DNA of 64,000 bases, taken from positions 41,669 through 105,668 of the forward strand of contig JAHPZH010000003.1 in assembly GCA_019058315.1 (NCBI GenBank), written 5' to 3'. The notes below the pieces were generated by a model. That model did not search any database, was not told the DNA's origin, and saw only the letters and a list, made by a program, of their open reading frames with translations. The translations under genes and the position numbers were made by a program. This document shows, piece after piece, positions 1-64,000 of the stretch (its first letter is position 1; each line of letters starts with the position of its first letter). This stretch comes from Candidatus Helarchaeota archaeon. Lineage in GTDB: Archaea; Asgardarchaeota; Lokiarchaeia; Helarchaeales; RDOG01.

Positions 1-240
1 ACTACTCCCGAGCCGGTAACTACTACACCCGAACCGGTGACGACTACTCCCGAGCCGGTAACTACTACTCCCGAACCGGTGACGACTACTCCCGAGCCGG
101 TAACTACTACACCCGAACCGGTGACGACTACTCTCGAGCCGGTGACGATAACACCCGAGCCGGTAACTACTACACCTGAACCGGTAACAACTACACCTGA
201 ACCAGTGACTACTACACCCGAACAAGTTACAACCACACCT
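1..240 (+). repeat. In-frame 21-nt tandem repeat encoding PEPVTTT (about 11 units visible)
   Basis: Units such as cccgagccggtaactactaca / cccgaaccggtgacgactact, with synonymous variation and no unique spacers. Confidence 0.95.
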
Positions 241-945
241 CCAATTTCAACTCCTATAGAAACCCCTTCAATACCAGAAACTGTGTCAACAACTTCGCAA
301 CCGCAAATTGAAAAAGTTGAGGAAGTTGTGAAAAATAATCTCGATGGACTTATGATACTTACAATAAAATCAGATTATCAAACTCTAAATGATAAAATTT
401 CAACAATAGAAAAAATTGAATCCGATAATGAAAAAGAAACAGCTTTGAGACTTATTAAAATATTGATTAAGAAAAGTGAATTTGAAGGTCTGGATGAAAA
501 TTCAAAATATTTTATTATTCAAGCACGTATTTCTTTACATTATCTTCTATCGAACTTTTTTATTGAAGCATCTCAAAACTCTCAAGCAGCAGAACATTTT
601 TTATCGATTGCTCGGGATATGTGGCTCTTAGATCAGCCAATAGATAGTATAATAGAATACTTTATAATGGCTTCGTCTCTTTCACTGACATATAACAATC
701 AATTAATAAAAAGGTTTTTTGAAAATCAGGATGGGTTCTTTAAATGGTTAAACGAGCAAGGAGATGTTCGATTCAGATTGATTAGATCCTTGTTCAGGGT
801 AGATTCAAATCAGGATCGTAGTTTATTAAATGATGTTGTTGAACGTTTCAGAAATAATCGTGTGAGATTTTCTGAGAATCTGCAATATTACTTAGAAATG
901 GCCATAGAAAGGGTTAAATCAGTTTTGAATAGATTTAGAATATAA
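1..945 (+). CDS. Hypothetical protein, 5'-truncated by the window edge, with a Pro/Thr-rich (PEPVTTT)n linker followed by a helical C-terminal domain
   Basis: Frame 1 is open from base 1 (act act ccc gag ccg gta...), so the real start lies upstream; stop TAA at 943-945. Confidence 0.8.
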   Translation, partial: TTPEPVTTTPEPVTTTPEPVTTTPEPVTTTPEPVTTTPEPVTTTLEPVTITPEPVTTTPEPVTTTPEPVTTTPEQVTTTPPISTPIETPSIPETVSTTSQPQIEKVEEVVKNNLDGLMILTIKSDYQTLNDKISTIEKIESDNEKETALRLIKILIKKSEFEGLDENSKYFIIQARISLHYLLSNFFIEASQNSQAAEHFLSIARDMWLLDQPIDSIIEYFIMASSLSLTYNNQLIKRFFENQDGFFKWLNEQGDVRFRLIRSLFRVDSNQDRSLLNDVVERFRNNRVRFSENLQYYLEMAIERVKSVLNRFRI

Positions 946-1068
946 ATTGCTTTTTTAACCGAATCTATTAAGTTTTTTTTATTAATTAAGTGGATTATTT
1001 TTAACTTTTTGTAGATAAATTTAAATGATATCAGAATTAGGTAACAATATAATGATTTTATAGGGAAT

Positions 1069-2730
1069 ATGATTAAAATGAAAAGAAAAGTAACCTTAAT
1101 CTTTTTAACACTGTTTTTTAGTTTTACGCTTATATCCTTAGTAAATTCCAATATTTCATTATTGCTAAGTAATTATACTATAGATTCAGCTTCTGAAATA
1201 TCTACAAGCGAAACCGCACAAACTTCATGGACCGATAATGGCACCCCTATCTATACAAGTGCAACATACCCCCAAGATAATCCCCAGATTTGCAGTGATG
1301 GTGCAGGAGGTGCAATCATTGCATGGGCAGATGCTAGGAGTGGAACACATTATGATATTTATGCACAAAAAATATTTGCAAATGGGAGCGTTGCCTGGAC
1401 ACCTGGCGGAGTAGCAATTTGTACAGATGGTGAATTCCAATTGTATATTCAAATTTGTAGTGATGGCGCAGGGGGGGCTATTATCTCTTGGACGGATTAT
1501 AGAACTGATGGTTATCCAAATAATCCTGATGTTTATGCACGAAAAATAAACGCAAACGGGGTACCACAATGGACATCAAATGGAGTCTCAATTTGCACAG
1601 AAAGTAATACTCAAGGAGTTCAACAAATGTGTAGTGATGGAACGGGGGGCGCAATTATCACATGGATAGATGATAGAGCCAGTGCGGGAAACTATGATCT
1701 TTATGCACAAAGAGTGCTATCAACTGGGGCTGTGGACTGGACTCCAAATGGAGTTATAATCAGTACATTTATTAACATGCTTCCCAGTATTTGTAGCGAT
1801 GGGTCTGGAGGTGCAATAATCACTTGGCAATCAAGTGATTTAATGGCACAGAAAGTCAATCCAAGTGGGGTTGTACAATGGGCAATAGATGGTGTACCAT
1901 TAACTTCAACTTTGGGTGGAGAAAGCGAACCTGATATTTGTAGTGATGGAAATGGCGGGGCTATTATTGTCTGGAAAGACTGGAGAGAACCTAATTCTGA
2001 TATTTACGCTCGTAAAATAAATTCAATTGGGGGCGTAGAGTGGATTCCTGATGGTGTTCCAATATGCACTTCAGGCGGTGACCAAGAAATCCCTCAGATT
2101 TGTAGTGATGGTGAAGGTGGCGCAATTATCACTTGGCAAGATGGAAATATTTATGCCCAAAAAATCAACCAATATGGGAGCCTAGAATGGATTACTAATG
2201 GGGAAGCAATATGTACGGCCACAGGCATTCAAAGATATGCTCAAATCTGTAGCGATGGTGCAGGCGGTGCAATTATCACCTGGGAAGATTGTAGAGGTCT
2301 CGATATTGATATTTACGCACAGAAAATAAGTAAAAGTGGTGCTGTGGAATGGACAACTAATGGTCATTTGATATGTAATGCAGATGGACAACAACAAGTT
2401 CCCCAAATTTGTAGTGATGGTGAAGGTGGTGCTATCATTACTTGGGACGATGCAAGAACTAGTGATGATGATATATATGCTCAAAGAATAATTGGAACTC
2501 CAGATGATGTGTTAGATATAGTAACATTGATTTCATTAGGTGTGTTGTCGCAATACGGAGGGTTTATTGATGAATTCTTCGGAATTTTAAATAAAACTCT
2601 AAATATTCTATTATCTCCATTGGTATTGGGTAGTATTGTATTAGGAGAAATACTCATTATTATGATATTATCTTCTGTTGTTTCCCATCAAAGAAAAACA
2701 CATATAAAAAACAAAAACTCGGAAAAATAA
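1069..2730 (+). CDS. Membrane-anchored extracellular repeat protein (8 x CSDGxGGAIIxW repeats, probable beta-propeller), paralog 1
   Basis: N-terminal basic+hydrophobic signal, eight ~55-aa repeats, C-terminal TM helix plus basic tail. Confidence 0.85.
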   Translation: MIKMKRKVTLIFLTLFFSFTLISLVNSNISLLLSNYTIDSASEISTSETAQTSWTDNGTPIYTSATYPQDNPQICSDGAGGAIIAWADARSGTHYDIYAQKIFANGSVAWTPGGVAICTDGEFQLYIQICSDGAGGAIISWTDYRTDGYPNNPDVYARKINANGVPQWTSNGVSICTESNTQGVQQMCSDGTGGAIITWIDDRASAGNYDLYAQRVLSTGAVDWTPNGVIISTFINMLPSICSDGSGGAIITWQSSDLMAQKVNPSGVVQWAIDGVPLTSTLGGESEPDICSDGNGGAIIVWKDWREPNSDIYARKINSIGGVEWIPDGVPICTSGGDQEIPQICSDGEGGAIITWQDGNIYAQKINQYGSLEWITNGEAICTATGIQRYAQICSDGAGGAIITWEDCRGLDIDIYAQKISKSGAVEWTTNGHLICNADGQQQVPQICSDGEGGAIITWDDARTSDDDIYAQRIIGTPDDVLDIVTLISLGVLSQYGGFIDEFFGILNKTLNILLSPLVLGSIVLGEILIIMILSSVVSHQRKTHIKNKNSEK

Positions 2731-2751
2731 AAAGTAAAGGAGTTAGTACAA

Positions 2752-4407
2752 ATGAGAAAAAAAATTACAATTCTTCTCTTAACAATTGTCCTTAGTTTTG
2801 CTCTTAATTCTTTAATAAATTCAAACATTTCAATATATTTCAGCAAGAATACTTTAAATTCTGCCAATCAAATATCCACAAACGGAATGGCACAAATTGC
2901 ATGGGCTGATAATGGCACTCCAATTTCCATCGCAGCATTTGATCAAGAAGATCCTCAAATTTGCAGTGACGGGGCTGGGGGTGCAATCATCACATGGACG
3001 GATATTAGGAATGGTGTAACAAATTATTTTGATATTTACGCACAAAGAATATTTGCAAATGGAAGTGTGGCATGGACACCAGGCGGAGTACCAATTTGTA
3101 CAGCAAGTGATTATCAGGTTTTAGTTCAAATTTGTAGTGATGGTGCAGGTGGGGCCATTATTTCATGGACTGATTATAGAACTGATGGTTATCCAACTAA
3201 CCCCGATGTTTATGCACGAAAAATAAACGCAAACGGGGTACCAGAATGGACATCAAATGGTGTCCCAATTTGTACAGAAAGTAATACTCAAGGGTTGCAG
3301 CAAATGTGTAGTGATGGAGCCGGAGGTGCAATTATCACTTGGATAGATGATAGAACCGCTGTGTCAAGCTATAATATTTATGCACAAAGAGTGCTATCAA
3401 CTGGGGTTCGAGACTGGACTCTAAATGGAGAATTAATTTGTCCAACACTGTCATTATATCCCGCAATTTGTAGTGATGGATCTGGAGGTGCAATAATCAC
3501 TTGGACTGATACTAGTGATGGGAATTATAATATATATGCACAAAAAGTCAATCCAAGTGGGTTAGAACAATGGACAGCAAATGGGGAAGTACTTTGTTCG
3601 GATTCTAATACTCAAGATGAACCTCAAATTTGCATTGATGGGGATGGCGGGGCGATTATTGTATGGAGAGATACTAGAGGATCAACCGATGATATTTACG
3701 CTCGTAAAATAAATTCAAGCGGGGATGTGGAATGGACTAGTAATGGTGTGCCAATATGCACAGCAGGTGGTAACCAAGATGATCATCAAATTTGCAGCGA
3801 TGGTGCGGGTGGAGCAATCATCACATGGGATGATGGAAATATTTGGGCCCAAAAAATCGATACAGATGGAGTTGTAAAATGGACTACAAATGGCAAAGCA
3901 ATTTGTACAGCCACAGACACTCAACAATATGCTCAAATCTGCAGTGATGGTGCAGGTGGTGCAATTATAACTTGGGAAGATCATAGAGGTCCCAATGTAG
4001 ATATTTACGCACAGAAAATAAGTAATCGTGGTTCGTTGCAATGGACTATTAATGGTCATTTGATATGTAATGCAGATGGACTTCAAGAAGTTCCACAAAT
4101 ATGTAGTGATGGTGCAGGCGGTGCAATCATTACATGGGATGATGAAAGACATGGGGATACTTTTGATGATATATACGCTCAAAGAATATTTGATAAATCT
4201 GAAGATGATCTACCCTTATATATGTTTGGTTTAGTAATACCACAATCAGGAGGACTACTAGAAGAGATCCTCGGATTTTTTAATGACCTTTTTAATACAG
4301 TTGTTAGTATTGTTCTTTCCCCCATAGTGTTAGGTAGTATAGCTATTGTCGGATTTCTCTTTATAGTAATTCTATCCTCAGTTATTTCTCATCACAGAAA
4401 AAAGTAA
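2752..4407 (+). CDS. Membrane-anchored extracellular repeat protein (8 x CSDGxGGAIIxW repeats), paralog 2
   Basis: Collinear with 1069-2730; aaggag RBS; identical 39-nt block at 1528-1566 and 3205-3243. Confidence 0.85.
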   Translation: MRKKITILLLTIVLSFALNSLINSNISIYFSKNTLNSANQISTNGMAQIAWADNGTPISIAAFDQEDPQICSDGAGGAIITWTDIRNGVTNYFDIYAQRIFANGSVAWTPGGVPICTASDYQVLVQICSDGAGGAIISWTDYRTDGYPTNPDVYARKINANGVPEWTSNGVPICTESNTQGLQQMCSDGAGGAIITWIDDRTAVSSYNIYAQRVLSTGVRDWTLNGELICPTLSLYPAICSDGSGGAIITWTDTSDGNYNIYAQKVNPSGLEQWTANGEVLCSDSNTQDEPQICIDGDGGAIIVWRDTRGSTDDIYARKINSSGDVEWTSNGVPICTAGGNQDDHQICSDGAGGAIITWDDGNIWAQKIDTDGVVKWTTNGKAICTATDTQQYAQICSDGAGGAIITWEDHRGPNVDIYAQKISNRGSLQWTINGHLICNADGLQEVPQICSDGAGGAIITWDDERHGDTFDDIYAQRIFDKSEDDLPLYMFGLVIPQSGGLLEEILGFFNDLFNTVVSIVLSPIVLGSIAIVGFLFIVILSSVISHHRKK

Positions 4408-4481
4408 TAATGTTAAGAAACGAAAACCCTAACTTTTTTTTATTTTTTTTATAATTATTTGAATTTTTTGATGAATTTCTT

Positions 4482-5237
4482 ATGCCAATCTCAAAAAAAG
4501 CACTAATAGAATTTGCTCTTCAAACAAATCCAGCTAAATTTTGCTTTGTTATATATGATTTATTGACAATGCCCGAAAAATGCGATATTTTTGGTGAAAA
4601 ATCAAATTTTATTTTCAAATTCCTAGAACATTACGTTTTTTATGGCTCAAATTGTTTCAATTACTTTAAGGATATTCCCCATGAAGAAGGTTTAGTAAGA
4701 ATTGATTTTGATAAAGAAAATTTATCTAACATACAAAAACACTTCCAAGGATTTAGAATCACTGATAAATCGGGAGAAGGACAATATAATTACTTTCTAA
4801 ATATGTTTTGTATTAATTCTCAATTCAGAAGAGATTTTAAAATTAAAAATGAAGGTATACGTGAAATAACCTTAAAAGACTGGACGGATAATGCTCCGAT
4901 AGATGTTAAAAATTTTTTAGAACAATCAGTTACTTGTTTTGGTTCAGTTCAGGATAATAAATTAATCTCGTGTGCTCCTTCACCAGATTTATATCTTGGA
5001 AATGAAGCACAAAAGTTCGCTATTATTAGAGGAGTATGGACAGATCCACAACACAGAAGAAAGGGCTTAGCTTCTGCTTCAATGAAAAAATTGTGTTTAA
5101 AGTTAATTGATGAGATTAAAGTCGAGAATATTTACTTATTTGTAGAGGAGAGAAATCCTACTGCAATTAACATATATAAAAAGCTCGGTTTCCAGGCAAC
5201 TGGAAAATGGTGGAGTAGTCAGTGTTATTTCCGATAG
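4482..5237 (+). CDS. GNAT family N-acetyltransferase (C-terminal GNAT domain)
   Basis: VWTDPQHRRKGLA acetyl-CoA motif; NPTAINIYKKLGF. Confidence 0.85.
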   Translation: MPISKKALIEFALQTNPAKFCFVIYDLLTMPEKCDIFGEKSNFIFKFLEHYVFYGSNCFNYFKDIPHEEGLVRIDFDKENLSNIQKHFQGFRITDKSGEGQYNYFLNMFCINSQFRRDFKIKNEGIREITLKDWTDNAPIDVKNFLEQSVTCFGSVQDNKLISCAPSPDLYLGNEAQKFAIIRGVWTDPQHRRKGLASASMKKLCLKLIDEIKVENIYLFVEERNPTAINIYKKLGFQATGKWWSSQCYFR

Positions 5238-5243
5238 ATTATT

Positions 5244-6401
5244 TCATTCTATAGATATTGGATATTTACCATGTTTATTTACAATCTTTAGAATAGTTGT
5301 AACGGTATCTAATTCATGTAAAGCGGACGGAAAATCCTCTGAAACTCCCATAATAAAATTATCACCTGGCGCAATGCTTTTAAGGATTTCTAAGGTTTTT
5401 TGTTTGACTGCTTTTTTACCATAAAGAGAAACAGTTTCAGGAAAATTACACCAAATTATTTTATCCTTCCACTTTTTCCTTGCTTCTTTAAGTGGCAAGT
5501 CTCCCATTGGAGGTGGTGTGAATGATTCAATTGCATCGATTTTTGTTTTTGGAATTAGATCGGATAAACTAGATATTAATCCATCCATATGAACAATATA
5601 TTTTTTACCTTGTTTATGAAGAATATCTGCTGCCTCATTATAGAAAGGAATACTATAATTTTCAAAAATTGTTGGAGTAGTTATTTGTCCATTTACATTA
5701 TCCACTGCCCAAACTAGTTCTGCTGGAGATTCTGCTGCAATTTTATAGGCTTCTAGTTCTTTTTTATAAATTAGCTTATAAAGCTCCTCAAATTCTTTTC
5801 GATGAGTATAATAATCCAAAGAGAAAGTTCGATATCCCATTAATTGGATCATTGCTTGGATGGGCGATTTAGGCATAGATGCGGGAACAACACCATAATT
5901 TCCCGCCATCATTTGAATCATCATTAATTGATCATATTCCGGTATATATTCAGTCTCTTCAATTAAATATTTTATAACTTCATAGTCTGGAAGATCTTTA
6001 ATGATATAACCATCTTCAGCGAACCAAGGGATATCTAACAATGTTAAACTCTTCCAGTGAGTTTTTACAGATACCCTCCCTTTGGGAGTAGATATAGTAC
6101 CATATACATCATGAGGTCCTTGCATAGAACTTAAAATATCCACAGGCGACCAAGAGGCAGTATCACCATAATCATGGGTCAATATCATTTTAACTTTGGG
6201 ACATTTAACTTTGTAAATAGGTGCTAAAAACGTTAGATTCAACCCAAGACCTTTATCTAATAATTTTCGCCATGGTTCCGAAAACGCTAATCCAGCAAGG
6301 GTGATTTCGTGAGCATAAGTAGTGAATGGTATTATATCAGGATGTTCGTGGTTTAGAACTGCCAAAATTTTTTCTTTAGCGGTCATTTCTTTTGAGCTCA
6401 T
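5244..6401 (-). CDS. Uroporphyrinogen decarboxylase-family protein (MtaA/CmuA-like corrinoid methyltransferase)
   Basis: MTAKEKILAVLNHEHPDIIPF start, HMDG, IDAIESFTPPPMGD; start overlaps the corrinoid gene stop (ATGA). Confidence 0.75.
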   Translation of the reverse strand: MSSKEMTAKEKILAVLNHEHPDIIPFTTYAHEITLAGLAFSEPWRKLLDKGLGLNLTFLAPIYKVKCPKVKMILTHDYGDTASWSPVDILSSMQGPHDVYGTISTPKGRVSVKTHWKSLTLLDIPWFAEDGYIIKDLPDYEVIKYLIEETEYIPEYDQLMMIQMMAGNYGVVPASMPKSPIQAMIQLMGYRTFSLDYYTHRKEFEELYKLIYKKELEAYKIAAESPAELVWAVDNVNGQITTPTIFENYSIPFYNEAADILHKQGKKYIVHMDGLISSLSDLIPKTKIDAIESFTPPPMGDLPLKEARKKWKDKIIWCNFPETVSLYGKKAVKQKTLEILKSIAPGDNFIMGVSEDFPSALHELDTVTTILKIVNKHGKYPISIE

Positions 6402-7045
6402 ATTTCATCCATCCATCTTTTACAAATTTTTACCCCTTCAATAACATCTCTTGCATAATCATCGGCCCCAATCATTTCAGCAAACTTTTTTGTTATAGGG
6501 GCACCTCCAATAATTATTTTAACTTGATTTCTGAACCCTGCTTCCTTAAGAGCCTCTATTATTTTTTCCATTTCCTGCATAGTAAAAGTAGTTAAAGCAG
6601 ACATCCCAACAATAAGTGGTTTTTCTTTACGAACTATTTCAACAAATTTTTCTTTTGGAGTATCATTTCCTAAGTCGATCACTTCAAAACCATCAGCTTC
6701 TAAGAATATTTTCAAAAGGTTTTTCCCTATATCGTGTAGATCACCTTGAACAGTACCAATAACTACCTTACCAATCTTAACCATTTCTGTTTTTTTCATA
6801 TGAGGTTTGAGAATTTTCATAACCTTTTTTACATATTCTCCGATAACTATTAGTTCAGGTATAAAATACTCTTTTGCTTCAAATTTTTCTCCTACAATAG
6901 CTAGACCTTTAACTAAACCATTTGTTATTACCTTTGTTGGGGAGATGCCTTTATTTAAAGCTTCTTCACATAATTTTGGAAAATTTTGAATATCCAAATT
7001 TGCAATTGAATTGATTATTTTGTTTAAAATATCAGTTTCAGACAT
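6398..7045 (-). CDS. Methyltransferase corrinoid protein (MtbC/MttC-like)
   Basis: GDLHDIGKN (DxHxxG) B12-binding motif, MSALTT, IIGGAP. Confidence 0.92.
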   Translation of the reverse strand: MSETDILNKIINSIANLDIQNFPKLCEEALNKGISPTKVITNGLVKGLAIVGEKFEAKEYFIPELIVIGEYVKKVMKILKPHMKKTEMVKIGKVVIGTVQGDLHDIGKNLLKIFLEADGFEVIDLGNDTPKEKFVEIVRKEKPLIVGMSALTTFTMQEMEKIIEALKEAGFRNQVKIIIGGAPITKKFAEMIGADDYARDVIEGVKICKRWMDEI

Positions 7046-7162
7046 AAAAATGCAACTTAAAAATTATAATTAGAATTTTTATTAAACTTGGTATATAATT
7101 CTTTATAAAACTCTATCCGAGAAAAATATCAAAAAAAAGCGATTTATTAAAAAAAAGGAATA

Positions 7163-8350
7163 TTATGATTTAATTTTCTTTGCAATTTCTCTGCCATATT
7201 CTACACATTTATCTAATTCTTCAGGATCGGGGATGAATTGATATTTTATGGGTTCCATGATTTCTGGTATTCTGGCTTCTTTGAGTTCTTCAATGACTGC
7301 TTCTTGGCCTCCTTTTGGACTCCAACCATACGATCCAAATGCCCCTGCAACTTTAGCAGGAGGTTTTAATCCCTTTAAATATGTCAAAAATCCACCAACG
7401 GTTGGGAACATTCCATTATTTAGAGTCGGAGTTCCAATAACTAGCCCTCTTGAATCTAATACTTCCTTAATAATATCACTTTTATCAGTTGATGTTAAAT
7501 CATAGATTCTTGCTTCTACTCCTTCTTGGCGTATTCCTTCTAAAATTGCATAAGCCATTTTTTCAGTACTATGCCACATAGTATCATATATAACTAATGC
7601 TTTTTCTTCAGTCTGTCTATTAGCCCAATAAACGTATTTTTCAAGTATTTTACCTAGATGACTTCGCCAAATTACTCCATGAGATGGACAAATCATTTTT
7701 ATATCCAATTTGAGCTCTTGTGTGACTTTTTCTAATACTTTTTTAATTATTGTAGAAAGATGCATTACGATATTTGCATAGTATTTTTTAGCTTCATCTA
7801 AAATTTTAGCTAGATCATTCTCATCGTCAAATATTTTTGATCTTGCGATATGTTGTCCAAACGCATCGTTTGAAAAAAGAATATTATCAGGAGTACAATA
7901 AGTAACCATAGAATCAGGCCAATGAACCATTGGCACAGGCACAAATGTCAAAGTTCTCTTACCCAGGCTTATTGTATCACCTTCTTTGACGGGTTTAATA
8001 TCCCAATCTTTTTTATAAGTCCTAAGAAATCCTTTTTTCCCTCTTTCGGAGGTTACAATCTGTGCATTTGGGACTAATTCTTTCATAACGGGTAGACTTT
8101 GAGAATGATCTCCTTCTAAATGATTACAAATGAAATAATCGATTTTCTTTGGATCAATTATTTCTTTAATGTTTTTAATCTGTTCATTAGCGAAAGGTCC
8201 TTTTACCATGTCTATTAGTGCTATTTTATCATCAATTATCAAATATGAATTATATGTTGACCCTCTGTGGGTACTATATCCATGGAAATTTCTCAAATCC
8301 CAATCAATAACACCGATATAGTGGATATTATCTTTAATTTCGATTTTCAA
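7163..8350 (-). CDS. fprA: Flavodiiron protein FprA (A-type flavoprotein)
   Basis: GSTYNSYLI, HLEGDH, HWPDSM, NDAFGQH, C-terminal flavodoxin domain with FGSYGW. Confidence 0.95.
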   Translation of the reverse strand: MKIEIKDNIHYIGVIDWDLRNFHGYSTHRGSTYNSYLIIDDKIALIDMVKGPFANEQIKNIKEIIDPKKIDYFICNHLEGDHSQSLPVMKELVPNAQIVTSERGKKGFLRTYKKDWDIKPVKEGDTISLGKRTLTFVPVPMVHWPDSMVTYCTPDNILFSNDAFGQHIARSKIFDDENDLAKILDEAKKYYANIVMHLSTIIKKVLEKVTQELKLDIKMICPSHGVIWRSHLGKILEKYVYWANRQTEEKALVIYDTMWHSTEKMAYAILEGIRQEGVEARIYDLTSTDKSDIIKEVLDSRGLVIGTPTLNNGMFPTVGGFLTYLKGLKPPAKVAGAFGSYGWSPKGGQEAVIEELKEARIPEIMEPIKYQFIPDPEELDKCVEYGREIAKKIKS

Positions 8351-8461
8351 CTATTTATCCTCCAAATATGATCAATTTTAATTTAATATAGAAAATGAAT
8401 TTTTAATGCTTATTTTTTATTTAGTAGTATTATTCATTGAGATAAAACTAATGTTTAGTCT

Positions 8462-8820
8462 TTACCTCTTTCGGTCCACACTGCTGTGATCGGTGAAGTA
8501 ACTATAATTAGCTATATATGTTGGAGGATTATGGGTTAATATGTGCCCATCTAAACCTTGTTCTCCAATGCGCAATTTATTTATTCAATTCTTGCCAATC
8601 CTCGATGGTAGCGAGTGCTGCACTCCAACTTTTTATTTGGGACAGCAACTCATCAAGGATAATATCACCTCCTAATAAATTTTTTGTACACCTCACCCAA
8701 GTTTTAGCGAAATCAGGGAATACACGGGATATTCCTTTATGTGGAAGAAGTGCCCATTCGCGGTTCTTATCACGATAGATGATTTGAAATTGACTTTGCC
8801 CTTCCTTATTTTCGCATAAA
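8462..8820. ncRNA. Putative structured non-coding RNA or cis-leader (unassigned family)
   Basis: GC-richer intergenic segment with hairpins at 8462-8501, 8521-8568 and 8598-8660 and a gcgaaa...tttcgc closing stem at ~8707-8815; TATA-like tttataaa at ~8847-8854. Confidence 0.4.
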
Positions 8821-8930
8821 AATAGATTGTTCCTAACCAAAAATCTTTTATAAATTTATATTGAAGATTTTAAAATTGAATTAAATAATAATCTCCTATA
8901 GTATAATTAAAATAATGGCGATTTTGATAA

Positions 8931-9665
8931 ATGTCAAAAAATGATAGTATTAAAGCTTATGATTTAGAGAATAGAGTTAAAACCTATGATAAAGATATGG
9001 ATTTAATGCATCCGAATCGTAAAAAAATGATACAAATTGCGTTAGAATTTTTACCTTTCAACAGGCGAGATTCATTGAAAGCTTTGGATCTTGGTATTGG
9101 TACGGGTCTTTTCACCTTAGAATTTTTAAGTAAATTTACAAATAGTAAAGTTATTGGGATTGATGGAGCAAAAGCTATGATAGAATTGGCTAAAACCCGA
9201 TTAAAATATTTAGAAAATAAGATTGAATTTATTCTTGGCGATTTTAGGAATATAAAACGCATTATTTCCGATATTAGAGATCTTGATGTAATATTTTCAT
9301 CTTATGCGCTGCATCATTTAAATTATGAGGAGAAGGTGGAAGTATTAGGCATTTTGGAGAATAAGCTAAAGAAAGATGGTTGGTTTATTAATGCTGATAT
9401 CATAAAAACTCACTCACCATTGATTGAAAAAAGAATTCAAGAAATTAGGGTGAACGGAATTGTCTACAGAGCTAAGAATAAGGATACTCGATTTATCAAT
9501 TTTAACTCAACAAGAGCGTTTTTAGACGATTTAGAAAGAAATGAAAAAGATCAACCTCTTTCCGCTTCAATAGATTTAGAAATTTTGAGTAAGACAGGCT
9601 TTAAAAATATTGAAATATTATGGAAAGAGTATAGAGAAGCTGTATTCTGTGCTCAAAAGATATAA
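8931..9665 (+). CDS. Class I SAM-dependent methyltransferase
   Basis: ALDLGIGTG motif I, SSYALHHL. Confidence 0.9.
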   Translation: MSKNDSIKAYDLENRVKTYDKDMDLMHPNRKKMIQIALEFLPFNRRDSLKALDLGIGTGLFTLEFLSKFTNSKVIGIDGAKAMIELAKTRLKYLENKIEFILGDFRNIKRIISDIRDLDVIFSSYALHHLNYEEKVEVLGILENKLKKDGWFINADIIKTHSPLIEKRIQEIRVNGIVYRAKNKDTRFINFNSTRAFLDDLERNEKDQPLSASIDLEILSKTGFKNIEILWKEYREAVFCAQKI

Positions 9666-9842
9666 ACAATTGATACGGGATTTCTAAAAAAACCTGTCAG
9701 AATTTTCCCCTTCACCATTATATTTTTTTCATACTATATCATTTTGATAAATGAATGGATTTAATTGTTTATAAAATCGAGTTACGCTTGTTAGTGTGGG
9801 AAATTTTGCTTTAATTATTATTAATAAGAAAGAAATATATAT

Positions 9843-10661
9843 TTAGGCTTCAGCATTGATTTCGTCCAGAGTTTTAACTTTTGGTGCGAAATTCGAAGAG
9901 TGTTTTTCTAATTCATCGAAAATTGCAGCACGAATTAAATAACCTGCTATATGTAGGTTGGTATCCTCCAATACGGGATCTACAACCATTGATGCACTAC
10001 AAGGAAAACTATGGTGAGCTTTACTAATTATTTCTGCTCCTTTTTCATTTAGTTCATTAATCGTTTTGCCACAAACTTGTCTGCAAACATAAAAAGTTGA
10101 ACCACAAGGAGCTGTTCTTTCAACCTTATATGAAATAACCTTATCATTATCAAGATTAAATCTTACTTTTGGTTTTCCAATTTTAAAATATTCGATAAAT
10201 TTATCAATCGTTGGTTGACCACTTGGCTCAAGACTACATGCGGGTCTTGGAAAAGCTACTTCAATTCTTCTTTCTTTACATTCTTTGGTAATCGATTTCT
10301 CAAGCCCTAACCTCACCCATTGACCATCTTCTACAGGTATTATTATTGCTTTGATATTGTTCTCATCTGCAAATTCAGGTATAGCTGAAAGCAAATCTGG
10401 ATGAATACCAACTACGATTAAGACATCAATTCCCAAGGGAATATCTTTAGGTAAGAAATCTTCGGGATTTTCGATAAAAGAGGGTAAATCATCTTCAAGA
10501 CGTTCTAAGCCAAGAAGATTTGCTGCATATGAAGGATAATTACCTCTACATGTTTCCCTCTCACAATTAAGTTCACATACCTCACAAAATTCTTTTATAT
10601 TAATTAAATTTCCAATCACTCTCTCTCCGAATTCATCGGTATATAAAAGATAAACCTTCAT
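9843..10661 (-). CDS. DUF166-family protein (Cys-rich, methanogen-type)
   Basis: HPDL, PACSL, APCGST, HHSFPCSASM; start moved to ATG 10661, which has a gtgata RBS and leaves the operator upstream. Confidence 0.75.
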   Translation of the reverse strand: MKVYLLYTDEFGERVIGNLINIKEFCEVCELNCERETCRGNYPSYAANLLGLERLEDDLPSFIENPEDFLPKDIPLGIDVLIVVGIHPDLLSAIPEFADENNIKAIIIPVEDGQWVRLGLEKSITKECKERRIEVAFPRPACSLEPSGQPTIDKFIEYFKIGKPKVRFNLDNDKVISYKVERTAPCGSTFYVCRQVCGKTINELNEKGAEIISKAHHSFPCSASMVVDPVLEDTNLHIAGYLIRAAIFDELEKHSSNFAPKVKTLDEINAEA

Positions 10662-10679
10662 TCTTATCACTTTAATATA

Positions 10680-10694
10680 TATAACACCGTTATA
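10680..10694. promoter_or_regulatory. Palindromic operator TATAACACCGTTATA
   Basis: On the minus strand it directly follows cgaaat-gttaatata (BRE/TATA-like); upstream of DUF166. Confidence 0.8.
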
Positions 10695-10838
10695 TATTAA
10701 CATTTCGGTTGAATAAAATTCAAGAAATGGTGAGGTTTAAAATAACATAATTTATAATAAAAATAACGTAATTTTTAACGAATTTAACTTAAATTATAAA
10801 AAAATATATAAGTTTTAATTTATTTAAAAAAAATAAAT

Positions 10839-11621
10839 TTAAGGAAGAATTACGGCATCGACAAATAATTCATATTCTTCATCTTCAGATAGATCATGCA
10901 CTCTAACTTTTTCTAAAGTATTAGTTCCTGATATTTCTAATAGTGCGGATTGTCTAAGTACTTTTACATCAGATATTTTTAATTTTGATTTTAAATCTTG
11001 TTCTGCTAAAATTGTTTTTAATGGAGTTATAAAAATAACCCGTCCAGTTTTTTCGGTTAGATCTAAGGCTAATTGAATACTTTTTTCACCATTTTCAACA
11101 ACTAACACCCTTTTACCTTGAAATTCATCGAGATTATCATAGGTTCTATATACTCCTTTATCAATAAATTGGTTTAATCCAATTATATCTGTGGGTTGAC
11201 TCACTTTACAAGTACCAGTAGCAGGTATAACGGACTCTATCTTTGTACCAGTTCTATAATTATTAATGGCTTCATGAAGTGCATCTGCAGCTAAATTTGA
11301 ACAATGCATTTTAATTGGTGGTAACCCTTCTAATTCGTCAGCTACATTCTGTCTAGTAATTTTCATAGCCTCATCTAAGGTTTTTCCTTTAGCCAATTCT
11401 GTTACCATACTAGATGTTGCTATTGCACTTCCACAGCCAAAAGTTTTAAATTTAATATCAACAATTTTATCATCTTTGACTCTAATATAAATATCCATTA
11501 AATCTCCACAGACAGGATTACCAACTCTTCCGACTGCAACATCATCTCCTTCTAATGTTCCAACATTACGAGGATTTCGGAAATGTTCCATAACTTTTTT
11601 TGAATATTGAGTGGATTTCAT
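10839..11621 (-). CDS. iscU: Fe-S scaffold IscU/NifU with a C-terminal degenerate thioredoxin-reductase-like domain
   Basis: GNPVCGD, FGCGSAIA, LPPIKMHC; extra ~120 aa (KGVYRTY...GKRVLVVENGEKSIQLALDL...VDAVIL). Confidence 0.9.
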   Translation of the reverse strand: MKSTQYSKKVMEHFRNPRNVGTLEGDDVAVGRVGNPVCGDLMDIYIRVKDDKIVDIKFKTFGCGSAIATSSMVTELAKGKTLDEAMKITRQNVADELEGLPPIKMHCSNLAADALHEAINNYRTGTKIESVIPATGTCKVSQPTDIIGLNQFIDKGVYRTYDNLDEFQGKRVLVVENGEKSIQLALDLTEKTGRVIFITPLKTILAEQDLKSKLKISDVKVLRQSALLEISGTNTLEKVRVHDLSEDEEYELFVDAVILP

Positions 11622-11624
11622 AAT

Positions 11625-12800
11625 TTAATCAACCTCCTTTTCCTTTTCTGCTAAAGGTGATAACTTTCTTAATCTTTCAACTATATTTGGTAAAACTTCA
11701 ATTAATTTATCAATATCCTCCCTTTTAGTCCACTTCCCCATAGTTACTTCTAAAGAACCATGTGCTTCCTCATGGGTTAAACCTGTGGCAATTAAAGTAT
11801 GAGAGGGTTCTAAAGTTTTAGAAGTACATGCTGAACCCGAAGCAATTGAAATACCTTCATCTTTTAAAGATAATAGTAGTGATTCTCCCTCTACATAATC
11901 AAATCTAAAATGAGCATTATTTGGTAAACGTTTTTTCGGATGACCATTCAAATGGGATTTAGGAATTCTTTCTAAAATACCTTTAATTAAAATATCTCTT
12001 AATTCAATTAATCTTTTACTTTCTGATTCCATATTTTTTTGAGCAATTTCAGCGGCTTTTGCCATCCCGACTATAGATGGTATATCTTCAGTTCCAGACC
12101 TTAACCCTCTTTCTTGACCTCCCCCAATTACAATTGGATTAACATAAATTCCCTTTCTCATATACAATACGCCTAGACCTCTAGGCCCATAAATGTCATT
12201 AGAGGAAAGACTCATTAAATCAATACCATCTTTAACTACATCAATAGAAATTTGACCTTCTGCAGCAACTGCATCTGTATGGAACGTTATATTATGTTCT
12301 TTTGCTATTTTAGCAATTTCTGCAATAGGTTGGATAGTCCCAATTTCATTGTTAGCATATTGAATAGATATCAAAATTGTATCATCTCTGATTTTTTCCT
12401 TAAGTTTATCCAATCTAACAATACCATAGAAGTCAACAGGGACTTTTGAAACTTCAAATCCATTTCTTTCTAAATATTTTGCAATATTATGAATAGATAT
12501 GTGTTCGATTTCAGATATTATAATATGTTTTCCCTTTTTCTTATTCCTCATCACATAACCAATTATTGCGAGATTATTTGACTCAGTCGCACCTGAGGTG
12601 AAAATTATCTCATTATCTTTTTCAGCATTTATGAATTTAGCAATTTTTTTCCTACTATCTGCTAAAGCTTTCGTTGCAATATCTCCATCTGAATGTAAGG
12701 AGGAAGAATTTGCAAATTTTTCTTGAAAATATGGTTTCATTGCCTCGAATACCTCTCCGTCAACAGGTTTCGATGCTTGATAATCTAAATATATTGTCAT
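11625..12800 (-). CDS. iscS: Cysteine desulfurase IscS/NifS
   Basis: IYLDY, FTSGATESNN, NNEIGTIQ, ASGSACTS catalytic Cys loop; the usual PLP-binding SxHK motif reads SSND here. Confidence 0.9.
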   Translation of the reverse strand: MTIYLDYQASKPVDGEVFEAMKPYFQEKFANSSSLHSDGDIATKALADSRKKIAKFINAEKDNEIIFTSGATESNNLAIIGYVMRNKKKGKHIIISEIEHISIHNIAKYLERNGFEVSKVPVDFYGIVRLDKLKEKIRDDTILISIQYANNEIGTIQPIAEIAKIAKEHNITFHTDAVAAEGQISIDVVKDGIDLMSLSSNDIYGPRGLGVLYMRKGIYVNPIVIGGGQERGLRSGTEDIPSIVGMAKAAEIAQKNMESESKRLIELRDILIKGILERIPKSHLNGHPKKRLPNNAHFRFDYVEGESLLLSLKDEGISIASGSACTSKTLEPSHTLIATGLTHEEAHGSLEVTMGKWTKREDIDKLIEVLPNIVERLRKLSPLAEKEKEVD

Positions 12801-12901
12801 TACCCATTTACCTCTAAAGTTACTATTGTATATATTGTATAATTATAATAAAAAATTGTTTTTTAAAATTCATTTCATTAAAAAAATAAAAAAATGATTT
12901 G

Positions 12902-13264
12902 TTAAAACCATAATACGCCATCAGATTCTAAAACTAGGTCGTTTAATGTGGCAGCACCGACGATTTTGACACCTGGGATTAATTCAACTTTATCCCAACC
13001 TAACATTCGCTTTGATGCTTCACATACAAAGATTTCAATTCCCATTTCTAAACACTTATCTAGCATTTCTTTTACGGATGGAAAACTACCTAATTTTATC
13101 TTCTCAGCTTCTCCTGGTTTTAAAATTCTTAATGCAGTTCCTAAATAATATATTTTTGGTTCAATATCCATAGCTTTTGCAGTTTGTGCTAAAACAAGTG
13201 GTGAATATTGGCGTTCAGGATCGTGGCTAGTTTGAACATACAATAATTTTTTATGATCTGGCAT
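12902..13264 (-). CDS. DsrE-family sulfurtransferase-like protein
   Basis: IFVCEAS Cys motif, VGAATL, ~120 aa. Confidence 0.8.
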   Translation of the reverse strand: MPDHKKLLYVQTSHDPERQYSPLVLAQTAKAMDIEPKIYYLGTALRILKPGEAEKIKLGSFPSVKEMLDKCLEMGIEIFVCEASKRMLGWDKVELIPGVKIVGAATLNDLVLESDGVLWF

Positions 13265-13275
13265 ATATTTAACTC

Positions 13276-13515
13276 CTATTCCTTTTTTCTGAAATAGAAA
13301 ATTAATTCATCACCATCTTTAATAAAATCTAAAATTTCGGTGTTAGTTCTTTTAGCCCAGCGATGCAGATCCTCATCTGCAGCTGGATCATCAGCAATTA
13401 CTTTTAAAATTTTTCCTACTTCAAGAGTTTCCATTAAATTTCGTGTCTCAAATAGGGGTTCGGGACAATATAAACCCCGTGTATCTAATTCTTCGTCATG
13501 TTTTATATCTCCCAA
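13276..13515 (-). CDS. tusA: Sulfur carrier TusA family
   Basis: LDTRGLYCPEP, ADDPAA; TTG start with ggagg RBS. Confidence 0.9.
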   Translation of the reverse strand: MGDIKHDEELDTRGLYCPEPLFETRNLMETLEVGKILKVIADDPAADEDLHRWAKRTNTEILDFIKDGDELIFYFRKKE

Positions 13516-13600
13516 TTAAAAACCTCCATGAAGTTTTGATTTGAGATGAATTTTTTTCTATTATATTTTGTGGATATTTTTTATTATCCTTATGTTATAA

Positions 13601-13615
13601 TATAACGCTGTTATA
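13601..13615. promoter_or_regulatory. Palindromic operator TATAACGCTGTTATA
   Basis: Minus strand reads cgaaac-atttaaaa then the operator; upstream of tusA-dsrE-iscS-iscU. Confidence 0.8.
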
Positions 13616-13737
13616 TTTTAAATGTTTCGATCAAAACAAAATGGTTGAAAATTAAAAAGTGAGAAAATACCTAATTAAGTAATTTAAATTAAAAAAAAAA
13701 TAAAAAAATAAAAGCTTTAATAACAAAATAGCTTATA

Positions 13738-14313
13738 TTACCAATTTTCGCATAGGAGCTCAAAGTGTTCTCTCTTATGGGCACAAGCTGGACATTCTTC
13801 TGGTGCCTCTTTACCTTCATGGATATATCCACAATTTCCGCATTTCCATTTTACTACTTTATCTCGTTTAAAAACTTTATTTTTCATTAAATTTTCCCGT
13901 AGACCTAGATATCGTTTTTCATGCTGTTTTTCTGCAATAGCAATATTTCTAAATACTTCGGCAATTTCTTTAAAACCTTCTTCATCGGCAACTTTTGCAA
14001 AACCCGGATACATGTCAGTCCATTCATAATTTTCGCCAGCAGCAGCTTCCTTTAAATTTTCTTTAGTATCTTGGATTGTACCTGCAGGAAAAGCCGCTGA
14101 GATTTCAACTTCGCCACCTTCTAAAAATTTAAAAAGTCTTTTAGCATGTTCCTTTTCATTATCTGCAGTTTCAAGAAATATATTAGAAATCTGAACAAAT
14201 CCATCTTTTTTTGCCTGGGACGCAAAAAAACTATATCGATTTCTTGCTTGGGATTCTCCCGAAAATGCTGTTAAAAGATTTTTTTCTGTTTGTGTTCCTT
14301 TTAGACTTTTCAT
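13738..14313 (-). CDS. rbr: Rubrerythrin
   Basis: [20 protein letters not shown]-terminal WKCGNCGY...CPACAH. Confidence 0.95.
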
Positions 14314-14359
14314 AAACATACCTCCGTTTTTAATTCTTTTTTATAGATATATAGTTTTT

Positions 14360-14872
14360 TTATTCTGTAACAACTGGTGGATTAAAGACTCTTTGAGCAA
14401 GCTCTCGGTCTAGCATCAACAAAGCATTTTTATCTTCGCCTATCATTTTGAGTTTTTCCAAAATCTCACTGGCTGATGACTCCTCCTCAACTTGCTCTTT
14501 CACATACCATTGGAGCATATTATATGTTGCATAATCCTCCTCAGAAGATGCAAGCTTTACAAGATTACTTATCAATCCAGTAACTTTTTGTTCGTGTTCA
14601 TATGTATGTTCGAATGCCTTTAAAGGTGAATCCCATTCTGTTGGGGGAGCTTCGATTGGAAGTAATTTTGCTCTGCCACCTCTTGCAATTACATAATCAA
14701 ACATTTTCATTGCATGAAAGTTTTCTTCTTGAACCTGAACCCGCATCCAATTTCCAAATCCTTTTAAGTTTATAGATTCGAAATATGCTGCCATTGATAA
14801 GTACAGATATGAAGAATAAAATTCTCTGTTTGCTTGGGTATTTATTGCTTCTTCAATACTTTCTTTAATCAA
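14360..14872 (-). CDS. ftnA: Ferritin
   Basis: [36 protein letters not shown] ferroxidase residues. Confidence 0.95.
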
Positions 14873-14970
14873 TATGTTCCCTCGTTTAATTTTAATTTTG
14901 ATTATATCTAATTTATTTAAACGAAATTTTCAATATAAAATTGATGAGGAATTCAAGTATTAATGATAGA

Positions 14971-15777
14971 TTAAGGAAATAATTCCCCGAATTTTTTAAA
15001 ATTATTCACACCAATTATTTTAAAAGTTTCAACATAGTTATATGGGGTATTTTTACTATTTTTTCTCGCTTTGAATTTTGCAAATCTTCCAACAATACGG
15101 AATGCTTGTGATTTATAAAATTTTCCCCATTCTTTTATTCTGTCAATTTGATTTGTTACATTTAAATAAAAATTTGGTTTATATCCCCTTCCACGCTCAT
15201 CCCAGAAACCCAGAATTCTTACTTTATGTGATAAATATTTTGTTTTATAATTTGAATTATTAGATAGAAAAAAAGATTTTAATATTATAGCTGACGTGTT
15301 CTTATGATCTGGGTGCATTTCGCGAAACCAATGTGTAAGAATTACTGTAGGTTTTATTTTTCTTATTAAATTAGTAATTTTTAAAACCACATCTTTATTA
15401 TTTATGGTCGGAACTTTCGAATCTTCAAATCTGAGAAATATCGATTTAGCTTTTATTATTTTAGCAACTTTTATTGCTTCTTTTTTCCTAATTGATGCAA
15501 TAATAGTTGATAATTCCTTTCTAATCCTTTTTGAATACAGTGATTTTATTAATGGGATTAAAAAATGGACAAATTTTCCCACAGGCGCTACCGTCTTATC
15601 TCCATTTGTCATCCAAACTATTGAAATAGTAGCACCATATTCAAAATATTTATATAAAGTTGCCCAAACAGATCCCTCGTCATCAGGATGAGCTGCAAAA
15701 ACTAAAATATTTTCATTTCTTTTCATTATTTCTAAATATCCCTTTCCATAATTTATTAATACATTTGGAAAATACAA
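14971..15777 (-). CDS. PIG-L/LmbE family deacetylase
   Basis: AAHPDDE and HPDH motifs; the true start may be ATG 15726. Confidence 0.88.
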   Translation of the reverse strand: MYFPNVLINYGKGYLEIMKRNENILVFAAHPDDEGSVWATLYKYFEYGATISIVWMTNGDKTVAPVGKFVHFLIPLIKSLYSKRIRKELSTIIASIRKKEAIKVAKIIKAKSIFLRFEDSKVPTINNKDVVLKITNLIRKIKPTVILTHWFREMHPDHKNTSAIILKSFFLSNNSNYKTKYLSHKVRILGFWDERGRGYKPNFYLNVTNQIDRIKEWGKFYKSQAFRIVGRFAKFKARKNSKNTPYNYVETFKIIGVNNFKKFGELFP

Positions 15778-15882
15778 TAGGATTTTATTTATTTTTTCAA
15801 TTTAATTTATTAATATTCTTAATTTATTAAAAAACTAGTCTTTTTTAAGTAATTATTTAAAAGATCTTATGGTGATTGAATA

Positions 15883-16713
15883 ATGTGTCAATTTTGTCAT
15901 AAGTATGGTGAAGGAAAAAAATGGTATTTTAATCCCAAATACTATACAGATGAATTTATTAAATCAAGTGAAGTAAATTTAGCGGGTATAATTGAAATAC
16001 TTGGCGGGCCTGGGAAAATGGATTTTGAGCTCGGTGCAGCGATGAGTTTCGATCCTTCACTACCTAATTTAAATGATCAAGTGCAAATTAACCAGTTATC
16101 AATGTTAGTTGAAAAAGCACACGGAGGACAAATTGTTCCATTAGAAGATGCTTATAAAATAGTAGCCCTTTCAAAAAGTGCTATTTTAATTCCATGTTAC
16201 TGTAGAAAATATTTCTCGGGAGGAGAGATTGATAAGATGACTTGCATGTTTCTCTATCCAATTTCAGAAATGGTTCCAGAATCACGTCCATGGGAAAAAG
16301 TTCAAAAATTAACAAAAGAAGAAGCAAAAGCAAAACTCCTCGAATTTGATAAAAAGGGTTATGTGCATGGGGTATATTGGGGACCTGCTCCTTGTCCAGT
16401 TGTGATTTGTAATTGTGAATATCCATATTGTATTGGTCTTCGAGCCCGCTTACATTATAAAGTTGAAAATGCTACAAAAAAAGGTCATTATATATGTGAG
16501 GCAAATATGGACCAATGTGATGGTTGTAATGGAGAACCTAAATGTATTAAGCGATGCTTTTTCGGAGCAATTAAATATGTAATATCTGAAAATAGGGTTA
16601 TAATTGATCCATCAGCTTGTTTTGGCTGTGGTGTTTGCCGTTCTGAATGTCCTAAAGCAGCTTTAAAACTGAAAGATCGATCAGAATGGCCTGCGTTTAA
16701 AGATGAGTGGTGA
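15883..16713 (+). CDS. Cys-rich 4Fe-4S binding protein
   Basis: CYCR, CNC, CDGC..CIKRC, CFGCGVCRSECP. Confidence 0.85.
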   Translation: MCQFCHKYGEGKKWYFNPKYYTDEFIKSSEVNLAGIIEILGGPGKMDFELGAAMSFDPSLPNLNDQVQINQLSMLVEKAHGGQIVPLEDAYKIVALSKSAILIPCYCRKYFSGGEIDKMTCMFLYPISEMVPESRPWEKVQKLTKEEAKAKLLEFDKKGYVHGVYWGPAPCPVVICNCEYPYCIGLRARLHYKVENATKKGHYICEANMDQCDGCNGEPKCIKRCFFGAIKYVISENRVIIDPSACFGCGVCRSECPKAALKLKDRSEWPAFKDEW

Positions 16714-16722
16714 GGATTAAAA

Positions 16723-16992
16723 ATGCTTCAAGAACAAATAACAAAATCTACGAAAACTCCAAGATATAAGGTGAAGATCGACAAAAAATTATGTGGAGAT
16801 CCGATTGAATGCGGGCTTAAATGTGTTAAATCTTGCCCATTTAAAATTTTGGCATATTGTCAGCGTAAAAAACCCAAATTTGGTGAAGCACCTGAGAAAT
16901 TTAAGGTGATATCGGCTTTTAATGTCCTTTGTAATGATTGTAAAAAATGCATTAACATATGTCCAAACAATGCCATTAAAATCAAATTATAA
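16723..16992 (+). CDS. Small ferredoxin-like protein
   Basis: CGLKCVKSCP and CNDCKKCINICP. Confidence 0.8.
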   Translation: MLQEQITKSTKTPRYKVKIDKKLCGDPIECGLKCVKSCPFKILAYCQRKKPKFGEAPEKFKVISAFNVLCNDCKKCINICPNNAIKIKL

Positions 16993-17036
16993 GAAAAATA
17001 ATTCTTTGGGTATTTTACTTCGAGATTTTTCTTTTT

Positions 17037-18269
17037 TTATTTTTGAATAGGTGACAAGTCTTTCTTTTCTTTTTGAGGGATTCTCCTATAATTATTTTCA
17101 ATTTTTACTTTTTCAATGGACTTTTTCTTCTTCATAATTTGACGACCCTTCCATTTTACTTTACCTGTCTTATGGATATATATTGATTTTATAGAAATAA
17201 TCCAAGCTAATATTACAGTAAGGGGATAGAAAAAGATCATATAAAATGGAAAACGAAAACGAATGTATGAAATCGACCAAATTATAAGGGATATTCCTAT
17301 TTCATATAAAGTAAAATAAATCCATAATTCTGAAAGCGGTGAAATAAAGAAATGATAGAAAATTACAACAAATGGTTCAATAAATATTAATAATAGCCAA
17401 TGCCAGACAAATATAAACATCGGATAATTATAACTAAAACCAGGGAATAAGCTTCTACTAAACCCTTCATAAGCTTCAGAAGAACTTTGATACATTCTGC
17501 AGGTTATAAATTTACTACCATCCACAAGACGCCAATTAAATCCATTAGCTAATATTTTTTTTCCAAGAGTAATATCATCTGCAAGTTCTTGTTTAATTTC
17601 CTCATGACCTCCAATTTGAAAATAGACCTCCCTATTAATCAGCATATATTGTCCTACAGAAAGCGAAAATCGAGGATTTTTTAGTTTTTGTGCAATCCCT
17701 ATTGGATAAAATGTATGGATACTCCAAGTCATAATGGGTACTATTAATTTCTCCCCAAATGTTTTAACTTCTTCCTTAGGAATTGCACTGAGGAAATCAG
17801 CATTATATTTAAAAAATGTAGCTACTGCATTTTTGAGTGTATTTGGATGGTGTCTAGTATCCGCATCAGTAAATAATATAAGCTCGCCATCTGCTATATT
17901 CGACATTTGGTGGCAGGCCCAATGTTTACCAATCCAATTATCGGGTTTAGGCTTACCTTTAATAATTTTTATTTTTCCATCTTCATTCGGTAAATTAGAT
18001 AGAGCTTCTTCCATTTCGGAATCCCCATCATCATGTAATACAATTAATTCGAAATTAGGGTATTTTTGTGATATTAAGGTTTGTATACAAGGACCTATAT
18101 TGTCCTTCTCATCTCTTACTGGAACACAGATCGATACTCTTGGATATTCTTTGTAATTTTGTTCTTCTTTTATCCCTTTTAAAGATACTAAATTGCTTAA
18201 ATTAATAATAAATATCACAAAAAGAAAAACACTTATTGAAATCTTGTGAAATAGCCAAAAAGTCTCCAT
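17037..18269 (-). CDS. Membrane glycosyltransferase family 2 (CrtQ/HpnB-like)
   Basis: WIGKHWAC, FTDADT, GQYMLI, ADDITLG, CRMY, terminal WKGR. Confidence 0.85.
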   Translation of the reverse strand: METFWLFHKISISVFLFVIFIINLSNLVSLKGIKEEQNYKEYPRVSICVPVRDEKDNIGPCIQTLISQKYPNFELIVLHDDGDSEMEEALSNLPNEDGKIKIIKGKPKPDNWIGKHWACHQMSNIADGELILFTDADTRHHPNTLKNAVATFFKYNADFLSAIPKEEVKTFGEKLIVPIMTWSIHTFYPIGIAQKLKNPRFSLSVGQYMLINREVYFQIGGHEEIKQELADDITLGKKILANGFNWRLVDGSKFITCRMYQSSSEAYEGFSRSLFPGFSYNYPMFIFVWHWLLLIFIEPFVVIFYHFFISPLSELWIYFTLYEIGISLIIWSISYIRFRFPFYMIFFYPLTVILAWIISIKSIYIHKTGKVKWKGRQIMKKKKSIEKVKIENNYRRIPQKEKKDLSPIQK

Positions 18270-18365
18270 TTTTTGTTATCCCATATCTTTTCTTTCATTA
18301 ATTTCAAATTTCTAATTTTAAGAAATATTCAAATTGGAAAAATAAAAGAAAATTTCTTTAAATAA

Positions 18366-19340
18366 TTGTCTTATATTACACACAATCTTAATTTAAAGTA
18401 TCGGGATTATTTTATGCCTATAAAACAATTAAATTGGGATATGAACTTATTTGCATTTTTAAACCTAATAATTTTGGTCATACTCATTTCCAGTTTATTG
18501 ATAATCATTATTGTTGCGTTAAGAAATCGTACTTCAGATTTTAAAATTATTGATTTTAAATTATTTATTACAGAATGGGGAAAAGCTCACCAATTAGAAG
18601 GTACAATTGAAGAATGGATTGACACCAATCCTTTTTGGAGTAGATTTCTTAAAATGAATTATAAAATTGGAAAAGGTTTAACAAATCTTGGATTCTCCCC
18701 AAATATGATAACTACAATTGGTCTAATTCTATGTCTATTTTCTGGCTGGTTTATAATTTTGGGGGCAATTAGTTGGAAATTAATACCCTCACTTCCTATT
18801 GAATTAATTTTATTATCAGATATAAAACGTAACTTTGTTGAACCTGGTATATATTTTATTATAGCAGGGGTTATTTACATATTCTCAGGATTGGTTGATG
18901 GTTTTGATGGTGCAGTAGCAAGAGTATCTAATAGAATTACTAAATTTGGTGCAATCTATGATAATATGATAGATAAATATTCAGATTTAGCAGTATTTGG
19001 TTCAATTATAATAGTAGGATTATGTGACCCAATTATCGGATTTTTAGCGATTATTGGATTTTTTTTAGTTGAATATGCAAGGGCATTTGGAGAATCCAGA
19101 GGGGTGAAAAAAACAACCCCAACTTTAGCCGAAAGACCAGTAAGATTAATTTTTATTTCAATTTTTTTCTTTGTACTTGCTGGACATTTAATAGCCCTAA
19201 AATATTATATATTTTTACCTTATTCAACTTTAAACTTTTATTTAATAGATATAGGAATGATTATACTCGTTTTTTTCGCCCATTCATCTGTGATCTTTAT
19301 TGTTTTTCATTTAAAGAAGGAAACTTCAAAATTAGAATAG
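18366..19340 (+). CDS. CDP-alcohol phosphatidyltransferase (archaetidylinositol-phosphate synthase-like)
   Basis: SPNMIT; DGFDGAVAR...FGAIYDNMIDKYSD signature; start uncertain. Confidence 0.85.
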   Translation: MSYITHNLNLKYRDYFMPIKQLNWDMNLFAFLNLIILVILISSLLIIIIVALRNRTSDFKIIDFKLFITEWGKAHQLEGTIEEWIDTNPFWSRFLKMNYKIGKGLTNLGFSPNMITTIGLILCLFSGWFIILGAISWKLIPSLPIELILLSDIKRNFVEPGIYFIIAGVIYIFSGLVDGFDGAVARVSNRITKFGAIYDNMIDKYSDLAVFGSIIIVGLCDPIIGFLAIIGFFLVEYARAFGESRGVKKTTPTLAERPVRLIFISIFFFVLAGHLIALKYYIFLPYSTLNFYLIDIGMIILVFFAHSSVIFIVFHLKKETSKLE

Positions 19341-19386
19341 ATTTAAAAAATCTACTATATTTTTTTTAAATTAAGAACTATGATAA

Positions 19387-21078
19387 TTGAATTATATTTC
19401 TGGAGTTCTTCTTGAATTGAATATTTATGATTTTGATAAAGAGATACAAAAAGTATTTAATTTCAATTTTTCTAAAATCCAACCTATCAATTGGCGTAAA
19501 TGGCTTGATATATCGTCTATTGAAGAATATGAATCATTAGCTTTAAAACAATCTGGACTTTCAGATATTGATAATGTATTTGAAAGATTGAAAACTGAAA
19601 AAACAAAGCCAAAACAAATTACAATTAATAAAGAAGCCTATTTGAATTCATTTCATGAATCTGATTATCTTTTTCTGTGTCATACATCAGGGACTTCTGG
19701 AGCTGATGTTTCAGATTTAAAATGGATTCATATGTCTGATAAAATCGTTCAAACTATTTGGGCTCCAGGAATGAGAGCTATTTTTGAAGCAAGTGGACTA
19801 AATAGTAGTTCATCGACCGTAATTTTTGTTCCATCTAGGACTTTTACGGATGGTTTAAAGATTGATAAAAATAGAAAAATAATTTCACTTTATTCATCTG
19901 AATTTTCACAGAGACTTATGTTATCATTAATTAGACCAAGAAAATACTTGATTGATCAATATAAGAACTCAAAGAACCTCTTGGTAATAGAAAAAATATT
20001 AGAAATGGATAATATTTCAGTCATTTCAGCTCCTGCATCAACAATATTAACATGGGCAAATGTAGAAAAATTTAGTAGAGGAATAAAGAGATTTTTAGTA
20101 AATAACCCTAAAAATGATCAGATTAAAAATTCTAAACTTTTTAAAAAAATTGAAAATCAAGGTGTAGTTTCAACAGTTAAAGATATACAAAAAGAATTTT
20201 CAAAAATATTCTCTGAATGCACTTTAGTATTAAGTATTTCTTCATTAACAGAACATGAATGGGAGCAAATTCGAAATTTTATGAAATGGGAAAAAGATAA
20301 AGAAAATTTTACCAATCTTTATGTAGGGAGCGAGATAGGTCCATTTTCAGCCTCTATCCGACTTTCAACATCTGAAATCAGCCCTAAAGATAGGATGTTC
20401 GTATTTCCTTTACACATTCCAGTAATAATGAAAAATGGGGAAGCAGATTTACTATCTCGAACAAAACATAGAATCGGTGAGTTATTCATCACGCGAATCT
20501 CACAAGCAGATCCTTTGATAAACATTCAAACTGGAGATATTGTTACTATTAAGGAACAAATAGGGCTTCCACAAATAGGAGGGGATATTTTGAGGGCACC
20601 ATTCAAATTAAAGAAGAAATTTTCAATCATTCCAAAGTATAGATTTACAGAGAATTATACAATTTTTGTAGGAGATTACTTTAATCTTGAAAATGTTGAA
20701 ATAGTTAATCCTCGTCGTCTTTTTGCATGCTTGGCTAAAAAATGCAATTTTCAGCGTGATTCAGTCATGATCCTCAAGTCTCAAGATACTGAACAGCAGT
20801 GGAATATGTTTATACCAATTAAAAATAATGATAGGAAATCAAAATTAAATGATATTTTTCAAAATCTTATTTTTTGCCCATCTGGAAATAATTTAAATAA
20901 TGCCATAACAAAAAAATTTCTTAATCTAGAGATTGTGGATAATATTCCATTAAAAAGTGAGAAATCAAGCAGTGAATTATTAGAACAAGTAAGTAAAGGT
21001 ATAATGCCCAAAGGTATTCTGAAAAAATGGCCATTGTATGTAGCTGTGCCTGATAAGAAAAAAAATCTTAACTCTTGA
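19387..21078 (+). CDS. Divergent adenylate-forming (ANL/GH3/LuxE-like) protein
   Basis: HTSGTSG P-loop, YVGSEIG, QTGDIV motifs. Confidence 0.55.
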   Translation: MNYISGVLLELNIYDFDKEIQKVFNFNFSKIQPINWRKWLDISSIEEYESLALKQSGLSDIDNVFERLKTEKTKPKQITINKEAYLNSFHESDYLFLCHTSGTSGADVSDLKWIHMSDKIVQTIWAPGMRAIFEASGLNSSSSTVIFVPSRTFTDGLKIDKNRKIISLYSSEFSQRLMLSLIRPRKYLIDQYKNSKNLLVIEKILEMDNISVISAPASTILTWANVEKFSRGIKRFLVNNPKNDQIKNSKLFKKIENQGVVSTVKDIQKEFSKIFSECTLVLSISSLTEHEWEQIRNFMKWEKDKENFTNLYVGSEIGPFSASIRLSTSEISPKDRMFVFPLHIPVIMKNGEADLLSRTKHRIGELFITRISQADPLINIQTGDIVTIKEQIGLPQIGGDILRAPFKLKKKFSIIPKYRFTENYTIFVGDYFNLENVEIVNPRRLFACLAKKCNFQRDSVMILKSQDTEQQWNMFIPIKNNDRKSKLNDIFQNLIFCPSGNNLNNAITKKFLNLEIVDNIPLKSEKSSSELLEQVSKGIMPKGILKKWPLYVAVPDKKKNLNS

Positions 21079-21092
21079 ATTTTATATTATTA

Positions 21093-22661
21093 TTATTTTT
21101 TTAATATTTTAAATATATTTTCACTAGCAATATACCCACTTAACATTACTGATGCAACACCCCCACCAGGAAATGTCCATTGACCAGCAAGAACAACATT
21201 TTTAATAGGAGTATGAGCATTTATTGGATCTTTCATTAAAAATTCTGGAGTTTGTTTCCAACCCAAATGCGCTCCATTTTTATTTCCTGAATACTTACGT
21301 AATGTTAGTGGAGTTGCGATATCTATCACTTCTATATGTTCTTCCAGATTTGGAATTGAAAGAGCTTTACTGATACCATCGATAAATTGTTTTTTGATTT
21401 TCTCTTTTTCTTTCCTATATTCTTTACTCAAACTTCCATCAGCATTTATAAATTCCTTATAGGGGTCCATCGTTGTATAATATATTGAAGATATGACTGT
21501 TTTTCCTTCCGGACAACAAGTTGGATCAATATTATTATAAATAGTTATCATTTCAATTGGTAAATTTGTATAATCTCGATTCTTTATAATTCTTTTAATA
21601 TTTTTAGGTGTGTTTTCATTATGACGATACAACCATAACTCATAATCTTTTGTTTCTAATTCTTTAGGGTCAATATCTAACCCCATAAAACAAATAATTG
21701 AAGAATATGTAGTTTGTCTTTTTCTTAATTTATTTATATATTTTCTTGGAAGGGTTCCTGGAGGGCATAATTTTGTTGCAAAATCAGTAACATCACAATT
21801 TACTATCAAACTATTTAACTTTGGTTCTAATTCTTCACCTTTATTATTTTGAATTAAAACACTTTTTGCTTTTTTATTTTCAATTTTTATACGTTTAGCT
21901 TGATGATTTAATAATATTTTTCCACCATTTGTAATAAAAATATCTGCTAATGTTTGTGAAAATTTTCCAGAACCTCCTTTTGGATAAAAAGCCCCCTCAA
22001 ATCGATAAGACATTTCACCCATAAGGAAATTAATAGCACTCATTTCATGCCTAAATAATCCAAAACTTGTACAAAAGGAAGACATTGTTTCCTTGAGGAC
22101 TGGATCTTTTATATATTTATCAATTATGGAACTTAATGGTTTATATACGGTCCGGAGAAATCGTATTGAAGTAGATAAACGACTGAAAAATAATCCAAGC
22201 TTTCCGAAAAGTGATTCTTTACGCATATAATCCATCAACCATCTGACTACTTCACTGTATTTATCATAAAATGAGCGAATACCTTTTTCTTCGTGAGGAA
22301 AGAGTTTAATTAATTCACTTACATAATCATCTAGCAAAATGGGGGCATGAAAATCAATTCCATGTTCTATATCAACCCAGTGAATAACTTCTTTTAACGG
22401 AATAAATTCCATTGAATTTTCAGCATCAAATTTTTTTAATATCTCATTAATCATTCCACCTTCTCCACATCCATTTATCCAGTGAATATTAGTATCAAAT
22501 CGATAATCTTTCCTATTAAAATTAACACAATACCCTCCCACTTTTGGATTTTTCTCAATTATTAATACTTTATATCCTTTCTTAACTAATATATTTCCTG
22601 CTGTAAGTCCGCCCATACCTGCTCCAATTATTATTACATCAAATAGCGAGTTTTTTTCCAC
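21093..22661 (-). CDS. Phytoene desaturase/retinol saturase-family FAD oxidoreductase
   Basis: GAGMGGL dinucleotide motif, FYPKGG, ATPLTL, AGQWTFPGGGV. Confidence 0.88.
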   Translation of the reverse strand: MEKNSLFDVIIIGAGMGGLTAGNILVKKGYKVLIIEKNPKVGGYCVNFNRKDYRFDTNIHWINGCGEGGMINEILKKFDAENSMEFIPLKEVIHWVDIEHGIDFHAPILLDDYVSELIKLFPHEEKGIRSFYDKYSEVVRWLMDYMRKESLFGKLGLFFSRLSTSIRFLRTVYKPLSSIIDKYIKDPVLKETMSSFCTSFGLFRHEMSAINFLMGEMSYRFEGAFYPKGGSGKFSQTLADIFITNGGKILLNHQAKRIKIENKKAKSVLIQNNKGEELEPKLNSLIVNCDVTDFATKLCPPGTLPRKYINKLRKRQTTYSSIICFMGLDIDPKELETKDYELWLYRHNENTPKNIKRIIKNRDYTNLPIEMITIYNNIDPTCCPEGKTVISSIYYTTMDPYKEFINADGSLSKEYRKEKEKIKKQFIDGISKALSIPNLEEHIEVIDIATPLTLRKYSGNKNGAHLGWKQTPEFLMKDPINAHTPIKNVVLAGQWTFPGGGVASVMLSGYIASENIFKILKK

Positions 22662-22750
22662 AAATATACCCTCACTATATTTGGATTAAAAAAATTAATA
22701 TTAATTCTTTTAACTCAAAATGATTTATTATTTACCTAAAAATTTAAATG

Positions 22751-22784
22751 CTAGACATCTACTATTATAGTGTAGATATCTACA
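22751..22784. promoter_or_regulatory. Second operator-like palindrome TGTAGATATCTACA (22771-22784) with a degenerate copy CTAGACATCTAC 21 bp upstream
   Basis: Perfect 14-bp palindrome in the divergent intergenic region between 22661(-) and 22890(+). Confidence 0.55.
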
Positions 22785-22889
22785 AGAATTTAATAAAAAT
22801 ACTTAAATATCAAAAAAGATAATGTAAAGATCGTATTTATATAAAAATCTTTATTATAAATTTTTGGAGTTTTATTTTGGATAAAAAAT

Positions 22890-23459
22890 TTGGGTGTGTC
22901 GAAATTGATTAAAATGTTAGAAAATCATTCAGCTCACCATTCAGATTTAAGTTTTGGCGAGGTAACAAGCAAAATAAAAAATAGTTTAATGCCGATTTTT
23001 GATTTTTTGAAAAAAATGGATAAATTTAGAAATAAGTTTAATCAGAATATTAATGAATATTTTAAAGAAAACTTATTAGCTTTATTGATAATGTCCAAAG
23101 AATCAGGAAAGGTTCTTTATAGCCATATAAGTGATGAACTTATTGATCCTGATTTGATTGGTGGATTTTTAACTGCAATTCAAGATTTTGGTAATGAACT
23201 TTTTTCAAAAGAATCACCTATTAAAGAACTTTGTTATAAAGATTTTAAAATTAAAATTGAAGATGGAAAATATACAAGAGTTGTCATGGTATTATTAGAT
23301 AACCCAAATGAATTATTTAAAAAATCAATTTCAGAGAAGATGAGAGATTTTCTTTTTTCATTTGAATTAATTTATCGAAATAAATTGCAAAAATGGAATG
23401 GTAGAATCGATGGTTTCGATGATGTAGATTCATTACTTCAAGAATTTTTCTTTGCTTAA
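22890..23459 (+). CDS. Asgard-type longin/roadblock-like domain protein
   Basis: LLIMSKESGKVLYS...DPDLIGGFLTAIQDFGNEL...WNG pattern typical of Asgard longin-like domains. Confidence 0.6.
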   Translation: MGVSKLIKMLENHSAHHSDLSFGEVTSKIKNSLMPIFDFLKKMDKFRNKFNQNINEYFKENLLALLIMSKESGKVLYSHISDELIDPDLIGGFLTAIQDFGNELFSKESPIKELCYKDFKIKIEDGKYTRVVMVLLDNPNELFKKSISEKMRDFLFSFELIYRNKLQKWNGRIDGFDDVDSLLQEFFFA

Positions 23460-23501
23460 TAATTGATTCAGCCTTAAACTTCTATTTTTTAGAGATTTGA
23501 A

Positions 23502-24443
23502 TTATTGAGAATTTTTTATCATTTCATTCAATAAAACTTTATTTTTTTCAGCGATTTCTTCTGGAACTGTGACTAAATATTCTTCAGGTTGTTTTTCTAT
23601 CACGTATTTTATAGATTCCAATGTATTTTTTTTCATGTTATAACAGATTGGTTTGTCATGTGCCTTATATATTTTCTTATTTTTGGTTTCTCTTTCTAAT
23701 TTCTGAAGTAAGCCAATTTCTGTGGCGATAATAAATTCATCAAATTCCGAATCCACAACAAATTTAAACATTTGACTTGTAGAGCCAATAAAATCAGTAA
23801 TTTCTTGAACTTCTGGACGACATTCAGGATGGGCAAGAATTAGTGCCTTTGGATGGTCTTTTTTAACATTTTTTATGTATTTAGCATCAAATTTTTCATG
23901 TACTATACAACATCCTTTTAAAGGAATTGGATTGACTGTGATATTTAATTTAGATTGAATATAATAAGCCATATTCTTGTCAGGTGCAAAATTTATAAGA
24001 GGTTTGTTGATTAATTTTGCAATTTTTAAAGCATTAGCAGAAGTACAAATATAATCTGCTTGTGCTCTAGCAGCTGCAGTGGTGTTTATATACATCATTA
24101 AGGGGATTTCGGGATTAATAGTTTTTATCTTTTTCATTAATTTCTCAGGTGCACCTCTTGCCATTGGACAGAAAGCCTCATAATTCCCAATATAAACCTT
24201 CTTTGTGGGGTTTAATATTGCCCCAGATTCAGCCATGAACCATACTGCTGCAAAAATCATATTATTTGCTGAATCCGCCTTTTTTGCAAATTCTGCCAAC
24301 TTGAGACTATCAGCACAAAAATCTGCGATTACTTGAATTTCAGGAACTTGATAATTATGAGCAAGAATAAGAAAATCATGTTTTTCCTTTAGTTTTAAAA
24401 TTTCATTTTGTAAATTCTTAATTTTTTCAGGAAAATTTGACAT
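23502..24443 (-). CDS. nadA: Quinolinate synthase
   Basis: ILAHNYQ, FMAE, CPMA, YINT, CTSANA, CIVH, AHPEC, CYNMK. Confidence 0.95.
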   Translation of the reverse strand: MSNFPEKIKNLQNEILKLKEKHDFLILAHNYQVPEIQVIADFCADSLKLAEFAKKADSANNMIFAAVWFMAESGAILNPTKKVYIGNYEAFCPMARGAPEKLMKKIKTINPEIPLMMYINTTAAARAQADYICTSANALKIAKLINKPLINFAPDKNMAYYIQSKLNITVNPIPLKGCCIVHEKFDAKYIKNVKKDHPKALILAHPECRPEVQEITDFIGSTSQMFKFVVDSEFDEFIIATEIGLLQKLERETKNKKIYKAHDKPICYNMKKNTLESIKYVIEKQPEEYLVTVPEEIAEKNKVLLNEMIKNSQ

Positions 24444-24564
24444 TTTTAATCGGACTATAAATTGATTTTTATATTAAAACACAGTATTTCAGAATTTTAA
24501 AGATTGTTTAGAATTAATTAAAAATATAGATAGATTTATTTAAATTAGTATAATCTTATAGTTT

Positions 24565-24579
24565 TATAACAGTGATAAC
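24565..24579. promoter_or_regulatory. Operator variant TATAACAGTGATAAC upstream of the HTH regulator
   Basis: Follows a cttata TATA-like box; suggests autoregulation. Confidence 0.65.
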
Positions 24580-24612
24580 AAACAAAATCTTCTTCAAGTA
24601 ATTAAAATCTTA

Positions 24613-25032
24613 ATGGTGAATTATATGTTATTTCCTTGTGAAATGATTGTCAAAAAAATATTGCCCGCATTTAGAGCATATTTAGTAAAACAATTGTATG
24701 AAAAATATAAAATGAAACAAAATGATATTGCAAAATGTTTAGGAATTACACAACCCAGTGTTAGCTTGTATCTTTCAGGCGAAAGGGGAGGGTTTGAAGA
24801 TATTTTTAAATCTGAAGAAGTAGCTAAAAATATAAAGGTACTCGATGAATTATCTGAAAAGTTAGTAAATAAAAAATTATCAGAACAAGAATTAATGGAA
24901 GATATGTGTCAATTATGTTCACTTTTAAGAAAAATGGGGGCATACTGTGAAATTCATGGTGAATTGGACAAGAACCGTAAGGTTCCTTGTGGATTATGTG
25001 ACGTATGTTTTGGGGAGAAAGAAAAGCTTTAA
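24613..25032 (+). CDS. XRE-type HTH transcriptional regulator (COG2522/ThiR-N-like) with Cys-rich C-terminus
   Basis: PCEMIVKKILPAFRA, QNDIAKCLGITQPSVSLYLSGERG HTH; CQLC...CEIH...CGLCDVC. Confidence 0.88.
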   Translation: MVNYMLFPCEMIVKKILPAFRAYLVKQLYEKYKMKQNDIAKCLGITQPSVSLYLSGERGGFEDIFKSEEVAKNIKVLDELSEKLVNKKLSEQELMEDMCQLCSLLRKMGAYCEIHGELDKNRKVPCGLCDVCFGEKEKL

Positions 25033-25106
25033 TTTTTTCTAGCTAGTGCTCATTTTTTTATTCAATTGAGATAAATTTGTCAATAAAAACTTTTATATAG
25101 TTGGTT

Positions 25107-25140
25107 TATTACACTGTTATACTGAGATAACATTGTTATA
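25107..25140. promoter_or_regulatory. Tandem operators TATTACACTGTTATA (25107-25121) and GATAACATTGTTATA (25126-25140)
   Basis: Downstream of aaaaac-ttttata (BRE/TATA); upstream of the operon ending in cysE-cysK. Confidence 0.85.
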
Positions 25141-25201
25141 AAAATGAATTTTTGAATTAATTAAATGTTTGGAAAATATAAACGAAAATTCTGTTTAATG
25201 G

Positions 25202-26002
25202 GTGAATAAGATGACAATGGTAAAAAGAAAAATCATAAAAATTGATGACGAATTATGTACTGGATGCGGTAGTTGTATTCCAGCTTGTCCTGAGCAAGCA
25301 TTAGAAATTGTTGATACGCCAAAGGGAAAAAAGGCAAGGATTATAAAAGATCTCTACTGCGATGGACTTGGTGCTTGTCTTGGTGATTGTCCGATTGGTG
25401 CCTTAACAATTGTGGAAAAAGAAACAGACCCATATGATGATGATGCGACCATTGAGCGGATAAAAGAAGTAGCACCCGAAATGCTAGCAACTCATATAAA
25501 ACATATGGAAGAACATACAACTGAATTGGCAGAACAACATACACATGAAATTCATCCAGAGATACATACTTGTACTTCATCTAGAGTTCTTGATTGGACA
25601 AATGAAGAAACTTCAACTGGAACAACAGCGAGAATTGATTCACAATTGAGACAATGGCCTGTTCAGCTCCATTTAGTTCCACCAAATGCTCCATATTTCC
25701 AAAATGCAGACTTAGTAATAGTTGCTGATTGTGTTCCGTTTTCCTATGCCAACTTTCACCACGATTTTATAAAAGGGCACCCCATTGCTGTAGGTTGTCC
25801 AAAACTGGACGATGCAAAAGCTTATGTTGAAAAAATTGCACAAATCATTAGTGTTTCAAATTTAAAGAGCATTCAAGTCGTTCATATGGAAGTTCCTTGT
25901 TGTTTTGGTCTTGTGCAGATTGTTCACCAAGCATTAAAGAAAGCAGGAAAATCAGTCCCAATTAAAGAAATTACAATAAGCATTAAGGGACAAAAAAAAT
26001 AA
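25202..26002 (+). CDS. 4Fe-4S dicluster ferredoxin-like protein with C-terminal Cys-containing domain
   Basis: CTGCGSCIPACP, CDGLGACLGDCP, QWPVQL, ADC, GCPKLD, MEVPCC. Confidence 0.88.
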   Translation: MNKMTMVKRKIIKIDDELCTGCGSCIPACPEQALEIVDTPKGKKARIIKDLYCDGLGACLGDCPIGALTIVEKETDPYDDDATIERIKEVAPEMLATHIKHMEEHTTELAEQHTHEIHPEIHTCTSSRVLDWTNEETSTGTTARIDSQLRQWPVQLHLVPPNAPYFQNADLVIVADCVPFSYANFHHDFIKGHPIAVGCPKLDDAKAYVEKIAQIISVSNLKSIQVVHMEVPCCFGLVQIVHQALKKAGKSVPIKEITISIKGQKK

Positions 26003-26030
26003 CTCTTTTTTTTTCTTTAGAGGTGAAAAT

Positions 26031-27086
26031 ATGAGTAGTTTTAATAATGCAGGTAAATTAACACCAGAAGATTTTGACAAATATATTTTTCCATATTTAG
26101 GTGCTTCAAATAAAAATGTATTAGTCGGACCTAAACATGGAGTAGATGCGGCAGTGGTTGATCTCGGTGATAAATTAATGGTTGTAGCAGAGGATCCAAC
26201 ATATGGACTTCCCTCTTTGGGATTTAAAAAATTTGGCTGGGCAATAGTCCATATTTGTTGTTCAGATGTAGCATGCCTTGCAGCAAAGCCAGAACTTATG
26301 ACCATATGTCTATTATTACCTCCAGAAACTCAAAAATCTGTATTACAAGATGTTATGACTACAATGAATACCGAATGTAAAAAATTGGGGGTTTCTTTGA
26401 TAGGAGGACACACTGGAGTAATACCTGGAATTACTTTTCCATTGAATGGCGGCTGTACAGTTTTTGGCTTTACAACTAAAGATAAATTAATAGTACCTAG
26501 TGGTGCTAGGGTAGGTGATAAAGTGATAGTCACAAAAGGTGCAGCCGTAGAAGCCGCTTCCATTTTAGCTCTGCAATATCCTAGTGGGCTTGAAAAAAAA
26601 TTTGGAACTGATCTAGTAAAAAATGCCCAGGAAATGTTTTATGATATGTCTGTAGTTAAAGATGCTATGGTTACAAGAGAGATTAATGGAGTTAGTGCGA
26701 TGCATGATGCAACAGAGGGTGGAGTTTTAGGTGGAATTTATGAAGTTGGTAATGCGAGCAATGTAGGTATGAAAATATATAAAGACCAAATCATATTAAC
26801 TGATGAAGCTAGTAAAATTTGTGATTTCTTTGAGATCGACCCTTATTATTCAATAAGTGAAGGTACTTTAGTTATTACCGTCAGTGAAAATGCTGCTGAA
26901 GATGTTCTAAAAGCTCTTAAAAAGGAAAAAATTAACGCATCCATTGTAGGAGAATGTGTTGATAAGAATCAAGGTATGCAACTCTTTGAAACAGATCGTC
27001 AGATAGGCACATTTAGATTCCCAGAAACAGATCCTTTTTGGGCAGCATATTTCAAAGCGATTGAGTATTCTCAGGAGATAAAATAA
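26031..27086 (+). CDS. AIR synthase-family protein (PurM/HypE/ThiL/SelD superfamily)
   Basis: GVDAAV, EDP, SDVA, GGHT, MHDATEGG, ISEG. Confidence 0.85.
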   Translation: MSSFNNAGKLTPEDFDKYIFPYLGASNKNVLVGPKHGVDAAVVDLGDKLMVVAEDPTYGLPSLGFKKFGWAIVHICCSDVACLAAKPELMTICLLLPPETQKSVLQDVMTTMNTECKKLGVSLIGGHTGVIPGITFPLNGGCTVFGFTTKDKLIVPSGARVGDKVIVTKGAAVEAASILALQYPSGLEKKFGTDLVKNAQEMFYDMSVVKDAMVTREINGVSAMHDATEGGVLGGIYEVGNASNVGMKIYKDQIILTDEASKICDFFEIDPYYSISEGTLVITVSENAAEDVLKALKKEKINASIVGECVDKNQGMQLFETDRQIGTFRFPETDPFWAAYFKAIEYSQEIK

Positions 27087-27686
27087 GTGGATATTTATAA
27101 TGAAAAAGATCTAGTTTTAGGTAACCTGTGCAGAGCTTTAAAAATTTTACAAAATAGTAAAAATTTTTATAAGTTAATCCCAGAGGTTAGAATTAATTTC
27201 GTTTATGCCTTAAAAAATGCAAAACTACCTTCTGATGTAGCAGGTATTCCTGGTAGAATTACAGCTATAGGTGATAAACTAATTTTTCCATCCTATCCGC
27301 AATTCGGAGTTTCTGATCATATGGCACGAGCAATGATTGAAATTATGAAATATAATTCCAGTAAGAGAGCAGGTATCAATTTTAAATATACTGATGAATT
27401 AAGAAATTGGATTAAAGAGTATAGTAAAAGAAATAACCTAATTTTTGGATTAATTGATAGATCTAAAGAACCAAAAGAAGTTAGTAGAATTGATGGTCAT
27501 TCCATGCCATGGAAGATTAAAAATTTAATCGAAAGTACTAACAAAGAGGTCCCTGACATCTTTTACGAAAATGAAGCTCTTGGCAAAGAACCATTATTTG
27601 TATTAATCGGAAATTCCGCAATTGAAGTTGCTGAAAAAGTAATAGAAATTACTTCAAGTTTTTATAAAGAGGTTGATGAATTATGA
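27087..27686 (+). CDS. thiN: ThiN-type thiamine-phosphate synthase-family protein
   Basis: [36 protein letters not shown]. Confidence 0.8.
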
Positions 27687-28516
27687 TTAAAAAAGATGGA
27701 TTAAATTTTCATTGCCTTAGTTGTGGAGATCTTCTAGGAGAAAAGGATCAAGAGGCTCTTTGTACTAAATGTCTCTTGAATCTTGAGTTTGATGTTGGTC
27801 AAATTGATTTCGACCATATGAAAGATCATATATTACAAATTCTAGACCATTTTTCATCCGATGTAAGATCAGCTTTTGAAAAAGATCCAGCAGCTAGGTC
27901 AATAGTTGAAGTATTAACTTCTTATCCAGGAATTAAAGCAATACTTCTTCATAGAGTTGCACATTTCTTTTATGAAGTAGGATTACCATTTGTTCCACGT
28001 TTTTTATCAGATGTTTCAAGACAAATTACTGGAATTGATATTCACCCTGGAGCGGAAATAGGGAGTAATTTTTTTATTGATCATGGCTCGGGTACTGTTA
28101 TTGGTGAAACTGCAGAGGTTGGAGATAATTGTACACTTTATCAAAATGTAACTTTGGGAGGTACAAGTCTAAAACGAGAAAAACGACATCCAACTTTAGG
28201 TAATAATGTAGTTATAGGGGCTGGTGCAAAACTTCTTGGACCTATAAAGATCGGAAATAATGTAAAAGTGGGAGCAAATTCTGTCGTTACGAAAGATATT
28301 CCTGATAATGCTGTAGTTGTAGGGGTACCTGGGAGGATAATTTCAAGAGAAGGTAAAAAAATACCCCGAATTGATTTAGATCATGCAGATTTACCTGACC
28401 CTATAGTTAATCTAATTAAAAGACTTGAAGAGAGGATCATAAATTTAGAACATAAAACCACTGAAGATGAGGAAGAATTGGGAGAAGAATTTTTTGATTA
28501 TGGAGGAGGAATATAG
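27683..28516 (+). CDS. cysE: Serine O-acetyltransferase with N-terminal CxxC-x12-CxxC extension
   Basis: [28 protein letters not shown] hexapeptide repeats; ends FFDYGGGI. Confidence 0.93.
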
Positions 28517-28530
28517 GAGGGAATAAAAAT

Positions 28531-29460
28531 ATGTCAAAAATATATAATAATATAATAGAGACTATTGGAAATACTCCAATAGTGAAAATTAATAGAATAA
28601 ATAAAAATCTTAATCTAAAACCAACAATTTTAGTTAAATTAGAATCTTTTAATCCAGCTAGTAGTGTCAAAGATCGTATAGCAATGGCTATGATTGAAGA
28701 TGCAGAAAAAGCGGGAATTATTAAACCAGATAGTCATATAGTTGAACCCACAAGTGGAAATACGGGGATTGGTCTCGCTATTATCTGTGCTGCAAAGGGA
28801 TATAAATTGACTTTGACAATGCCAGAAAGTATGTCGATAGAAAGGAGAAAAATATTAAAAGCATTTGGAGCAGATTTGGTTTTAACCGAGCCAAGTAAGG
28901 GAATGAAAGGAGCAATTATGAAAGCAGAAGAATTAGCAAAGGACTCCGATAAGATTTATATACCTCAACAATTCAAAAACCTTTCAAACCCAAGAATACA
29001 CAGAGAAACTACTGCTGTAGAAATTCTAGAAGCAACAGGTGGTAAATTGGATGCTTTTGTTTCTGGTATTGGAACCGGAGGGACAATAACAGGAGTTGGT
29101 GAAGTTCTTAAAGAAAAGATCAAGAATATTAAAATTTATGCTGTCGAACCTGAGGGATCTCCAGTTTTATCTGGAGGAACACCTGGACCCCATAAAATTC
29201 AAGGAATTGGAGCTGGATTCATTCCAGATGTATTAAATACTAAAATATATGATGAAGTAATTAAAGTAAATTATGAACAAGCCTCAGAATCTGCAAGAAA
29301 TTTAGCTAAATTAGAAGGAATTTTCGTAGGAATATCCTCTGGAGCTGCAATGTATGCAACATTAACAGTAGCGAAAAGAATGGATAAAAATCAGGTTATT
29401 TTAGGAATACTTCCTGATACTGGTGAACGATACTTAACTACAGAATTATGGAACTATTAA
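28531..29460 (+). CDS. cysK: Cysteine synthase A
   Basis: NPASSVKDRIA, EPTSGNTG, GTGGT, HKIQGIGAG, PDTGERY. Confidence 0.96.
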   Translation: MSKIYNNIIETIGNTPIVKINRINKNLNLKPTILVKLESFNPASSVKDRIAMAMIEDAEKAGIIKPDSHIVEPTSGNTGIGLAIICAAKGYKLTLTMPESMSIERRKILKAFGADLVLTEPSKGMKGAIMKAEELAKDSDKIYIPQQFKNLSNPRIHRETTAVEILEATGGKLDAFVSGIGTGGTITGVGEVLKEKIKNIKIYAVEPEGSPVLSGGTPGPHKIQGIGAGFIPDVLNTKIYDEVIKVNYEQASESARNLAKLEGIFVGISSGAAMYATLTVAKRMDKNQVILGILPDTGERYLTTELWNY

Positions 29461-29602
29461 ATCTAGCCTTTTTCTATTATTTTGATTTATTGATTGATAA
29501 TATTCTTATTTTTTTTCTTCCATTTTTCAATAAATTCCAATTATTTCCTCAATATTGTCATTATTTTTTAAAATTTTTAAATGATAATATTATACTTTGA
29601 TC

Positions 29603-31270
29603 TTAACCTCTATACTTATTGACAATCGGCATTTTCCATCCTATTCCAAAAGCTTTTGGTGTTATTTTTATACAAGGAGCAGCCTGCCATCTTTTATATT
29701 CAGCGTTTCTAACCCTTGAATAAGTATCTTCAACAATTTCTTTTGGATAACCCATCTTAATCAATTCTCTTTTACTCTTTCGATTTTCAATAATTTCATC
29801 AACTAAAGGACTAACTATGCTATAATCAAAGGGATCATACTGATTTACTTTAAGTTCAGCAGAAGGTTTCTTTTCAATTACATTTTTAGGTATGATCTCT
29901 CTACCATATTTTTTATTAACATAATTAGAGAGTCTATAAACCTCTTCTTTGCTTACATCACCTAATACCCCAATCCCACCAGTCATATCGCCATATAAAG
30001 TGCAATAACCAAGGGCCATTTCCGTTTTATTTCCAGTATTTAAGACTAAAATCTTTAAATTCTTAAACCGATTGGAAATATCCATCAAACAATTTCCCCT
30101 TATTCGAGGCTGGATATTTTCATCTGCAACGGGATCATCCTCATTCTTATCTATTCCATAATTTTTCCTTATATCAGTTAATGAGACATGTAATATTTTT
30201 TTATAACTTTCAATTGTATCTTGGATTTCAATCCCAACATATAATATTCCAAGGTTATTGGCTAATGTTTGTGCATCTGTCTTACTGTGATCACTAGAAA
30301 ATTTGGAGGGCATTGAGACACCAATTACATTTTCTTTGCCCAACGCATCAACAGCTATACATGTAGTTAAGGATGAATCAATTCCACCACTCATTCCAAT
30401 TATTCCTTTTTCAAAACCTGTTTTTTTAAAATAATCACGGATTCCCAAGACTAGAGCATTATACATTTCATTTTCCCTATGATAAGAAGGAAAACTAACT
30501 TTTTGCGAAACTCCTTTTGCTAAATCAATATTAATGATCACTAAATCTTCTTCGAATTGTTTGCCAACACCGATTAAATCACCTGCTGCATCTACAGCTA
30601 GACTTTGTCCATCAAATACAAGTTCATCCTGACCACCAACCATATTAACATAAAATATGGGAATCCTATTTTTTTTAGCTTTATTTTGTAATAATTCCAT
30701 CCGTTTGAATCTCTTTCCATCATAAAATGGCGATGCGTTTATAATAGCAATCGAATTTGCACCCCTATTAGCTAAAAGGTCAGTTACTTTTATCTCATAA
30801 TTTTGGTCCCAAAGATCTTCGCAAATTTCAATTCCTAGTTTAACTTTCTCTCCATTAATTTCCAAATTGATTGGTCTGATTATTTCTTTTTTTGCAGGCT
30901 TAAAATATCTATCCTCGTCGAACACATCATAGGTTGGTAAAAGAGTCTTATATACCGTTCCATAAAGTTTATTTCCCTTAAATATAGCTGCAGCATTGTA
31001 CAAATGATTATCATTATAGTCAACGAAACCAATTACTCCAATTATATCAACATTAATTTTTAGAATCTCATTTAAAGCCTCCTTATTCCATCGAATGAAA
31101 TTTTTTTCATACAATAAATCTTGAGGAGGATAACCAGTAATAGCTAATTCTGGAAAAATCACTAAATCGGCTTTAAATTCATATGATTTATTGATATATT
31201 TTTTAATTTTTTTAATATTACCTTCAATATCTCCTACAATTGAGTTTATTTGTGCCATAGCGACTTTCAT
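29603..31270 (-). CDS. nadE: Glutamine-dependent NAD+ synthetase
   Basis: N-terminal nitrilase-fold (FPEL, EICED), SGGIDS, TGNKTE, YCTLYGD, PSAEL. Confidence 0.95.
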   Translation of the reverse strand: MKVAMAQINSIVGDIEGNIKKIKKYINKSYEFKADLVIFPELAITGYPPQDLLYEKNFIRWNKEALNEILKINVDIIGVIGFVDYNDNHLYNAAAIFKGNKLYGTVYKTLLPTYDVFDEDRYFKPAKKEIIRPINLEINGEKVKLGIEICEDLWDQNYEIKVTDLLANRGANSIAIINASPFYDGKRFKRMELLQNKAKKNRIPIFYVNMVGGQDELVFDGQSLAVDAAGDLIGVGKQFEEDLVIINIDLAKGVSQKVSFPSYHRENEMYNALVLGIRDYFKKTGFEKGIIGMSGGIDSSLTTCIAVDALGKENVIGVSMPSKFSSDHSKTDAQTLANNLGILYVGIEIQDTIESYKKILHVSLTDIRKNYGIDKNEDDPVADENIQPRIRGNCLMDISNRFKNLKILVLNTGNKTEMALGYCTLYGDMTGGIGVLGDVSKEEVYRLSNYVNKKYGREIIPKNVIEKKPSAELKVNQYDPFDYSIVSPLVDEIIENRKSKRELIKMGYPKEIVEDTYSRVRNAEYKRWQAAPCIKITPKAFGIGWKMPIVNKYRG

Positions 31271-31450
31271 ATTAAACCCTAAATTTTTATCGATTCTACA
31301 TTATTAATAATCATTATAATTTTTAAGAGAAAAAATTTTGCTATAGTTCTTAAATATTTGTAACACTCTTTGGTGGAGTTTGATTATTTTTACCTTATAA
31401 ACACCATCTTCTGGCTCTGGAAATGGTAGATAAAAAAGAATTGAATTATT

Positions 31451-32194
31451 TTATTCGTTATCTTTTTTTGGATTAAATAAAAGGGAATAATAATCTAGTT
31501 TATAATCAATAAATTCATTCCAGTTCCACTTTTTATTCAAAATTAAAGCTGTAACTATTTCTGTTAAATTTTCTGCTTGTGATAAGACAAATTTTTTTTC
31601 CTTAAACTGAGAAACTAACCATTTTAATGTTACAGCCCCTGAAATACAGTGAGCCCACAATTCCTCGTTATCGCTATCTATTTTTTTACATACTCCCTCT
31701 TTTCTAAAGCAATCTGCTATAATAATTTGTCCATCTTTTTTTCCTACTCTTATCATTTCCTCTATTGCTTTTATTTTTTCTGTGCATAGATTGAATGATG
31801 CATTGGAGATGACTAAATCAAAGTAATTAACTGAAAATGGAATATTTTCGAAGGTGCCAATTTTATATTCAATATATTTCTGCAGCCCGTATTCTTTTAC
31901 CGTCTTTGTTGCAAATGATATCGAACTTGATGAGGGATCAATTCCATATACCTTATAACCAGATTTTTCATTAAATCTTTCCATTAAAGCAATTGGAACA
32001 GTTCCAGGACCTGTACCGATATCTAAAATATTCATATTCGGTTTAATATCAATCATTTTAAAAATATTTTTTAAAAGTGGGTCAAAATTTTGGATTCTAC
32101 TTCTCAATTTTAAACTATCATAATTATTCCATTTACCACTGTAATATTCAACTGTATATTTGTTTATTCCACAGCTATTATCACAATTCTTCAT
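31451..32194 (-). CDS. SAM-dependent methyltransferase (ArsM-like C-terminal WxxCIxGA)
   Basis: ILDIGTGPG, DLVISN, LWAHCISGA. Confidence 0.75.
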   Translation of the reverse strand: MKNCDNSCGINKYTVEYYSGKWNNYDSLKLRSRIQNFDPLLKNIFKMIDIKPNMNILDIGTGPGTVPIALMERFNEKSGYKVYGIDPSSSSISFATKTVKEYGLQKYIEYKIGTFENIPFSVNYFDLVISNASFNLCTEKIKAIEEMIRVGKKDGQIIIADCFRKEGVCKKIDSDNEELWAHCISGAVTLKWLVSQFKEKKFVLSQAENLTEIVTALILNKKWNWNEFIDYKLDYYSLLFNPKKDNE

Positions 32195-32343
32195 TTACAG
32201 TCTTATCCAAATTACTTTTTCATAATTAAAATATTCAAAAAGAGAGTAATTTTCTATATTTTTTTCCATTCATAACAAAATCTCAATGATTTAAATAGCT
32301 GTTTGCTATAAAGGTGTTATATATTTTTTTTATGGGATGCAAA

Positions 32344-32742
32344 ATGATCGAAAAAATTAGTGTCAGAACTCATGGACGAGAAGAAATAATAGACATAACT
32401 GAAAATATCGAAAAAATTATATCTAACTCTAAGATTTCCAGTGGTTATTGTATCATTTTTGTCCCTCACACGACTGCAGCTATAGCCATAAATGAAAATG
32501 CAGACCCTGCAGTAAAACGAGATGTCTTAAAGATTCTAGATACAATAATACCCCAAAATGGAGATTATGAGCATTTTGAGGGCAATTCACCGGCTCATGT
32601 GAAAACAATATTAACAGGAAATTCCCAAATGATATTAATAGAAAATGGAAAATTGAAATTAGGTACTTGGCAAGGGATTTACCTTTGTGAATATGATGGA
32701 CCAAGATCTAGAAGTGTTTTGATAAAAATAGTAAGTTCTTAA
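32344..32742 (+). CDS. yjbQ: YjbQ/UPF0047 family (secondary thiamine-phosphate synthase)
   Basis: PHTTA, INENADP, GNSPAH, LGTWQGIYLCEYDGPR; start moved to ATG 32344. Confidence 0.92.
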   Translation: MIEKISVRTHGREEIIDITENIEKIISNSKISSGYCIIFVPHTTAAIAINENADPAVKRDVLKILDTIIPQNGDYEHFEGNSPAHVKTILTGNSQMILIENGKLKLGTWQGIYLCEYDGPRSRSVLIKIVSS

Positions 32743-32928
32743 CCACAATAGTCCCAGCTAAGATAAAAAAAGAATTGTCCATTTTTGATAGCAACAAACT
32801 ATCATAATTTTTCTGAATATTAATTAATTATATCTTTTAGTTTTCTAATTCTTTAATTTAAAAAAATCTTCTGTTTTATGATGATTTAATATGCATTTAT
32901 AATAAATAATAGAAAAGATGTATATTTA

Positions 32929-34188
32929 ATGAAAGATATAATAACTTTTATATGTCCACCATTAAAAGGACATATTAATCCAATGTCATCCATTGCTTAT
33001 GGATTAAAAAACAAGGGTATAACTGTAAAATTTATTGGATTGTTAGATATTGCCAATTTTTTTGATGAATTTGATTTTATACCTATCGGAAAGGAAATAT
33101 TTCCAAAGGGGAGTATAGAAAAAATAACACAAAAGATGTCAAAACGAAAGGGTTTACGGATGGGTCGGGTTTGGCAATCAAAATTTTCAAATAAATGGTC
33201 TAAAGTGGTTTGTGAGGAATTGCCAAAAGTTTTGGAGCTTGAAAGCGTAGATTTTATTGTTTGTGATCAATTGGAAAATGCAGTTGCTCTTGTCGCTGAT
33301 TATTTAAAAATTCCGTTTGTTACTATATGTAATGCCATGGCTATTGTGATGCACGAAACTTATCCCCCATTCTTTACTAATTGGGATTATGATATTTCTA
33401 ATAGGAGATTAAATATTAATAAAGGATTTTATAAAATTGCGAGGTATCTTCTTAATCGTGATACTAAAATACTAGAAAAATGGCGTAAAAAATGGGGAAT
33501 GCCTGAAAGAATTGGGATGAAACGTTATTTTGCACATTCAACATTAGCAACTTTTTCTCAACAAACTAAATCTATTGAATTTCCATTAACTGAAATTAAT
33601 AAAGATTGGTATTATTGTGGACCTTTTAGAACTGACGGTCTTTTAACTTATAACATACCAGAATTACCAAATGATGAAATTACAAATGTCTATATTTCAT
33701 TGGGAACCATTCAAGGTTCTAGATATAAATTATTTAAAAAATGTGTTGAAGCATGTAATGATTTAGGGTTAAGAGCTATAATTGTTCATGCAGGACTACT
33801 TGAAGAAAAAAAAATTGAAGAACTTAAAAAAATCGCACTTGTTTATGATTATTTGAAACAGCCAGATATCTTTAAAGATTGTAAAGTCTTAATTTCACAT
33901 TGTGGATTAAATACCGCCTTAGATGCTTTGAGTTATGGTAGACCAATAATAGCTATCCCTATCGGGATCGAACAAGGTGCAATAGCTACGAAATTAAAAA
34001 GAATAGGATGTGCTATTGTTGTTAAAAAACTAAATAAAAAAAACCTAAAGAAAGCCTTATCCGAAATCCTTTCCAACCCAGAATATAAGAAAAAAAGTCA
34101 ACTAATTAAGGAAGAAATAAAATCTTCTGGTGGTACAGAGAGAGCCGTTGAGGTTATTTATAATCTAATCAAAAATACAGAGTTTTAG
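32929..34188 (+). CDS. GT1/MGT-family UDP-glycosyltransferase (CrtX-like)
   Basis: PPLKGHINPM, CDQLE, YISLGT, HCGLNT, PIGIEQ. Confidence 0.85.
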   Translation: MKDIITFICPPLKGHINPMSSIAYGLKNKGITVKFIGLLDIANFFDEFDFIPIGKEIFPKGSIEKITQKMSKRKGLRMGRVWQSKFSNKWSKVVCEELPKVLELESVDFIVCDQLENAVALVADYLKIPFVTICNAMAIVMHETYPPFFTNWDYDISNRRLNINKGFYKIARYLLNRDTKILEKWRKKWGMPERIGMKRYFAHSTLATFSQQTKSIEFPLTEINKDWYYCGPFRTDGLLTYNIPELPNDEITNVYISLGTIQGSRYKLFKKCVEACNDLGLRAIIVHAGLLEEKKIEELKKIALVYDYLKQPDIFKDCKVLISHCGLNTALDALSYGRPIIAIPIGIEQGAIATKLKRIGCAIVVKKLNKKNLKKALSEILSNPEYKKKSQLIKEEIKSSGGTERAVEVIYNLIKNTEF

Positions 34189-34238
34189 GTGGAAACTTGT
34201 TATTCCAAATTCTCTCCAGATTAAATGTATTTTATTAC

Positions 34239-35174
34239 TTATTTTCCACTATTCAAATATTTTTTTAGAAAGGGTTCTATTTTTACCGTGTGTGTCTGAA
34301 TCCCCACAACTCTATAGGGATCCCCACCCATTACCAAAGCAATTAATTGAGCTAAATTGAGATGAAATATATTAAATTGCTCTCCATACGTCTTTTCTAA
34401 ATAAGGTTGGTAACGATCGAATTGTAGCTGACAATTAGGGCACATGTGTAATAAAAGATTTACTCCTTCAGACCTCAAACTTTTGAGCTTTTTTAAAGTT
34501 ATTTCTAATGAAAGAGGTTTATTTTTATATCTAACCCTAAAACCCGCACCACAAGTGAGAATCTTTTCAGGATACCAATGAAGTGCATCCAGTCCAATGG
34601 ATTCAGCAATATCATCAAGAACAGTCGTGTCATCATATTTCCCAATGGCATCATTAGAAAAGGTTTTATAATAATGACATGCAGGATGGGACGCAACTCT
34701 TAATTTCGATAAATCAAATTTATTAAATTCCGCTATCTTTTCCCTTACTTTGTGAAAAATCTCAACAACATGAAAAAAGTTATTTTTACTATCCAGATTG
34801 TTCTTATATTTCATACCCACTTGCTCTAAAATACTATTGACTTTTTCATAAATTTCTTGTTTTTCTTTTAATAAAGAGCAACTTTTTTTATTTATAGCAT
34901 AACAAGTGGAACACAAGACTGCAAAATTTTCATATTTTGTTTTTTCTTTAGCAAGCCAAAAATTTCGGGCTGCTATTGTTGTAGTGGAGAGTTGATCGAA
35001 TAAATCATAATAATAACCTAGACCAGTACAACAACTTTGATTAGGATCTTGTATCCAATCAATTCCTAATTTATTAAATGCCCATTTTGTTGAACTTTCC
35101 ACTCCAGGATATTCAACATTCATTAAACAAGATCTAAAGAAGAAGATTTTTCGAGTTGGAATATTTTTTGTCAT
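34239..35174 (-). CDS. hdrB: Heterodisulfide reductase subunit B (methanogen-type)
   Basis: RSC, SCCTG, CSTC, HPACH, TCGAG, CPNCQLQFDRYQ CCG-domain motifs. Confidence 0.92.
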   Translation of the reverse strand: MTKNIPTRKIFFFRSCLMNVEYPGVESSTKWAFNKLGIDWIQDPNQSCCTGLGYYYDLFDQLSTTTIAARNFWLAKEKTKYENFAVLCSTCYAINKKSCSLLKEKQEIYEKVNSILEQVGMKYKNNLDSKNNFFHVVEIFHKVREKIAEFNKFDLSKLRVASHPACHYYKTFSNDAIGKYDDTTVLDDIAESIGLDALHWYPEKILTCGAGFRVRYKNKPLSLEITLKKLKSLRSEGVNLLLHMCPNCQLQFDRYQPYLEKTYGEQFNIFHLNLAQLIALVMGGDPYRVVGIQTHTVKIEPFLKKYLNSGK

Positions 35175-35767
35175 TTTGAATTGTTCCTAAGTTTTTTAAG
35201 TCTTTCAACAAAACCAGTTTGCTCCAGAATAATGCGAATTTCTGTCCTTGCTTTAATTGGCAGTAATGGCGATTCAAGACCGAGTTGTTTTCGCACATTC
35301 TCATTATTCAATCGTATCTCTAACCATTCTTCTCCCCAATCCTCGTATAAACTTTCGACCATTTCTTTTGAATAAGATCCGGCTCCAAGTTCTATGAAAC
35401 TATCCCCATATGCTAAAAAGTCTTGAATTTGATCTTTATTATACCCCTCTTCAATTGATTTCTGTTTAAGAACTTGGATTACGGTTATTGGACTATTTCC
35501 TCGGGGACATCGCATATGACAAGTATAACAAGAAAAACAATTCCAAATTAATTGATCTTGAAGTATATTGGGATATCCTTGCAAAACCGCGTTCATAATT
35601 TTACGTGGAGAAAAATCGCTATATCTAGCTGCAGGACATCCAGATGAACAAAGACCACATTGAATACATTTCAAAAGACCTATATCTTTTGGAGTTCGAT
35701 CAGCTTCCAAAACTTCTTTTAGAATTTTTGTTTTCTTACTATTAGTTTTTTCCAAAAAATCGACCAT
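35171..35767 (-). CDS. hdrC: Heterodisulfide reductase subunit C
   Basis: CIQCGLCSSGCP, SPRKI, WNCFSCYTCHMRCPRG; overlaps the hdrB start. Confidence 0.92.
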   Translation of the reverse strand: MVDFLEKTNSKKTKILKEVLEADRTPKDIGLLKCIQCGLCSSGCPAARYSDFSPRKIMNAVLQGYPNILQDQLIWNCFSCYTCHMRCPRGNSPITVIQVLKQKSIEEGYNKDQIQDFLAYGDSFIELGAGSYSKEMVESLYEDWGEEWLEIRLNNENVRKQLGLESPLLPIKARTEIRIILEQTGFVERLKKLRNNSK

Positions 35768-35797
35768 TTTAATTTAAGAAACAAATATTTCTTTTAA

Positions 35798-36994
35798 TTA
35801 TCTTAACATCTCTAAAAACGCTTCTAACCTAGTCTTGACTTGTCCTGCCGAGCACTGTGTAGGATCTACACAATCTCCATCCAATATCAAAAATGGAATG
35901 CCTTCATCTTGAAATGCTTGTTGAATAGAAGGTGCACCACTAGTCGACTGTCTGCAACCCCAGATTGAATAATGGATGGCGGCATCTATTTTATATTTCT
36001 TTGCAGCTTCAAGATTCATTTTTATTCTTTTTTCAATAGACCCATTGAAAATATTGCGGACATATTTTTTGGCCAGACCTTCGAATAAATCATGATTCTC
36101 AATTTTATGGGAACTTGTCATATATAGTTCGTTAAATACGATTGTAGCATTATTCTGTTCAAAGATCTCCCCAAATAGTTGTAGATTATATAATGGGGGT
36201 AAAAATAACCACATAATTCTAGGAGCATCGTTATCAACAAATCCTTCACCTTTTTCGATTCTTTTTTTAATTTCCTTTAATACTTCTTCATGATATGCAA
36301 TACCATCTAAAAAATTGCCTCCTTTAAAAGTAAAGTTGAAGAGGTCTAATAAAAAACCTTCACTACTGCTCCCGGGAGGTGGTTTTACTGTAGCTCTTAA
36401 ATTACATATTTCTCTATATAAATCAACGCATCTATTAGAAAGTTTCACCATTTCTTTGAACTTATCTACATTAAATTCTTCATAATGACTATGTTTCCCA
36501 ATGAAATCTGCTGCTTTTAACAATTGATTTTTAACATATTCAATTCCCTCTTCATTTTCTTCTGCACCAAAATCGAGATATAATATTGGTTTTTTTTCAT
36601 AATAATTAAGTAAATCAAAACTTTTACCTTGGGCATCACATGAATTAGGAATAGTAGAGACGATCATGTCGGGATTTCTTGGAAACCCCTTTAAAAAGTA
36701 ATTTCCAATGATATGTCTTTGAAAGCTACAACAATCTCTACTAATATATTTCTCTGCTTCAGTCAAGATTTTTTGAGTTTTTGACTCCATAGCTGAAAGG
36801 ACTCCGCTTAATAACTCCGGTTGAAGCGGAATAACATCATTTGCAAAGAATAATTCCAAGGGAGATGGGACGTTTGTCCATGCCATTTTTACATTATTCT
36901 TTTTCGCATTAAGTGCAGTATTCATATATTTAAAAAAATATTTTCCGAATAACGTTCCAGTAGTTGAAAAACCTAATCCGCTCTTAACTGACAT
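35798..36994 (-). CDS. 2-hydroxyacyl-CoA dehydratase (HgdD/BcrB-like) subunit, paralog 2
   Basis: RDCCS, SCD, WGCRQ, DGDCVD, TRLEAFLEML. Confidence 0.88.
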   Translation of the reverse strand: MSVKSGLGFSTTGTLFGKYFFKYMNTALNAKKNNVKMAWTNVPSPLELFFANDVIPLQPELLSGVLSAMESKTQKILTEAEKYISRDCCSFQRHIIGNYFLKGFPRNPDMIVSTIPNSCDAQGKSFDLLNYYEKKPILYLDFGAEENEEGIEYVKNQLLKAADFIGKHSHYEEFNVDKFKEMVKLSNRCVDLYREICNLRATVKPPPGSSSEGFLLDLFNFTFKGGNFLDGIAYHEEVLKEIKKRIEKGEGFVDNDAPRIMWLFLPPLYNLQLFGEIFEQNNATIVFNELYMTSSHKIENHDLFEGLAKKYVRNIFNGSIEKRIKMNLEAAKKYKIDAAIHYSIWGCRQSTSGAPSIQQAFQDEGIPFLILDGDCVDPTQCSAGQVKTRLEAFLEMLR

Positions 36995-36998
36995 ATAA

Positions 36999-38195
36999 TT
37001 ACCTCAACATCTCTAAAAATGCTTCGATTCTCGTCTTTACTTGTTCAGGTGAACAAGTAGTCGGATCTACGCAATCTCCATCTAAAATCAATAAAGGAAT
37101 ATCTTCATCCTGAAATGCTTGTTGAATAGAAGGTGCTCCACTTGTTGATTGGCGACATCCCCATATTGAAAAATGAACTGCTGCATCTATTTTATATTTT
37201 TTAGCAGCCTCTAAATCCATTTTAACCCTTTTTTCAATAGAACCATTAAAAATATTACGTATATGTTTTTTTGCTAATCCTTCGAATAAATCATGGTTCT
37301 CAATTTTGTGGGAGCTTATCATAAAAAGCTCGTTAAAAACTATTACTGCATTATTTTGCTCGAAAATATCTCCAAATAGTTGCATATTATATAAAGGTGG
37401 TAAAAACATCCACATAATCCTAATTGCATCCTCATCAACAATCCCTTCACCTCTTGCAACTCTTTCTTTAAGTTCTTTTAATATTGCCTCATGAAATAAA
37501 ATACAATCATTAAAATTTCCTCCTTTATTCGTGAAATTAAAAATATCAAGTCCAAAACCATCAGCACTATTCATTGGAGGAGGATTTGTTGAGGATCTTA
37601 AATTACATATTTCAATATATGAATCGACGCACTTATTGGATAGCCTTACCATTTCTTTAAACTTTTCTTCATTAAATTCTTCATAATTACTGTTTTTTCC
37701 AATAAAATCAGCTACATTTAACAACTGATTTTTAACATATTGTATTCCTTCTTTATCTTCTTCTGCACCAAAATCGAGGTATATAATAGGTTTTTTCTCG
37801 TAATAATTAAGTAATTCAAAACTCTTTCCTTGAGCATCGCATGAATTTGGAATTGTAGAAACAATCATGTCAGGGTCACGAGGAAATCCCTTTAAAAAAT
37901 AATTGCCAATTACATGTCGTTGGAAAGAGCAGCAGTCTCTAGAAATATATTTTTCTGCCTCCGTTAAAACTTTTTGCGTTTGTGCCTCCATAGCGGAGAG
38001 AATACCGCTTATTAGTTCTGGTTGAAGAGGTATAACATCATTTGCAAAGAATAATTCCAAAGGAGTTGGAATATTTGTCCATGCCATTTTTGTATTATTT
38101 CTTTTAGCATTCAAAGCAGAATCCATATATTTGAAAAATAAGGTTCCCATCATTTCAGTACTTTTTAGAGAACCTTCTGGAAGTTTTATTGCCAT
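36999..38195 (-). CDS. 2-hydroxyacyl-CoA dehydratase (HgdD/BcrB-like) subunit, paralog 1
   Basis: Same motifs; highly similar to 35798-36994. Confidence 0.88.
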   Translation of the reverse strand: MAIKLPEGSLKSTEMMGTLFFKYMDSALNAKRNNTKMAWTNIPTPLELFFANDVIPLQPELISGILSAMEAQTQKVLTEAEKYISRDCCSFQRHVIGNYFLKGFPRDPDMIVSTIPNSCDAQGKSFELLNYYEKKPIIYLDFGAEEDKEGIQYVKNQLLNVADFIGKNSNYEEFNEEKFKEMVRLSNKCVDSYIEICNLRSSTNPPPMNSADGFGLDIFNFTNKGGNFNDCILFHEAILKELKERVARGEGIVDEDAIRIMWMFLPPLYNMQLFGDIFEQNNAVIVFNELFMISSHKIENHDLFEGLAKKHIRNIFNGSIEKRVKMDLEAAKKYKIDAAVHFSIWGCRQSTSGAPSIQQAFQDEDIPLLILDGDCVDPTTCSPEQVKTRIEAFLEMLR

Positions 38196-39326
38196 TTAAT
38201 CACCCAATATTTCCAAAAATGCTTCAATTCGAGTTCTTAGTTGTCCTAAATCAACTCCATATTCGGTTTCTAAATTTAGGATTGGAATCCCAATTTTGTT
38301 TAATTCTTCTTTAAAAATTGGGTAGTCATATTTAAAATTATCACAAAATTTTAGAGTATGATAAATAACTCCATCTATTTTATAATCTTCAATTGCATTC
38401 AACACATAATTTAAACGTGAACGTGAATCTGTTTCTCTCATACGTGGGCATTGAATTTTATTAAATTGATATTCAGCAATCGCAGTGACTGGGTTTTCAA
38501 TTTCTTCATTGATTAAATCAGAGGCATAACGACTTTCAGTGCAAGTTTCTTCAAAAACGACCATTCCTCCTGCTGATTCTACTGTTTTCTGGATTCTCGT
38601 ATCTTGTTCTGCTAAGATACTTCCTGAGTACAGAATTCTCTTTCTTCCATTGATTTTTGGGTAATTATCAATTTCTTTTATCAATAAAGTTAAAAGATCA
38701 TTGACCTTCTCCTTATCTAAAATCATCGCAGCACGATATACCTCGAAAGCATCAATACTGTTTATCGGTACAGCAATCTCTCTTCTTTTCTCTTGAAATT
38801 TTTTTAATAATCGTCTCGTTTCATTAAATATTCCTATTGAATTGGAAATTTCATCATTTGTGATCTTAACATCCAAAAAATCTTCGAGACTTTTAATAAA
38901 TTTTGTAAGCTCTTTTTCGAAATAATTCACTCCATTCTTTGTTTTATTCCTAGGTAAAAGAATTTGATATATGAAGGAGGGTTTATTTAGATGAATTTGC
39001 CATATTTCTAGTAATCTTCTAATAGCATCGCATGTATGTGCAGATACAACTCCATCTAGGAAATCCAATGAATTGCCTGTAAGTTTGTAGCCAAGGATTG
39101 CGCGTGCAAAAGGGCATATCCTTGAAAAAAATAAGTTATCTGCTTCAGATGCTGGAGTGTCTTCATCGCCCCCAGGATAGATTCGGTACGGGATAGCCCC
39201 TCCAGCATGTATAATTTCTTCTGGTGTATAATTACAAATCCAACCAACTATTTTCTTATCATTTATTGTACGGAGTTCATCTATTCTTTTATTATTAAGA
39301 TCCTTAATCTTATCTAAAATTGTCAT
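38196..39326 (-). CDS. 2-hydroxyacyl-CoA dehydratase (HgdB/BcrC-like) subunit
   Basis: GWICNYTPEEIIHA, ICP, TCD, KFCD, GQLRTRIEAFLE. Confidence 0.9.
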   Translation of the reverse strand: MTILDKIKDLNNKRIDELRTINDKKIVGWICNYTPEEIIHAGGAIPYRIYPGGDEDTPASEADNLFFSRICPFARAILGYKLTGNSLDFLDGVVSAHTCDAIRRLLEIWQIHLNKPSFIYQILLPRNKTKNGVNYFEKELTKFIKSLEDFLDVKITNDEISNSIGIFNETRRLLKKFQEKRREIAVPINSIDAFEVYRAAMILDKEKVNDLLTLLIKEIDNYPKINGRKRILYSGSILAEQDTRIQKTVESAGGMVVFEETCTESRYASDLINEEIENPVTAIAEYQFNKIQCPRMRETDSRSRLNYVLNAIEDYKIDGVIYHTLKFCDNFKYDYPIFKEELNKIGIPILNLETEYGVDLGQLRTRIEAFLEILGD

Positions 39327-39341
39327 TATTACACCGTTATA
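39327..39341. promoter_or_regulatory. Operator TATTACACCGTTATA abutting the ATG of 39326
   Basis: Matches the consensus and overlaps the probable RBS. Confidence 0.7.
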
Positions 39342-39399
39342 TTCCTATTTTATCATATCAAATTTTATTTTCAAGATTGTAAATATTAAATAAGTGGGA

Positions 39400-40188
39400 T
39401 TAGCTTTTTTCTAACTTCTCATATGCTATTATTGCAGCCCCTAATGCTCCTGGGATCTGTGGTTCGTCAGGAACTAATACATCCATTTTAAGCTCATCCT
39501 TAATAGCTTTTCTTACACCCACATTTTTCGCAACACCACCACAGAATGCGAGTGTAGGTTGAATTTTAATACGCTTCACCATTCCAACAATTCTTTTGAC
39601 TATAGCCTTATGAATTCCTGAAATGATATCTTCTTTCTGAATCCCACTTGCAAATAAAGAAATAATTTCACTCTCTGCAAAGACTGTACACATTGAACTA
39701 ATGTTTGACGGTTTTTTAGATTTGAGTGATATTGGTCCCATTTCACTAATATGGCCAACTTTAAGAGCATTCGCCATTACTTCAATAAATCTTCCTGTTC
39801 CTGCAGCACATTTGTCATTCATTACAAAGTCTAATACTTTTCCATTTTTTCCTACACTAATACCTTTGGAATCTTGTCCACCAATGTCTATAATAGTCCT
39901 TACGTTGTCACCCAATAAAAAATTAACACCTCGGGCATGGGCACTAATTTCAGTAATGGTCCCATCTGCAAATGGAATTGAATATCGCCCATATCCAGTA
40001 CCCATGATAAAATTGATGTCACCCTTGTTTAAATTACATTGACTCAATGCTTTTTCATAAACTTCTCCCCCAATTCTCTCGAATTCATGACCACTCCGTG
40101 AAATAAAGTACCCAATCATTTTTTCTCCATCATAAAAAGCACATTTAGTTGTTAGACTTCCTATATCTATTCCTGTAGTAATAGGCAA
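39400..40188 (-). CDS. ATP-dependent dehydratase activator (HgdC/BadF/BadG ASKHA ATPase)
   Basis: GIDIGS, TGYGR, DIGGQDSK, MNDKCAAGTGRF, CTVFAESE, GGVAKN. Confidence 0.95.
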   Translation of the reverse strand: MPITTGIDIGSLTTKCAFYDGEKMIGYFISRSGHEFERIGGEVYEKALSQCNLNKGDINFIMGTGYGRYSIPFADGTITEISAHARGVNFLLGDNVRTIIDIGGQDSKGISVGKNGKVLDFVMNDKCAAGTGRFIEVMANALKVGHISEMGPISLKSKKPSNISSMCTVFAESEIISLFASGIQKEDIISGIHKAIVKRIVGMVKRIKIQPTLAFCGGVAKNVGVRKAIKDELKMDVLVPDEPQIPGALGAAIIAYEKLEKS

Positions 40189-40392
40189 ATAAATTCACTC
40201 AATTCTGTTTTTTTTCCAAAATAGAAGAATTCTCAATAAATACTTCATGATTTTACTTTCTTAATAATTTATGTTGTTTTTAGACATATTCTGAAAATAG
40301 ATCTTTTTTTTTATAATTCAATTTATGAAAAAAATATTTGCGGAATCCCGCTGAGTAGCATTTAATTATTTCTTTATAACATTTACTATGAT

Positions 40393-40407
40393 TATAACGA
40401 TGTAATA
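40393..40407. promoter_or_regulatory. Operator TATAACGATGTAATA
   Basis: Minus strand reads cgaaa-tttattaa then the operator; ~200 bp upstream of the activator gene. Confidence 0.7.
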
Positions 40408-40492
40408 TAATTAATAAATTTCGTTAATTTACTTAGTTTAGACAGATTTCAAAAAAAAAATTAATTAGTTATAGTTTTCTATATATAAAAAA

Positions 40493-41680
40493 TTAGATTG
40501 TAGGTGGATGCTCTTTTTCTTGTTCATAACGAGATCCAGCGTCTATAATATTAACTTCTGGGATCATATCTCCAACTTTTTCAAGGATGATTGCTTCATG
40601 TGGACAGTTTGTCGCACAAACACCACAACCAATACACTCAGGTTCATTCAAATAGATATAATTATCTAATAAGTCCACCGAATGTGGTTGATGATGATGT
40701 AGAGCATTCATAGGGCATAACTTTACACATTTTAGGCATAATTTGCAATTATCCTGAATAAATTTTGGCCGAAAATTTGATTTTGCTAGGCCCCCTTGGC
40801 CTCTAGTTTTAAGTAAACCTTGTAAAATAAAACAACAGCAAGAGCAACAATTACAAATCATCCCAGCCATATCTTTAGTAAATTCTTGATTATTTGTAGT
40901 ACAGTGGACCAAACCTGATTCTGCTGCTATACGGAGAACTTCCTCTGCTTCTTCATGGCTTATTAGACGTCCGATCCCTTTATCAGCCCAATAACGGGCA
41001 ACACGATCAAAAACTAAGCAAACATTTAAAGGTCTATCACATCTTCGTTCGCCATCTATATGCTCAGCATGCATTCGACAAGCACAGTCCCCTACTGCGA
41101 TATATTCAGCAGATCTAATGTAGGAGTTAGCTACTTCAAATGGTAAAATTTTTGTTTCCGTAGAAACTTTTTGATCAATTTCAATAGTTTTTTCAACTGG
41201 GTCATTATGAGGCAATACTCGAAACATTGGGTAGCCAAAGTGACAAAATACCTCAGGAGCAAATGTTTCAAAGTAATAATCATCAAGTATTTTTAATATT
41301 TCTTTCTTTTTTTCTGGTGGATCATTTTCACTCATTGTATAAAATTCATATATTCCTGGTATAAAAGGGGCTAAAGAATATAATTTTTTACCTTTTTCAT
41401 TTGTTCGAACAAAAAGAGTTCCTTTATCGACCATTGATTTGAACATTTTTTCAATGTCCTCTCGAGATTTTCCAACTTTTTTTGCCACGCGATTAATTTT
41501 TTCTTCGTTAATATATGGAATACCAAAAATTGATAATACTTCAGCTTCATCTTTGGTGTATAAATTTTCTAATAGTTTTTGAAACTTTTTTGATTTAGGT
41601 ACTGGTAAGAAGAAATTATTTAATGCCTTTCTAAGGTTTTCGTATGGATTTTTTTCATTCATTTTTCTAATCCTACTCAT
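40493..41680 (-). CDS. Multi-Cys 4Fe-4S binding protein
   Basis: CACR, CLVF, CNCCSCCC, CKLCLKCVKLCP, CIGCGVCATNCP. Confidence 0.88.
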   Translation of the reverse strand: MSRIRKMNEKNPYENLRKALNNFFLPVPKSKKFQKLLENLYTKDEAEVLSIFGIPYINEEKINRVAKKVGKSREDIEKMFKSMVDKGTLFVRTNEKGKKLYSLAPFIPGIYEFYTMSENDPPEKKKEILKILDDYYFETFAPEVFCHFGYPMFRVLPHNDPVEKTIEIDQKVSTETKILPFEVANSYIRSAEYIAVGDCACRMHAEHIDGERRCDRPLNVCLVFDRVARYWADKGIGRLISHEEAEEVLRIAAESGLVHCTTNNQEFTKDMAGMICNCCSCCCFILQGLLKTRGQGGLAKSNFRPKFIQDNCKLCLKCVKLCPMNALHHHQPHSVDLLDNYIYLNEPECIGCGVCATNCPHEAIILEKVGDMIPEVNIIDAGSRYEQEKEHPPTI

Positions 41681-41766
41681 ATTATCTATATTTTTATTTA
41701 GTTGGTGTTTAAGATTTAATGCAAGATTTAAATCGTATTAATAAGATTTATTATTTCTTTTTAAAT

Positions 41767-41781
41767 TATTACATTGTAATA
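41767..41781. promoter_or_regulatory. Operator TATTACATTGTAATA (perfect palindrome)
   Basis: 22 bp upstream of the larE ATG. Confidence 0.8.
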
Positions 41782-41803
41782 ATAAAAAGATGTCTTGACT
41801 TAA

Positions 41804-42610
41804 ATGAGTTTTGAACTAAAACAGAAAATCAAAACAGTTCATAAAATTTTAAACAAAAAAAAAGTATTAGTTGCATTTTCTGGTGGAGTAGATAGTAGTG
41901 TGATTACAAGTTTAGCAAAAGAAGTATGTGAAGAAGTTTTAGCAGTTACGGCAAATTCCAACACATTTCCTGAAGATGAAATTTTAAATGCTGAAAAAGT
42001 AGCAAAAGAATTAGGTATTAAATGGAAGATAATTGAGATAGACGAACTTGCAAATGATAAATTCGCAGAAAATCCTCCTATTAGGTGTTATTATTGTAAA
42101 AAGGAATTGATGAATGAATTATTAAATATTGTACAAGCTGAAAATTTTGATTTAATAATTGATGGAACAAATGCAAGTGATTTACATGATCATAGACCAG
42201 GAATTTTGGCTCTTAAAGAATTAAAAGTAAAATCTCCTTTAGCAGAAGCTGGAATTACAAAAAAAGAAATTCGACAAATCGCTAAAGATCGAGGAATAAG
42301 TGTTTGGCAACGACCTTCAATGGCATGTTTATCTTCAAGATTTCCCTACGGGGAACGAATCACTGCAGAAAAATTAAAAATGGTAGAAAATGCAGAAAGA
42401 TTTATTCGAAATAGTTATGACATTAAAATTTTGAGAGTAAGATATTATAATGGATTAGCAAGAATCGAGGTCGGGAAAGAAGAAATAAAAAGAGTTTTGT
42501 CTGAAAAAAGATTTTATGAAATTTTAAATTATTTAAAAAATTTGGGATTTAAATATGTGACTTTAGATTTAGAAGGGTATCGAACTGGATCTATGAATGA
42601 AATACTTTAA
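41804..42610 (+). CDS. larE: ATP-dependent sulfur transferase LarE family ([4Fe-4S]-type Cys set)
   Basis: AFSGGVDSS PP-loop, RCYYCK, DGTN, RPG, ACLSSRFPYG, GYRTGSMN. Confidence 0.93.
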   Translation: MSFELKQKIKTVHKILNKKKVLVAFSGGVDSSVITSLAKEVCEEVLAVTANSNTFPEDEILNAEKVAKELGIKWKIIEIDELANDKFAENPPIRCYYCKKELMNELLNIVQAENFDLIIDGTNASDLHDHRPGILALKELKVKSPLAEAGITKKEIRQIAKDRGISVWQRPSMACLSSRFPYGERITAEKLKMVENAERFIRNSYDIKILRVRYYNGLARIEVGKEEIKRVLSEKRFYEILNYLKNLGFKYVTLDLEGYRTGSMNEIL

Positions 42611-42624
42611 TTATGAATAATCGG

Positions 42625-43485
42625 CTAGATTAGTGGTTTTGGAGGTTTGAATTCTCCAATCACAATTTTTGGTGGTTCTTTTTGCATTTCTTTTTCTCGT
42701 AAATCAAGGAGAGTTTGTCCAATTTCTGAAAATGCATAAACGGGTATATTTCTTCCATATTTTTTTCGAGCTTTTTTAGAAATAATATTTCTCATAACTT
42801 TAGAACCACAACCATGAGCGAGATCAAATTGAAGGATAAAAGGAATCAGGTCTTCAGTAATTCCTGTAGTGTGCATTCCACATACTATAGCCTTTGAATC
42901 ATATTCTTTTTCAAAAGCTCGTATTTTAATTATCTCCTTTGCATTAGGCCCTGCTATCGTAACTCCTACTTTCTTATATCCCAATTCAAATGCTTTTTTT
43001 ACTCCAGCAGTTTGATCTAATGTAGCATTTACAGGATCAAGAAGAATTGCTCCAAGATTTTTTAGTCTGGATATCACTTCTGGGATTGGAGATGTTGAGA
43101 TGAGAGCATTCATCGCTATTCCAATTCCTTGGACAATTTTGGGATTATTAGTTATTACTGTTCCTGCTCCATCACATGGTTCAACTACACTGTCAATTAA
43201 CCCAAATTTTAAACCTGTACAAAAAGTTTCAGAGGCCCCATATCCGATTCCATCAAAATCCACAGTTACAGTTCTGTTAGGAGAACATAAATGAAATAAA
43301 AATTTTATCTTTCTCTCAAGATGTTTTTTAACAGTATCACGGGTATGAAATTTTGTCCCGCCCATAAACTCATGAAGAGGACAAAATTTAACAAGTGGAT
43401 CACTTTCAACTGAAATCACTTCTCTTTCACTTACAATTACTCGCGCTTTAGCGATTTCCCAAACATGTCGGTCTTTTTTAACCAA
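42625..43485 (-). CDS. DUF2099 / methanogenesis marker 8-like protein
   Basis: DRHVWE, FCPL, GASE, CDGAGTV, TSPIPEVI, DQTAGV, HTTG. Confidence 0.8.
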   Translation of the reverse strand: MVKKDRHVWEIAKARVIVSEREVISVESDPLVKFCPLHEFMGGTKFHTRDTVKKHLERKIKFLFHLCSPNRTVTVDFDGIGYGASETFCTGLKFGLIDSVVEPCDGAGTVITNNPKIVQGIGIAMNALISTSPIPEVISRLKNLGAILLDPVNATLDQTAGVKKAFELGYKKVGVTIAGPNAKEIIKIRAFEKEYDSKAIVCGMHTTGITEDLIPFILQFDLAHGCGSKVMRNIISKKARKKYGRNIPVYAFSEIGQTLLDLREKEMQKEPPKIVIGEFKPPKPLI

Positions 43486-43529
43486 TTATATCCCTTTTTT
43501 AAGCTTTATAAAATGAAAATTATTTAAAT

Positions 43530-43557
43530 TATCACATTGTTATATTACAATGTTATG
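43530..43557. promoter_or_regulatory. Overlapping tandem operators TATCACATTGTTATA (43530-43544) and TATTACAATGTTATG (43543-43557)
   Basis: Immediately after gaaaa-ttatttaaa (BRE/TATA); between the divergent DUF2099 and ThiI-like genes. Confidence 0.85.
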
Positions 43558-43600
43558 TATTGATATTTATTGATTACGATTATTATCAGATGAATGACAA

Positions 43601-44593
43601 ATGACTATCAAAGCACTTGGTTTATTATCTGGCGGATTGGACAGTACATTAGCTATAAAATTAATGTTAGATCAAGGAATTGAAGTCATAGCTTTGAATT
43701 TCTCTTCTCCTTTTTGTCTATGTAATCGTAAAGGCAGATGTGAAGCTGTTGAAGTAGCAAATAAGTTCAAAATACCTATTAAAGTAATATCCAAAGGCGA
43801 GGATTATCTTGATATCATAAAACACCCGAAATTTGGTCGCGGAAAAAATATGAATCCTTGTATTGATTGTAGAATATTCATGTTGAAGAAGGCAAAAATT
43901 TATGCTGAAGAAATTGGTGCTAAATTTATTTTTACGGGAGAAGTTCTAAATCAGCGTCCGATGTCCCAACATCTTAAAGCTTTGAGATTGATAGAGATTC
44001 AGTCAAAGCTGGAAGGAAAAATTTTGAGACCATTATCCGCAAAAATATTACCAAAAACTGAAGCTGAGATGAAAGGTTGGGTCGCTAGGTCAAAAATGTT
44101 AGACATAAAGGGCAGATCTCGAAAAATTCAAATGAAATTAGCAAATGATATAAATCTAGTTGATTATCATTGCCCAGCAGGGGGGTGCTTACTCACATAT
44201 TCCGATTTTTCAATAAAAATTAAAGACCTTATAAATAATAAACCAAAATTCACATTAAAGGACGTTCAATTACTTAAAATTGGAAGACATTTTAGATATG
44301 ATAATAATAAAATCATTGTTGGGAGAAGTTTTTCAGAGAATGAGTTAATAAAATTACAAAAATTTAATGATGATTATCTTTTTGAAGTAATTGGCACTCC
44401 AAGCCCAATCTCAGTATTGCAAGGTCCAAAAAATTCAAATGCAATTAAAGTAACAGCTCAAATTACATTACGATACTCCGATTCAATAGGAGAATCTGTT
44501 GTAAGATATGGACCAAATTTAAGTGAATTTAAAATCATGGTTACGCCTTTAGATAATAGAGAAATTGAGAAATTGAGAATTAACGCAATATAG
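43601..44593 (+). CDS. ThiI-like PP-loop ATPase (tRNA thiouridine synthase-like, no THUMP domain)
   Basis: LSGGLDS, NPCIDC, TGEVLNQRPMSQ, RPLSA, PAGGCLL, GRHFR. Confidence 0.8.
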   Translation: MTIKALGLLSGGLDSTLAIKLMLDQGIEVIALNFSSPFCLCNRKGRCEAVEVANKFKIPIKVISKGEDYLDIIKHPKFGRGKNMNPCIDCRIFMLKKAKIYAEEIGAKFIFTGEVLNQRPMSQHLKALRLIEIQSKLEGKILRPLSAKILPKTEAEMKGWVARSKMLDIKGRSRKIQMKLANDINLVDYHCPAGGCLLTYSDFSIKIKDLINNKPKFTLKDVQLLKIGRHFRYDNNKIIVGRSFSENELIKLQKFNDDYLFEVIGTPSPISVLQGPKNSNAIKVTAQITLRYSDSIGESVVRYGPNLSEFKIMVTPLDNREIEKLRINAI

Positions 44594-44646
44594 AGTAACA
44601 AATTTAATTTTCTTAATGACTAGAATTTAATCAAAAATATAGTTAT

Positions 44647-45606
44647 TTATATCACAATTCCATTTTCATAATGATGTTTTTCTGGATGTATTTTTTCAAT
44701 AATAGATAGATCAAAAATATCCGATTCATTCAATTTTCTTTCAATATAACCCAACTTCTGAAGCACTGAAACAAATTCCATTGTGGAATTTATATATTCA
44801 GGTGGTAAGGCTGCACAGTATTTTGGTGAAATTTTAAATGTATTTAAAATAAAGTCCAAATTAATGAATTCAACTTCTTTCTCTACAATTTTTGCGATTG
44901 CTCTTGGATTTTGTCGGATTGATGTACAAGCATCCTTATGAAGTATAATAAAACGTTCAACGATTTCACGATAATTGTCAATTAAAAAATCACTTACTAT
45001 TATACCATAACTCGGATTATACGGCCACCAGATTTTAGTTGGAATAACAACCTTAGTAGTTAAATATTGGTTTAAATATACAGGCAATGCTGGAGTCCCA
45101 ACTGCAGCTTCTACAATTTTTTTCTCCATATCGGGTAAAATAAAATCAGTTATGTCATAATTTTTTATTTTAATTTTATCTTCTAATCCAGCTTTTTCAA
45201 TACAATCCCGTAACATTACATCATGAATAGATCCTCTTTTTGGAACACCAATAAATTTGTTCCTAAATTGATTAAAAAAATCTATTATATTATTATCGAC
45301 CTCTTGTATTGATTTAAAATGATCGAATGCAACCATGATTGTGCCTTCGACATGTCCTCCTGCTATACATTTAATATTAGCCCCTTTATCTATTCCAATA
45401 ATGGATGGTGGTAATCCAATATAACCTATATCTAGTTCTTCTTGTAAAAATTTTTTAATTATACTTGGACCAGTTCCATGTAACTCCCATTCAGTTTTAA
45501 TACCTAAAAATTTTTCAACATTATTATTAAACATTAAAGGAAATGATGTATGATAGATGGTTGAGAGAAATGCTATCCGAATTTTCTTTAGATCTTTAAT
45601 AGTCAT
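44647..45606 (-). CDS. SsuA/TauA/THI5-like solute-binding-fold protein lacking a signal peptide
   Basis: GTGP, ELDIGYIGLPP, AGGHVEG, GSIHDV; start moved to ATG 45606 with aggag RBS. Confidence 0.75.
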   Translation of the reverse strand: MTIKDLKKIRIAFLSTIYHTSFPLMFNNNVEKFLGIKTEWELHGTGPSIIKKFLQEELDIGYIGLPPSIIGIDKGANIKCIAGGHVEGTIMVAFDHFKSIQEVDNNIIDFFNQFRNKFIGVPKRGSIHDVMLRDCIEKAGLEDKIKIKNYDITDFILPDMEKKIVEAAVGTPALPVYLNQYLTTKVVIPTKIWWPYNPSYGIIVSDFLIDNYREIVERFIILHKDACTSIRQNPRAIAKIVEKEVEFINLDFILNTFKISPKYCAALPPEYINSTMEFVSVLQKLGYIERKLNESDIFDLSIIEKIHPEKHHYENGIVI

Positions 45607-45643
45607 AAAAATTCTCCTTAATAACATTAATAATTTATTCAAA

Positions 45644-45658
45644 TATGACATTGTTATA
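45644..45658. promoter_or_regulatory. Operator TATGACATTGTTATA
   Basis: Upstream of the solute-binding-fold gene (minus strand). Confidence 0.8.
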
Positions 45659-45768
45659 TTAATAATGCTAATAAATTATACGATTATTACTATTAGTAAT
45701 ACTTTCCTTAGGAAATATTACTTATATGCATAACATTTATAAATAATTGCTAATTAGTTTAAGTAATA

Positions 45769-45783
45769 AATTACATTGTAATA
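45769..45783. promoter_or_regulatory. Operator AATTACATTGTAATA
   Basis: 35 bp upstream of the thrC-like ATG. Confidence 0.75.
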
Positions 45784-45817
45784 AATTACCAATAGTAATA
45801 ATGGTGATGAAGAAAAA

Positions 45818-47074
45818 ATGTCAAAGAGAATAATTGGATTAGAATGTCCGGAATGTGGTATTATTTACCCACAGGAATTAACTCCCATTTGTAAAGAATG
45901 CTGGGGACCCTTAAAAATAAAATATGATTATGAAATAATAAAAGATAAAATTTCTAAAGAAAAACTAAAAAATCGTCCTTTTAATCAATGGAGATATATT
46001 GAATTATTACCCATTGAGGATTTAACTAAAATAATTTCACTTAATGATGGTGGTACTCCATTAATAAGATGTAAAAATTTAGAGACTGAATTAGGTCTTA
46101 AAGAATTGTATGTAAAAAATGATACCATTAATCCTACTTTATCATTTAAAGATCGTCCTGCATCAGTTGGAATATCTAAATGTAACGAATTAGGTATTAA
46201 TACTGTTGGTTGTGCCTCAACAGGAAATTTAGCCGCATCAACTGCCGCCCATGCCGCTAAAGCTGGGTTTCCTTGCTATATTTTTGTTCCAGCAAACATT
46301 GAGTATTCAAAGATTACACAAACAGCAATTCACGGAGTAAATATTATTGGTGTTAATGGAACATATGATGCTGCAAATCAGTTAGGTATTCTTGCAGCTG
46401 AAGTTTTTAAATGGGGGCTTTTAAATATAAACGTACGTCCCTATTACACGGAGGGCTCAAAAACAATCGCTTTTGAAACTTGTGAACAGTTGAATTGGGA
46501 ATCACCTGATAACATAATCATTCCAATGGGAAGTGGTGCATTATTATGTTCGGTCAATAGAGCTCTAATAGATCTATATAAAATTGGTTTTATTGAGAAA
46601 AATAATATCAAAATTTCAGGAGCCCAACCATCTGGATGCTCCCCAATTGTAACGTCCAAAAATACGAAATCTGATATTTTTCCAATTGAAAATCCAGACA
46701 CCTTAACAAAAAGTTTAGCGATAGGAAATCCAGCTAGCGGTTACGAGGCTATTAATGTAATAAATTCTACAAATGGTTGTGCAATTGCGCCTTCTGATTC
46801 TGAAATCACAGATGCGATAAAACTCTTAGCAAAAAGAGAAGGAATTTATGCGGAACCTGCAGGTGCAATTCCGTTAGCTGCTCTAATAAATTTAATTCAG
46901 TCAGGCGATATTTCCAAAGATGAAAGCGTTGTGTTACTTGTAACAGGAAATGGTTTCAAGGCTCATCAAACAGTAACGAATTTAATTTCAGAAATACCCA
47001 TTATCGAACCAACTTTAGATGCATTAGAGAAATATACAAACAAAAAGGAGGCGATAGCATTTGCCAAAAATTAA
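45818..47074 (+). CDS. thrC: Threonine synthase-family PLP enzyme (sulfur-carrier-associated paralog type)
   Basis: N-terminal CPEC/CKEC, NPTLSFKDR, CASTGN, NINVRPYYTEGSKT, TGNGFK; overlaps moaD. Confidence 0.85.
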   Translation: MSKRIIGLECPECGIIYPQELTPICKECWGPLKIKYDYEIIKDKISKEKLKNRPFNQWRYIELLPIEDLTKIISLNDGGTPLIRCKNLETELGLKELYVKNDTINPTLSFKDRPASVGISKCNELGINTVGCASTGNLAASTAAHAAKAGFPCYIFVPANIEYSKITQTAIHGVNIIGVNGTYDAANQLGILAAEVFKWGLLNINVRPYYTEGSKTIAFETCEQLNWESPDNIIIPMGSGALLCSVNRALIDLYKIGFIEKNNIKISGAQPSGCSPIVTSKNTKSDIFPIENPDTLTKSLAIGNPASGYEAINVINSTNGCAIAPSDSEITDAIKLLAKREGIYAEPAGAIPLAALINLIQSGDISKDESVVLLVTGNGFKAHQTVTNLISEIPIIEPTLDALEKYTNKKEAIAFAKN

Positions 47075-47345
47075 ATTTGTATTTTTTTCATCGCTCCATG
47101 ATTTAACAAATACAGAGTCAATTGAATTAGAAATAAATGGAACAGTAGAAAAAGCGTTGGAAAAGATTTATGATATTTATGGAGATGTATTTAAAAATAG
47201 AATTTTAGATAAAAATACGGGAAAAATTAAGAAATACGTCATAGTTGCTATTAATCGAAAAGATATTCGCCATCTCAATGGATATGATACAAAATTAAAT
47301 GAAGCAGATGAAATTTCAATACTTCCCGCTGTTGCAGGAGGCTAA
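47061..47345 (+). CDS. moaD: MoaD/ThiS/SAMP ubiquitin-like sulfur carrier
   Basis: Beta-grasp pattern ending DEISILPAVAGG (C-terminal GG); aaggagg RBS with TTG start. Confidence 0.92.
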   Translation: MPKIKFVFFSSLHDLTNTESIELEINGTVEKALEKIYDIYGDVFKNRILDKNTGKIKKYVIVAINRKDIRHLNGYDTKLNEADEISILPAVAGG

Positions 47346-47371
47346 AATCTAAATTTGGTGATTTTTAATAA

Positions 47372-48025
47372 ATGATATCTCTTGAAACTAAAATAAATGA
47401 AATTATAAAGATTTTAGATACCAAATTTTCTCCTGTTGGAGTTAAAATTATACAAAATAATGATCAACATATCGATAATTCTTTTCAAGAAGTGAATGAA
47501 AATAAGAGATTTTGCTATTATGTACGTCAAGCTGCGTTAGGAAAGAAATTTATTATTAAGAATGATAACAAACTTGAGTGTAAGACCCCATATTATTGTT
47601 TAGGATTTAAAGAACCAAAATATGGTAATTTTGATTATAGAATTAGACCAGCTATTACAAAGACTGTTTTAATAGCTCCATTAAATAAATTTAAAATGAA
47701 CGTAGATAGCGTTGTTTTTATTATAAACGCAAAACAGTCAATGCTATTAGTTGATGCTCTACGAAGAATTCAAAAGAAGAAGATACAGGCAACTTTTGGA
47801 GTGTCTATGTCTATTTGTGGGGAAATTGTTGCGAATTCTATTGTGAATAAAACCCCTAGTTTATCTCTTCTTTGTTATGGGGCTCGAATTTATTCCGATT
47901 ATAAAAATAATGAACTTGCTCTAGGAATTCCATTTGTATTGTTTGATTCTATCTATGAAAATTTGAAAAAAATTGAGAAGTTACAGGAATTAGAGGAAGA
48001 ATTAAAAAATTTAGAGGTGAAATAA
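47372..48025 (+). CDS. DUF169-family protein
   Basis: PVGVK, RFC, ICGE, SLLCYGAR, ELALGIP. Confidence 0.78.
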   Translation: MISLETKINEIIKILDTKFSPVGVKIIQNNDQHIDNSFQEVNENKRFCYYVRQAALGKKFIIKNDNKLECKTPYYCLGFKEPKYGNFDYRIRPAITKTVLIAPLNKFKMNVDSVVFIINAKQSMLLVDALRRIQKKKIQATFGVSMSICGEIVANSIVNKTPSLSLLCYGARIYSDYKNNELALGIPFVLFDSIYENLKKIEKLQELEEELKNLEVK

Positions 48026-48834
48026 TGTTTGGGTTTACAGAAGAAGAAATAAGAAGATATAGCCGTCAAATTGTATTAAAAGGTGTAGGAGGAGTAGGCC
48101 AGAAAAAATTAAGAGAATCATCAGTTCTTGTAGTAGGAGCTGGTGGTCTTGGTTGTCCTGCTGCTTTTTATCTGACAGCTGCAGGGGTTGGAAAATTAGG
48201 AATTCTAGATTTCGATGTTGTAGATATAAGTAATTTACAAAGACAAATATTACATTTTACTAAAGATGTTGGAAAGCCAAAGGTAATTTCAGCTGCAGAA
48301 AAATTAAGAGAATTAAACCCAAATATTACTATTGACACTATTCAAACTCAATTGACTCCCAAAAATGCAAGGGAAATAATAAAACCTTATGATTATGTTA
48401 TTGATGGATCTGATAATTTTGCGACAAAGTATATTATAAATGATGCTTGTATTATAGAAGATATTCCATTCACAATGGCAGGGATTTTAGCTTTTAATGG
48501 TCAAATTATGACAGTAATCCCTAAAAAATCTGCATGTTACCGTTGTGCTTATTCTGATCCTCCACCCCCAGGAGTAGTCCCAAGTTGTTCACAAGCGGGA
48601 GTTTTTGGAGCAATACCAGGTATTGTTGGATCTATTCAGACTAGTGAGGCAATTAAATATCTACTTGGTTTTGGGGAACTTCTAACTAATAAGATATTAG
48701 TGGTTGATATAGGAAGTTTGATATTTCAATTAGTTACAGTGAAAAAGAGTGATGATTGTAAAGCATGTGGTAATGTTCCTGAAGATCTTTTAAATGTTTT
48801 TGATTATTATCAAGGAGAATCATGTGAAATATAA
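48025..48834 (+). CDS. moeB: MoeB/ThiF/UbaA E1-like adenylyltransferase (no rhodanese domain)
   Basis: RYSRQI, GAGGLG, DISNLQRQ, DGSDNF, CYRC, CSQAG, CKAC. Confidence 0.93.
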   Translation: MFGFTEEEIRRYSRQIVLKGVGGVGQKKLRESSVLVVGAGGLGCPAAFYLTAAGVGKLGILDFDVVDISNLQRQILHFTKDVGKPKVISAAEKLRELNPNITIDTIQTQLTPKNAREIIKPYDYVIDGSDNFATKYIINDACIIEDIPFTMAGILAFNGQIMTVIPKKSACYRCAYSDPPPPGVVPSCSQAGVFGAIPGIVGSIQTSEAIKYLLGFGELLTNKILVVDIGSLIFQLVTVKKSDDCKACGNVPEDLLNVFDYYQGESCEI

Positions 48835-48840
48835 AATTAG

Positions 48841-49086
48841 GTGATTAAAATTACAAAAAATGATATTAGGAAAATAGATTTAAAGGGTGAGGTTTGTCCA
48901 TATACGTTTGTTTTGACCAAACTAAATCTGGAGGAAATGCAACCAAATCAGATTTTAGAAGTGATTGTTGATTATCCACCAGCGGCTGAGAATATACCTC
49001 GCAGTATAAAAGATCAAAATTTAGGTGAAGTTTTGAGTGTAGATAAATTAAGTAACGTAGAATGGAGAATCAAGATAAAAAAATAA
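48841..49086 (+). CDS. tusA: Sulfur carrier TusA family
   Basis: IDLKGEVCPYT, DYPPAAENIP. Confidence 0.88.
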   Translation: MIKITKNDIRKIDLKGEVCPYTFVLTKLNLEEMQPNQILEVIVDYPPAAENIPRSIKDQNLGEVLSVDKLSNVEWRIKIKK

Positions 49087-49134
49087 CAAACAAGATGAAA
49101 TATTGAAAAAAATAAAATATTGGAGAGTGATGAG

Positions 49135-49449
49135 ATGGCAAATGTGTTAATAATAATATCAAAAGAAAAATACCAATCTAACAAGACTCAGTTAGCTATA
49201 GAAATTTCAAAAAATATTCAAAATAAAGGGAATTCTACAACAGTTTATCTTGTTGAAGATGGCGTGTATTTAGGTTGGGACAGTAGTATCAATGATTTAA
49301 TTAAAACAGGTATAATTGTGAAGGCTGACGAGTGGGATCTAAAAGCCAGAGGATTAAAAGGAAAGATTAATGAAAAAATTGAGATTAAAACTCCTAATGA
49401 TCTTTTTAACGAAGTAGCTGAGAATAGTGATAAGGTTTTATGGTTTTAG
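49135..49449 (+). CDS. DsrH/TusB-like protein
   Basis: YLVEDGVY, DLKARGL; no Cys. Confidence 0.75.
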   Translation: MANVLIIISKEKYQSNKTQLAIEISKNIQNKGNSTTVYLVEDGVYLGWDSSINDLIKTGIIVKADEWDLKARGLKGKINEKIEIKTPNDLFNEVAENSDKVLWF

Positions 49450-49460
49450 GAGGTAAATAT

Positions 49461-49856
49461 ATGGTAAAAACTTTAACATTTATTGTGACAAAAGGTCCTT
49501 ATTCCTCTGAAATTCCTTATACAGTCTTAAAACTAGTTAAAGCAGCTCGAAAAAAAAATGTGAATATTAATCTTTTCTTCTATCTTGATGGGACATTTAT
49601 TAGCCACCACAAACAATCTCCTGGTGATTACCCCAATGTTCAATATATAACCCATGATTTATTGAAAAAAGGTCTTTTAAATCCCAAAATAGATGCGATC
49701 GCATGCATTAAATGTACCCATGCTAGAGGAATTACACATGGAGACGATTCATTTAAAGAAGGTTCTGCTTACACATATGAAGGAGTTATTATTGGGGGAT
49801 TAGGCGATTTAGCAATCTGGCTTAAAAATAGTGATAAAACCATATTAATTAGTTAG
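49461..49856 (+). CDS. DsrE/TusD-like protein
   Basis: GPYSSE, FFYLDG, ACIKCTHARG, GGLGDL; aggaggt RBS before ATG 49461. Confidence 0.82.
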   Translation: MVKTLTFIVTKGPYSSEIPYTVLKLVKAARKKNVNINLFFYLDGTFISHHKQSPGDYPNVQYITHDLLKKGLLNPKIDAIACIKCTHARGITHGDDSFKEGSAYTYEGVIIGGLGDLAIWLKNSDKTILIS

Positions 49857-49867
49857 GAGATGATTTT

Positions 49868-50242
49868 TTGACAAAAGTGATTATAATCATAACAGATCCG
49901 CCTTATGGGGTAGAGAATGCTTATGGATTCTTGGCGGCTGCAGGAGCTTTAGCCACTATTCATGACACAAGTGTCATTTTTTCAGAAGCAGGAGTACTAA
50001 ATTCTCTTAAAAATCAAGATACTTCAGATTTCATTGAACTGGATAAAAAATATTTGGATATACCATCTCATGAATCAAAAATAAAGGAATTCAAAGAATT
50101 AGATATCCGATTTTTTGTTCATAAGGAGGCTTTAGATATACGAGGAATAAAAGATGGTGATATTATAGAAGATATAGAGAAACTATCAATCGATCAGATA
50201 ACGGACAAAATACTTGACAGTGATCAGGTGCTAATTATATAA
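49868..50242 (+). CDS. DsrF/TusC-like protein
   Basis: PPYG, FSEAGV, ALDIRGI; no Cys. Confidence 0.75.
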   Translation: MTKVIIIITDPPYGVENAYGFLAAAGALATIHDTSVIFSEAGVLNSLKNQDTSDFIELDKKYLDIPSHESKIKEFKELDIRFFVHKEALDIRGIKDGDIIEDIEKLSIDQITDKILDSDQVLII

Positions 50243-50263
50243 TTTTTTTACTAGTTGATAAAA

Positions 50264-50506
50264 ATGGTAACAAAGAACTTAGAAGTAAGTCTAATTATTG
50301 ATTCTCAAGGAAAAATTTGCCCCTATCCCCTAATTGAAGTAAAAAAAGCAATAAAGAAGTTATCATCTGGTGAAATATTAAAATTAATTACAACAGATCC
50401 TATATGTCCTGATAATGTTGATTCATGGTGTGAAACTACTGGAAATACTTTGATTCGAGTCGATAATCACGGAGATAAAATTGATATTTACGTAAAAAAA
50501 GGTTGA
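50264..50506 (+). CDS. tusA: Sulfur carrier TusA family
   Basis: IDSQGKICPYP, TTDP, WCETTGN. Confidence 0.9.
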   Translation: MVTKNLEVSLIIDSQGKICPYPLIEVKKAIKKLSSGEILKLITTDPICPDNVDSWCETTGNTLIRVDNHGDKIDIYVKKG

Positions 50507-50558
50507 TAGATTGTTGTGATTTTTCATTATAAGCTATTTTGAATTTTGAGCGAATTTT

Positions 50559-51677
50559 ATGCTATTAGATTATACAAAGTTAAAATTAAATTTATTAATT
50601 GATGGAGTTAATCCTGAAAATGAAAATTTAATAGGTAGAATGAGTGGTGCAGGGCCTACTGGAGGAAGATATTTTTTATTAGAAAATGGTTCATGTGTTA
50701 ATATTCCACTTTGGACGAAAAATTCAAAATATTCTAGGTTTTGGATAAAAAAATTTGATGATCAAAATAACTTATTTCAATTATTCGATGATAAGAAATT
50801 AATTACAACACTAAAATTAATTCCTAGACCTAAATTTTATGATTTAAACACTTCAGATAATATTAAAATGAGTAAAATTGCTATGTTACATGGAGAAAAT
50901 TGTCTTGCATCAACTATTTATCAAAAATGTATCTATTGGTCACAAGGAAAAGCTTGTGAATTTTGTGGAATTGAATTAAGTCTAAGGTCAAATTCAACTA
51001 TACTAGAGAAAACAGCTAAACAATTGTCCGAAGTTTTGGATAAAAGTATAAAGGAGGGAGTTTGTGAACATATGACTCTTACTACAGGGACTCCCAATAC
51101 TTCCGATAAGGGTGCAAAAAAATTCATGCCCATTTTGAAAGAATTAAAAAGGAAGTTTTCTGTTCCTATCCATATCCAACTTGAACCTCCAGAGAATCAG
51201 ATAATTATAGAAGATTTATATTCATCTGGAGCAGATACAATTGGAATTCATGCTGAAACTTTAGATCCTTTAATATTTCATAAAATCTGTCCAGGAAAAT
51301 CAGAAATTGGACTAAAAAAGTTTAAAGAAATATGGAATTACTCAGTAGAGATATTTGGTAAAGAACAAGTCAGTTCATATCTTTTATTGGGATTAGGTGA
51401 ATCTTTGGAATCACTTCAAAAAGGTGCACACTATCTTATAGAGCATGATGTGATTCCATATATTGTGCCAGTCCGTTCTATTTTAGAAACAAATTTCGAA
51501 AATGTTCAACAAAAAAATTTTCAACAAATATATAATCTATATAAAGATGTAAATAATCACTTAAAAAAGCATAATCTGGACCCTCGGCAAAATAAAGCAG
51601 GTTGTGTACGTTGTGGTGCATGTAGCATAATTACAGATTTTTACAACATAAAAATAGAATCGAAAAATGAAAATTAA
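50559..51677 (+). CDS. Radical SAM protein, MSMEG_0568/NitD-like (related to LipS1-type sulfur-insertion enzymes)
   Basis: GAGP, LHG, Cx8CxxC (CIYWSQGKACEFC), LTTGT, EPP, CPGK, QVSSY, C-terminal AGCVRCGACS. Confidence 0.82.
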   Translation: MLLDYTKLKLNLLIDGVNPENENLIGRMSGAGPTGGRYFLLENGSCVNIPLWTKNSKYSRFWIKKFDDQNNLFQLFDDKKLITTLKLIPRPKFYDLNTSDNIKMSKIAMLHGENCLASTIYQKCIYWSQGKACEFCGIELSLRSNSTILEKTAKQLSEVLDKSIKEGVCEHMTLTTGTPNTSDKGAKKFMPILKELKRKFSVPIHIQLEPPENQIIIEDLYSSGADTIGIHAETLDPLIFHKICPGKSEIGLKKFKEIWNYSVEIFGKEQVSSYLLLGLGESLESLQKGAHYLIEHDVIPYIVPVRSILETNFENVQQKNFQQIYNLYKDVNNHLKKHNLDPRQNKAGCVRCGACSIITDFYNIKIESKNEN

Positions 51678-51753
51678 ATCTAATTTTTCTCTCAAACTTT
51701 ATTTGTTCATTTAAAAAAAAATCAAAATCTTTATAACAAAAGATAATAATTAA

Positions 51754-51768
51754 TATTACAGTGTAATA
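51754..51768. promoter_or_regulatory. Operator TATTACAGTGTAATA (perfect palindrome)
   Basis: Downstream of a tttata box at ~51730; upstream of 51781. Confidence 0.8.
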
Positions 51769-51780
51769 ATCATTTTTAAC

Positions 51781-52320
51781 TTGGTGTTTTTTATTATAAG
51801 GAATATTTTTATTATAAGGAATGGTGTTCTCTTATTAGATCGGAATTTTGGAGAATGTCAGTCGTTTAATGGAAGTTTTTCTTTATTTTCTGGATTTGTT
51901 AGCGCGCTTGAGACTTTTACAGGTGAAATTACAAAATCTGCTTTAAAATCAATAAATTTCGAGGATTTTAAAATCAATTTTTACAGAGATCTTAATAAAT
52001 TAGACCTACTTTATGTTCTTATAACAGATCTGGATGATAATTATGATCAAATTCAACATAAATTAAAAAAAATTTCTAGACTATTTTTAGAAAAACATCA
52101 AGATATTCTTACGAATTTTGATGGAAATATAAACCAATTCAATAAATTTGGAGATATATTAATTGATATGGAAATAGCTCAAAAAAATTGTGGTGGTCAT
52201 CCAGAATGTTATGAGTGCCAAAATCGAAATAACAACAGTAAAATATTTATGGCCTATAAAAAAGATACTATTGGATTCAAAAATCAAATTAATTCATTAA
52301 TTGAAGAATCCACAGAATAA
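51781..52320 (+). CDS. Asgard-type longin-like protein with C-terminal CGGHPECYEC motif
   Basis: NIFIIRNGVLL...LFSGFVSALETFTGEI...LKSINFED...FDG pattern. Confidence 0.6.
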   Translation: MVFFIIRNIFIIRNGVLLLDRNFGECQSFNGSFSLFSGFVSALETFTGEITKSALKSINFEDFKINFYRDLNKLDLLYVLITDLDDNYDQIQHKLKKISRLFLEKHQDILTNFDGNINQFNKFGDILIDMEIAQKNCGGHPECYECQNRNNNSKIFMAYKKDTIGFKNQINSLIEESTE

Positions 52321-52327
52321 AATTATT

Positions 52328-53464
52328 TTATAATAAGCTAATTTCAAAAATTACTCTTGCATATTCATATTTTGAATTTAATAAATTAAGAACTCTACTT
52401 ATAAACTTATATAGATTTTTAGAATATTGAAGTTTTTTGCGCTCATGAATAACCAAATTTTCGTAAATTCTTTCTCTTGTAGCATCAGGTTCATAATTAT
52501 GATCATCTAACCAATGGGAGGAGACTTTACAAACCTTTATAACATCTTCATCTGGAAATAATTTTCTATCTTTAAATGTGTCTTTATAAGTATTTATGGA
52601 TACACCCACCCTCTTTATGTAATAAGCGATTCCATGGGCATATCTACATAAACTTATAATATTTGAAGTCACTCTTGGATCTCTCATATTTGCACACTCT
52701 AGAATAGCAGCCCATGGGCTATTTGGATCCTCACTTTCTGGTATATTGTTAACTATTGCGATATTTATTATATCACTGAGATCAACATCAAAACCTCTTT
52801 TTAATTTCTTTTTAATTATATTTTTAAGATTTGATCCCTCCAAATACCCACCTGACCCAAAATTAAGACTTTGGAGGAGGTCATTAGACGCTATAAGTAT
52901 TGTAGACTTCCTTTTATTAGTCCATAGATCTTTCCATGTGACTTTCTTTTCCCATTCTCTTGTTATTTTATTTTTTTTCCAGCCAGTTTTCTTTAAGACA
53001 TATTCTAATAAAGTAGGACTTGGAAACCAAAAATCTATATCATCAGTTGATCTCTTTCGTCTCCAATCTCTTGTAGTTATATCCTCTAAATATAATCTAA
53101 TAGCACCTCTCAAAAAATTAAGTTGATTATTATCTTTTAATAATTCGGCAGCAATTCGGTGAAATTTATTAGCTGGAACCTCGGAAATTTCTTTAATTTT
53201 GTTTAAAATAATTTTTGCTTCATTAGCAGCAATATCAACAGGTACATTACCATCTGATGGATATTCTCTTGAACCTCCCTCTAGGAATTTTTGAAATAAT
53301 TCAAAGTCATCCTCGGGTATAACATATTTTGGATTATCGAATATTTCACTGGTAAAAACATAATGTGTATAGCCAAATTCATCATCATATTGTTTAATAA
53401 AATCGATAGTTCTTAGATTATCATTATAATCTACTGCGTTAGATTTATAACTCCAAACTTGCAT
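52328..53464 (-). CRISPR. Not a CRISPR feature; placeholder type corrected by the CDS entry with the same coordinates
   Basis: No repeat-spacer structure; region is protein coding. Confidence 0.
52328..53464 (-). CDS. Hypothetical protein, possible nucleotidyltransferase fold
   Basis: 378-aa ORF; FLRGAIRLYL...RSTDDIDFW resembles the R-x-T-x-D-I-D NTase motif. Confidence 0.6.
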   Translation of the reverse strand: MQVWSYKSNAVDYNDNLRTIDFIKQYDDEFGYTHYVFTSEIFDNPKYVIPEDDFELFQKFLEGGSREYPSDGNVPVDIAANEAKIILNKIKEISEVPANKFHRIAAELLKDNNQLNFLRGAIRLYLEDITTRDWRRKRSTDDIDFWFPSPTLLEYVLKKTGWKKNKITREWEKKVTWKDLWTNKRKSTILIASNDLLQSLNFGSGGYLEGSNLKNIIKKKLKRGFDVDLSDIINIAIVNNIPESEDPNSPWAAILECANMRDPRVTSNIISLCRYAHGIAYYIKRVGVSINTYKDTFKDRKLFPDEDVIKVCKVSSHWLDDHNYEPDATRERIYENLVIHERKKLQYSKNLYKFISRVLNLLNSKYEYARVIFEISLL

Positions 53465-53540
53465 TTTAGTTTCTTTTCCCCAAATATCAGGGTCTTATGT
53501 ATTATCTTTAGGATTTAATAGAAAAAAAAATTTAAAAACT

Positions 53541-54827
53541 TTATTTGATAAAATATGCATATTCGATTAATCTGTTAATTTTTCTAAATGATTTTTTATC
53601 TAATTTATTTTTTAGAGACTCCAATAATCTACGTCGAAATTCTATGCCTAAATGTGCAATTTCATCTCCAGGTTCTAAAAGACCTTCCAGGAGGGGCTGA
53701 ATATTTTTAGTATATTCTTCACTAAGTTCTTTATCTTGAAGAATAAGAGCCATTGTATCAATTAACAAATCCATAAATCCACTATGATATACCAGATGAT
53801 GCATTTTTTGGGAATTTTGGATTATTTCAAAGATTCTACTACATTTTCTTTGGTATTTTAATAAAAATGAAGCTGTATAATCAGATTTCTTCTTTGCTTT
53901 AATTAATGTTTCCGCAGCAAGTCTACCACTCATACGTGCATGCCAAATACCTTCATATGTAAAACGGTCAATAAATCCAGCCGCATCTCCAACTAGAATT
54001 ACTTTATTCCCGTATATATGTTCAAGAATACGATCAGGAATTGGTGCAGCCCATATATGCTTTCCTTCGAACTCAATCGGTTTAGCGCCTTCAAGTTTGG
54101 GACGAATGATTGGATGGTGCTTTAAAACTTCTTGAAAGTGTTTGATATCAACATTTTTATTGCACATTCCTACAGATACACCCTCTTTTTTAGTAAAAAT
54201 CCAAGTATATCCATGAGAAGCAATTTGTGAATTAAAGAATAATTCATATACTCCACCACCAAATCTTTCTTCTACTACATGACTGGGTAAATAATATTCA
54301 GCCTGAATCGCTTGTTCAATTTCTAATGGTCGATCAATTTTTAATTTTCGATGTAATTTATTACCATGGACTCCTGTTGCAATAACAATTGCGTCCCCCT
54401 TTATCCGCTTTATATGTGAATTTGATTTTACTTCAACCTCAACGAAATCCTTGTGACATGAAATATTAAATACCTCAGAATTAGTTTCAATTATCGCTCC
54501 ACTTCTTATCGCTTTTTCTCTCAAATAACAATCTAATCGATTTCGGTATGTAAGTTGCCCAATTTTTGTTGAATTATTATCACTTTTTAAATCTACAAAT
54601 TCAGTAGGACCATGTAATATTAAATGATCAACGTCCCTTTCAATAATTTCCGGAGGTAACGAGCCGAAATCTAATTCGTTATGCCACATTAAACCCCCAG
54701 CACATGCTTTATATCGATTATTATCACCTTTTTCAAATAAAATGACATCCACACCATTTTTAGCTAAAAATTCTGCACAAGTTGCTCCTCCAGGTCCCCC
54801 ACCAGCTATAATTACATCATATTTCAT
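53541..54827 (-). CDS. Geranylgeranyl reductase-family FAD oxidoreductase
   Basis: GGGPGG, KACAGG, GYTWIF, LVGDAAG, TYEGI. Confidence 0.9.
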   Translation of the reverse strand: MKYDVIIAGGGPGGATCAEFLAKNGVDVILFEKGDNNRYKACAGGLMWHNELDFGSLPPEIIERDVDHLILHGPTEFVDLKSDNNSTKIGQLTYRNRLDCYLREKAIRSGAIIETNSEVFNISCHKDFVEVEVKSNSHIKRIKGDAIVIATGVHGNKLHRKLKIDRPLEIEQAIQAEYYLPSHVVEERFGGGVYELFFNSQIASHGYTWIFTKKEGVSVGMCNKNVDIKHFQEVLKHHPIIRPKLEGAKPIEFEGKHIWAAPIPDRILEHIYGNKVILVGDAAGFIDRFTYEGIWHARMSGRLAAETLIKAKKKSDYTASFLLKYQRKCSRIFEIIQNSQKMHHLVYHSGFMDLLIDTMALILQDKELSEEYTKNIQPLLEGLLEPGDEIAHLGIEFRRRLLESLKNKLDKKSFRKINRLIEYAYFIK

Positions 54828-54839
54828 AAATAAACCTCA

Positions 54840-54881
54840 TATTACATTGTTATATTTACATTGTTATATGACAATGTTATT
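54840..54881. promoter_or_regulatory. Triple tandem operator (54840-54854, 54854-54868, 54867-54881)
   Basis: tattacattgttata / atttacattgttata / tatgacaatgttatt, filling the gap between gaaaa-tacttatata (minus strand) and the RBS of 54827. Confidence 0.9.
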
Positions 54882-55024
54882 ATATAAGTATTTTCTTTAT
54901 TGTAACAAATCAGAAAATTAGGGAAAAGTTGCTCTTTGCTTTTTATTGTTAATTATTTGAATTATTGATAGATACTGAAATCTCATTAATATGATGCAAT
55001 ATTTTATATATGATAAAGTATTAT

Positions 55025-55047
55025 ATATTATAACACTGTTATAATAT
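55025..55047. promoter_or_regulatory. Extended perfect operator ATATTATAACACTGTTATAATAT
   Basis: 11-bp arms around a central C; follows the aaagtattatata TATA-like element on the plus strand. Confidence 0.85.
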
Positions 55048-55078
55048 TAAAGAAAAATAAAAATAAGGATTGATTAAA

Positions 55079-55198
55079 ATGATGGCTACACTTGAAAATG
55101 TTGTTTATGCATACACTCTTTTAGATTCGGATTATAAGGAAATAAATATAATTTTGGAATTCATTGAATTCATATTCAATTTAAATAATTTTTTTTAA
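55079..55198 (+). CDS. Putative 39-aa small protein MMATLENVVYAYTLLDSDYKEINIILEFIEFIFNLNNFF
   Basis: Not in the ORF track; TATA-like element, operator and aagga RBS upstream. Confidence 0.4.
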   Translation: MMATLENVVYAYTLLDSDYKEINIILEFIEFIFNLNNFF

Positions 55199-55219
55199 TT
55201 TAATTATTTTTGGAATCCT

Positions 55220-55408
55220 CTAATCCACAACTATAGAAATTGCTTTTTTCGGACATTTTTCTACACAAAGAAAACAATGAACACAATTTTCTTTACGAAT
55301 ACGTTCCACTTTTTTTGTTTTTTCATTCAACTTATAGACCGATCTAAGACAAAAATCTTCACATAGACCACAACCATTACATTTTTCTGGATCAACTTTT
55401 ATCTTCAT
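55220..55408 (-). CDS. 2[4Fe-4S] ferredoxin
   Basis: CNGCGLCEDFC and CVHCFLCVEKCP. Confidence 0.9.
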   Translation of the reverse strand: MKIKVDPEKCNGCGLCEDFCLRSVYKLNEKTKKVERIRKENCVHCFLCVEKCPKKAISIVVD

Positions 55409-55552
55409 ATTATAACCTTAGAATGGTTGAATACGAATAGATTTTTATCCCATTTGACAATTTTTAATCCTTTTTTATGAATTTTAAACAAAATAATTAA
55501 ATTTATTTTCTATTTTAATTAATAAAAAAAGTATTTTTAAGGAGGACTTTTA

Positions 55553-55990
55553 ATGACAGATGAATTTAAAACTAAGGTTAAACTACAATTAGAGAAAGAT
55601 ATGATCTTTAAATGTGATATGGGAGATTTAAAAGTTGAAGAATGTTATATAGATGAGACAAACGCAGATCAAGTTGAAATGTGGGGTCCAAATCCTACAA
55701 TGTTATTAGCCTCTGCTGTATTAGGTTGTTTAAGTGCAAGTTTTGTATTTTGTTTAAAGAAAAAGAATTTAATATTGGATGATTTAAAAGCGGAAGCTGA
55801 GCTCATTGGTGGTAGGAATGAAAAAGGATTTTTAAGAGTTAAGGAAATTAATGTAAAATTAAATCCTAAAACAGACAATGAAGAAGTAAGAAAAAGAATG
55901 CAAACATGTCTTAAAATTTTTGAACAATTTTGTACGGTTACACAATCTGTAAGAAACGGAATTAAAGTTAACGTAGATGTAAATTTATAA
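55553..55990 (+). CDS. OsmC/Ohr family protein
   Basis: GPNP..LLASAVLGCL and FEQFCTVTQS; aggagg RBS. Confidence 0.88.
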   Translation: MTDEFKTKVKLQLEKDMIFKCDMGDLKVEECYIDETNADQVEMWGPNPTMLLASAVLGCLSASFVFCLKKKNLILDDLKAEAELIGGRNEKGFLRVKEINVKLNPKTDNEEVRKRMQTCLKIFEQFCTVTQSVRNGIKVNVDVNL

Positions 55991-56075
55991 ATAATAAAAT
56001 TAAACCATTTTTTTTACCAAAACAAATTTCACTTAAAAAATTAGAAAAATAAGTAGTTATAAATATTAATTTCAT

Positions 56076-56192
56076 CTACGAAATAAGTGTCATCGGTTGG
56101 CCACAACAGACTAATTCTCCAGCCCCAGCTTCTTTAACTTCGACTACATTACCACAGACTTCGCATTTATAAATTTCTCCAACATTTGTCAT
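56076..56192 (-). CDS. Stand-alone desulforedoxin (Fe-S4 domain), 38 aa
   Basis: [38 protein letters not shown]; aggttga RBS; missing from the ORF track. Confidence 0.92.
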
Positions 56193-56252
56193 TATAATTC
56201 AACCTATAGAATTTTGGTTAATAATTCATAGAAAATTTAAATAAATAATTTA

Positions 56253-57206
56253 TTATTTTTTAAGAGATCTAATCATTTCCTTAATCATTTTAATCATTCT
56301 TTCTTTTTCCATAAACTTATTTGTCCATTCATGAATCTCATCTCCAAGAGCATCATATCCATGAAAAGCTCCCATGATACCACCTGCAATGCACCCTGTA
56401 GAGTCACTATCTCCATCATGATTGACAGATAAAATTAACATTTTTTTAAAGTCTGCACTTTTTGGGAATTTCATACAACAATAAAGGGCAATTCCCACAG
56501 CTTCCTCACCAACCCATCCCCTTCCAATACTTTTAATAGCTTCTTCCGTATTTTGATTTTTCAAAACTTTAACTGCTGTATTAATTGCATTACAAAACTC
56601 TGTTCTTCCAGGTTCAGGGACATTATCTACAAAATTTTTTACTTTTTCTGGCCAAAGTTTTATATCAGTTTTATTAACTGCTAGTCTTACTAAATATGCA
56701 GCACCTACAGCTGCAGCTATAGCAGTTGGGTGAGCATGAGTTATTATTGAAGAGTTATATGCCACTTTATATAATTTATCAAGATCCGAGAAATATAATC
56801 CTATGGGAGCTACACGCATAGCAGACCCACATCCCTTACTATTCTTAATACCCGATTCCCACCATTTTTTATTCGGATCATTTTTATATTTAAATACTCC
56901 CATCCTACAGGTGTTACCGGGTGCATATCCAGGATTATCTAACCAATTTATAAATTCATCAGCAATTTGAGTTGATATTTCTTCCACGCTAAGATGATGG
57001 TTCTTAATCAGAGCTCTTGCCACTGCAAATGTCATTTCTGTATCATCTGTCCAAATAGCATTCCTTGGTATTTTTGTAATCCCCTTAGGACCATAGAATT
57101 CTCTTATTTGTATTAATTGTTTGAATTCAATAGGTTTACCTAACGCATCGCCTAAAGCAAGTCCCCACATAGATCCTCTTATAAAATCGGAAATATTATT
57201 CATCAT
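56253..57206 (-). CDS. ADP-ribosylglycohydrolase (DraG/ARH family)
   Basis: GDALG, WTDDTEM, GCGSAMR, THAHP, GDSDSTG. Confidence 0.93.
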   Translation of the reverse strand: MMNNISDFIRGSMWGLALGDALGKPIEFKQLIQIREFYGPKGITKIPRNAIWTDDTEMTFAVARALIKNHHLSVEEISTQIADEFINWLDNPGYAPGNTCRMGVFKYKNDPNKKWWESGIKNSKGCGSAMRVAPIGLYFSDLDKLYKVAYNSSIITHAHPTAIAAAVGAAYLVRLAVNKTDIKLWPEKVKNFVDNVPEPGRTEFCNAINTAVKVLKNQNTEEAIKSIGRGWVGEEAVGIALYCCMKFPKSADFKKMLILSVNHDGDSDSTGCIAGGIMGAFHGYDALGDEIHEWTNKFMEKERMIKMIKEMIRSLKK

Positions 57207-57226
57207 TATAACTCTTTAATAACAAT

Positions 57227-57412
57227 TCAATTATCACGCATATATGGTTCTATAATCATCGATATACCAGCTATAATACATCCTATAGCAAAACCCCACC
57301 ATATAAAAACCATAAGTTCTTCTGAAGGTATTAAGAACCAAATAACGATTAATATACCAAGAATCAACCAAATAAAGCCCGTAATTATCTGTAATCGTGC
57401 GGAATTGTTCAT
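57227..57412 (-). CDS. Small two-TM membrane protein
   Basis: Two hydrophobic helices, 61 aa. Confidence 0.55.
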   Translation of the reverse strand: MNNSARLQIITGFIWLILGILIVIWFLIPSEELMVFIWWGFAIGCIIAGISMIIEPYMRDN

Positions 57413-57483
57413 AAAACAAAATTTGTACCATTTTATTTAATTATATCTGTATTTTTAAATAAGTTCTTTCTTCTAATATAAAC

Positions 57484-58095
57484 ATGAAGAACTTTACTGT
57501 TTTAGGTATTTCTGGTAGTCCACGTATTGCAGCAACAGATTATGTTATAAATTATGCATTAGATCTGATTAAAGAAAAGGAAAATGCAGAGATTCTTTAT
57601 TTTTCTGTTGCAAAAAAGAAAATTAATTTCTGTATTCACTGTGATTACTGTGTAGAAAATAAAAGAGGATGCATACATAAGGACGATATACAAGATCTTT
57701 ATCCATTAATGGAAAAAGCAGACGCTTGGATTATTGGGACTCCAATATACCAAGGATCTGTTTCGGCACAAATAAAAGCAATTTTAGATCGTTGTAGAGC
57801 ACCTGTGGCTAAGAATCTAAAGGTCTTTGAAAATAAAGTTGGAGCTGCAATTGGAATAGGTGGTGACCGCTTAGGAGGTCAAGAAATTGCGATTCAAACA
57901 ATTTTAAACTTTTATATCATAAATGAAATGATACCAGTAGGTGGTGGTTCATTTGGAGCCAATTTGGGAGGAACTATTTGGTCTAAAGATAAAATGGCTC
58001 AAGGTGCTGCAGAAGATGAAGAGGGGAAAAGAAGTGTACGAAAAATGGTTAAAAGATTAGTTAGTACTATAAAAATGATTAAAAAAATTGAGTAG
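57484..58095 (+). CDS. Iron-sulfur flavoprotein (Isf/WrbA-like flavodoxin family)
   Basis: SGSPR, CIHCDYC....C, GTPIY, GGQE. Confidence 0.9.
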   Translation: MKNFTVLGISGSPRIAATDYVINYALDLIKEKENAEILYFSVAKKKINFCIHCDYCVENKRGCIHKDDIQDLYPLMEKADAWIIGTPIYQGSVSAQIKAILDRCRAPVAKNLKVFENKVGAAIGIGGDRLGGQEIAIQTILNFYIINEMIPVGGGSFGANLGGTIWSKDKMAQGAAEDEEGKRSVRKMVKRLVSTIKMIKKIE

Positions 58096-58105
58096 AGGAA
58101 TTTAT

Positions 58106-58651
58106 ATGGCATTAAAGATCTGTTGGGGAATAACAGGTGCAGGTGATTACCTTTTAGAGACTTTTAATGTTATGAAAGAAATTAAGCAAAAATATAATGC
58201 TAAAATTACGGTAATTATTTCAGAACAAGGGGTCTTTGTCTTAAAATGGTACAAGATGTTTGAAGGTATACAAGCAGAATTTAAAGATGTTAGAATTGAA
58301 AAAGGACCAAATATACCCTTTATTATTGGTCCACTTCAAACTGGAACCTATAAATTTCTTTTTATTTCACCCTTATCTGGAAATTCAACTGCTAAAGCAG
58401 CTTACGGAATTGCAGATAGCTTAATTACTAATGCAATTGCTCAAACAATGAAGGGTGGTATTCCTGTCTATGTCTATCCTGTAGATCAAAAAGCAGGAGA
58501 ATTCACAACAATACTTCCAAATGGAAAAAAATTAACTTTAAAATCTAGAAAACTTGATTTAGAATTAGTAGAAAAACTTCGAAAAATGGAAGGAATTTTT
58601 GTTCTATCTCATCCAAAAGAAATTACTAACGTTATTGAGAAATTGATTTAA
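58106..58651 (+). CDS. afpA: Archaeoflavoprotein AfpA
   Basis: WGITGAG, GPLQTG, NSTAKAAYGIADSLITNA, PVD. Confidence 0.85.
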   Translation: MALKICWGITGAGDYLLETFNVMKEIKQKYNAKITVIISEQGVFVLKWYKMFEGIQAEFKDVRIEKGPNIPFIIGPLQTGTYKFLFISPLSGNSTAKAAYGIADSLITNAIAQTMKGGIPVYVYPVDQKAGEFTTILPNGKKLTLKSRKLDLELVEKLRKMEGIFVLSHPKEITNVIEKLI

Positions 58652-58667
58652 TATTATCCTTAGTAAC

Positions 58668-59156
58668 TCAGAGATTAAGTTCGAACATTTGTTCTTTGAC
58701 CGTAACACCCCATTGATTTCCATCTTGTTCTAAACTTAATACAAATCCGTTTTTTTCATATAGATGGCGAGCTATATCTAATCCAGAGAAGGTCCATAAG
58801 TAAATTCGTTTAAATTTATTTTTTTTACAGAATTTAATCGCTTCATCAAGTAATTTATTTCCAATTCCATAGCCTTGATATTTAGGTGAGACAATAAACC
58901 ATCTCAGATGCGCACCTTCATTATCAAACTTGATTCCATCTACGGCAATTGAGCCCACGATTTTATTTTCAACAATAGCTAACCAAAAACCATCTCTAAC
59001 CTTATTAAATCTGTTTAAAAATTCTGAAATTTCAGTTGCTACTTTTGATTCGAAAAATAAACCAAATCCTGAATGTTTATTATAATAGATAGCATGTAAC
59101 TCCGTTACTCGTCCAATAGCACCAGGTCTATAACCAGTAATTTTAACTTCATACAA
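58668..59156 (-). CDS. GNAT family N-acetyltransferase
   Basis: AHLRWFIV..YQGYGIG, LWTF, ARHLYEKNGF. Confidence 0.9.
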   Translation of the reverse strand: MYEVKITGYRPGAIGRVTELHAIYYNKHSGFGLFFESKVATEISEFLNRFNKVRDGFWLAIVENKIVGSIAVDGIKFDNEGAHLRWFIVSPKYQGYGIGNKLLDEAIKFCKKNKFKRIYLWTFSGLDIARHLYEKNGFVLSLEQDGNQWGVTVKEQMFELNL

Positions 59157-59220
59157 TAAATATCACCAATTAGAGAGAATAATTTAAAATTAATGATAAA
59201 AAATAGGGAAATTGGAGGCT

Positions 59221-60513
59221 TTAATCAAATTTTCTTAAGTCAACTATTTCTTCTTTGCCCTTAATTTCTCCAGGTTTGACAAATTCGACATTTGGTTTTA
59301 GAATAATCGCATCTGCTAATTCTTTATTAATCTCATTTAAGGGTAGTGAGCTTGGATCTCCATCAAATTCTACTTTTATTACGAATTCATCACTGATATT
59401 ATCCGGTCGAGTAACAACAACTTGAAACTTCTTTAATCCGTGTTTTTTAAGCACATTTTTTACTTGTTTGGGATGTAAAAACTGACCTTTTACCTTGATT
59501 ATTTGATTTACTCTACCTAACCATCTTTCAAGTTTAGGTGATGTCCTACCGCAACCACATATAGCTTCATCCATTACTCTGGATGCATCACCTGTGCAGA
59601 ATCTGATGAATGGAATAGCACGTCGATATGGAACTGTTACTATAACCTCCCCACGTTCACCAGGAGGAAGTGATTCTTTAGTGTTAGGATCTACAATCTC
59701 CGTAACCATAGTTTCTTCTAAATGCATTCCTTGTGCTAAACCGCATTCTCTTCCAATAATTCCTAAATCTGCAATCCCATAAACTTGTCTAGCCATCATA
59801 TCAAATGTATCTTCAAGATTTTTTCGTAGAGATTCAGGTAATGGTTCTGCTGTGAAACAACCCACATCAATTGATAACTCTTCCTTTGTGTTTACTCCTT
59901 GTTTATTAGCTTTTTTACCTAACTTACCAAGAAAGCTAGGAGTTCCAATAAATCCGGTAACGTTTAATTGTTTCATTAATTCAATTTGGACATCAGTCTT
60001 ACCCGTCCCCATTGGAATGGATATAGCACCTATCAAATTTACACCTTGAGTGAAACCCAGACCTGCTGGAACACCAGCGAAAGAGAAAGTAACATTTACA
60101 ATATCTCCTTTTCGAAAACCATTACAATAAAGGGCTTTGCAAAGCGAATTTCCAACTGATGTCATAGCTTTTATACTAAAACCTTCTAATAATGGACCCG
60201 GAGATCTAAAAACTACATTTAAATCATTGAGTGGGATTGCCAATAAACCTCCAAATGGGGGATTATTTTTTTGAATTTCGACTAATTCTGATTTTTCAGT
60301 AAGGGGAACATTATAGAAATCTTCAAGAGTCTTAATATCAATTGGTTTTATACCAGCTGCATCGAATTTGTCATGATAATATTTTGTGTTGTTGTAAGCA
60401 TATTCACAAAATTCACGAATTAATTTCTCTTGAAATTCTTTTTGTTCTTTTCTAGGCATGGTTTCATGTTTTTCATCATAATATCCTATCATTCTTTCTT
60501 CTCGAGAAACCAT
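59221..60513 (-). CDS. Phenylacetate-CoA ligase (PaaK)-family adenylate-forming enzyme
   Basis: SPGP variant P-loop, GTPSFL, AEP, YGIAD, IRFCTGD, CGCGRT, KVKG. Confidence 0.85.
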   Translation of the reverse strand: MVSREERMIGYYDEKHETMPRKEQKEFQEKLIREFCEYAYNNTKYYHDKFDAAGIKPIDIKTLEDFYNVPLTEKSELVEIQKNNPPFGGLLAIPLNDLNVVFRSPGPLLEGFSIKAMTSVGNSLCKALYCNGFRKGDIVNVTFSFAGVPAGLGFTQGVNLIGAISIPMGTGKTDVQIELMKQLNVTGFIGTPSFLGKLGKKANKQGVNTKEELSIDVGCFTAEPLPESLRKNLEDTFDMMARQVYGIADLGIIGRECGLAQGMHLEETMVTEIVDPNTKESLPPGERGEVIVTVPYRRAIPFIRFCTGDASRVMDEAICGCGRTSPKLERWLGRVNQIIKVKGQFLHPKQVKNVLKKHGLKKFQVVVTRPDNISDEFVIKVEFDGDPSSLPLNEINKELADAIILKPNVEFVKPGEIKGKEEIVDLRKFD

Positions 60514-61527
60514 TTAATCCAACCTCCTTGGATAATTAACCAATCTAGGTGAAGTCCTTCCACATTCACAAACTTCCTCATTTATTGAACCTCTTGCGCC
60601 TAGACGAAATCTAATATAAGGTAAAGTATTACGAAATGGAATCGTCACCACAATCTCTCCTTCTTCTCCAACGTTAACAGGTTCTAGAGAGCTTGTGTCA
60701 AGAATTTCAACTAATAATTCTTCAGATAAATGGAATCCGTTCATTTGAGGGCATTCTCTGCCTACAACACCTACTTCATCATGAACAAATAAACCTCGCA
60801 AAACCATGTCCCATTTATTGATTAATTCTTTTCTAATTTCATCCCCTAATGGTGAGCCAACAACGCAACCAACGTCAATTTTTAGATCTTTCGGATTAAT
60901 TCCTTCTTTTTCACAAGTTTCAGTTAATGTTTGAAAAAACATTATATCACCGATAATCCCGTTTATTCCTAACTGTTTTATTGTCTCTATTTGCGATTTA
61001 TGCCCTGTGGACCCTAGGGGCACGGCGCAACAACCAAATGTCAATATAGCTTGATATAACCCGAATCCTCTAGCACCACCCGCAGCCAAAGCGACAGCTA
61101 TATCGATAATATCAGCTTTCCGCAAACCGGCGGAATACAGAGCTTTAGAAGAGGCATTTCCTGAGCCTGTTGCCTCTTTTAATGATGTCGGAATGAGGAA
61201 AGGTTTGTTATCAATTATTGATACTAAAATGGTACCTATTTTTTCGATTGGAAGCATTAATAAACCACCCCAAGGGGGATTTTCTCGCTGCGCATTTAAG
61301 AACTCCTCCATGGTAATAAGCGGTAATTTTGATATTTTTTCTTTATCACTAATATCTTCAGGGGTTAAATTAGCTTCCTTCATCTTATTTTTATAAAATT
61401 GAGAATTTTGAAAGGCATGATTTAAAATCCATTTAAAATCCTTCCATTGTTTTTCTTTTAAATCTTTCAAAGGCTTTGTGACTTGACTTTTTCTGTAATA
61501 ACCAGTATTTCTATCAGATTTACTCAT
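60514..61527 (-). CDS. Truncated/degenerate PaaK-family paralog
   Basis: Homologous N-domain (NPPWGG, RECP, CECGRTSPRL) but lacks the P-loop, YG, TGD and C-terminal domain. Confidence 0.7.
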   Translation of the reverse strand: MSKSDRNTGYYRKSQVTKPLKDLKEKQWKDFKWILNHAFQNSQFYKNKMKEANLTPEDISDKEKISKLPLITMEEFLNAQRENPPWGGLLMLPIEKIGTILVSIIDNKPFLIPTSLKEATGSGNASSKALYSAGLRKADIIDIAVALAAGGARGFGLYQAILTFGCCAVPLGSTGHKSQIETIKQLGINGIIGDIMFFQTLTETCEKEGINPKDLKIDVGCVVGSPLGDEIRKELINKWDMVLRGLFVHDEVGVVGRECPQMNGFHLSEELLVEILDTSSLEPVNVGEEGEIVVTIPFRNTLPYIRFRLGARGSINEEVCECGRTSPRLVNYPRRLD

Positions 61528-61647
61528 TATCTCTCCGATCCTTTTAATTATTATATATTATCAATTAAAAATTTATTTTGATTATGTTTCAACTTTAATA
61601 TTAAAAATAACTTATTAAAATTCTGTTATATTAATGACTCAATTAAT

Positions 61648-62361
61648 ATGAATTTTGGATCGATAAAATTGGTAAAACATATTGGAATAGTAGCTTGCAG
61701 CGCTGAAGGAGCATCTCTTTGCTATCGAACTATCTGTATAGAATCACAACAAGAGTTGGGTGAATATAGGCATCCTGAAATAACAATGCACACACCATCA
61801 TTTTCAGAATATATGGTAAATATCCGAACTGGCCGTTGGGATAAAGTTGCGCAATTAATGCTTTTATCAAGTCAAAAGGTTGCTCAAGCTGGAGCTGATT
61901 TTGCAATTTGTCCTGATAATACTATTCACCAAGCCTTTGATCTTATGGTTTCTAAATCACCAATTCCTTGGTTACATATTGCAGAAGTTGTTGGAGAGAA
62001 AGCAAGAGAAATGGGATATATGAAGTTGGGAATCTTGGGAACAGTATATATAATGACAGGCCTAATGTACCCAACTTCTCTTAAAAAGTTTGATATTACT
62101 TTTGAGATACCAGAAAAAGAAGATCGAGAGAAAATTAATAATATTATTTTTAAAGAACTTGTAAACGGTATATTTACTGAAAAATCACGACTTTATTTTA
62201 ATGAAATTATTCAAAAGTTTAAAAATTCGGGATGTGATGCGGTAGTTTTGGGTTGCACTGAAATTCCATTAATTGTAGACCCAAATGATTGCCCTTTACC
62301 AACATTGGACTCAACTCGTTTACTTGCAAGAGCCGCTATAAGAAAAGCTCTCGAAATATAA
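61648..62361 (+). CDS. Aspartate/glutamate racemase family
   Basis: CPDNTIH, PWLHI, LGCTEIP, DST. Confidence 0.9.
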   Translation: MNFGSIKLVKHIGIVACSAEGASLCYRTICIESQQELGEYRHPEITMHTPSFSEYMVNIRTGRWDKVAQLMLLSSQKVAQAGADFAICPDNTIHQAFDLMVSKSPIPWLHIAEVVGEKAREMGYMKLGILGTVYIMTGLMYPTSLKKFDITFEIPEKEDREKINNIIFKELVNGIFTEKSRLYFNEIIQKFKNSGCDAVVLGCTEIPLIVDPNDCPLPTLDSTRLLARAAIRKALEI

Positions 62362-62438
62362 CATTAATTGAAAAAAATATAAACCAATAACGCAATTATG
62401 GTAATATAAATTTCCTTCATGGTTTTGGTGTTATTTTA

Positions 62439-62801
62439 TTGGGAAGATTAGATAAAAAATCGGAAAAAAAGAACAAATCCGAAATAAAATCCAAAGAAGA
62501 ATTAAAAAAACATAATGAAGCAGTAATTAACGCCATATTAAAAGATTTATCCGAATCTGAGAAAGCACTTCAAATAAATGAGAAACATCCTGAGGAAAAT
62601 ACTATAACAGATATTGAAATTTTACCTCAACTAAAAATGGAATCCAAGGAAATCTCTGAAGATATAGAATTAACTCAAAATAAAGGCACTATAGAAAATT
62701 TGGAGAAAATTTTTGAAAATGAAACTGGAAAACATGCAATTTGGCGTGGAAAAGAAACTAAAAGCTTTATTCAATGGAAAAAAAAGAGACAGAAGTCATA
62801 A
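62439..62801 (+). CDS. Hypothetical charged protein
   Basis: 120-aa ORF with ggtg RBS; C-terminal FENETGKHAIWRGKETK. Confidence 0.6.
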   Translation: MGRLDKKSEKKNKSEIKSKEELKKHNEAVINAILKDLSESEKALQINEKHPEENTITDIEILPQLKMESKEISEDIELTQNKGTIENLEKIFENETGKHAIWRGKETKSFIQWKKKRQKS

Positions 62802-62888
62802 ATTTGAAAATAAAATTATTATTTTTTAGTTAAAATAAAGTGGAATTTTATTTACTTCTAATAGAAAAAAATATAAAAAGTGGATGAA

Positions 62889-64000
62889 ATGAGTAAAGAA
62901 TTATTTGATATGATAGACAGATTAATCATAAATCTTATGGGTGAAACAAAAATCCCTGGCCTTGCTATTGGAATTGTAAAAGATGGAGAACCATTTTATA
63001 CTAAAGGATTTGGTGCAAGAAACTTGGAAAAAAATCTTCCCTTCACTCCAGATACTCTATTTGGAATTGGTTCTATCTCAAAATCCTTTACAGCTTTATC
63101 CATAAACCAACTTGCTGAGCAAGGAAAAATAGATCTCCATGAACCAGTTAGAAAATATATTAATTTTAAGCTCGGAAAAAGAAAAAATCCAATAACAATC
63201 CATCATTTACTTTCCCATTCCTCTGGGATTCCTGAACTTCATGCAACTATTTTAACATTAATACGCAGTCTGGGCTCTTTAGATTCTATAATTCCTATGA
63301 GCAGTTGGGATGATTTCTTGCTGCATATCAATGGTGCAGAAAAAGAAATTTTCGATGAACCAGGAAAGTGTTATTTTTATAATAATGATGCTTTCGCTTG
63401 TCTTGGTCTGATTATTGAAGAAGTTACAAATATGAAATTTGAGGATTATATTAGAAAAAATATTCTTAACCCTCTAGAAATGAAGAGATCAACATATTTA
63501 AAGATTGATTATGAAAAAGATAATAACGTAATGACGGGATATTTACCTTCTGATGATGATAAGCCCTTAAGAGCAACACCTCCTCCATTCGATAAAATAA
63601 TGTATCCAGCAGGGGGATTATTAAGTTCAGTTCGAGAGATGCAAAATTACATAATTGCTTTATTAAATAAAGGAAAATTTAAAGATAAACAAATAATTCA
63701 AAAATCTTCATTAGATAAAATCTGGACTCCCCATACAAAATTACCAGCAGGAACTAGTTATGGTGAAGGAGATGCCTGGTATTGTTATGGTTGGACTCTA
63801 GAAAAAGATTTTTTTGAACAAACATTAATACATCACGGAGGAAATGCATTAACATCTTCTGGATTTTTAGCAATTCATCCAGTTGAAAAGATGGGTATTA
63901 TTATTGGAGTTAATTGTAGTATTCAAGTGGTTCTTGGAGTTATTGTACGCGGATTACTTGCTCTTCTATTAGGTAAAGATATTAATCAAGCCATACCAAT
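62889..64000 (+). CDS. Serine hydrolase (beta-lactamase/PBP class C-like), 3'-truncated by the window edge
   Basis: MSKELFD...IPGLAIGIVKDG, IGSISK (SxxK), HLLSHSSG, YNN (YxN), HHGG; open to the end of the window; missing from the ORF track. Confidence 0.9.
   Translation, partial: MSKELFDMIDRLIINLMGETKIPGLAIGIVKDGEPFYTKGFGARNLEKNLPFTPDTLFGIGSISKSFTALSINQLAEQGKIDLHEPVRKYINFKLGKRKNPITIHHLLSHSSGIPELHATILTLIRSLGSLDSIIPMSSWDDFLLHINGAEKEIFDEPGKCYFYNNDAFACLGLIIEEVTNMKFEDYIRKNILNPLEMKRSTYLKIDYEKDNNVMTGYLPSDDDKPLRATPPPFDKIMYPAGGLLSSVREMQNYIIALLNKGKFKDKQIIQKSSLDKIWTPHTKLPAGTSYGEGDAWYCYGWTLEKDFFEQTLIHHGGNALTSSGFLAIHPVEKMGIIIGVNCSIQVVLGVIVRGLLALLLGKDINQAIP

Follow-up and report, generated by a model that had tools for sequence, protein, structure and literature searches.

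A recurrent palindrome at the promoters of an Asgard sulfur island, a candidate operator of a cysteine-rich HTH repressor

About a dozen promoters of one sulfur, cysteine and Fe-S island in an Asgard (Helarchaeota-like) archaeon bear the same palindrome, TAT(A/T)AC-N3-GT(A/T)ATA. Is this palindrome an operator, and if so, of which protein? We analysed a window of 64,000 nt from Candidatus Helarchaeota archaeon (GCA_019058315.1 JAHPZH010000003.1:41669-105668), in which the original prediction had placed 17 copies of the palindrome under one repressor-type regulator of clustered sulfur-trafficking and Fe-S genes. All 17 start coordinates carried the palindrome, 15 of them as strong sites and two (24565 and 54854) as weak ones. 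The motif density, its background level elsewhere and its conservation at orthologs supported control by one such regulator. We consider it probable, judging from sequence, that the palindrome is the operator of a Cys-rich HTH repressor encoded at 24613-25032 and controlling the island. No publication of this regulon was found in the literature searched.

The exact palindrome TATWACANTGTWATA occurred 5 times against 0.02 expected, and allowing up to two mismatches gave 22 matches against 4.05 expected, a count reached by none of 100 shuffles. Nine of the 12 copies of TATWACNNNGTWATA in the 5.79 Mb genome fell inside the window. A symmetrised matrix derived from all 17 sites gave 15 of them scores of 15.0–20.5; site 54854 scored 12.4, and site 24565, with a good left half-site only, scored 10.0. 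Matches scoring at least 14 numbered 33 genome-wide, 15 of them in the window, and those scoring at least 16 numbered 18, with 13 in the window. The control, a reversed (uncomplemented) matrix of the same composition, gave 36 and 15 matches genome-wide at these thresholds and none in the window, so that the predicted enrichment over a composition-matched background stood at 15 versus 0; the densest 64 kb of the genome held 16 real matches versus 3 for the control. The window scores are partly circular because the matrix was trained on window sites, which does not apply to the exact-pattern counts, the reversed control or the matches in other genomes. The 33 matches versus 36 for the control indicate no genome-wide excess of the motif. 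Its copies are extremely concentrated at the island's promoters and elsewhere occur at background level, and unrelated genes elsewhere in the genome were not marked above that level. Intergenic DNA (24% GC) makes up 17% of the genome and contained 28 of the 33 matches, counting the two window sites that start correction moved out of ORFs. These two fall within the longest ORFs, where downstream ATGs still give normal proteins; with the two start codons corrected, the sites are intergenic as had been claimed.

At the left end of the island, operator 10680..10694 (score 18.9) lies 18 nt upstream of the corrected start (10661) of a DUF166 gene (9843..10661, – strand; Pfam DUF166, E 1e-59), a target in this genome only. 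The operator at 13601..13615 (18.9) abuts a BRE/TATA-like element, cgaaac-atttaaaa, 85 nt upstream of tusA in the tusA-dsrE-iscS-iscU(fusion) operon (10839..13515, –; Pfam), a conserved core target. The weak operator 24565..24579 (10.0) is located between nadA (quinolinate synthase; 23502..24443, –; Pfam NadA), whose membership of the regulon in this genome is uncertain, and the divergent regulator gene (24613..25032, +), which encodes a small HTH protein rich in Cys in its C-terminal half and whose own promoter here thus has a match of half-site quality only. Two operators at 25107..25140 (25107, score 19.9; 25126, score 17.5; offset 19 bp) come after a ttttatata box and precede the cysteine operon (25202..29460, +; Pfam and NCBIfam), which encodes a ferredoxin-domain protein, an AIR-synthase-related protein (HypE/ThiL/SelD-like), ThiN, a CysE-like hexapeptide transferase and a CysK-like PALP enzyme. 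Operator 39327..39341 (18.3) borders directly on the ATG annotated for the first HGD-D gene of an operon (34239..39326, –; Pfam) with three HgdD-type (HGD-D) subunits, an HdrC-like and an HdrB-like (CCG) protein. Operator 40393..40407 (17.6), after cgaaa-tttattaatta, stands 204 nt upstream of a BcrAD/BadFG-type ATPase gene (39400-40188, –).

Further along, a single operator at 41767..41781 (18.5), with TATA-like boxes on both sides, is common to the divergent larE (41804-42610, +; NCBIfam LarE, E 5e-91) and a 395-aa ferredoxin-domain gene (40493-41680, –). Overlapping operators at 43530..43557 (starts 43530 and 43543, offset 13 bp; scores 17.3 and 16.1) sit between a DUF2099 gene (42625-43485, –) and the divergent gene for a ThiI-like PP-loop ATPase with an NFACT-R_2 domain (43601-44593, +). 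Operator 45644..45658 (18.0) precedes the corrected start (45606) of an NMT1/THI5-like gene (44647-45606, –) by 37 nt, and operator 45769..45783 (15.5) lies 34 nt upstream of the thrC-like gene of a ten-gene operon (45818..51677, +; Pfam and NCBIfam). This operon encodes, in order, a ThrC-like PALP enzyme, a ThiS-like carrier, DUF169, a ThiF/MoeB-type E1, TusA, DsrH, two DsrE proteins, TusA and an MSMEG_0568-family radical SAM protein. Operator 51754..51768 (19.2) is 12 nt upstream of the gene for a 179-aa protein (51781-52320, +) that the original prediction called longin-like and that belongs to no family. Three abutting operators at 54840..54881 (19.1, 12.4 and 15.0; offsets 14 and 13 bp) precede by 12 nt a GGR-family FAD flavoprotein gene (53541-54827, –; NCBIfam GG-red-SF), downstream of which, within 52328..54827, lies the gene of a 378-aa protein (52328-53464, –) with no family in profile searches including Pfam and NCBIfam. 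The best-scoring operator, 55029..55043 (20.5), lies 26 nt upstream of a 42-aa ORF (55070-55198, +) for which this genome has only two weak paralogs and relatives have none. Pfam and NCBIfam verified the predicted sulfur-gene content (IscS/IscU, three TusA, DsrE/H, CysE/CysK, ThiS/ThiF, LarE, ThiI-like, HdrBC, and DUF166/169/2099); fprA and the ferritin, rubrerythrin, nadE and lipid/glycosyl genes, named beforehand as unmarked neighbours, had no preceding site at a score of at least 12.

Positions –9 to –1 ahead of the operators were almost purely A/T, with T at –6 in 12 of 15. The operators abut A/T-only, TATA-like stretches and stand 0–39 nt before many start codons. At nine promoters the gaps were 0, 12, 12, 18, 22, 26, 33, 34 and 37 nt, the 12-nt gap at the GGR-like promoter being measured from the proximal of its three sites. 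Four promoters had longer gaps: tusA (85 nt), a 266-aa ferredoxin-domain gene (80 nt), the 395-aa ferredoxin-domain gene (86 nt) and the activase (204 nt). The predicted position of the operators directly 3' of TATA-like stretches was recovered, with TATA and BRE elements assigned by eye and from the positional A/T profile in AT-rich DNA, and read in this way the placement is the geometry of a repressor. Since at most promoters the operators come just after a TATA-like stretch and 0–39 nt before the start, a bound dimer would cover the region from TATA box to transcription start and block the transcription machinery.

The candidate regulator, encoded by a single-copy gene, has 139 aa as called; its homologs begin MLFPCE, which points to 24625 (135 aa) as the probable true start. 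It had only weak HTH matches in Pfam and NCBIfam, and homologs in Helarchaeota MAGs carry the name 'transcriptional regulator'. The family has a conserved HTH, LGITQPSVSLYLSGERGG, with a nearly invariant recognition region; Cys9 and Cys99-x2-Cys102 are invariant, Cys112, Cys126 and Cys129 are nearly so, and the regulator carries further Cys/His residues beyond Cys9, Cys99 and Cys102. Modelling predicted a homodimer with an ipSAE of 0.62 versus 0.00 for the best control, a level that 20 of 30 proteins solved as one-chain pairs attain, as does 1 of 23 solved as single chains. The runs shared at least 77% of contacts, with a partner pLDDT of at least 76. The most confident contacts included Cys9-Cys9', Cys102-Cys9' and Cys99 with residues 7' and 8', so that three conserved cysteines meet at the predicted interface. 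A fold search gave no solved full-length relative. Residues 1 to ~105 could be aligned to the N-terminal region of a ThiN-fused protein of 270 aa encoded on contig L029 (32% identity, E 1e-10); the alignment takes in the N-terminal Pro-Cys, the HTH and CxxC-x9-CxxH. The ThiN domain itself was absent from the regulator in Pfam. Because this aligned paralog also has the Pro-Cys and CxxC-x9-CxxH, they may form a structural metal site rather than a sensor.

The pairing of palindrome and regulator recurs in further Helarchaeales, in many Asgard families besides and on distant archaeal contigs. Sites scoring 16.7–16.8 lie ~80–110 bp upstream of regulator homologs in genomes G003, G005 (two loci) and G006, a Lokiarchaeota-labelled MAG has a site scoring 16.2 at 109 nt upstream, and three distant contigs (35–47% GC) have sites scoring 18.9, 14.7 and 17.5 beside regulator homologs. 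Among the 29 Asgard regulator loci, 15 have sites with scores of 14 or more, 18 in total, for which the control matrix gives 1. Ten Asgard sites (scores 11.3–18.9) are 15–61 bp upstream of the regulator and four are upstream of a cysK-regulator pair; at the position of the weak site 24565, relatives carry strong sites. No 15-bp operator was present at three loci of ThiN-fused paralogs in other Asgard genomes. The commonest neighbour of the regulator is cysK, which adjoins it in 8 Asgard loci, with cysE-cysK in a ninth; thiF-like genes adjoin it in 5, and synteny with nadA was seen on L002, L005, L007, L027 and L029. This conservation of a protein-site pair across many archaea makes it a testable candidate for the control of archaeal sulfur supply.

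Conservation of the site upstream of orthologs, which had also been anticipated, was found for the regulator itself and four targets: tusA-dsrE-iscS(-iscU), with a preceding site in G003, G005, G006 and G001 (other genomes of the order); cysE-cysK, with a triple site in G003; the 378-aa protein, whose G003 ortholog (59% identical) adjoins a triple operator; and the 395-aa ferredoxin-domain gene, with a site in G005. Regulator and site are both present in G001, G003, G005 and G006. Five regulator-less genomes of the same class had no site scoring at least 9 at six dsrE(-iscS) loci, where the orthologs are 75–82% identical. The assignment of orphan genes to the regulon stood in part: the sites exist in this genome, but the homologs in relatives lack them. 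No adjacent site was seen at DUF166 homolog loci in G001, G004 and G006 (one 12.2 match lies 833 nt upstream in G006) or at relatives' loci for the 179-aa protein (a longin paralog has one lone match 236 nt ahead of it), and none at the DUF2099 orthologs of G005 and G006. In all, the nearest-homolog loci of five peripheral targets in five related genomes had no site upstream of the gene. DUF166, DUF2099, the longin-like and GGR-like genes, the thrC-like operon and the 42-aa ORF are thus putative members, backed by this genome only.

From these computational observations we infer DNA binding, the sign of regulation and the signal. The regulator would bind as a homodimer with one HTH per half-site, and the cysteine, thiI/DUF2099 and GGR-like promoters would carry arrays of two or three dimers. 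In this genome its regulon would be essentially the 45-kb island, spanning cysE/cysK cysteine synthesis, the TusA and DsrE/H persulfide relay, the IscS/IscU Fe-S scaffold, the ThiS/ThiF thiocarboxylate operon, PP-loop enzymes for sulfur insertion (LarE, ThiI-like), a reductive HgdD/HdrBC module driven by ATP, and several genes of unknown role. Sulfur or Fe-S status may be sensed by the conserved cysteines and histidine. A bound Fe-S cluster or metal, or else thiol/persulfide chemistry, could serve this sensing, and short supply would release the repressor.

That the sites are non-regulatory, whether A/T-rich palindromes arisen by chance, TATA boxes lying back to back or the remains of a repeat or mobile element, we regard as highly improbable. 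The genome-wide parity with the reversed control at scores of at least 14 and the TATA...TATA arms, which look like TATA boxes, would fit such an origin, but the excess over the control in the window and in the densest 64 kb would not. The most conserved part of the motif is its G/C-containing core, AC-N3-GT, and the comparative data contradict a non-regulatory origin: in contigs of 41–48% GC the same 15-mer occurs beside members of this protein family and ahead of orthologs. The flanks of the operators are not repeated, which argues against a mobile-element terminus.

A real operator of another factor, with the Cys-rich HTH protein merely a member of the regulon, is a reading we find unlikely. 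It would be in keeping with the weak site at the HTH protein's own promoter here and with an annotation that covers part of the window's small genes. Against another factor, no other recognisable DNA-binding gene was seen among the genes scanned, the site accompanies homologs of the HTH protein in dozens of genomes whose neighbouring genes otherwise differ, orthologous target promoters are without it where the protein is missing, and an invariant operator is matched by a nearly invariant recognition region. Slightly less unlikely is that the HTH protein binds the sites as an activator or dual regulator. The four promoters with operators 80–204 nt from the start codon would allow this, but the 0–37 nt at nine promoters leave no room downstream of the site for a TATA box and ~25 nt, and a TATA-like stretch stands immediately 5' of the operator nearly everywhere, including the four long-gap promoters. 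If the palindrome is the operator of the Cys-rich repressor, we see about an even chance that the signal is an interface Fe-S cluster (on the model of IscR), release by persulfide or disulfide chemistry (CstR, SqrR or SurR), or a small molecule or partner protein such as CysK, with the Cys/His site as a structural zinc site (the CymR-CysK complex). The clustering of the invariant and near-invariant cysteines at the predicted interface and a regulon of Fe-S, persulfide-relay and cysteine genes favor the first two; the Pro-Cys and CxxC-x9-CxxH kept in the ThiN-fused paralog, and cysK as commonest neighbour, favor the third. The lack of a solved full-length relative in the fold search weighs on all three.

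Among known systems, ThiR is reportedly an archaeal thiamine regulator. Over its first ~105 residues the window regulator shares homology with the DNA-binding domain in a ThiN-fused protein of ThiR architecture, and both are archaeal, putative palindrome-binding promoter repressors. Unlike ThiR, the window regulator lacks the ThiN effector domain, has 135–139 aa with a short extra CxxC tail, and has a regulon mainly of sulfur, cysteine and Fe-S rather than thiamine genes; the three Asgard loci of ThiN-fused paralogs without the 15-bp operator also set the two apart. IscR (Rrf2 family, [2Fe-2S]) and SufR of Bacteria are on paper similar, as small, dimeric, Cys-liganded, apparently autoregulated repressors with palindromic sites on the iscS-iscU operon promoter and other Fe-S-related genes. 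The window protein is unrelated to them, and Pfam and NCBIfam gave neither an Rrf2 nor a SufR-type domain; its operator differs, its regulon also spans cysteine synthesis and the persulfide relay, and a cluster is only hypothesised here. SurR of Thermococcales, an ArsR-type winged HTH protein with a CxxC redox switch and the motif GTT-N3-AAC, resembles the proposed regulator as an archaeal, sulfur-responsive cysteine-switch protein whose short palindrome has N3 spacing. In the present motif the core is AAC-N3-GTT within TATAAC-N3-GTTATA, the opposite order of half-sites, and Pfam and NCBIfam gave no ArsR-type domain. In Bacteria, CymR-CysK, CysB and the persulfide sensors CstR and SqrR exert master control over cysteine and sulfur-trafficking genes, and the CstR regulon includes TusA/DsrE/rhodanese-type carriers. 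No sequence relationship between these proteins and the window regulator was detected. The frequent pairing of the regulator gene with cysK recalls the CymR-CysK complex, an interaction that is hypothetical here.

The 15-bp palindrome TAT(A/T)AC-N3-GT(A/T)ATA was present at all 17 start positions of the original prediction (10680, 13601, 24565, 25107, 25126, 39327, 40393, 41767, 43530, 43543, 45644, 45769, 51754, 54840, 54854, 54867 and 55029). Exact matches to TATWACANTGTWATA numbered five in the window against 0.02 expected from dinucleotide-preserving shuffles, and at up to two mismatches there were 22 against 4.05 expected, a number reached by none of 100 shuffles. With a symmetrised scoring matrix built from the 17 sites themselves, 15 of them scored 15.0–20.5; the weak ones were 24565 (10.0, with a good left half-site only) and 54854 (12.4). 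All sites had been described as intergenic after start correction, and this held: the two located inside longest open reading frames became intergenic with the next ATG, which places the start of the DUF166 gene at 10661, 18 nt past its site, and that of the NMT1/THI5-like gene at 45606, 37 nt past its site.

In the 5.79-Mb host genome (12 contigs, ~30% GC), TATWACNNNGTWATA occurred 12 times, nine of them within the window. The window corresponds to C11:41669–105668 of this genome, and its proteins have close homologs that carry the label Candidatus Helarchaeota. As a control of identical composition, we read the motif matrix backwards without complementing it. At scores of at least 14, the motif matched 33 times in the genome and 15 times in the window, versus 36 and 0 times for the reversed matrix; at scores of at least 16, the corresponding counts were 18 and 13 versus 15 and 0. 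The densest 64 kb of the genome held 16 motif matches versus three for the control. The motif therefore proved, as anticipated, denser in the window than a composition-matched background; it shows no genome-wide excess and is strongly concentrated on the promoters of one island, a 45-kb stretch of sulfur, cysteine and Fe-S genes. With 15 strong sites at about a dozen promoters, the window holds the largest operator array seen in this analysis. By a crude coding mask, 28 of the 33 matches scoring at least 14 were intergenic (including the two window sites moved by start correction), compared with 17% of the genome. The ~18 matches outside the window neighbour genes without a common theme, among them a luciferase-like monooxygenase, a rubredoxin-reductase-like/acyl-CoA dehydrogenase pair, TFB, a P-type ATPase and an HdrA-like protein. 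Because this count does not rise above that of the reversed-matrix control, we rejected them as regulon members. No RNA family matched when the window was searched with Rfam at gathering thresholds; the sites are therefore not parts of a known RNA element.

Pfam and NCBIfam searches confirmed the previously proposed list of genes behind the sites. Site-bearing units comprise DUF166; tusA-dsrE-iscS-iscU (fusion); an operon of ferredoxin-domain, AIR-synthase-like, thiN, cysE and cysK genes; three HgdD-type subunits with hdrC-hdrB; a BcrAD-type ATPase; a divergent pair of a 395-aa ferredoxin-domain protein and larE; a second divergent pair of DUF2099 and a ThiI-like PP-loop ATPase; the NMT1/THI5-like gene; a ten-gene operon (thrC-like, thiS, DUF169, thiF, tusA, dsrH, dsrE, dsrE, tusA and radical SAM); a 179-aa protein of no family, earlier called longin-like; a GGR-family flavoprotein followed by a 378-aa orphan; and a 42-aa ORF. 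Genes lying between these units had been said to lack the site, and no match scoring at least 12 was found at any of them (fprA, ferritin, rubrerythrin, PIG-L, glycosyltransferases, CDP-alcohol transferase, nadE and methyltransferases).

When the promoters were oriented by their downstream genes, the stretch from –9 to –1 ahead of the first operator consisted almost entirely of A and T, and 12 of 15 promoters had T at –6. These stretches resemble archaeal TATA boxes (tttaaaa, tttaaat, ttattaa, cttatat), and several are preceded by purine-rich, BRE-like elements of the cgaaa type. The gaps from operator to start codon at nine promoters were 0, 12, 12, 18, 22, 26, 33, 34 and 37 nt, the 12 nt of the GGR-like promoter being counted from the nearest of its three sites. 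So near the start codon, the operator cannot lie upstream of the TATA and must cover the region from TATA to transcription start. Characterised archaeal repressors act between these two points. The A/T-only stretch abutting the operator and the 0–37 nt gaps fit the repressor-type geometry originally proposed, and from this geometry we infer that regulation would be negative. TATA-like boxes flank the single site at 41767 on either side, and both of the divergent promoters there would be served by it. At the thiI/DUF2099 and GGR-like promoters, two or three sites with overlaps of 1–2 bp (13–14-bp spacing) form arrays; the two sites of the cysteine operon are 19 bp apart.

The obvious candidate for the protein binding this operator is encoded by the ORF at 24613–25032 (+), a small Cys-rich helix-turn-helix (HTH) protein of 135–139 aa (135 aa from the probable start at 24625) that is single-copy in the genome. 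It gave weak HTH matches only in Pfam and NCBIfam, its Pfam match being HTH_60 below threshold, and some homologs carry a precomputed PF01381 assignment (HTH_3, XRE superfamily). Among 21 close homologs, an N-terminal Phe-Pro-Cys-Glu (Cys9), the HTH LGITQPSVSLYLSGERGG and Cys99-x2-Cys102 are invariant. A profile search retrieved 705 representatives at E ≤1e-10, mostly of 110–140 aa; Cys102, Cys112, Cys126 and Cys129 were conserved in at least 90% of 58 representatives, and the residues conserved in the family are Cys9, Cys99, Cys102, Cys112, a His, Cys126 and Cys129. Atlas clusters spread the family over several archaeal phyla, apparently including Methanobacteriota and Thermoproteota.

The AlphaFold model of the regulator is all-helical (mean pLDDT 85.6). 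No full-length solved relative was found by PDB sequence search, by Foldseek against PDB or by VIA-align wide, and the fold matches to known proteins covered the ~45-residue HTH alone (DeoR, SorC, XRE, sigma region 4). Full-length fold matches to Bcl-2-like helical bundles (Z 5.2–5.6) were set aside as uninformative, this range being common for helical models. Homodimer prediction gave an ipSAE of 0.62 versus 0.00 for the best of three controls; of proteins solved as pairs of one chain, 20 of 30 attained this mark, compared with one of 23 solved as single chains. Contact agreement between runs was at least 77% and partner pLDDT at least 76, and the most confident contacts included Cys9-Cys9', Cys102-Cys9' and Cys99 with residues 7' and 8'. 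The models support, short of proof, a dimer with the invariant cysteines at its interface, and such a dimer fits because a palindromic site requires one.

The N-terminal domain of the regulator matches the ThiR-type HTH, and BLASTP aligned the protein over 112 residues (32% identity, E 1e-10) with the ThiN-fused protein of locus L029, which is called ThiR-like by its HTH-plus-ThiN architecture alone. However, the C-terminal ThiN (thiamine-phosphate-synthase-like) domain of ThiR is absent from the 139-aa regulator, which had no ThiN match; a stand-alone ThiN at 27087–27686 is a separate gene. The ThiR regulon consists of thiamine synthesis and transport genes; here, thiN, NMT1/THI5-like and ThiI-like genes carry sites, but most targets concern sulfur, cysteine or Fe-S. 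Because it has no ThiN domain and a predicted regulon made up mostly of non-thiamine genes, the regulator does not qualify as a ThiR member; judged from sequence, it represents a stand-alone paralog of the DNA-binding domain of ThiR. The Pro-Cys, the HTH and CxxC-x9-CxxH also occur in the ThiN-fused protein, so the cysteines may form a structural metal site shared by all family members. Candidates for the sensor are the additional CxxC at the C terminus of stand-alone proteins, an Fe-S cluster held by the protein, persulfidation, and a partner protein, for instance CysK. The candidate cofactor is a putative Fe-S cluster on the conserved Cys/His residues at the modelled interface.

The resemblance to IscR is a functional one only. 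Like IscR, the regulator is associated with a palindrome on the iscSU promoter (here and in four relatives) and upstream of its own gene (in many genomes), and by analogy with IscR and SufR it would be a Cys-rich, apparently autoregulated candidate repressor of iscSU; putative control of cysteine genes recalls CymR and CysB. Yet no IscR, SufR, CymR or CysB family domain was detected in it by Pfam or NCBIfam, nor was an Rrf2 domain (PF02082), even at E ≤0.01 in NCBIfam. The SurR motif of Thermococcales is GTT-N3-AAC, compared with the AAC-N3-GTT core here; the half-site order is opposite, and the ArsR-type winged HTH of SurR was not found in the regulator by Pfam or NCBIfam. In the literature searched, work on cysteine/Fe-S regulators was bacterial only, and no publication described this regulon.

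The association of regulator and site recurred in other genomes. Regulator homologs were found in five genomes of the same order, G001 (a fragment at a contig end), G003, G004, G005 and G006, and sites scoring 16.7–16.8 lie about 80–110 bp upstream of the homologs in G003, G005 (two loci) and G006; in these three genomes nadA follows the homolog. Its product, quinolinate synthase, is an Fe-S enzyme. Among more distant loci, TATAACAGTGTAAAA is located 109 nt 5' of a regulator-nadA pair in a Lokiarchaeota-labelled MAG, and TATAACACCGTTATA lies between divergent nadA and regulator genes on a 47%-GC contig, whose regulator falls in a 90%-identity cluster with one named member, from a Theionarchaea MAG. 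On a 45%-GC contig, TATGACGTTGTCATA separates the regulator from a DUF169/SepSecS-Aminotran_5/thioredoxin operon, and on a 35%-GC contig, AATAACAGTGTTATA lies about 50 nt 5' of the called start. The nadA pairing as such was seen at L002, L005, L007, L027 and L029, loci from Helarchaeales relatives, the Lokiarchaeota-labelled MAG and the distant 47%-GC contig; in other Asgard families the partner is cysK or thiF rather than nadA.

The protein family was present in 138 of 201 sampled Asgard genomes and in none of the 43 from the genome families f4 and f5. At 29 regulator loci from other Asgard families, 15 carried a total of 18 sites scoring at least 14, versus one control-matrix match. Ten sites (scores 11.3–18.9) at these loci were 15–61 bp upstream of the regulator, and four were ~1 kb upstream, before a cysK-regulator pair. 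Neighbours of the regulator in these families were cysK (eight loci), cysE-cysK with larE (one), thiF-like genes (five) and a 266-aa ferredoxin-domain gene (one). Many Asgard genomes have a second family member within an open frame of ~305–330 aa; at the three loci checked, L059, L061 and L065 (frames of 331–375 aa), the homolog is directly followed by ThiN and an AIR-synthase-like gene, a ThiR-like arrangement, and the operator is absent.

Conservation upstream of orthologs held for the core targets, tusA-dsrE-iscS(-iscU), cysE-cysK and the 395-aa ferredoxin-domain gene. A site precedes the orthologous tusA-dsrE-iscS(-iscU) in G003, G005, G006 and G001 and the 395-aa ferredoxin-domain ortholog in G005, and G003 has a triple site between cysE-cysK and the 378-aa orphan's ortholog. 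Five complete f4 genomes without the regulator have dsrE(-iscS) orthologs that are 75–82% identical; the six f4 loci (3.3 kb each) held no site scoring at least 9, and exact-motif counts across the five genomes equalled control counts. Together with the clustering of sites and the conserved regulator-site pairing, conservation at core targets supports the central proposal of one regulator acting through this palindrome on a sulfur/Fe-S gene set.

The assignment of orphan genes by motif fared less evenly: the site is present in this genome, but the nearest homologs of DUF2099, DUF166, the longin-like, the GGR-like and the ThrC-like genes in five relatives had no gene-adjacent site. Several of these homologs may be paralogs, so the result weakens the membership of the five genes rather than refuting it. 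Because sites are kept at core orthologs and absent at peripheral homologs, we distinguish a conserved core, which on comparative evidence is the regulator (with nadA or cysK), tusA-dsrE-iscS, cysE-cysK and a few others, from a large periphery that seems specific to this genome, or at least unsupported elsewhere. In G003 (C15, L048) and G006 (C100, L050), strong sites lie between a gene for a 107–110-aa protein and a gene pair orthologous in both genomes, whose N-terminal sequences look like CoA-transferase subunits; in G005 (C36, L049), a triple site precedes genes resembling, by N-terminal sequence only, an FAD-linked oxidase and a CCG-type Fe-S protein. The periphery of the regulon, as predicted from its sites, differs between genomes.

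To our knowledge, no archaeal transcription factor has been described for cysteine synthesis, persulfide trafficking and Fe-S assembly together, and the literature searched held none. It is conceivable, with the balance tilted somewhat against it, that the stand-alone Cys-rich ThiR-domain paralog is a widespread archaeal sulfur/Fe-S master regulator that senses Fe-S/persulfide status via an inter-subunit cysteine cluster and here controls about a dozen promoters, including those of orphans. If so, it would be a functional counterpart of bacterial IscR/SufR/CymR on an unrelated protein, and the ATP-driven reductive HgdD/HdrBC module, the ThiS/ThiF-ThrC-like thiocarboxylate pathway and the longin-like protein would join sulfur metabolism. 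New candidate targets are the HgdD/HdrBC module, the ThiS/ThiF-ThrC-like operon, LarE, the ThiI-like protein, DUF166 and DUF2099. Co-regulation would give a sulfur-handling context to widespread uncharacterised families (DUF166, DUF169, DUF2099 and the 378-aa orphan), the support for most coming from this genome only. The locus offers a defined protein, a 15-bp site and a list of target promoters, which makes archaeal sulfur control directly testable. Since the site-protein pair is kept from Asgard archaea to distant contigs of at least one further archaeal class, a single experiment would help to predict regulons across many lineages that have not been cultured.

Several site-associated features are less readily placed. 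The 378-aa orphan (52328–53464, –), downstream of the triple operator, has no Pfam or NCBIfam family, and an ESM Atlas look-up was uninformative (low recognition; virus-labelled hypothetical clusters only). Its 59%-identical ortholog in G003 (C196, L018) adjoins the triple operator shared with cysE-cysK, and the protein is probably a conserved regulon member with no assigned function. The 42-aa ORF (55070–55198, +), which follows the best-scoring operator, has two weakly similar paralogs in the same genome (48% and 38% identity) and zero homologs in six related genomes. Alternatively, this operator might direct transcription antisense to a 62-aa ferredoxin-like gene (55220–55408) towards OsmC. 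Between the operator and promoter-like element at 40393 and the start of the BcrAD-type ATPase lie 204 nt (40189–40392) in which neither an ORF nor an Rfam family was found, and which could represent an extended leader or some element missed by annotation. Two adjacent 550-aa proteins without a Pfam family (1069–4407) have a 55%-identical paralog at C5:734048–735688; the 15.7-scoring match preceding it is probably background. A weak 18th match in the window, TATAAAGGTGTTATA at 32307–32321 (score 11.6), lies 10–22 nt 5' of the likely ATG of UPF0047 (YjbQ-like) and could be a degenerate operator or chance. One of the four tRNA-Cys(GCA) genes of the genome (C3:475741–475816; region C3:475741–475856) is preceded, at 26 nt from its 5' end, by TATAACATTATTATA (score 12.5), which is no more than suggestive of regulon membership. 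On the contig of the island, 4 kb upstream of the window, intergenic TATGACAATGTTATA (C11:37684, L020; score 18.0) precedes genes for a rubredoxin-reductase-like flavoprotein and an acyl-CoA dehydrogenase, and may mark a leftward extension of the island.

Follow-up and report, generated by a model that had tools for sequence, protein, structure and literature searches.

A protein of 135 amino acids, composed of an XRE-type helix-turn-helix (HTH) and a Cys/His-rich helical domain, is very probably the cognate regulator of a palindromic operator, ATAAC-N3-GTTAT, which recurs in front of sulfur and iron-sulfur (Fe-S) genes along the window, i.e., the whole 64-kb (64,000 nucleotides) stretch of DNA that was analysed. 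Once this is granted, the protein would quite likely act as a repressor, and this regulator-and-repressor core, with the nature of the signal left aside, is given a probability of about 0.6. The assembly (5.79 Mb in 12 contigs, ~30% G+C) belongs to a Helarchaeales-like Asgard archaeon, the closest protein matches bearing the source names Candidatus Helarchaeota and Lokiarchaeota. To our knowledge, the control of cysteine synthesis, of the persulfide relay and of Fe-S cluster assembly in archaea is largely unknown. In the literature consulted, no paper was found on an archaeal counterpart of IscR, SufR or CymR, none on the stand-alone protein family described here, and none in which this operator is assigned to a regulator of archaeal cys, isc or sulfur-relay genes.

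The open reading frame of the regulator is open from 24613 (24613..25032, plus strand), and its start is likely located at 24625, since the homologues begin with MLFPCE. The HTH motif occupies about residues 20-56 and stays below the Pfam cut-offs for HTH_60 (20 bits, cut-off 24.1) and HTH_3 (18.9 bits, cut-off 23), HTH_37 being also sub-threshold; HTH_3 is matched by 76 of 110 aligned members of the family at E≤0.001. The AlphaFold2 model (pLDDT 92.8, pTM 0.86) is all-helical, and local structural matches to its HTH come from solved HTHs of the XRE and DeoR/SorC types. Whole-protein likeness to any solved structure was not found in the sequence and structure searches of the PDB: the best match of the sequence search (E=0.005) covers the HTH only, Foldseek yielded no match at E≤0.001, and the best Z of the VIA-align wide search (5.4) goes to Bcl-2-type helical bundles, which is the noise level for helical models. 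A match to Rrf2 is absent from both Pfam and NCBIfam, and the reading frame, which ends at 25032, contains no ThiN match.

The family profile extends nevertheless beyond stand-alone proteins, and matches P0039 (positions 2-129) and P0105 (positions 2-120), both of which then carry a ThiN domain; the statement of the earlier note that this HTH type is common to the N-terminal domain of ThiR is borne out in this way. The only publication that came up for COG2522, also named in the earlier note, is unrelated. Judged from its sequence, the regulator is best described as a relative of ThiR and not as a ThiR, because the DNA-binding module of ThiR is present and the defining fusion to ThiN is absent. 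The family is archaeal and large, comprising 1850 cluster representatives (E≤0.001), and occurs in 138 of 201 sampled Asgard genomes, whereas no member was found in two families of the class Lokiarchaeia, represented by 43 genomes.

The computed enrichment of the palindrome in the window is considerable. With no more than 3 mismatches, the 17-mer TTATAACANTGTTATAA has 16 matches in the window, where 2.5 would be expected, and none of 100 shuffles attained 16, whereas genome-wide the 258 matches of this level correspond to about the chance rate. The genome (5.79 Mb) holds 30 copies of the strict 13-mer core ATNACRNYGTNAT, 15 of them within the window, which represents 1.1% of the genome length. 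The half-site form ATAAC-N3-GTTAT has as its extended form TTATAACA-N-TGTTATAA. The operators of the window are intergenic or located at gene starts, and nearly all of them adjoin sulfur or Fe-S genes (Table 1). Elsewhere in the genome, a group of three sites precedes a TFB paralogue located on a different contig, and one site, 4 kb upstream of the window, precedes a Pyr_redox_2/Rubredoxin_C gene. When the 13-mer is counted over entire genomes, each of 41 relatives contains 5 to 24 sites, and the genomes carrying the regulator gene are not separated from those devoid of it. The tests performed at the level of individual promoters are the only informative ones.

Table 1. Regulator gene, operator sites and target genes along the window (position 1 is the first nucleotide of the window).
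Feature	Position	Strand	Remarks
Operator at start of DUF166 gene	10679..10695	.	downstream of iscU
Operator upstream of tusA	13600..13616	.	85 nt ahead of tusA, which opens the tusA-dsrE-iscS-iscU operon
nadA, quinolinate synthase	23502..24443	-	4Fe-4S enzyme; divergent from regulator
Weak operator-like site, nadA-regulator intergenic	24564..24580	.	left half-site good, right degenerate; 3 mismatches, fails the 13-mer core
Regulator gene, XRE-type HTH and Cys/His-rich helical domain	24625..25032	+	135 aa (likely start)
TATA-like box TTTTATATA of downstream operon	25091..25099	+	8 nt before O1; read from sequence
Operator O1	25106..25122	.	13-mer core 25108-25120, perfect; 2 mismatches to TTATAACANTGTTATAA
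Operator O2	25125..25141	.	13-mer core 25127-25139, perfect; 2 mismatches to TTATAACANTGTTATAA
Target operon after O1/O2	25202..29460	+	Fer4/AF_0155-type, AIR-synthase-like (ThiL/HypE/SelD-like), stand-alone ThiN (27087-27686), CysE-like acetyltransferase, CysK-like PLP enzyme
Operator abutting start codon of three HGD-D (HgdD-type) genes	39326..39342	.	followed by Fer4_8 and CCG (HdrC/HdrB-like) genes
Operator upstream of BcrAD/BadFG-type ATPase gene	40392..40408	.
Operator between divergent Fer4 (394 aa) and PP-loop ATPase genes	41766..41782	.	directly after TATA-like box of the PP-loop gene
Two abutting operators between divergent DUF2099 and ThiI-like genes	43529..43558	.
Operator at start of NMT1-like gene	45643..45659	.
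Operator before PALP-ThiS-DUF169-ThiF-TusA-DsrH/E/F-like-TusA-radical SAM operon	45768..45784	.	34 nt before the operon
Operator before 179-aa ORF	51753..51769	.	12 nt before; ORF without Pfam match
Three abutting operators	54839..54882	.	cores 54841-54853, 54855-54867 (one mismatch), 54868-54880; fill the stretch from TATA-like box to start of FAD oxidoreductase gene (53541-54827, minus strand)
Only perfect 17-bp palindrome of the genome	55028..55044	.	no convincing gene found downstream; 42-aa ORF only

The link between the palindrome and the protein family, also computed, is the basis on which we infer that the protein binds the palindrome. Within the same order, strict copies of ATAACANTGTTAT lie 65-104 nt upstream of the orthologue in the genomes G003, G005 (two loci) and G006, and ATAACGNYGTTAT occurs 19-62 nt upstream of the own genes of stand-alone members from other Asgard families. 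When whole loci were scored with the position weight matrix (PWM), the highest-scoring site was found at most 150 nt upstream of the family member in 9 of 15 cases, and these nine loci include members of only 28-41% identity that come from unrelated metagenomic contigs and a Micrarchaeota genome. Concerning the scope of these comparisons, the search for related loci with alignment A1 gave six loci, L084 being the same contig as L002, and several family representatives are located on contigs too short to show their context. On comparative grounds, a motif placed in this way ahead of the family's own genes is the usual mark of a factor that controls its own expression through its operator.

Co-occurrence of gene and motif points in the same direction. 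The palindrome lies 304-355 nt upstream of dsrE, i.e., upstream of tusA, in all five genomes with the regulator (PWM 10.6-21.0), and in none of the 25 related genomes without the regulator gene (maximum PWM 8.2); genomes keeping this operator in the absence of the gene, which the earlier note had named as grounds for abandoning the link, did not appear among these 25. The gene-carrying genomes all belong to one order and are not phylogenetically independent by themselves, so that another factor specific to this clade might also produce the contrast, a weakness that the distant loci described above cover. The 394-aa Fer4 protein gave no clean second test of this kind because it belongs to a large paralogous family, with 15 copies in this genome and two true orthologues, one in G005 with a site and one in G006 without. 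A single family member occurs in this genome, and no other DNA-binding domain was found in the window with Pfam, among the ORFs of at least 90 aa and the scanned intergenic small ORFs. The earlier description of the protein as the only recognisable DNA-binding regulator of the window holds with respect to Pfam, nine ORFs of the window being without any Pfam match, and its assignment as the cognate regulator is strongly supported by the motif at the family's own genes, by the single member and by the contrast of 5/5 versus 0/25 genomes.

The other claims of the earlier note concerning the operators around the gene, namely one in its own promoter, two directly after it and an autoregulated expression, have met with uneven success. 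O1 and O2, directly after the gene, are real and strong sites, whereas the site between nadA and the regulator is weak (12.8 bits), ranks ~45th genome-wide and by itself is not beyond chance, since matches of its level occur at about the chance rate. Its position gains support from close relatives, in which the stretch between nadA and the regulator contains strict sites: the relatives of 92% and 77% identity possess one and two such sites, respectively, with the divergent arrangement kept, and show further strict sites ahead of tusA-dsrE-iscS and of the Fer4-AIRS operon. In other relatives, nadA is placed behind the regulator and co-transcribed with it. As a family trait, autoregulation thus appears well supported in relatives, whereas the case for it in this genome is weak, and it may be leaky or lost here because of the weakness of the own-promoter site.

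With respect to the sign of the regulation, the positions computed for the operators are the main source of information. The operators mostly begin 0-23 nt downstream of TATA-like boxes and end 14-70 nt before start codons. Both O1 and O2 cover the expected start site of the downstream operon, since the TATA-like box ends at 25099 and O1 extends from 25106. An operator located just after the TATA box occupies the classical place of archaeal repressors that block the recruitment of the polymerase. The role of repressor, already attributed to the protein by the earlier note, is supported by this location of the operators directly after TATA-like boxes and ahead of the start codons.

The Cys-containing signature reported in the earlier note, CxxC-x9-CxxH-x10-CxxCxxC together with an N-terminal PCE, is present in the sequence as described. 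The conservation of its residues, counted over 167 diverse members of the family, is very unequal. C5 (154 members), E6 (160), C95 (157) and C98 (161) are kept in most members, followed by C108 (123), H111 (105, with Cys in 11 more), C122 (129) and C125 (126), whereas C128, the last Cys of CxxCxxC and the seventh Cys of the protein, is kept in 13 members only and is not conserved. Six Cys and one His are therefore conserved family-wide, as two modules which have been lost independently of each other: short forms of the family possess C5/C95/C98 only, and a few members without this triad keep C108/H111/C122/C125. The latter module, in which His and Cys interchange at position 111, looks like a zinc-type Cys3His site with a probable structural role.

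The other module, made of C5, C95 and C98, is predicted to occupy a particular place in the homodimer. The homodimer model cleared its controls, with a score of 0.54 compared to 0.01 for the best of 3 controls. The mark used for a dimer is reached by 20 of 30 proteins solved as one-chain pairs, but among 23 proteins solved as single chains by just 1; these counts hold only roughly for this model because it was built from an alignment made in this analysis. The dimer is a prediction that rests on the model's own confidence, the runs agreeing in at least 92% of the contacts with a pLDDT of at least 76 for the partner chain. The modelled interface comprises residues 1-13, 39-41, 87-99 and 122-130. 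Since residues 1-13 and 87-99 are part of it and C5 touches C5' of the other subunit, the two C5/C95/C98 triads would meet on the two-fold axis. With this geometry, the triads could accommodate a cluster or metal that bridges the subunits or could form a disulfide or persulfide switch between them, but a purely structural clasp would fit equally well.

Sensing through an Fe-S cluster or through thiols of the regulator is plausible, and the proposal that the triad acts as the sensor is a tentative one, to which we assign somewhat less than even odds. Counted in its favour were the prevalence of sulfur and Fe-S genes in the regulon, the presence of iscS, iscU, Mrp, thiF, cysE or cysK next to family members elsewhere, the location of the triad at the modelled dimer axis and the stand-alone nature of a protein without another obvious sensor. 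Counted against it were the ThiN-fused relatives, which keep the same Cys and His residues in spite of a ligand domain of their own, and the seventh Cys of CxxCxxC, so rarely kept. The cysteines could be purely structural or serve for dimerisation, as the ThiN-fused relatives P0039 and P0105 keep PCE, CxxC, CxxH and CxxC.

In the mechanism that we propose, the 135-aa protein would be the cognate repressor of a sulfur-mobilisation regulon comprising cysteine synthesis, the relay of persulfides and thiocarboxylates, IscS/IscU, nadA and a number of Fe-S or redox enzymes. Most likely a homodimer, it would read the half-sites of ATAAC-N3-GTTAT with its two XRE-type HTH motifs, and the bound dimers would block the recruitment of RNA polymerase, since the operators lie directly after TATA-like boxes and over the expected transcription start; at some promoters, multiple abutting sites would provide a tighter control. 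Each subunit would possess a probable structural Cys3His zinc-type site, formed by C108, H111, C122 and C125, and a second module, C5 and C95xxC98, placed at the two-fold axis of the modelled dimer. In the preferred version, the interfacial cluster of cysteines would hold an Fe-S cluster or a metal, or would undergo thiol oxidation or persulfidation, and its state would set the geometry of the dimer and its affinity for DNA. As long as sulfur and Fe-S clusters are sufficient, the regulon would stay repressed, whereas their shortage or an oxidative damage would lift the repression, resulting in an IscR-like feedback loop built on a different fold. The signal being its most conjectural element, this mechanism, with regulator, repressor and Cys triad sensor all combined, is unlikely to be right in its entirety.

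Another explanation, rather unlikely in our opinion, retains the same cognate repressor but considers its cysteines as only structural, i.e., as zinc sites and a dimer clasp, the signal coming from elsewhere. It could be provided by the stand-alone ThiN of the O1/O2 operon, thus forming a "split ThiR" responsive to thiamine phosphates, by a complex of the CysE/CysK type, as for CymR-CysK in Bacillus, or by a small ligand bound between the helices. That all the conserved Cys and His residues are kept in the ThiN-fused relatives agrees with this explanation, as does the ThiN content of the genome, in which no fused ThiR-type copy was found and an extra stand-alone ThiN occurs besides the ThiD-ThiN enzyme encoded elsewhere. 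In addition, the AIR-synthase-like, ThiL-like gene of the regulated operon overlaps the ThiN gene, and ThiN-fused members display ATAAC/ACAAC-N3-GTTAT-like sites upstream of their own genes. However, although one regulated operon holds ThiL-like and ThiN genes, most targets are sulfur-relay, cysteine and Fe-S genes, not thi4, thiC or thiamine transport genes; the ThiD-ThiN locus of the genome is devoid of any strict 13-mer site, and cysE in G003 is regulated without ThiN upstream. Stand-alone members are also widespread and adjoin sulfur genes, and many Asgard genomes contain both these and fused members. In the tree, whose backbone is weak, the regulator groups with these stand-alone sequences and outside the fused clades. 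The ThiN of the window itself speaks for neither side of its own family, being equidistant from the ThiR-type ThiN and the ThiN domain of the enzyme (33-37% identity in all pairs of the paralogue comparison), so that enzyme-like and regulator-like forms are not told apart.

Two further explanations concern the mode of action and the identity of the factor. The protein could bind the palindrome as an activator or a dual regulator, which would switch on the sulfur genes when sulfur or Fe-S clusters are short. Some sites are indeed located upstream of the TATA-like box for one of two divergent genes, e.g., DUF2099, where simple occlusion would not apply, and archaeal regulators such as SurR, which act both ways, offer a precedent; most sites, however, occur between the TATA-like box and the start codon, in the classical position of archaeal repressors, and the expected start site lies beneath as many as three abutting copies, which makes this explanation improbable. 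Finally, the palindrome could be read by a different, unrecognised factor, the HTH gene being one more regulated gene of the island. The same half-sites upstream of distant archaeal members with different neighbour genes, and the single family member of the genome, argue against such a factor and render it very improbable, despite the nine ORFs without Pfam match, the restriction of the co-occurrence test to one order and an HTH_3+CBS regulator that recurs near some relatives of the gene. Among these explanations, a cognate repressor with a sensing triad at its dimer axis is the one that we prefer.

The neighbourhoods of distant family members also speak for a sensor. The palindrome ATAAC-N3-GTTAT is found upstream of family members in Helarchaeales, in other Asgard lineages and on unrelated archaeal contigs. 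Distant members occur in the arrangement IscS-ThiF-ThiS-regulator, in the arrangement regulator-NifX-like-IscU-Mrp/ParA beside FeoAB/DtxR, or close to a cation-efflux gene and superoxide dismutase. In other Asgard lineages, the neighbours are homologous to the Fer4_266, ThiF, CysK, CysE and PP-loop genes of the window. A bolder proposal, still more doubtful than the sensor role of the triad, is that the stand-alone members act as archaeal master regulators of sulfur mobilisation and Fe-S biogenesis, sensing through an inter-subunit Fe-S cluster or a persulfide-reactive triad, and that ThiR originated when such a module, ancestral to it, became fused to ThiN. If this were true, the family would be an analogue of IscR in an unrelated fold, and a single conserved operator would allow the reconstruction of regulons across Asgard and other archaea. 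The analysis offers a testable set, consisting of a concrete protein, a precise operator and about fifteen promoters of one Asgard genome as the regulon, and many archaeal lineages show the same pairing of protein and operator and the same neighbouring genes. ThiR is thereby recast as one fused branch of a larger family. The type of small metallo- or thiol-linked HTH repressor and the ThiR domain are already known; the regulon and, probably, the signal would be new.

Among the known systems, ThiR is the closest in sequence. It is reportedly the archaeal thiamine regulator, consisting of an HTH and a ThiN domain. Over its entire length of 135 aa, the regulator is homologous to the DNA-binding part at the N-terminus of such HTH-ThiN fusions, and the fused members also exhibit GTTAT-type palindromes upstream of their own genes. 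In contrast, the regulator lacks a ThiN ligand domain fused to it, clusters in the tree with stand-alone members and is associated with a regulon devoted mainly to the sulfur relay, cysteine and Fe-S assembly, instead of the synthesis and transport of thiamine.

From a functional point of view, the regulator would rather resemble IscR, NsrR and CymR, small homodimeric repressors of the bacterial Rrf2 family which recognize palindromic operators in front of Fe-S assembly or cysteine genes. In these regulators, three Cys and one other ligand hold the cluster that controls DNA binding, the fourth ligand being provided by the other subunit in NsrR, and the conserved Cys triad modelled at the dimer interface of the regulator would be reminiscent of this arrangement. 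The scaffold is nevertheless different, since an XRE-type HTH and an all-helical domain replace the winged helix of Rrf2, without any Pfam or PDB match to that family, and the binding of a cluster is putative here. Within the archaea, SurR from Thermococcales is a redox-switched regulator of the sulfur response with a Cys-based switch and palindromic sites. It is a protein with two winged helices, whose CxxC disulfide switch responds to elemental sulfur and which controls hydrogenase and sulfur-reduction genes. The regulator shares with SurR its archaeal origin, its apparent tie to the sulfur status and its palindromic sites, but no relation to SurR was found in either sequence or fold.

The only perfect 17-bp palindrome of the whole genome occurs in the window at 55028-55044, and no convincing gene was found behind it, the sole candidate being an ORF of 42 residues. 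This palindrome may be devoted to the control of a small ORF or RNA.

Features associated with the candidate operators and with the sulfur and cofactor genes (window positions unless a contig or locus is named)
Feature	Position	Orientation	Remark
ORF, 42 aa	55070-55198		behind the perfect palindrome
Ferredoxin, two-cluster, 62 aa	55220-55408	antisense	near the perfect palindrome
nadA	23502-24443		divergent from the regulator gene
AIR-synthase-like gene, then stand-alone ThiN	26031-27686		ThiN starts at the very next base (27086/27087)
IscU (NifU_N)	10839-11621		fused C-terminal region
Three strict operator cores, 135 bp	contig C3:488599-488733 (= L010:3000-3134)		exact 13-mer matches
ThiD-ThiN gene	contig C5:438803		separate from the stand-alone ThiN
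HTH_3+CBS protein	L100:2994-3557, L101:855-1418, L102:83-676		loci of relatives

Beyond the sulfur genes of the window, the three strict operator cores grouped on contig C3 of the same genome are directly followed downstream by a paralogue of the general transcription factor TFB (TFIIB), made of a Zn_Ribbon_TF domain and TFIIB repeats, and are flanked on their upstream side by a ClpB-like gene. Judging from these candidate operators, the same regulon may include the TFB paralogue.

In two Asgard homologues of the regulator (loci L137 and L138, from genomes G084 and G075, respectively), the element ATTACAAT(T/A)GTAAT precedes the family member by about 50 nt. Compared to the operator, its half-sites are unchanged whereas the central spacer is longer by one base, and it may represent an operator variant with altered spacing. 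A different conserved element, of the GGGCAATGTT(A/T)TAA-like type, occurs at a fixed distance, some 155-159 nt upstream of dsrE, in genomes devoid of the regulator (L055, L062, L072, L075 and L077), and is probably located inside the tusA coding sequence.

Depending on the genome, the regulator gene and nadA, which encodes the Fe-S enzyme quinolinate synthase, form a two-gene operon behind an operator, e.g., in several Helarchaeales and Lokiarchaeia relatives (L002, L005, L007, L100), or are divergent instead, as in the window and its closest relatives. An HTH_3+CBS protein, repeatedly encountered near the regulator in relatives, adjoins the HcyBio/NIL-Fer4 genes of homocysteine synthesis and may be a second sulfur-related regulator. 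With respect to the contigs compared, L084 (DATKTP010000173.1) is recorded as a 'Candidatus Deferrimicrobium sp.' MAG; its ORFs are the same as those of contig C173 from the same-order genome G003, with identity throughout the N-terminal stretches of 50 residues that were compared, and the record name appears at odds with this placement.

The fused region of the window's IscU weakly matches Pyr_redox_3 (E=1.4e-5, under the cut-off). The cysE-cysK genes share one operon with the AIR-synthase-like gene and the stand-alone ThiN. Among the NCBIfam families, the AIR-synthase-like gene most closely resembles HypE, ThiL and SelD, its top scores, each under the cut-off.

Follow-up and report, generated by a model that had tools for sequence, protein, structure and literature searches.

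The ten-gene locus at positions 45818–51677 raises the question of which sulfur compound is made by an operon joining a threonine synthase (ThrC)-like gene to genes for a ubiquitin-like carrier, persulfide relay proteins and a radical SAM enzyme. It lies in a 64,000-nt stretch of DNA (hereafter, the window) from the Asgard archaeon Candidatus Helarchaeota archaeon (GCA_019058315.1, contig JAHPZH010000003.1, 41,669–105,668). According to the ORF listing, ten ORFs are present there, all co-oriented on the plus strand; the gene families named in a preliminary description of this DNA were found by Pfam and NCBIfam searches, and the tight packing that it noted is reflected in a spacing between neighbouring genes of −14 to +53 nt. 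The features are as follows, with the evidence in brackets:

45770–45782, unstranded: 13-bp palindromic operator ATTACATTGTAAT; distance to the first ATG, which lies downstream, 36 nt
45818–47074, plus: MetM-type ThrC-family PLP enzyme, 418 aa; zinc ribbon of four Cys at the N-terminus (families, trees, residues, carrier synteny)
47061–47345, plus: MetO-like ubiquitin-fold sulfur carrier, 94 aa, MoaD/SAMP1-like (family matches, C-terminus, synteny)
47372–48025, plus: short-type DUF169 protein, 217 aa (Pfam, alignments, AF2, synteny)
48025–48834, plus: MoeB/ThiF/UbaA-type E1 adenylyltransferase, 269 aa (families, sequence, PDB relatives)
48841–49086, plus: TusA 1, 81 aa, CPY active-site cysteine motif (families, E1-TusA pairs)
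49120–49449, plus: DsrH/TusB-like subunit, 109 aa, weak match (PF04077, TIGR03011)
49440–49856, plus: DsrE/TusD-like subunit, 138 aa (families, alignment to 2hy5_A)
49868–50242, plus: DsrF/TusC-like subunit, 124 aa (families, sequence)
50255–50506, plus: TusA 2, 83 aa, CPY motif (families, sequence)
50559–51677, plus: radical SAM enzyme, 372 aa, TIGR04043/MSMEG_0568 family (NCBIfam, AF2, Foldseek)

The ThrC-like protein matches PALP in Pfam (230 bits) and TIGR00260 in NCBIfam, where its score of 269 bits is above the cutoff of the thrC equivalog. On phylogenetic trees it groups with Streptomyces metM-type genes (SH-aLRT 92–94), apart from a canonical ThrC group (97–98) that contains the second ThrC of the host genome. 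The proxies for characterised-type metM were Streptomyces loci L099, L106, L107 and L109, which were picked by the presence of a SAM riboswitch and a downstream carrier and stand for S. albulus MetM. The window enzyme carries the MetM-type residue at 19 of 24 clade-discriminating positions and differs at the other 5, and its terminal branch is long (1.04 versus a median of 0.4). In 109 of 120 related loci, from archaea and at least seven bacterial phyla, the ThrC-like gene is followed within 1.3 kb by a carrier homolog. A SAM riboswitch was found directly upstream in 11 of the 13 bacterial loci tested (6/6 from actinomycetes and 5/7 from other bacterial phyla).

A second, canonical thrC, for which a search had been suggested in the preliminary description, is present on the same contig about 710 kb from the operon (C11:~796–797 kb), next to hom (NF004912, 419 bits); both adjoin a TIGR02535-like (PGM-like) gene proposed to encode homoserine kinase. 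This canonical gene belongs to a different clade, and the ThrC paralog is not the housekeeping threonine synthase; both ThrC types are carried by all five other genomes checked. The ThrC-like gene is assigned to the MetM family, and its product is predicted to synthesise homocysteine from O-phosphohomoserine and a carrier thiocarboxylate. The product had been guessed to be homocysteine or an unknown thio-cofactor, and placement of the paralog in the clade of carrier-thiocarboxylate-dependent homocysteine synthases therefore suggests that homocysteine was the right guess. Judged from phylogeny and gene context, the locus is probably a MetM/MetO-type homocysteine operon.

The MetM/MetO/MoeZ/Mec route from O-phospho-L-homoserine to homocysteine has been described in Streptomyces albulus (Hasebe, Adachi, Maruyama and Hamano, Appl Environ Microbiol 2024;90:e0124724, as represented in PMC13759103 and PMC12172450), and the MetM/MetO pathway is included in Table 2 of GapMind 2026 (PMC13759103). 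In view of the MetM clade, the downstream carrier, the SAM riboswitches and the separate hom–thrC pair, the core of the operon (MetM, MetO-like carrier, E1 and TusA) is therefore a known pathway and not a new one. The S. albulus and Helarchaeota systems share a ThrC-family enzyme of the same clade followed by a GG-ended carrier of the MoaD/ThiS fold, an E1 as activator of the carrier (a predicted role in Helarchaeota), and a separate canonical thrC in the genome. However, MoeZ combines E1 and rhodanese domains, while the E1 of the Asgard host is rhodanese-less and encoded in the operon; two TusA proteins, a DsrEFH-like trio, DUF169 and the radical SAM enzyme are additional, no Mec/JAMM gene is present in the cluster, and a palindromic operator takes the place of the SAM riboswitch.

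More distant counterparts are the CysO/CysM/MoeZ/Mec system of Mycobacterium tuberculosis and the HcyS/HcyF/HcyD/MetY system of Wolinella succinogenes (Krishnamoorthy and Begley 2011; Tran et al. 2011; both as represented in PMC5764234 and PMC8191291). The Helarchaeota core would resemble them in that a protein thiocarboxylate donates sulfide to the PLP enzyme of sulfur amino acid synthesis, with an E1-type activator. However, their client enzymes, CysM (the partner of CysO) and MetY, belong to other folds or families, and a JAMM protease is part of those systems.

The carrier belongs to the ThiS/MoaD proteins (TIGR01687, 65.6 bits) and terminates in AVAGG directly before the stop codon; across related loci, 80 of 92 recovered tails end in GG or GG plus one or two residues. 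The E1 (ThiF, 274 bits) has two CxxC zinc motifs and a cysteine in PSCSQAG, and its PDB relatives are Uba4, ThiF and MoeB. Since it is only 269 aa long, it has no rhodanese domain, as the preliminary description stated. Both proteins score below equivalog level in NCBIfam (carrier 51 bits versus a cutoff of 60 for SAMP1; E1 298 bits versus 450 for UbaA). TusA 1 and TusA 2 were matched at 74 and 72 bits, respectively. E1-TusA pairs also occur at L026–L029, L044, L137 and L162, and the arrangement MetM-MetO-E1-TusA was found in three unrelated loci, one from Geoglobus (L044) and two metagenomic (L137 and L162).

The DUF169 protein (Pfam, 115 bits) contains four cysteines that are near-invariant in alignments (C48, C70, C149 and C168); its AF2 model has a pLDDT of 95, and a search of the PDB revealed no fold match and no solved structural relative. 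E1-TusA-DUF169 is present in four Lokiarchaeia loci and is an independent conserved triad in these relatives, where it occurs with MoaD and without a ThrC-like gene, beside ThiI-like and LarE-like genes. The E1 partner kept across lineages is TusA, with DUF169 added in Lokiarchaeia, and not DsrEFH. DUF169 may be a partner of E1/TusA that carries an Fe-S cluster or a persulfide.

What the data establish directly is family membership and synteny, and each chemical step outlined below is one that we infer. The ten genes would form one transcription unit, its promoter overlapped by the palindromic repressor-type operator, and would provide an archaeal version of the MetM/MetO route through homocysteine to methionine. 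By homology to MoeB, ThiF and Uba4, the E1 would adenylate the C-terminal Gly-Gly of the carrier. Persulfide sulfur, for which the NifS/IscS-like cysteine desulfurase encoded at 11625–12800 is a possible source (NifU is also within the window), would then be passed to the adenylated carrier by TusA 1, which would replace the rhodanese function of MoeZ/Uba4. DUF169 may help at this point, either as an Fe-S/thiol reductant resolving the acyl-persulfide to the thiocarboxylate or by donating sulfide itself. The MetM-type PLP enzyme would convert O-phosphohomoserine and the carrier thiocarboxylate into homocysteine, with O-phosphohomoserine supplied by the remote hom/PGM-like kinase/thrC cluster. 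Product release may need a JAMM hydrolase encoded elsewhere: in agreement with the preliminary description, no JAMM gene occurs within the window, while six Prok-JAB matches above the cutoff were found outside it, one of them stand-alone (149 aa, C10:142428–142877).

The trio downstream of TusA 1 is composed of two DsrE-fold proteins matching Pfam DsrE at 57 and 55 bits and a DsrH-like protein whose match to PF04077 (20.9 bits) is below the cutoff of 24.4 (TIGR03011, 29 bits). The cysteine of the ACIKCTHARG motif in the DsrE-like subunit aligns with that of the VVCVAAAQRRG motif of Allochromatium DsrE (PDB 2hy5_A), which we take to be Cys78. The DsrF-like subunit has no cysteine at the corresponding site, and the DsrH-like one has none in its 109 aa; in Allochromatium DsrH, a cysteine is conserved. 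The feature of TusBCD/DsrEFH complexes, three DsrE-fold subunits with the active-site cysteine in the DsrE/TusD-like one, is present here, with the DsrH-like subunit under its cutoff. TusA together with three consecutive DsrE-fold genes, and the retained motif cysteine, also recall the TusA-TusBCD-TusE relay of E. coli tRNA 2-thiouridine synthesis and TusA-DsrEFH-DsrC of Allochromatium. However, the gene order is H-E-F, the DsrH-like protein is cysteine-free, NCBIfam scores are far under the equivalog cutoffs, and neither DsrC/TusE (PF04358, TIGR02064) nor DsrA was matched in the 94% complete genome. The genome-wide result for DsrA and DsrC fits the biosynthetic role that had been proposed for DsrEFH-like genes without dsrAB. 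The trio and TusA 2 may act as a second persulfide buffer, and since no DsrC/TusE was found, their sulfur would go either to the same carrier or to the radical SAM enzyme encoded downstream. In relatives, DsrEFH is represented only by distant single YchN-like homologs.

The radical SAM enzyme exceeds the TIGR04043 cutoff (313.6 versus 303.7 bits). It has a variant C-x8-C-x2-C motif for the SAM cluster, an invariant C115 and an invariant C-terminal CxxCxxC, a likely auxiliary cluster site. Its AF2 model (pLDDT 90) gave LipA as the best Foldseek match (2.7e-9, TMt 0.63), followed by HydE and BioB, i.e., lipoyl synthase, HydE and biotin synthase are the closest structures. However, the N-terminal CX4CX5C and the CX3CX2C of lipoyl synthase LipA are missing, the C-x8-C-x2-C and the C-terminal CxxCxxC plus C115 being present instead, and the NCBIfam score for LipS2 is only 35 bits versus a cutoff of 270. 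A reaction that inserts sulfur or depends on a cluster would be in keeping with the fold and the probable auxiliary cluster. TIGR04043 also links the enzyme to Nit1C nitrilase clusters, although their neighbourhood of nitrilase, GNAT, flavoprotein and AIRS-like genes was not found in the window. A second copy is present in the genome (C6:171133), the family is widespread in Asgard genomes, and beyond Helarchaeota sequence identity decreases from 63% to 48%; the window protein is an operon-specific paralog. Other Asgard members of TIGR04043 occur in unrelated contexts, with a GNAT neighbour in 3 of 11 cases and a CoA-binding protein neighbour in 6 of 11.

The distinctive additions to the MetM core in the Helarchaeota operon are thus DUF169, the DsrH/E/F-like proteins, the second TusA and the operon-specific radical SAM paralog. 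NCBI accession offsets of ThrC, DUF169 and radical SAM proteins are 0/−2/−9 in three Helarchaeota assemblies from two populations, two of the assemblies having identical proteins; this spacing corresponds to positions 1, 3 and 10 here and fits the same gene order, in line with the synteny expected in the preliminary description. Among about 140 non-Helarchaeota loci, neither DUF169 nor DsrEFH-like nor radical SAM genes were seen beside MetM. The roles of TusA 1, DUF169, the DsrEFH-like trio and the radical SAM enzyme are each less certain than the core assignment, and the additional genes could reflect lineage-specific co-transcription of separate functions. The interpretation originally offered for the locus stands in part: homocysteine and a non-housekeeping ThrC are retained, and the refuting conditions set out with it were all decided in its favour. 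Cooperation of the radical SAM enzyme with the ThrC paralog is unsupported: MetM-MetO(-E1-TusA) occurs outside Helarchaeota without a radical SAM gene and the family is widespread in unrelated contexts; charging of the carrier by DsrEFH is a conjecture; and the pathway was already published in 2024. What is unusual is that this probable homocysteine operon of an Asgard archaeon also encodes a persulfide relay, a radical SAM enzyme and the DUF169 protein with its four cysteines.

The operator that had been noted upstream of the operon is the palindrome ATTACATTGTAAT, preceded at a distance of about 25 nt by a TATA-like sequence, TTTATAAATA. Within the window there are 8 matches to the pattern AYWACANTGTWRT versus 0.16 expected, and none of 100 shuffles gave at least 8; perfect ATTACANTGTAAT sites number only three in the 5.8-Mb genome, all within the window. 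The same operator fronts cysE-cysK, LarE-like, ThiI-like, DUF2099 ('methanogenesis marker 8') and ThiN genes, and the operon is part of a local sulfur regulon with a common operator. Rfam elements were not detected in the window, so no SAM riboswitch or methionine-sensing element was found there; the operator stands where bacterial metM has the SAM riboswitch, and regulation is not a defining enzymatic feature.

It is unlikely that all ten proteins act together towards some other thiolated metabolite or cofactor instead of homocysteine, such as in a supply step for coenzyme M or B, with the MetM-like and radical SAM enzymes forming C–S bonds on one scaffold. The accession spacing in other Helarchaeota assemblies, which is compatible with an unchanged order of the ten genes, the operon-specific radical SAM paralog with its LipA/BioB/HydE-like fold and extra invariant CxxCxxC, the three McrA-like genes of this alkyl-CoM-reductase-bearing archaeon, the nearby HdrBC-like genes and the operator common to DUF2099 would all suit such a product. 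However, about 140 loci have a complete MetM-MetO(-E1-TusA) module and lack the extra genes, the module is controlled by SAM riboswitches in bacteria, the window enzyme has MetM-type residues at the 19 of 24 positions given above, and it reaches 89 bits with the NCBIfam cysteate synthase model, whose cutoff is 325. Elsewhere in Asgard genomes, the neighbours of radical SAM family members are GNAT and CoA-ligase-like genes rather than sulfur genes.

There is still less reason to believe that the ThrC-like protein is a second threonine synthase, co-transcribed by chance with a carrier/E1/TusA/DUF169 system of general SAMP/MoaD type for tRNA thiolation, molybdopterin or protein conjugation. The thrC equivalog match, the Lokiarchaeia E1-TusA-DUF169 loci that have MoaD beside ThiI-like/LarE-like genes and no ThrC-like gene, and the resemblance of the carrier and E1 to SAMP1 and UbaA, though under the cutoffs, point that way. 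Against this are the canonical thrC next to hom in a different clade, the conserved ThrC-like/carrier adjacency and the bacterial SAM riboswitches; moreover, the genome contains eight ThiF-family and eight ThiS-family genes, leaving other carriers to serve general functions. Most improbable is a switch of substrate to O-phosphoserine, as used by CysM with CysO in Mycobacterium, giving cysteine and not homocysteine: the chemistry, PLP-dependent beta/gamma-replacement with a carrier thiocarboxylate, would be identical, and control of cysE-cysK by the operator links the regulon to cysteine, but the enzyme belongs to the ThrC fold family and MetM clade, not to the CysK/CysM family, its bacterial orthologs are under SAM riboswitches and not cysteine control, and a bona fide cysE-cysK pair is part of the same regulon.

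With a MetM/MetO-type homocysteine operon as the preferred reading, the genome also carries other possible routes to homocysteine, namely two COG1900/HcyBio genes and one PF01053 enzyme, so that the operon may be non-essential. One of the COG1900/HcyBio genes encodes CBS domains and has ferredoxin and E1 genes as neighbours.

The ORF listing and the Pfam and NCBIfam families confirmed the ten-gene operon at 45818-51677, predicted in the preliminary description to be a sulfur relay; its forward-strand ORFs are spaced by -14 to +53 nt. No Rfam family scored above threshold in the whole window.

Genes of the operon, with Pfam/NCBIfam assignments
gene 1, +, ThrC-family PLP enzyme (TIGR00260, 269 bits)
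gene 2, +, MoaD/SAMP1-like carrier with the C-terminus AVAGG-stop
gene 3, +, DUF169
gene 4, +, MoeB/ThiF/UbaA-type E1, 269 aa, without rhodanese
gene 5, +, TusA (TusA1)
genes 6, 7 and 8, +, DsrH/TusB-like (weak), DsrE/TusD-like and DsrF/TusC-like
gene 9, +, second TusA (TusA2)
gene 10, +, radical SAM, TIGR04043 (MSMEG_0568) family, 313.6 bits versus a cutoff of 303.7

The closest protein homologs belong to Candidatus Helarchaeota (68-91% identity). In three Helarchaeota assemblies, when NCBI accessions are counted from the ThrC-like ortholog (0), the DUF169 ortholog lies at -2 and the radical SAM ortholog at -9 (MHA1380294/292/285, MHA1384884/882/875 and MHA1299885/883/876), which is the exact spacing of genes 1, 3 and 10 in the window operon; the assemblies with MHA1384884 and MHA1299885 encode identical proteins and were therefore counted as one population. 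The ThrC-to-radical SAM offset in a fourth assembly is 7 (NVM52835/52842), which would correspond to an eight-gene version with two genes fewer. The matching offsets fit a shared ten-gene order among Helarchaeota loci whose proteins are 56-80% identical, as judged from the accession spacing of genes 1, 3 and 10, so that the synteny in relatives called for earlier agrees with these data. Beyond Helarchaeota, only sub-modules are shared.

A profile of ThrC-like homologs retrieved 80 genome loci and at least 60 metagenome loci; a metagenome search with the ThrC-like protein alone yielded no relative of more than 50% identity among the matches listed. A same-strand MoaD-like gene lies within 1.3 kb downstream in 109 of the 120 listed loci having enough downstream sequence, and 80 of 92 carrier C-termini recovered from listed loci end in GG or GG plus 1-2 residues. 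In archaeal loci (Nitrososphaerota, Thermoproteota, Bathyarchaeota and Geoglobus) an E1 gene follows the carrier. Among bacterial loci, which include Streptomyces, a SAM riboswitch is located immediately upstream in all six actinomycete loci tested and in five of seven loci of other phyla; the bacterial arrangement agrees with the metM/metO description in PMC12172450 and PMC13759103 (Table 2). Two trees were evaluated by SH-aLRT, the second without the long-branch rows L005, L122 and L123. The window protein falls inside the metM-type group (support 92-94), and the other ThrC of the genome belongs to a different group (97-98) that it shares with short canonical ThrC from Streptomyces, Dehalococcoidia and Geoglobus. 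The window protein carries the MetM-type residue at 19 of 24 group-separating positions, and both ThrC types are present in all five other genomes checked. No MetM-type ortholog was found in 60 GTDB relatives, the best match having 38-39% identity.

On the basis of carrier adjacency, SAM riboswitches, the trees, the 19 of 24 residues and the separate canonical thrC, we conclude that genes 1, 2 and 4 constitute a predicted MetM/MetO/E1 system. The homocysteine product proposed in the preliminary description is probably right, the core pathway being already known. Cysteate synthase was rejected on a score of 89 bits versus 325, and thiazole synthesis of the ThiH/ThiG type and molybdopterin synthesis of the MoaE type were rejected because such genes are absent from the operon. 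The MetM/MetO/E1 assignment corrects the database label 'threonine synthase' of this gene and its homologs, which on the present evidence would encode a homocysteine synthase, and extends the MetM/MetO pathway of 2024 to Asgard archaea.

The second, canonical thrC sought elsewhere in the genome was found directly after hom.

Canonical threonine cluster of the genome
contig C11, ~794.5-800.2 kb (locus L202), -, 164-aa ORF, hom and thrC

Divergent from thrC is a homolog of the PGM-like 'proposed homoserine kinase' (TIGR02535, 364 bits, below the cutoff); no GHMP-type thrB scored above the cutoff in the genome. The hom-thrC pair together with the PGM-like kinase homolog makes a source of O-phosphohomoserine plausible. 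The genome also carries two COG1900/HcyBio genes. One of them has CBS domains and lies beside genes for a ferredoxin and an E1, an arrangement like that of the aspartate-semialdehyde route outlined in PMC5764234. The latter gene belongs to a consecutive string on contig C9 (~181.7-184.8 kb; L198:4708-7818, -) that comprises a 501-aa HcyBio protein with CBS domains, a 128-aa ferredoxin, a second MoeB-type E1 of 247 aa and an ORF of 85 aa; the string may represent the aspartate-semialdehyde route to homocysteine, coupled with a further E1. Given the two COG1900/HcyBio genes and a single PF01053 enzyme, the homocysteine supply is probably redundant. JAMM genes, also looked for following the preliminary description, are present in the genome and none is linked to the operon; with a JAMM query, Mec-like genes near MetM were detected at one other locus only. 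Genome-wide, there are eight ThiF-family and eight ThiS-family genes.

To our knowledge, the delivery of sulfur to archaeal ubiquitin-like sulfur carriers is unsettled. A TusA gene follows E1 in the window (TusA1) and, in the order MetM-MetO-E1-TusA, also in three unrelated loci, Geoglobus L044 and the metagenome loci L137 and L162; we infer TusA1 to be the foremost candidate to take the part of the rhodanese domain of MoeZ/Uba4. Loci from outside Helarchaeota showed no DUF169 next to MetM. A conserved E1-TusA-DUF169 triad occurs in four of the six Lokiarchaeia loci having a short-type DUF169.

E1-TusA-DUF169 triads without MetM in genomes of Lokiarchaeia relatives
L026:5062-7912 (G001)
L027:8798-10840 and L132:4596-10681 (G044)
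L028:207-3789 (G039)
L029:6811-9602 (G008)

The triads are flanked, in varying combinations, by OsmC-like, MoaD, NMT1-like, ThiI-like (PP-loop plus NFACT-R) and LarE-like genes and a homolog of a 179-aa ORF, all of which are also found in the window; the G044 triad is additionally flanked by two radical SAM genes. Short-type DUF169 proteins form a small subfamily, with 197 cluster representatives at E < 1e-3, and alignments revealed four near-invariant cysteines (C48, C70, C149 and C168). The structure model is confident (pLDDT 95); PDB gave no sequence match, Foldseek none at E <= 1e-3, and VIA a best Z of only 5.5. Without a convincing solved relative, the fold gives no function. A genome-contig search with the DUF169 protein alone returned no related loci. 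The literature search yielded isolated links of DUF169 to SepRS, a TauE-like exporter and selenium genes, and no characterisation. As putative accessory replacements of the rhodanese-fused bacterial MoeZ, TusA is recurrent and DUF169 is a second, uncharacterised, cysteine-rich candidate without a solved fold. The triad is a concrete, testable candidate for carrier sulfur delivery and the most useful lead of this analysis.

In alignment, the DsrE-like subunit has its cysteine at the position of the motif cysteine in Allochromatium DsrE. The DsrH-like subunit contains no cysteines, and the genome, 94% complete, yielded no match to DsrC/TusE or to DsrA. The trio is thus similar to TusBCD/DsrEFH, yet departs from it in two features, the cysteine of the DsrH-like subunit and the DsrC/TusE acceptor. 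A dissimilatory Dsr system was rejected, since neither dsrA nor dsrC was found. In 60 GTDB relatives no DsrEFH trio was detected, only distant single YchN-like homologs. At 10839-12800 (-) the window carries a gene for a NifS/IscS-like cysteine desulfurase (497 bits) and, after it, one for a NifU/IscU-like scaffold that has a thioredoxin-reductase-like part fused to it; the desulfurase could supply persulfide to the TusA proteins.

The operon radical SAM protein is a paralog, 47% identical to a second copy in the genome (C6:171133-172191; L200:7125-8210), the housekeeping copy of the TIGR04043-like family. Of the 301 Asgard genomes that were sampled, 179 contain this family; elsewhere (L127-L136 and the C6 copy) its neighbours are not sulfur genes but a GNAT acetyltransferase gene (3 of 11 loci) or one for a 445-aa CoA-binding/succinyl-CoA-ligase-like protein (6 of 11). 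Identity to the operon protein is 63-80% in four Helarchaeota proteins and at most 48% in all others. The protein has invariant C115, C124, C133 and C136 and a C-terminal C349-x2-C352-x2-C355; its model (pLDDT 90) is nearest to lipoyl synthase, HydE and biotin synthase, with no sequence relative in PDB. Sequence and model are consistent with a two-cluster enzyme that might carry out sulfur insertion; the joint action with the ThrC paralog suggested previously found no support. A broader reading, which we consider rather unlikely, is that short, four-cysteine DUF169 and TusA would be the missing sulfur-delivery partner of rhodanese-less archaeal E1s, a route to SAMP/MoaD-type thiocarboxylates in many anaerobic archaea, and that a persulfide-fed module for radical SAM thiolation would be made up of the DsrEFH-like trio, TusA2 and the radical SAM protein, the relay re-sulfurating an auxiliary cluster.

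A palindromic operator, ATTACATTGTAAT, is located 36 nt 5' of the first ATG of the operon. The operator form is ATTACANTGTAAT and the consensus across sites, which are at times in tandem, is ATTACANTGTWAT; the relaxed palindrome AYWACANTGTWRT has 8 sites in the window versus 0.16 expected (25108, 25127, 41768, 43544, 45770, 51755, 54841 and 55030; span 25108-55042), 14-120 nt 5' of the starts of the genes they front. The whole 5.8-Mb genome contains three perfect copies, all in the window and inside a single 10-kb stretch of it. The one-mismatch pattern is not enriched genome-wide (49 versus ~50 expected), the clustering being limited to the exact or near-exact form, and none of the three sites outside contig C11 is near a gene start.

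Genes fronted by the operator
25202-29460, operon of ferredoxin, AIRS-like, ThiN, cysE and cysK
divergent pair, ferredoxin-domain gene and LarE-like gene
divergent pair, DUF2099 and ThiI-like gene
divergent pair, NMT1-like gene and the metM operon
51781-52320, +, 179-aa ORF
geranylgeranyl-reductase-like (GGR-like) flavoprotein

These genes are a local sulfur regulon. The shared operator marks a compact set of genes for cysteine, homocysteine, thiolation and thiamine-related functions, which is useful for the metabolic reconstruction of this uncultured lineage with an alkyl-CoM reductase. The 179-aa ORF and a 378-aa ORF at 52328-53464 (-) have no Pfam/NCBIfam match; a homolog of the former in G001, 42% identical, adjoins DUF169 (L026:7313-7912).

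What is new here is the combination of MetM/MetO with an E1 that lacks rhodanese, two TusA proteins, DUF169, a DsrEFH-like trio for which no DsrC partner was found and a radical SAM paralog private to the operon, all behind the operator of the sulfur regulon. Adjoining the regulon, at 34239-40188 (-), is a string of genes for a BadF/BcrA-type ATPase, HgdD-type subunits and HdrC/HdrB-like (CCG-domain) proteins, with no hdrA in view near it. The genome contains three genes for McrA-like proteins (alkyl/methyl-CoM reductase alpha; C5:377506, C3:198869 and C11:316902), which suit a Helarchaeota hydrocarbon-oxidiser needing CoM and CoB thiols.
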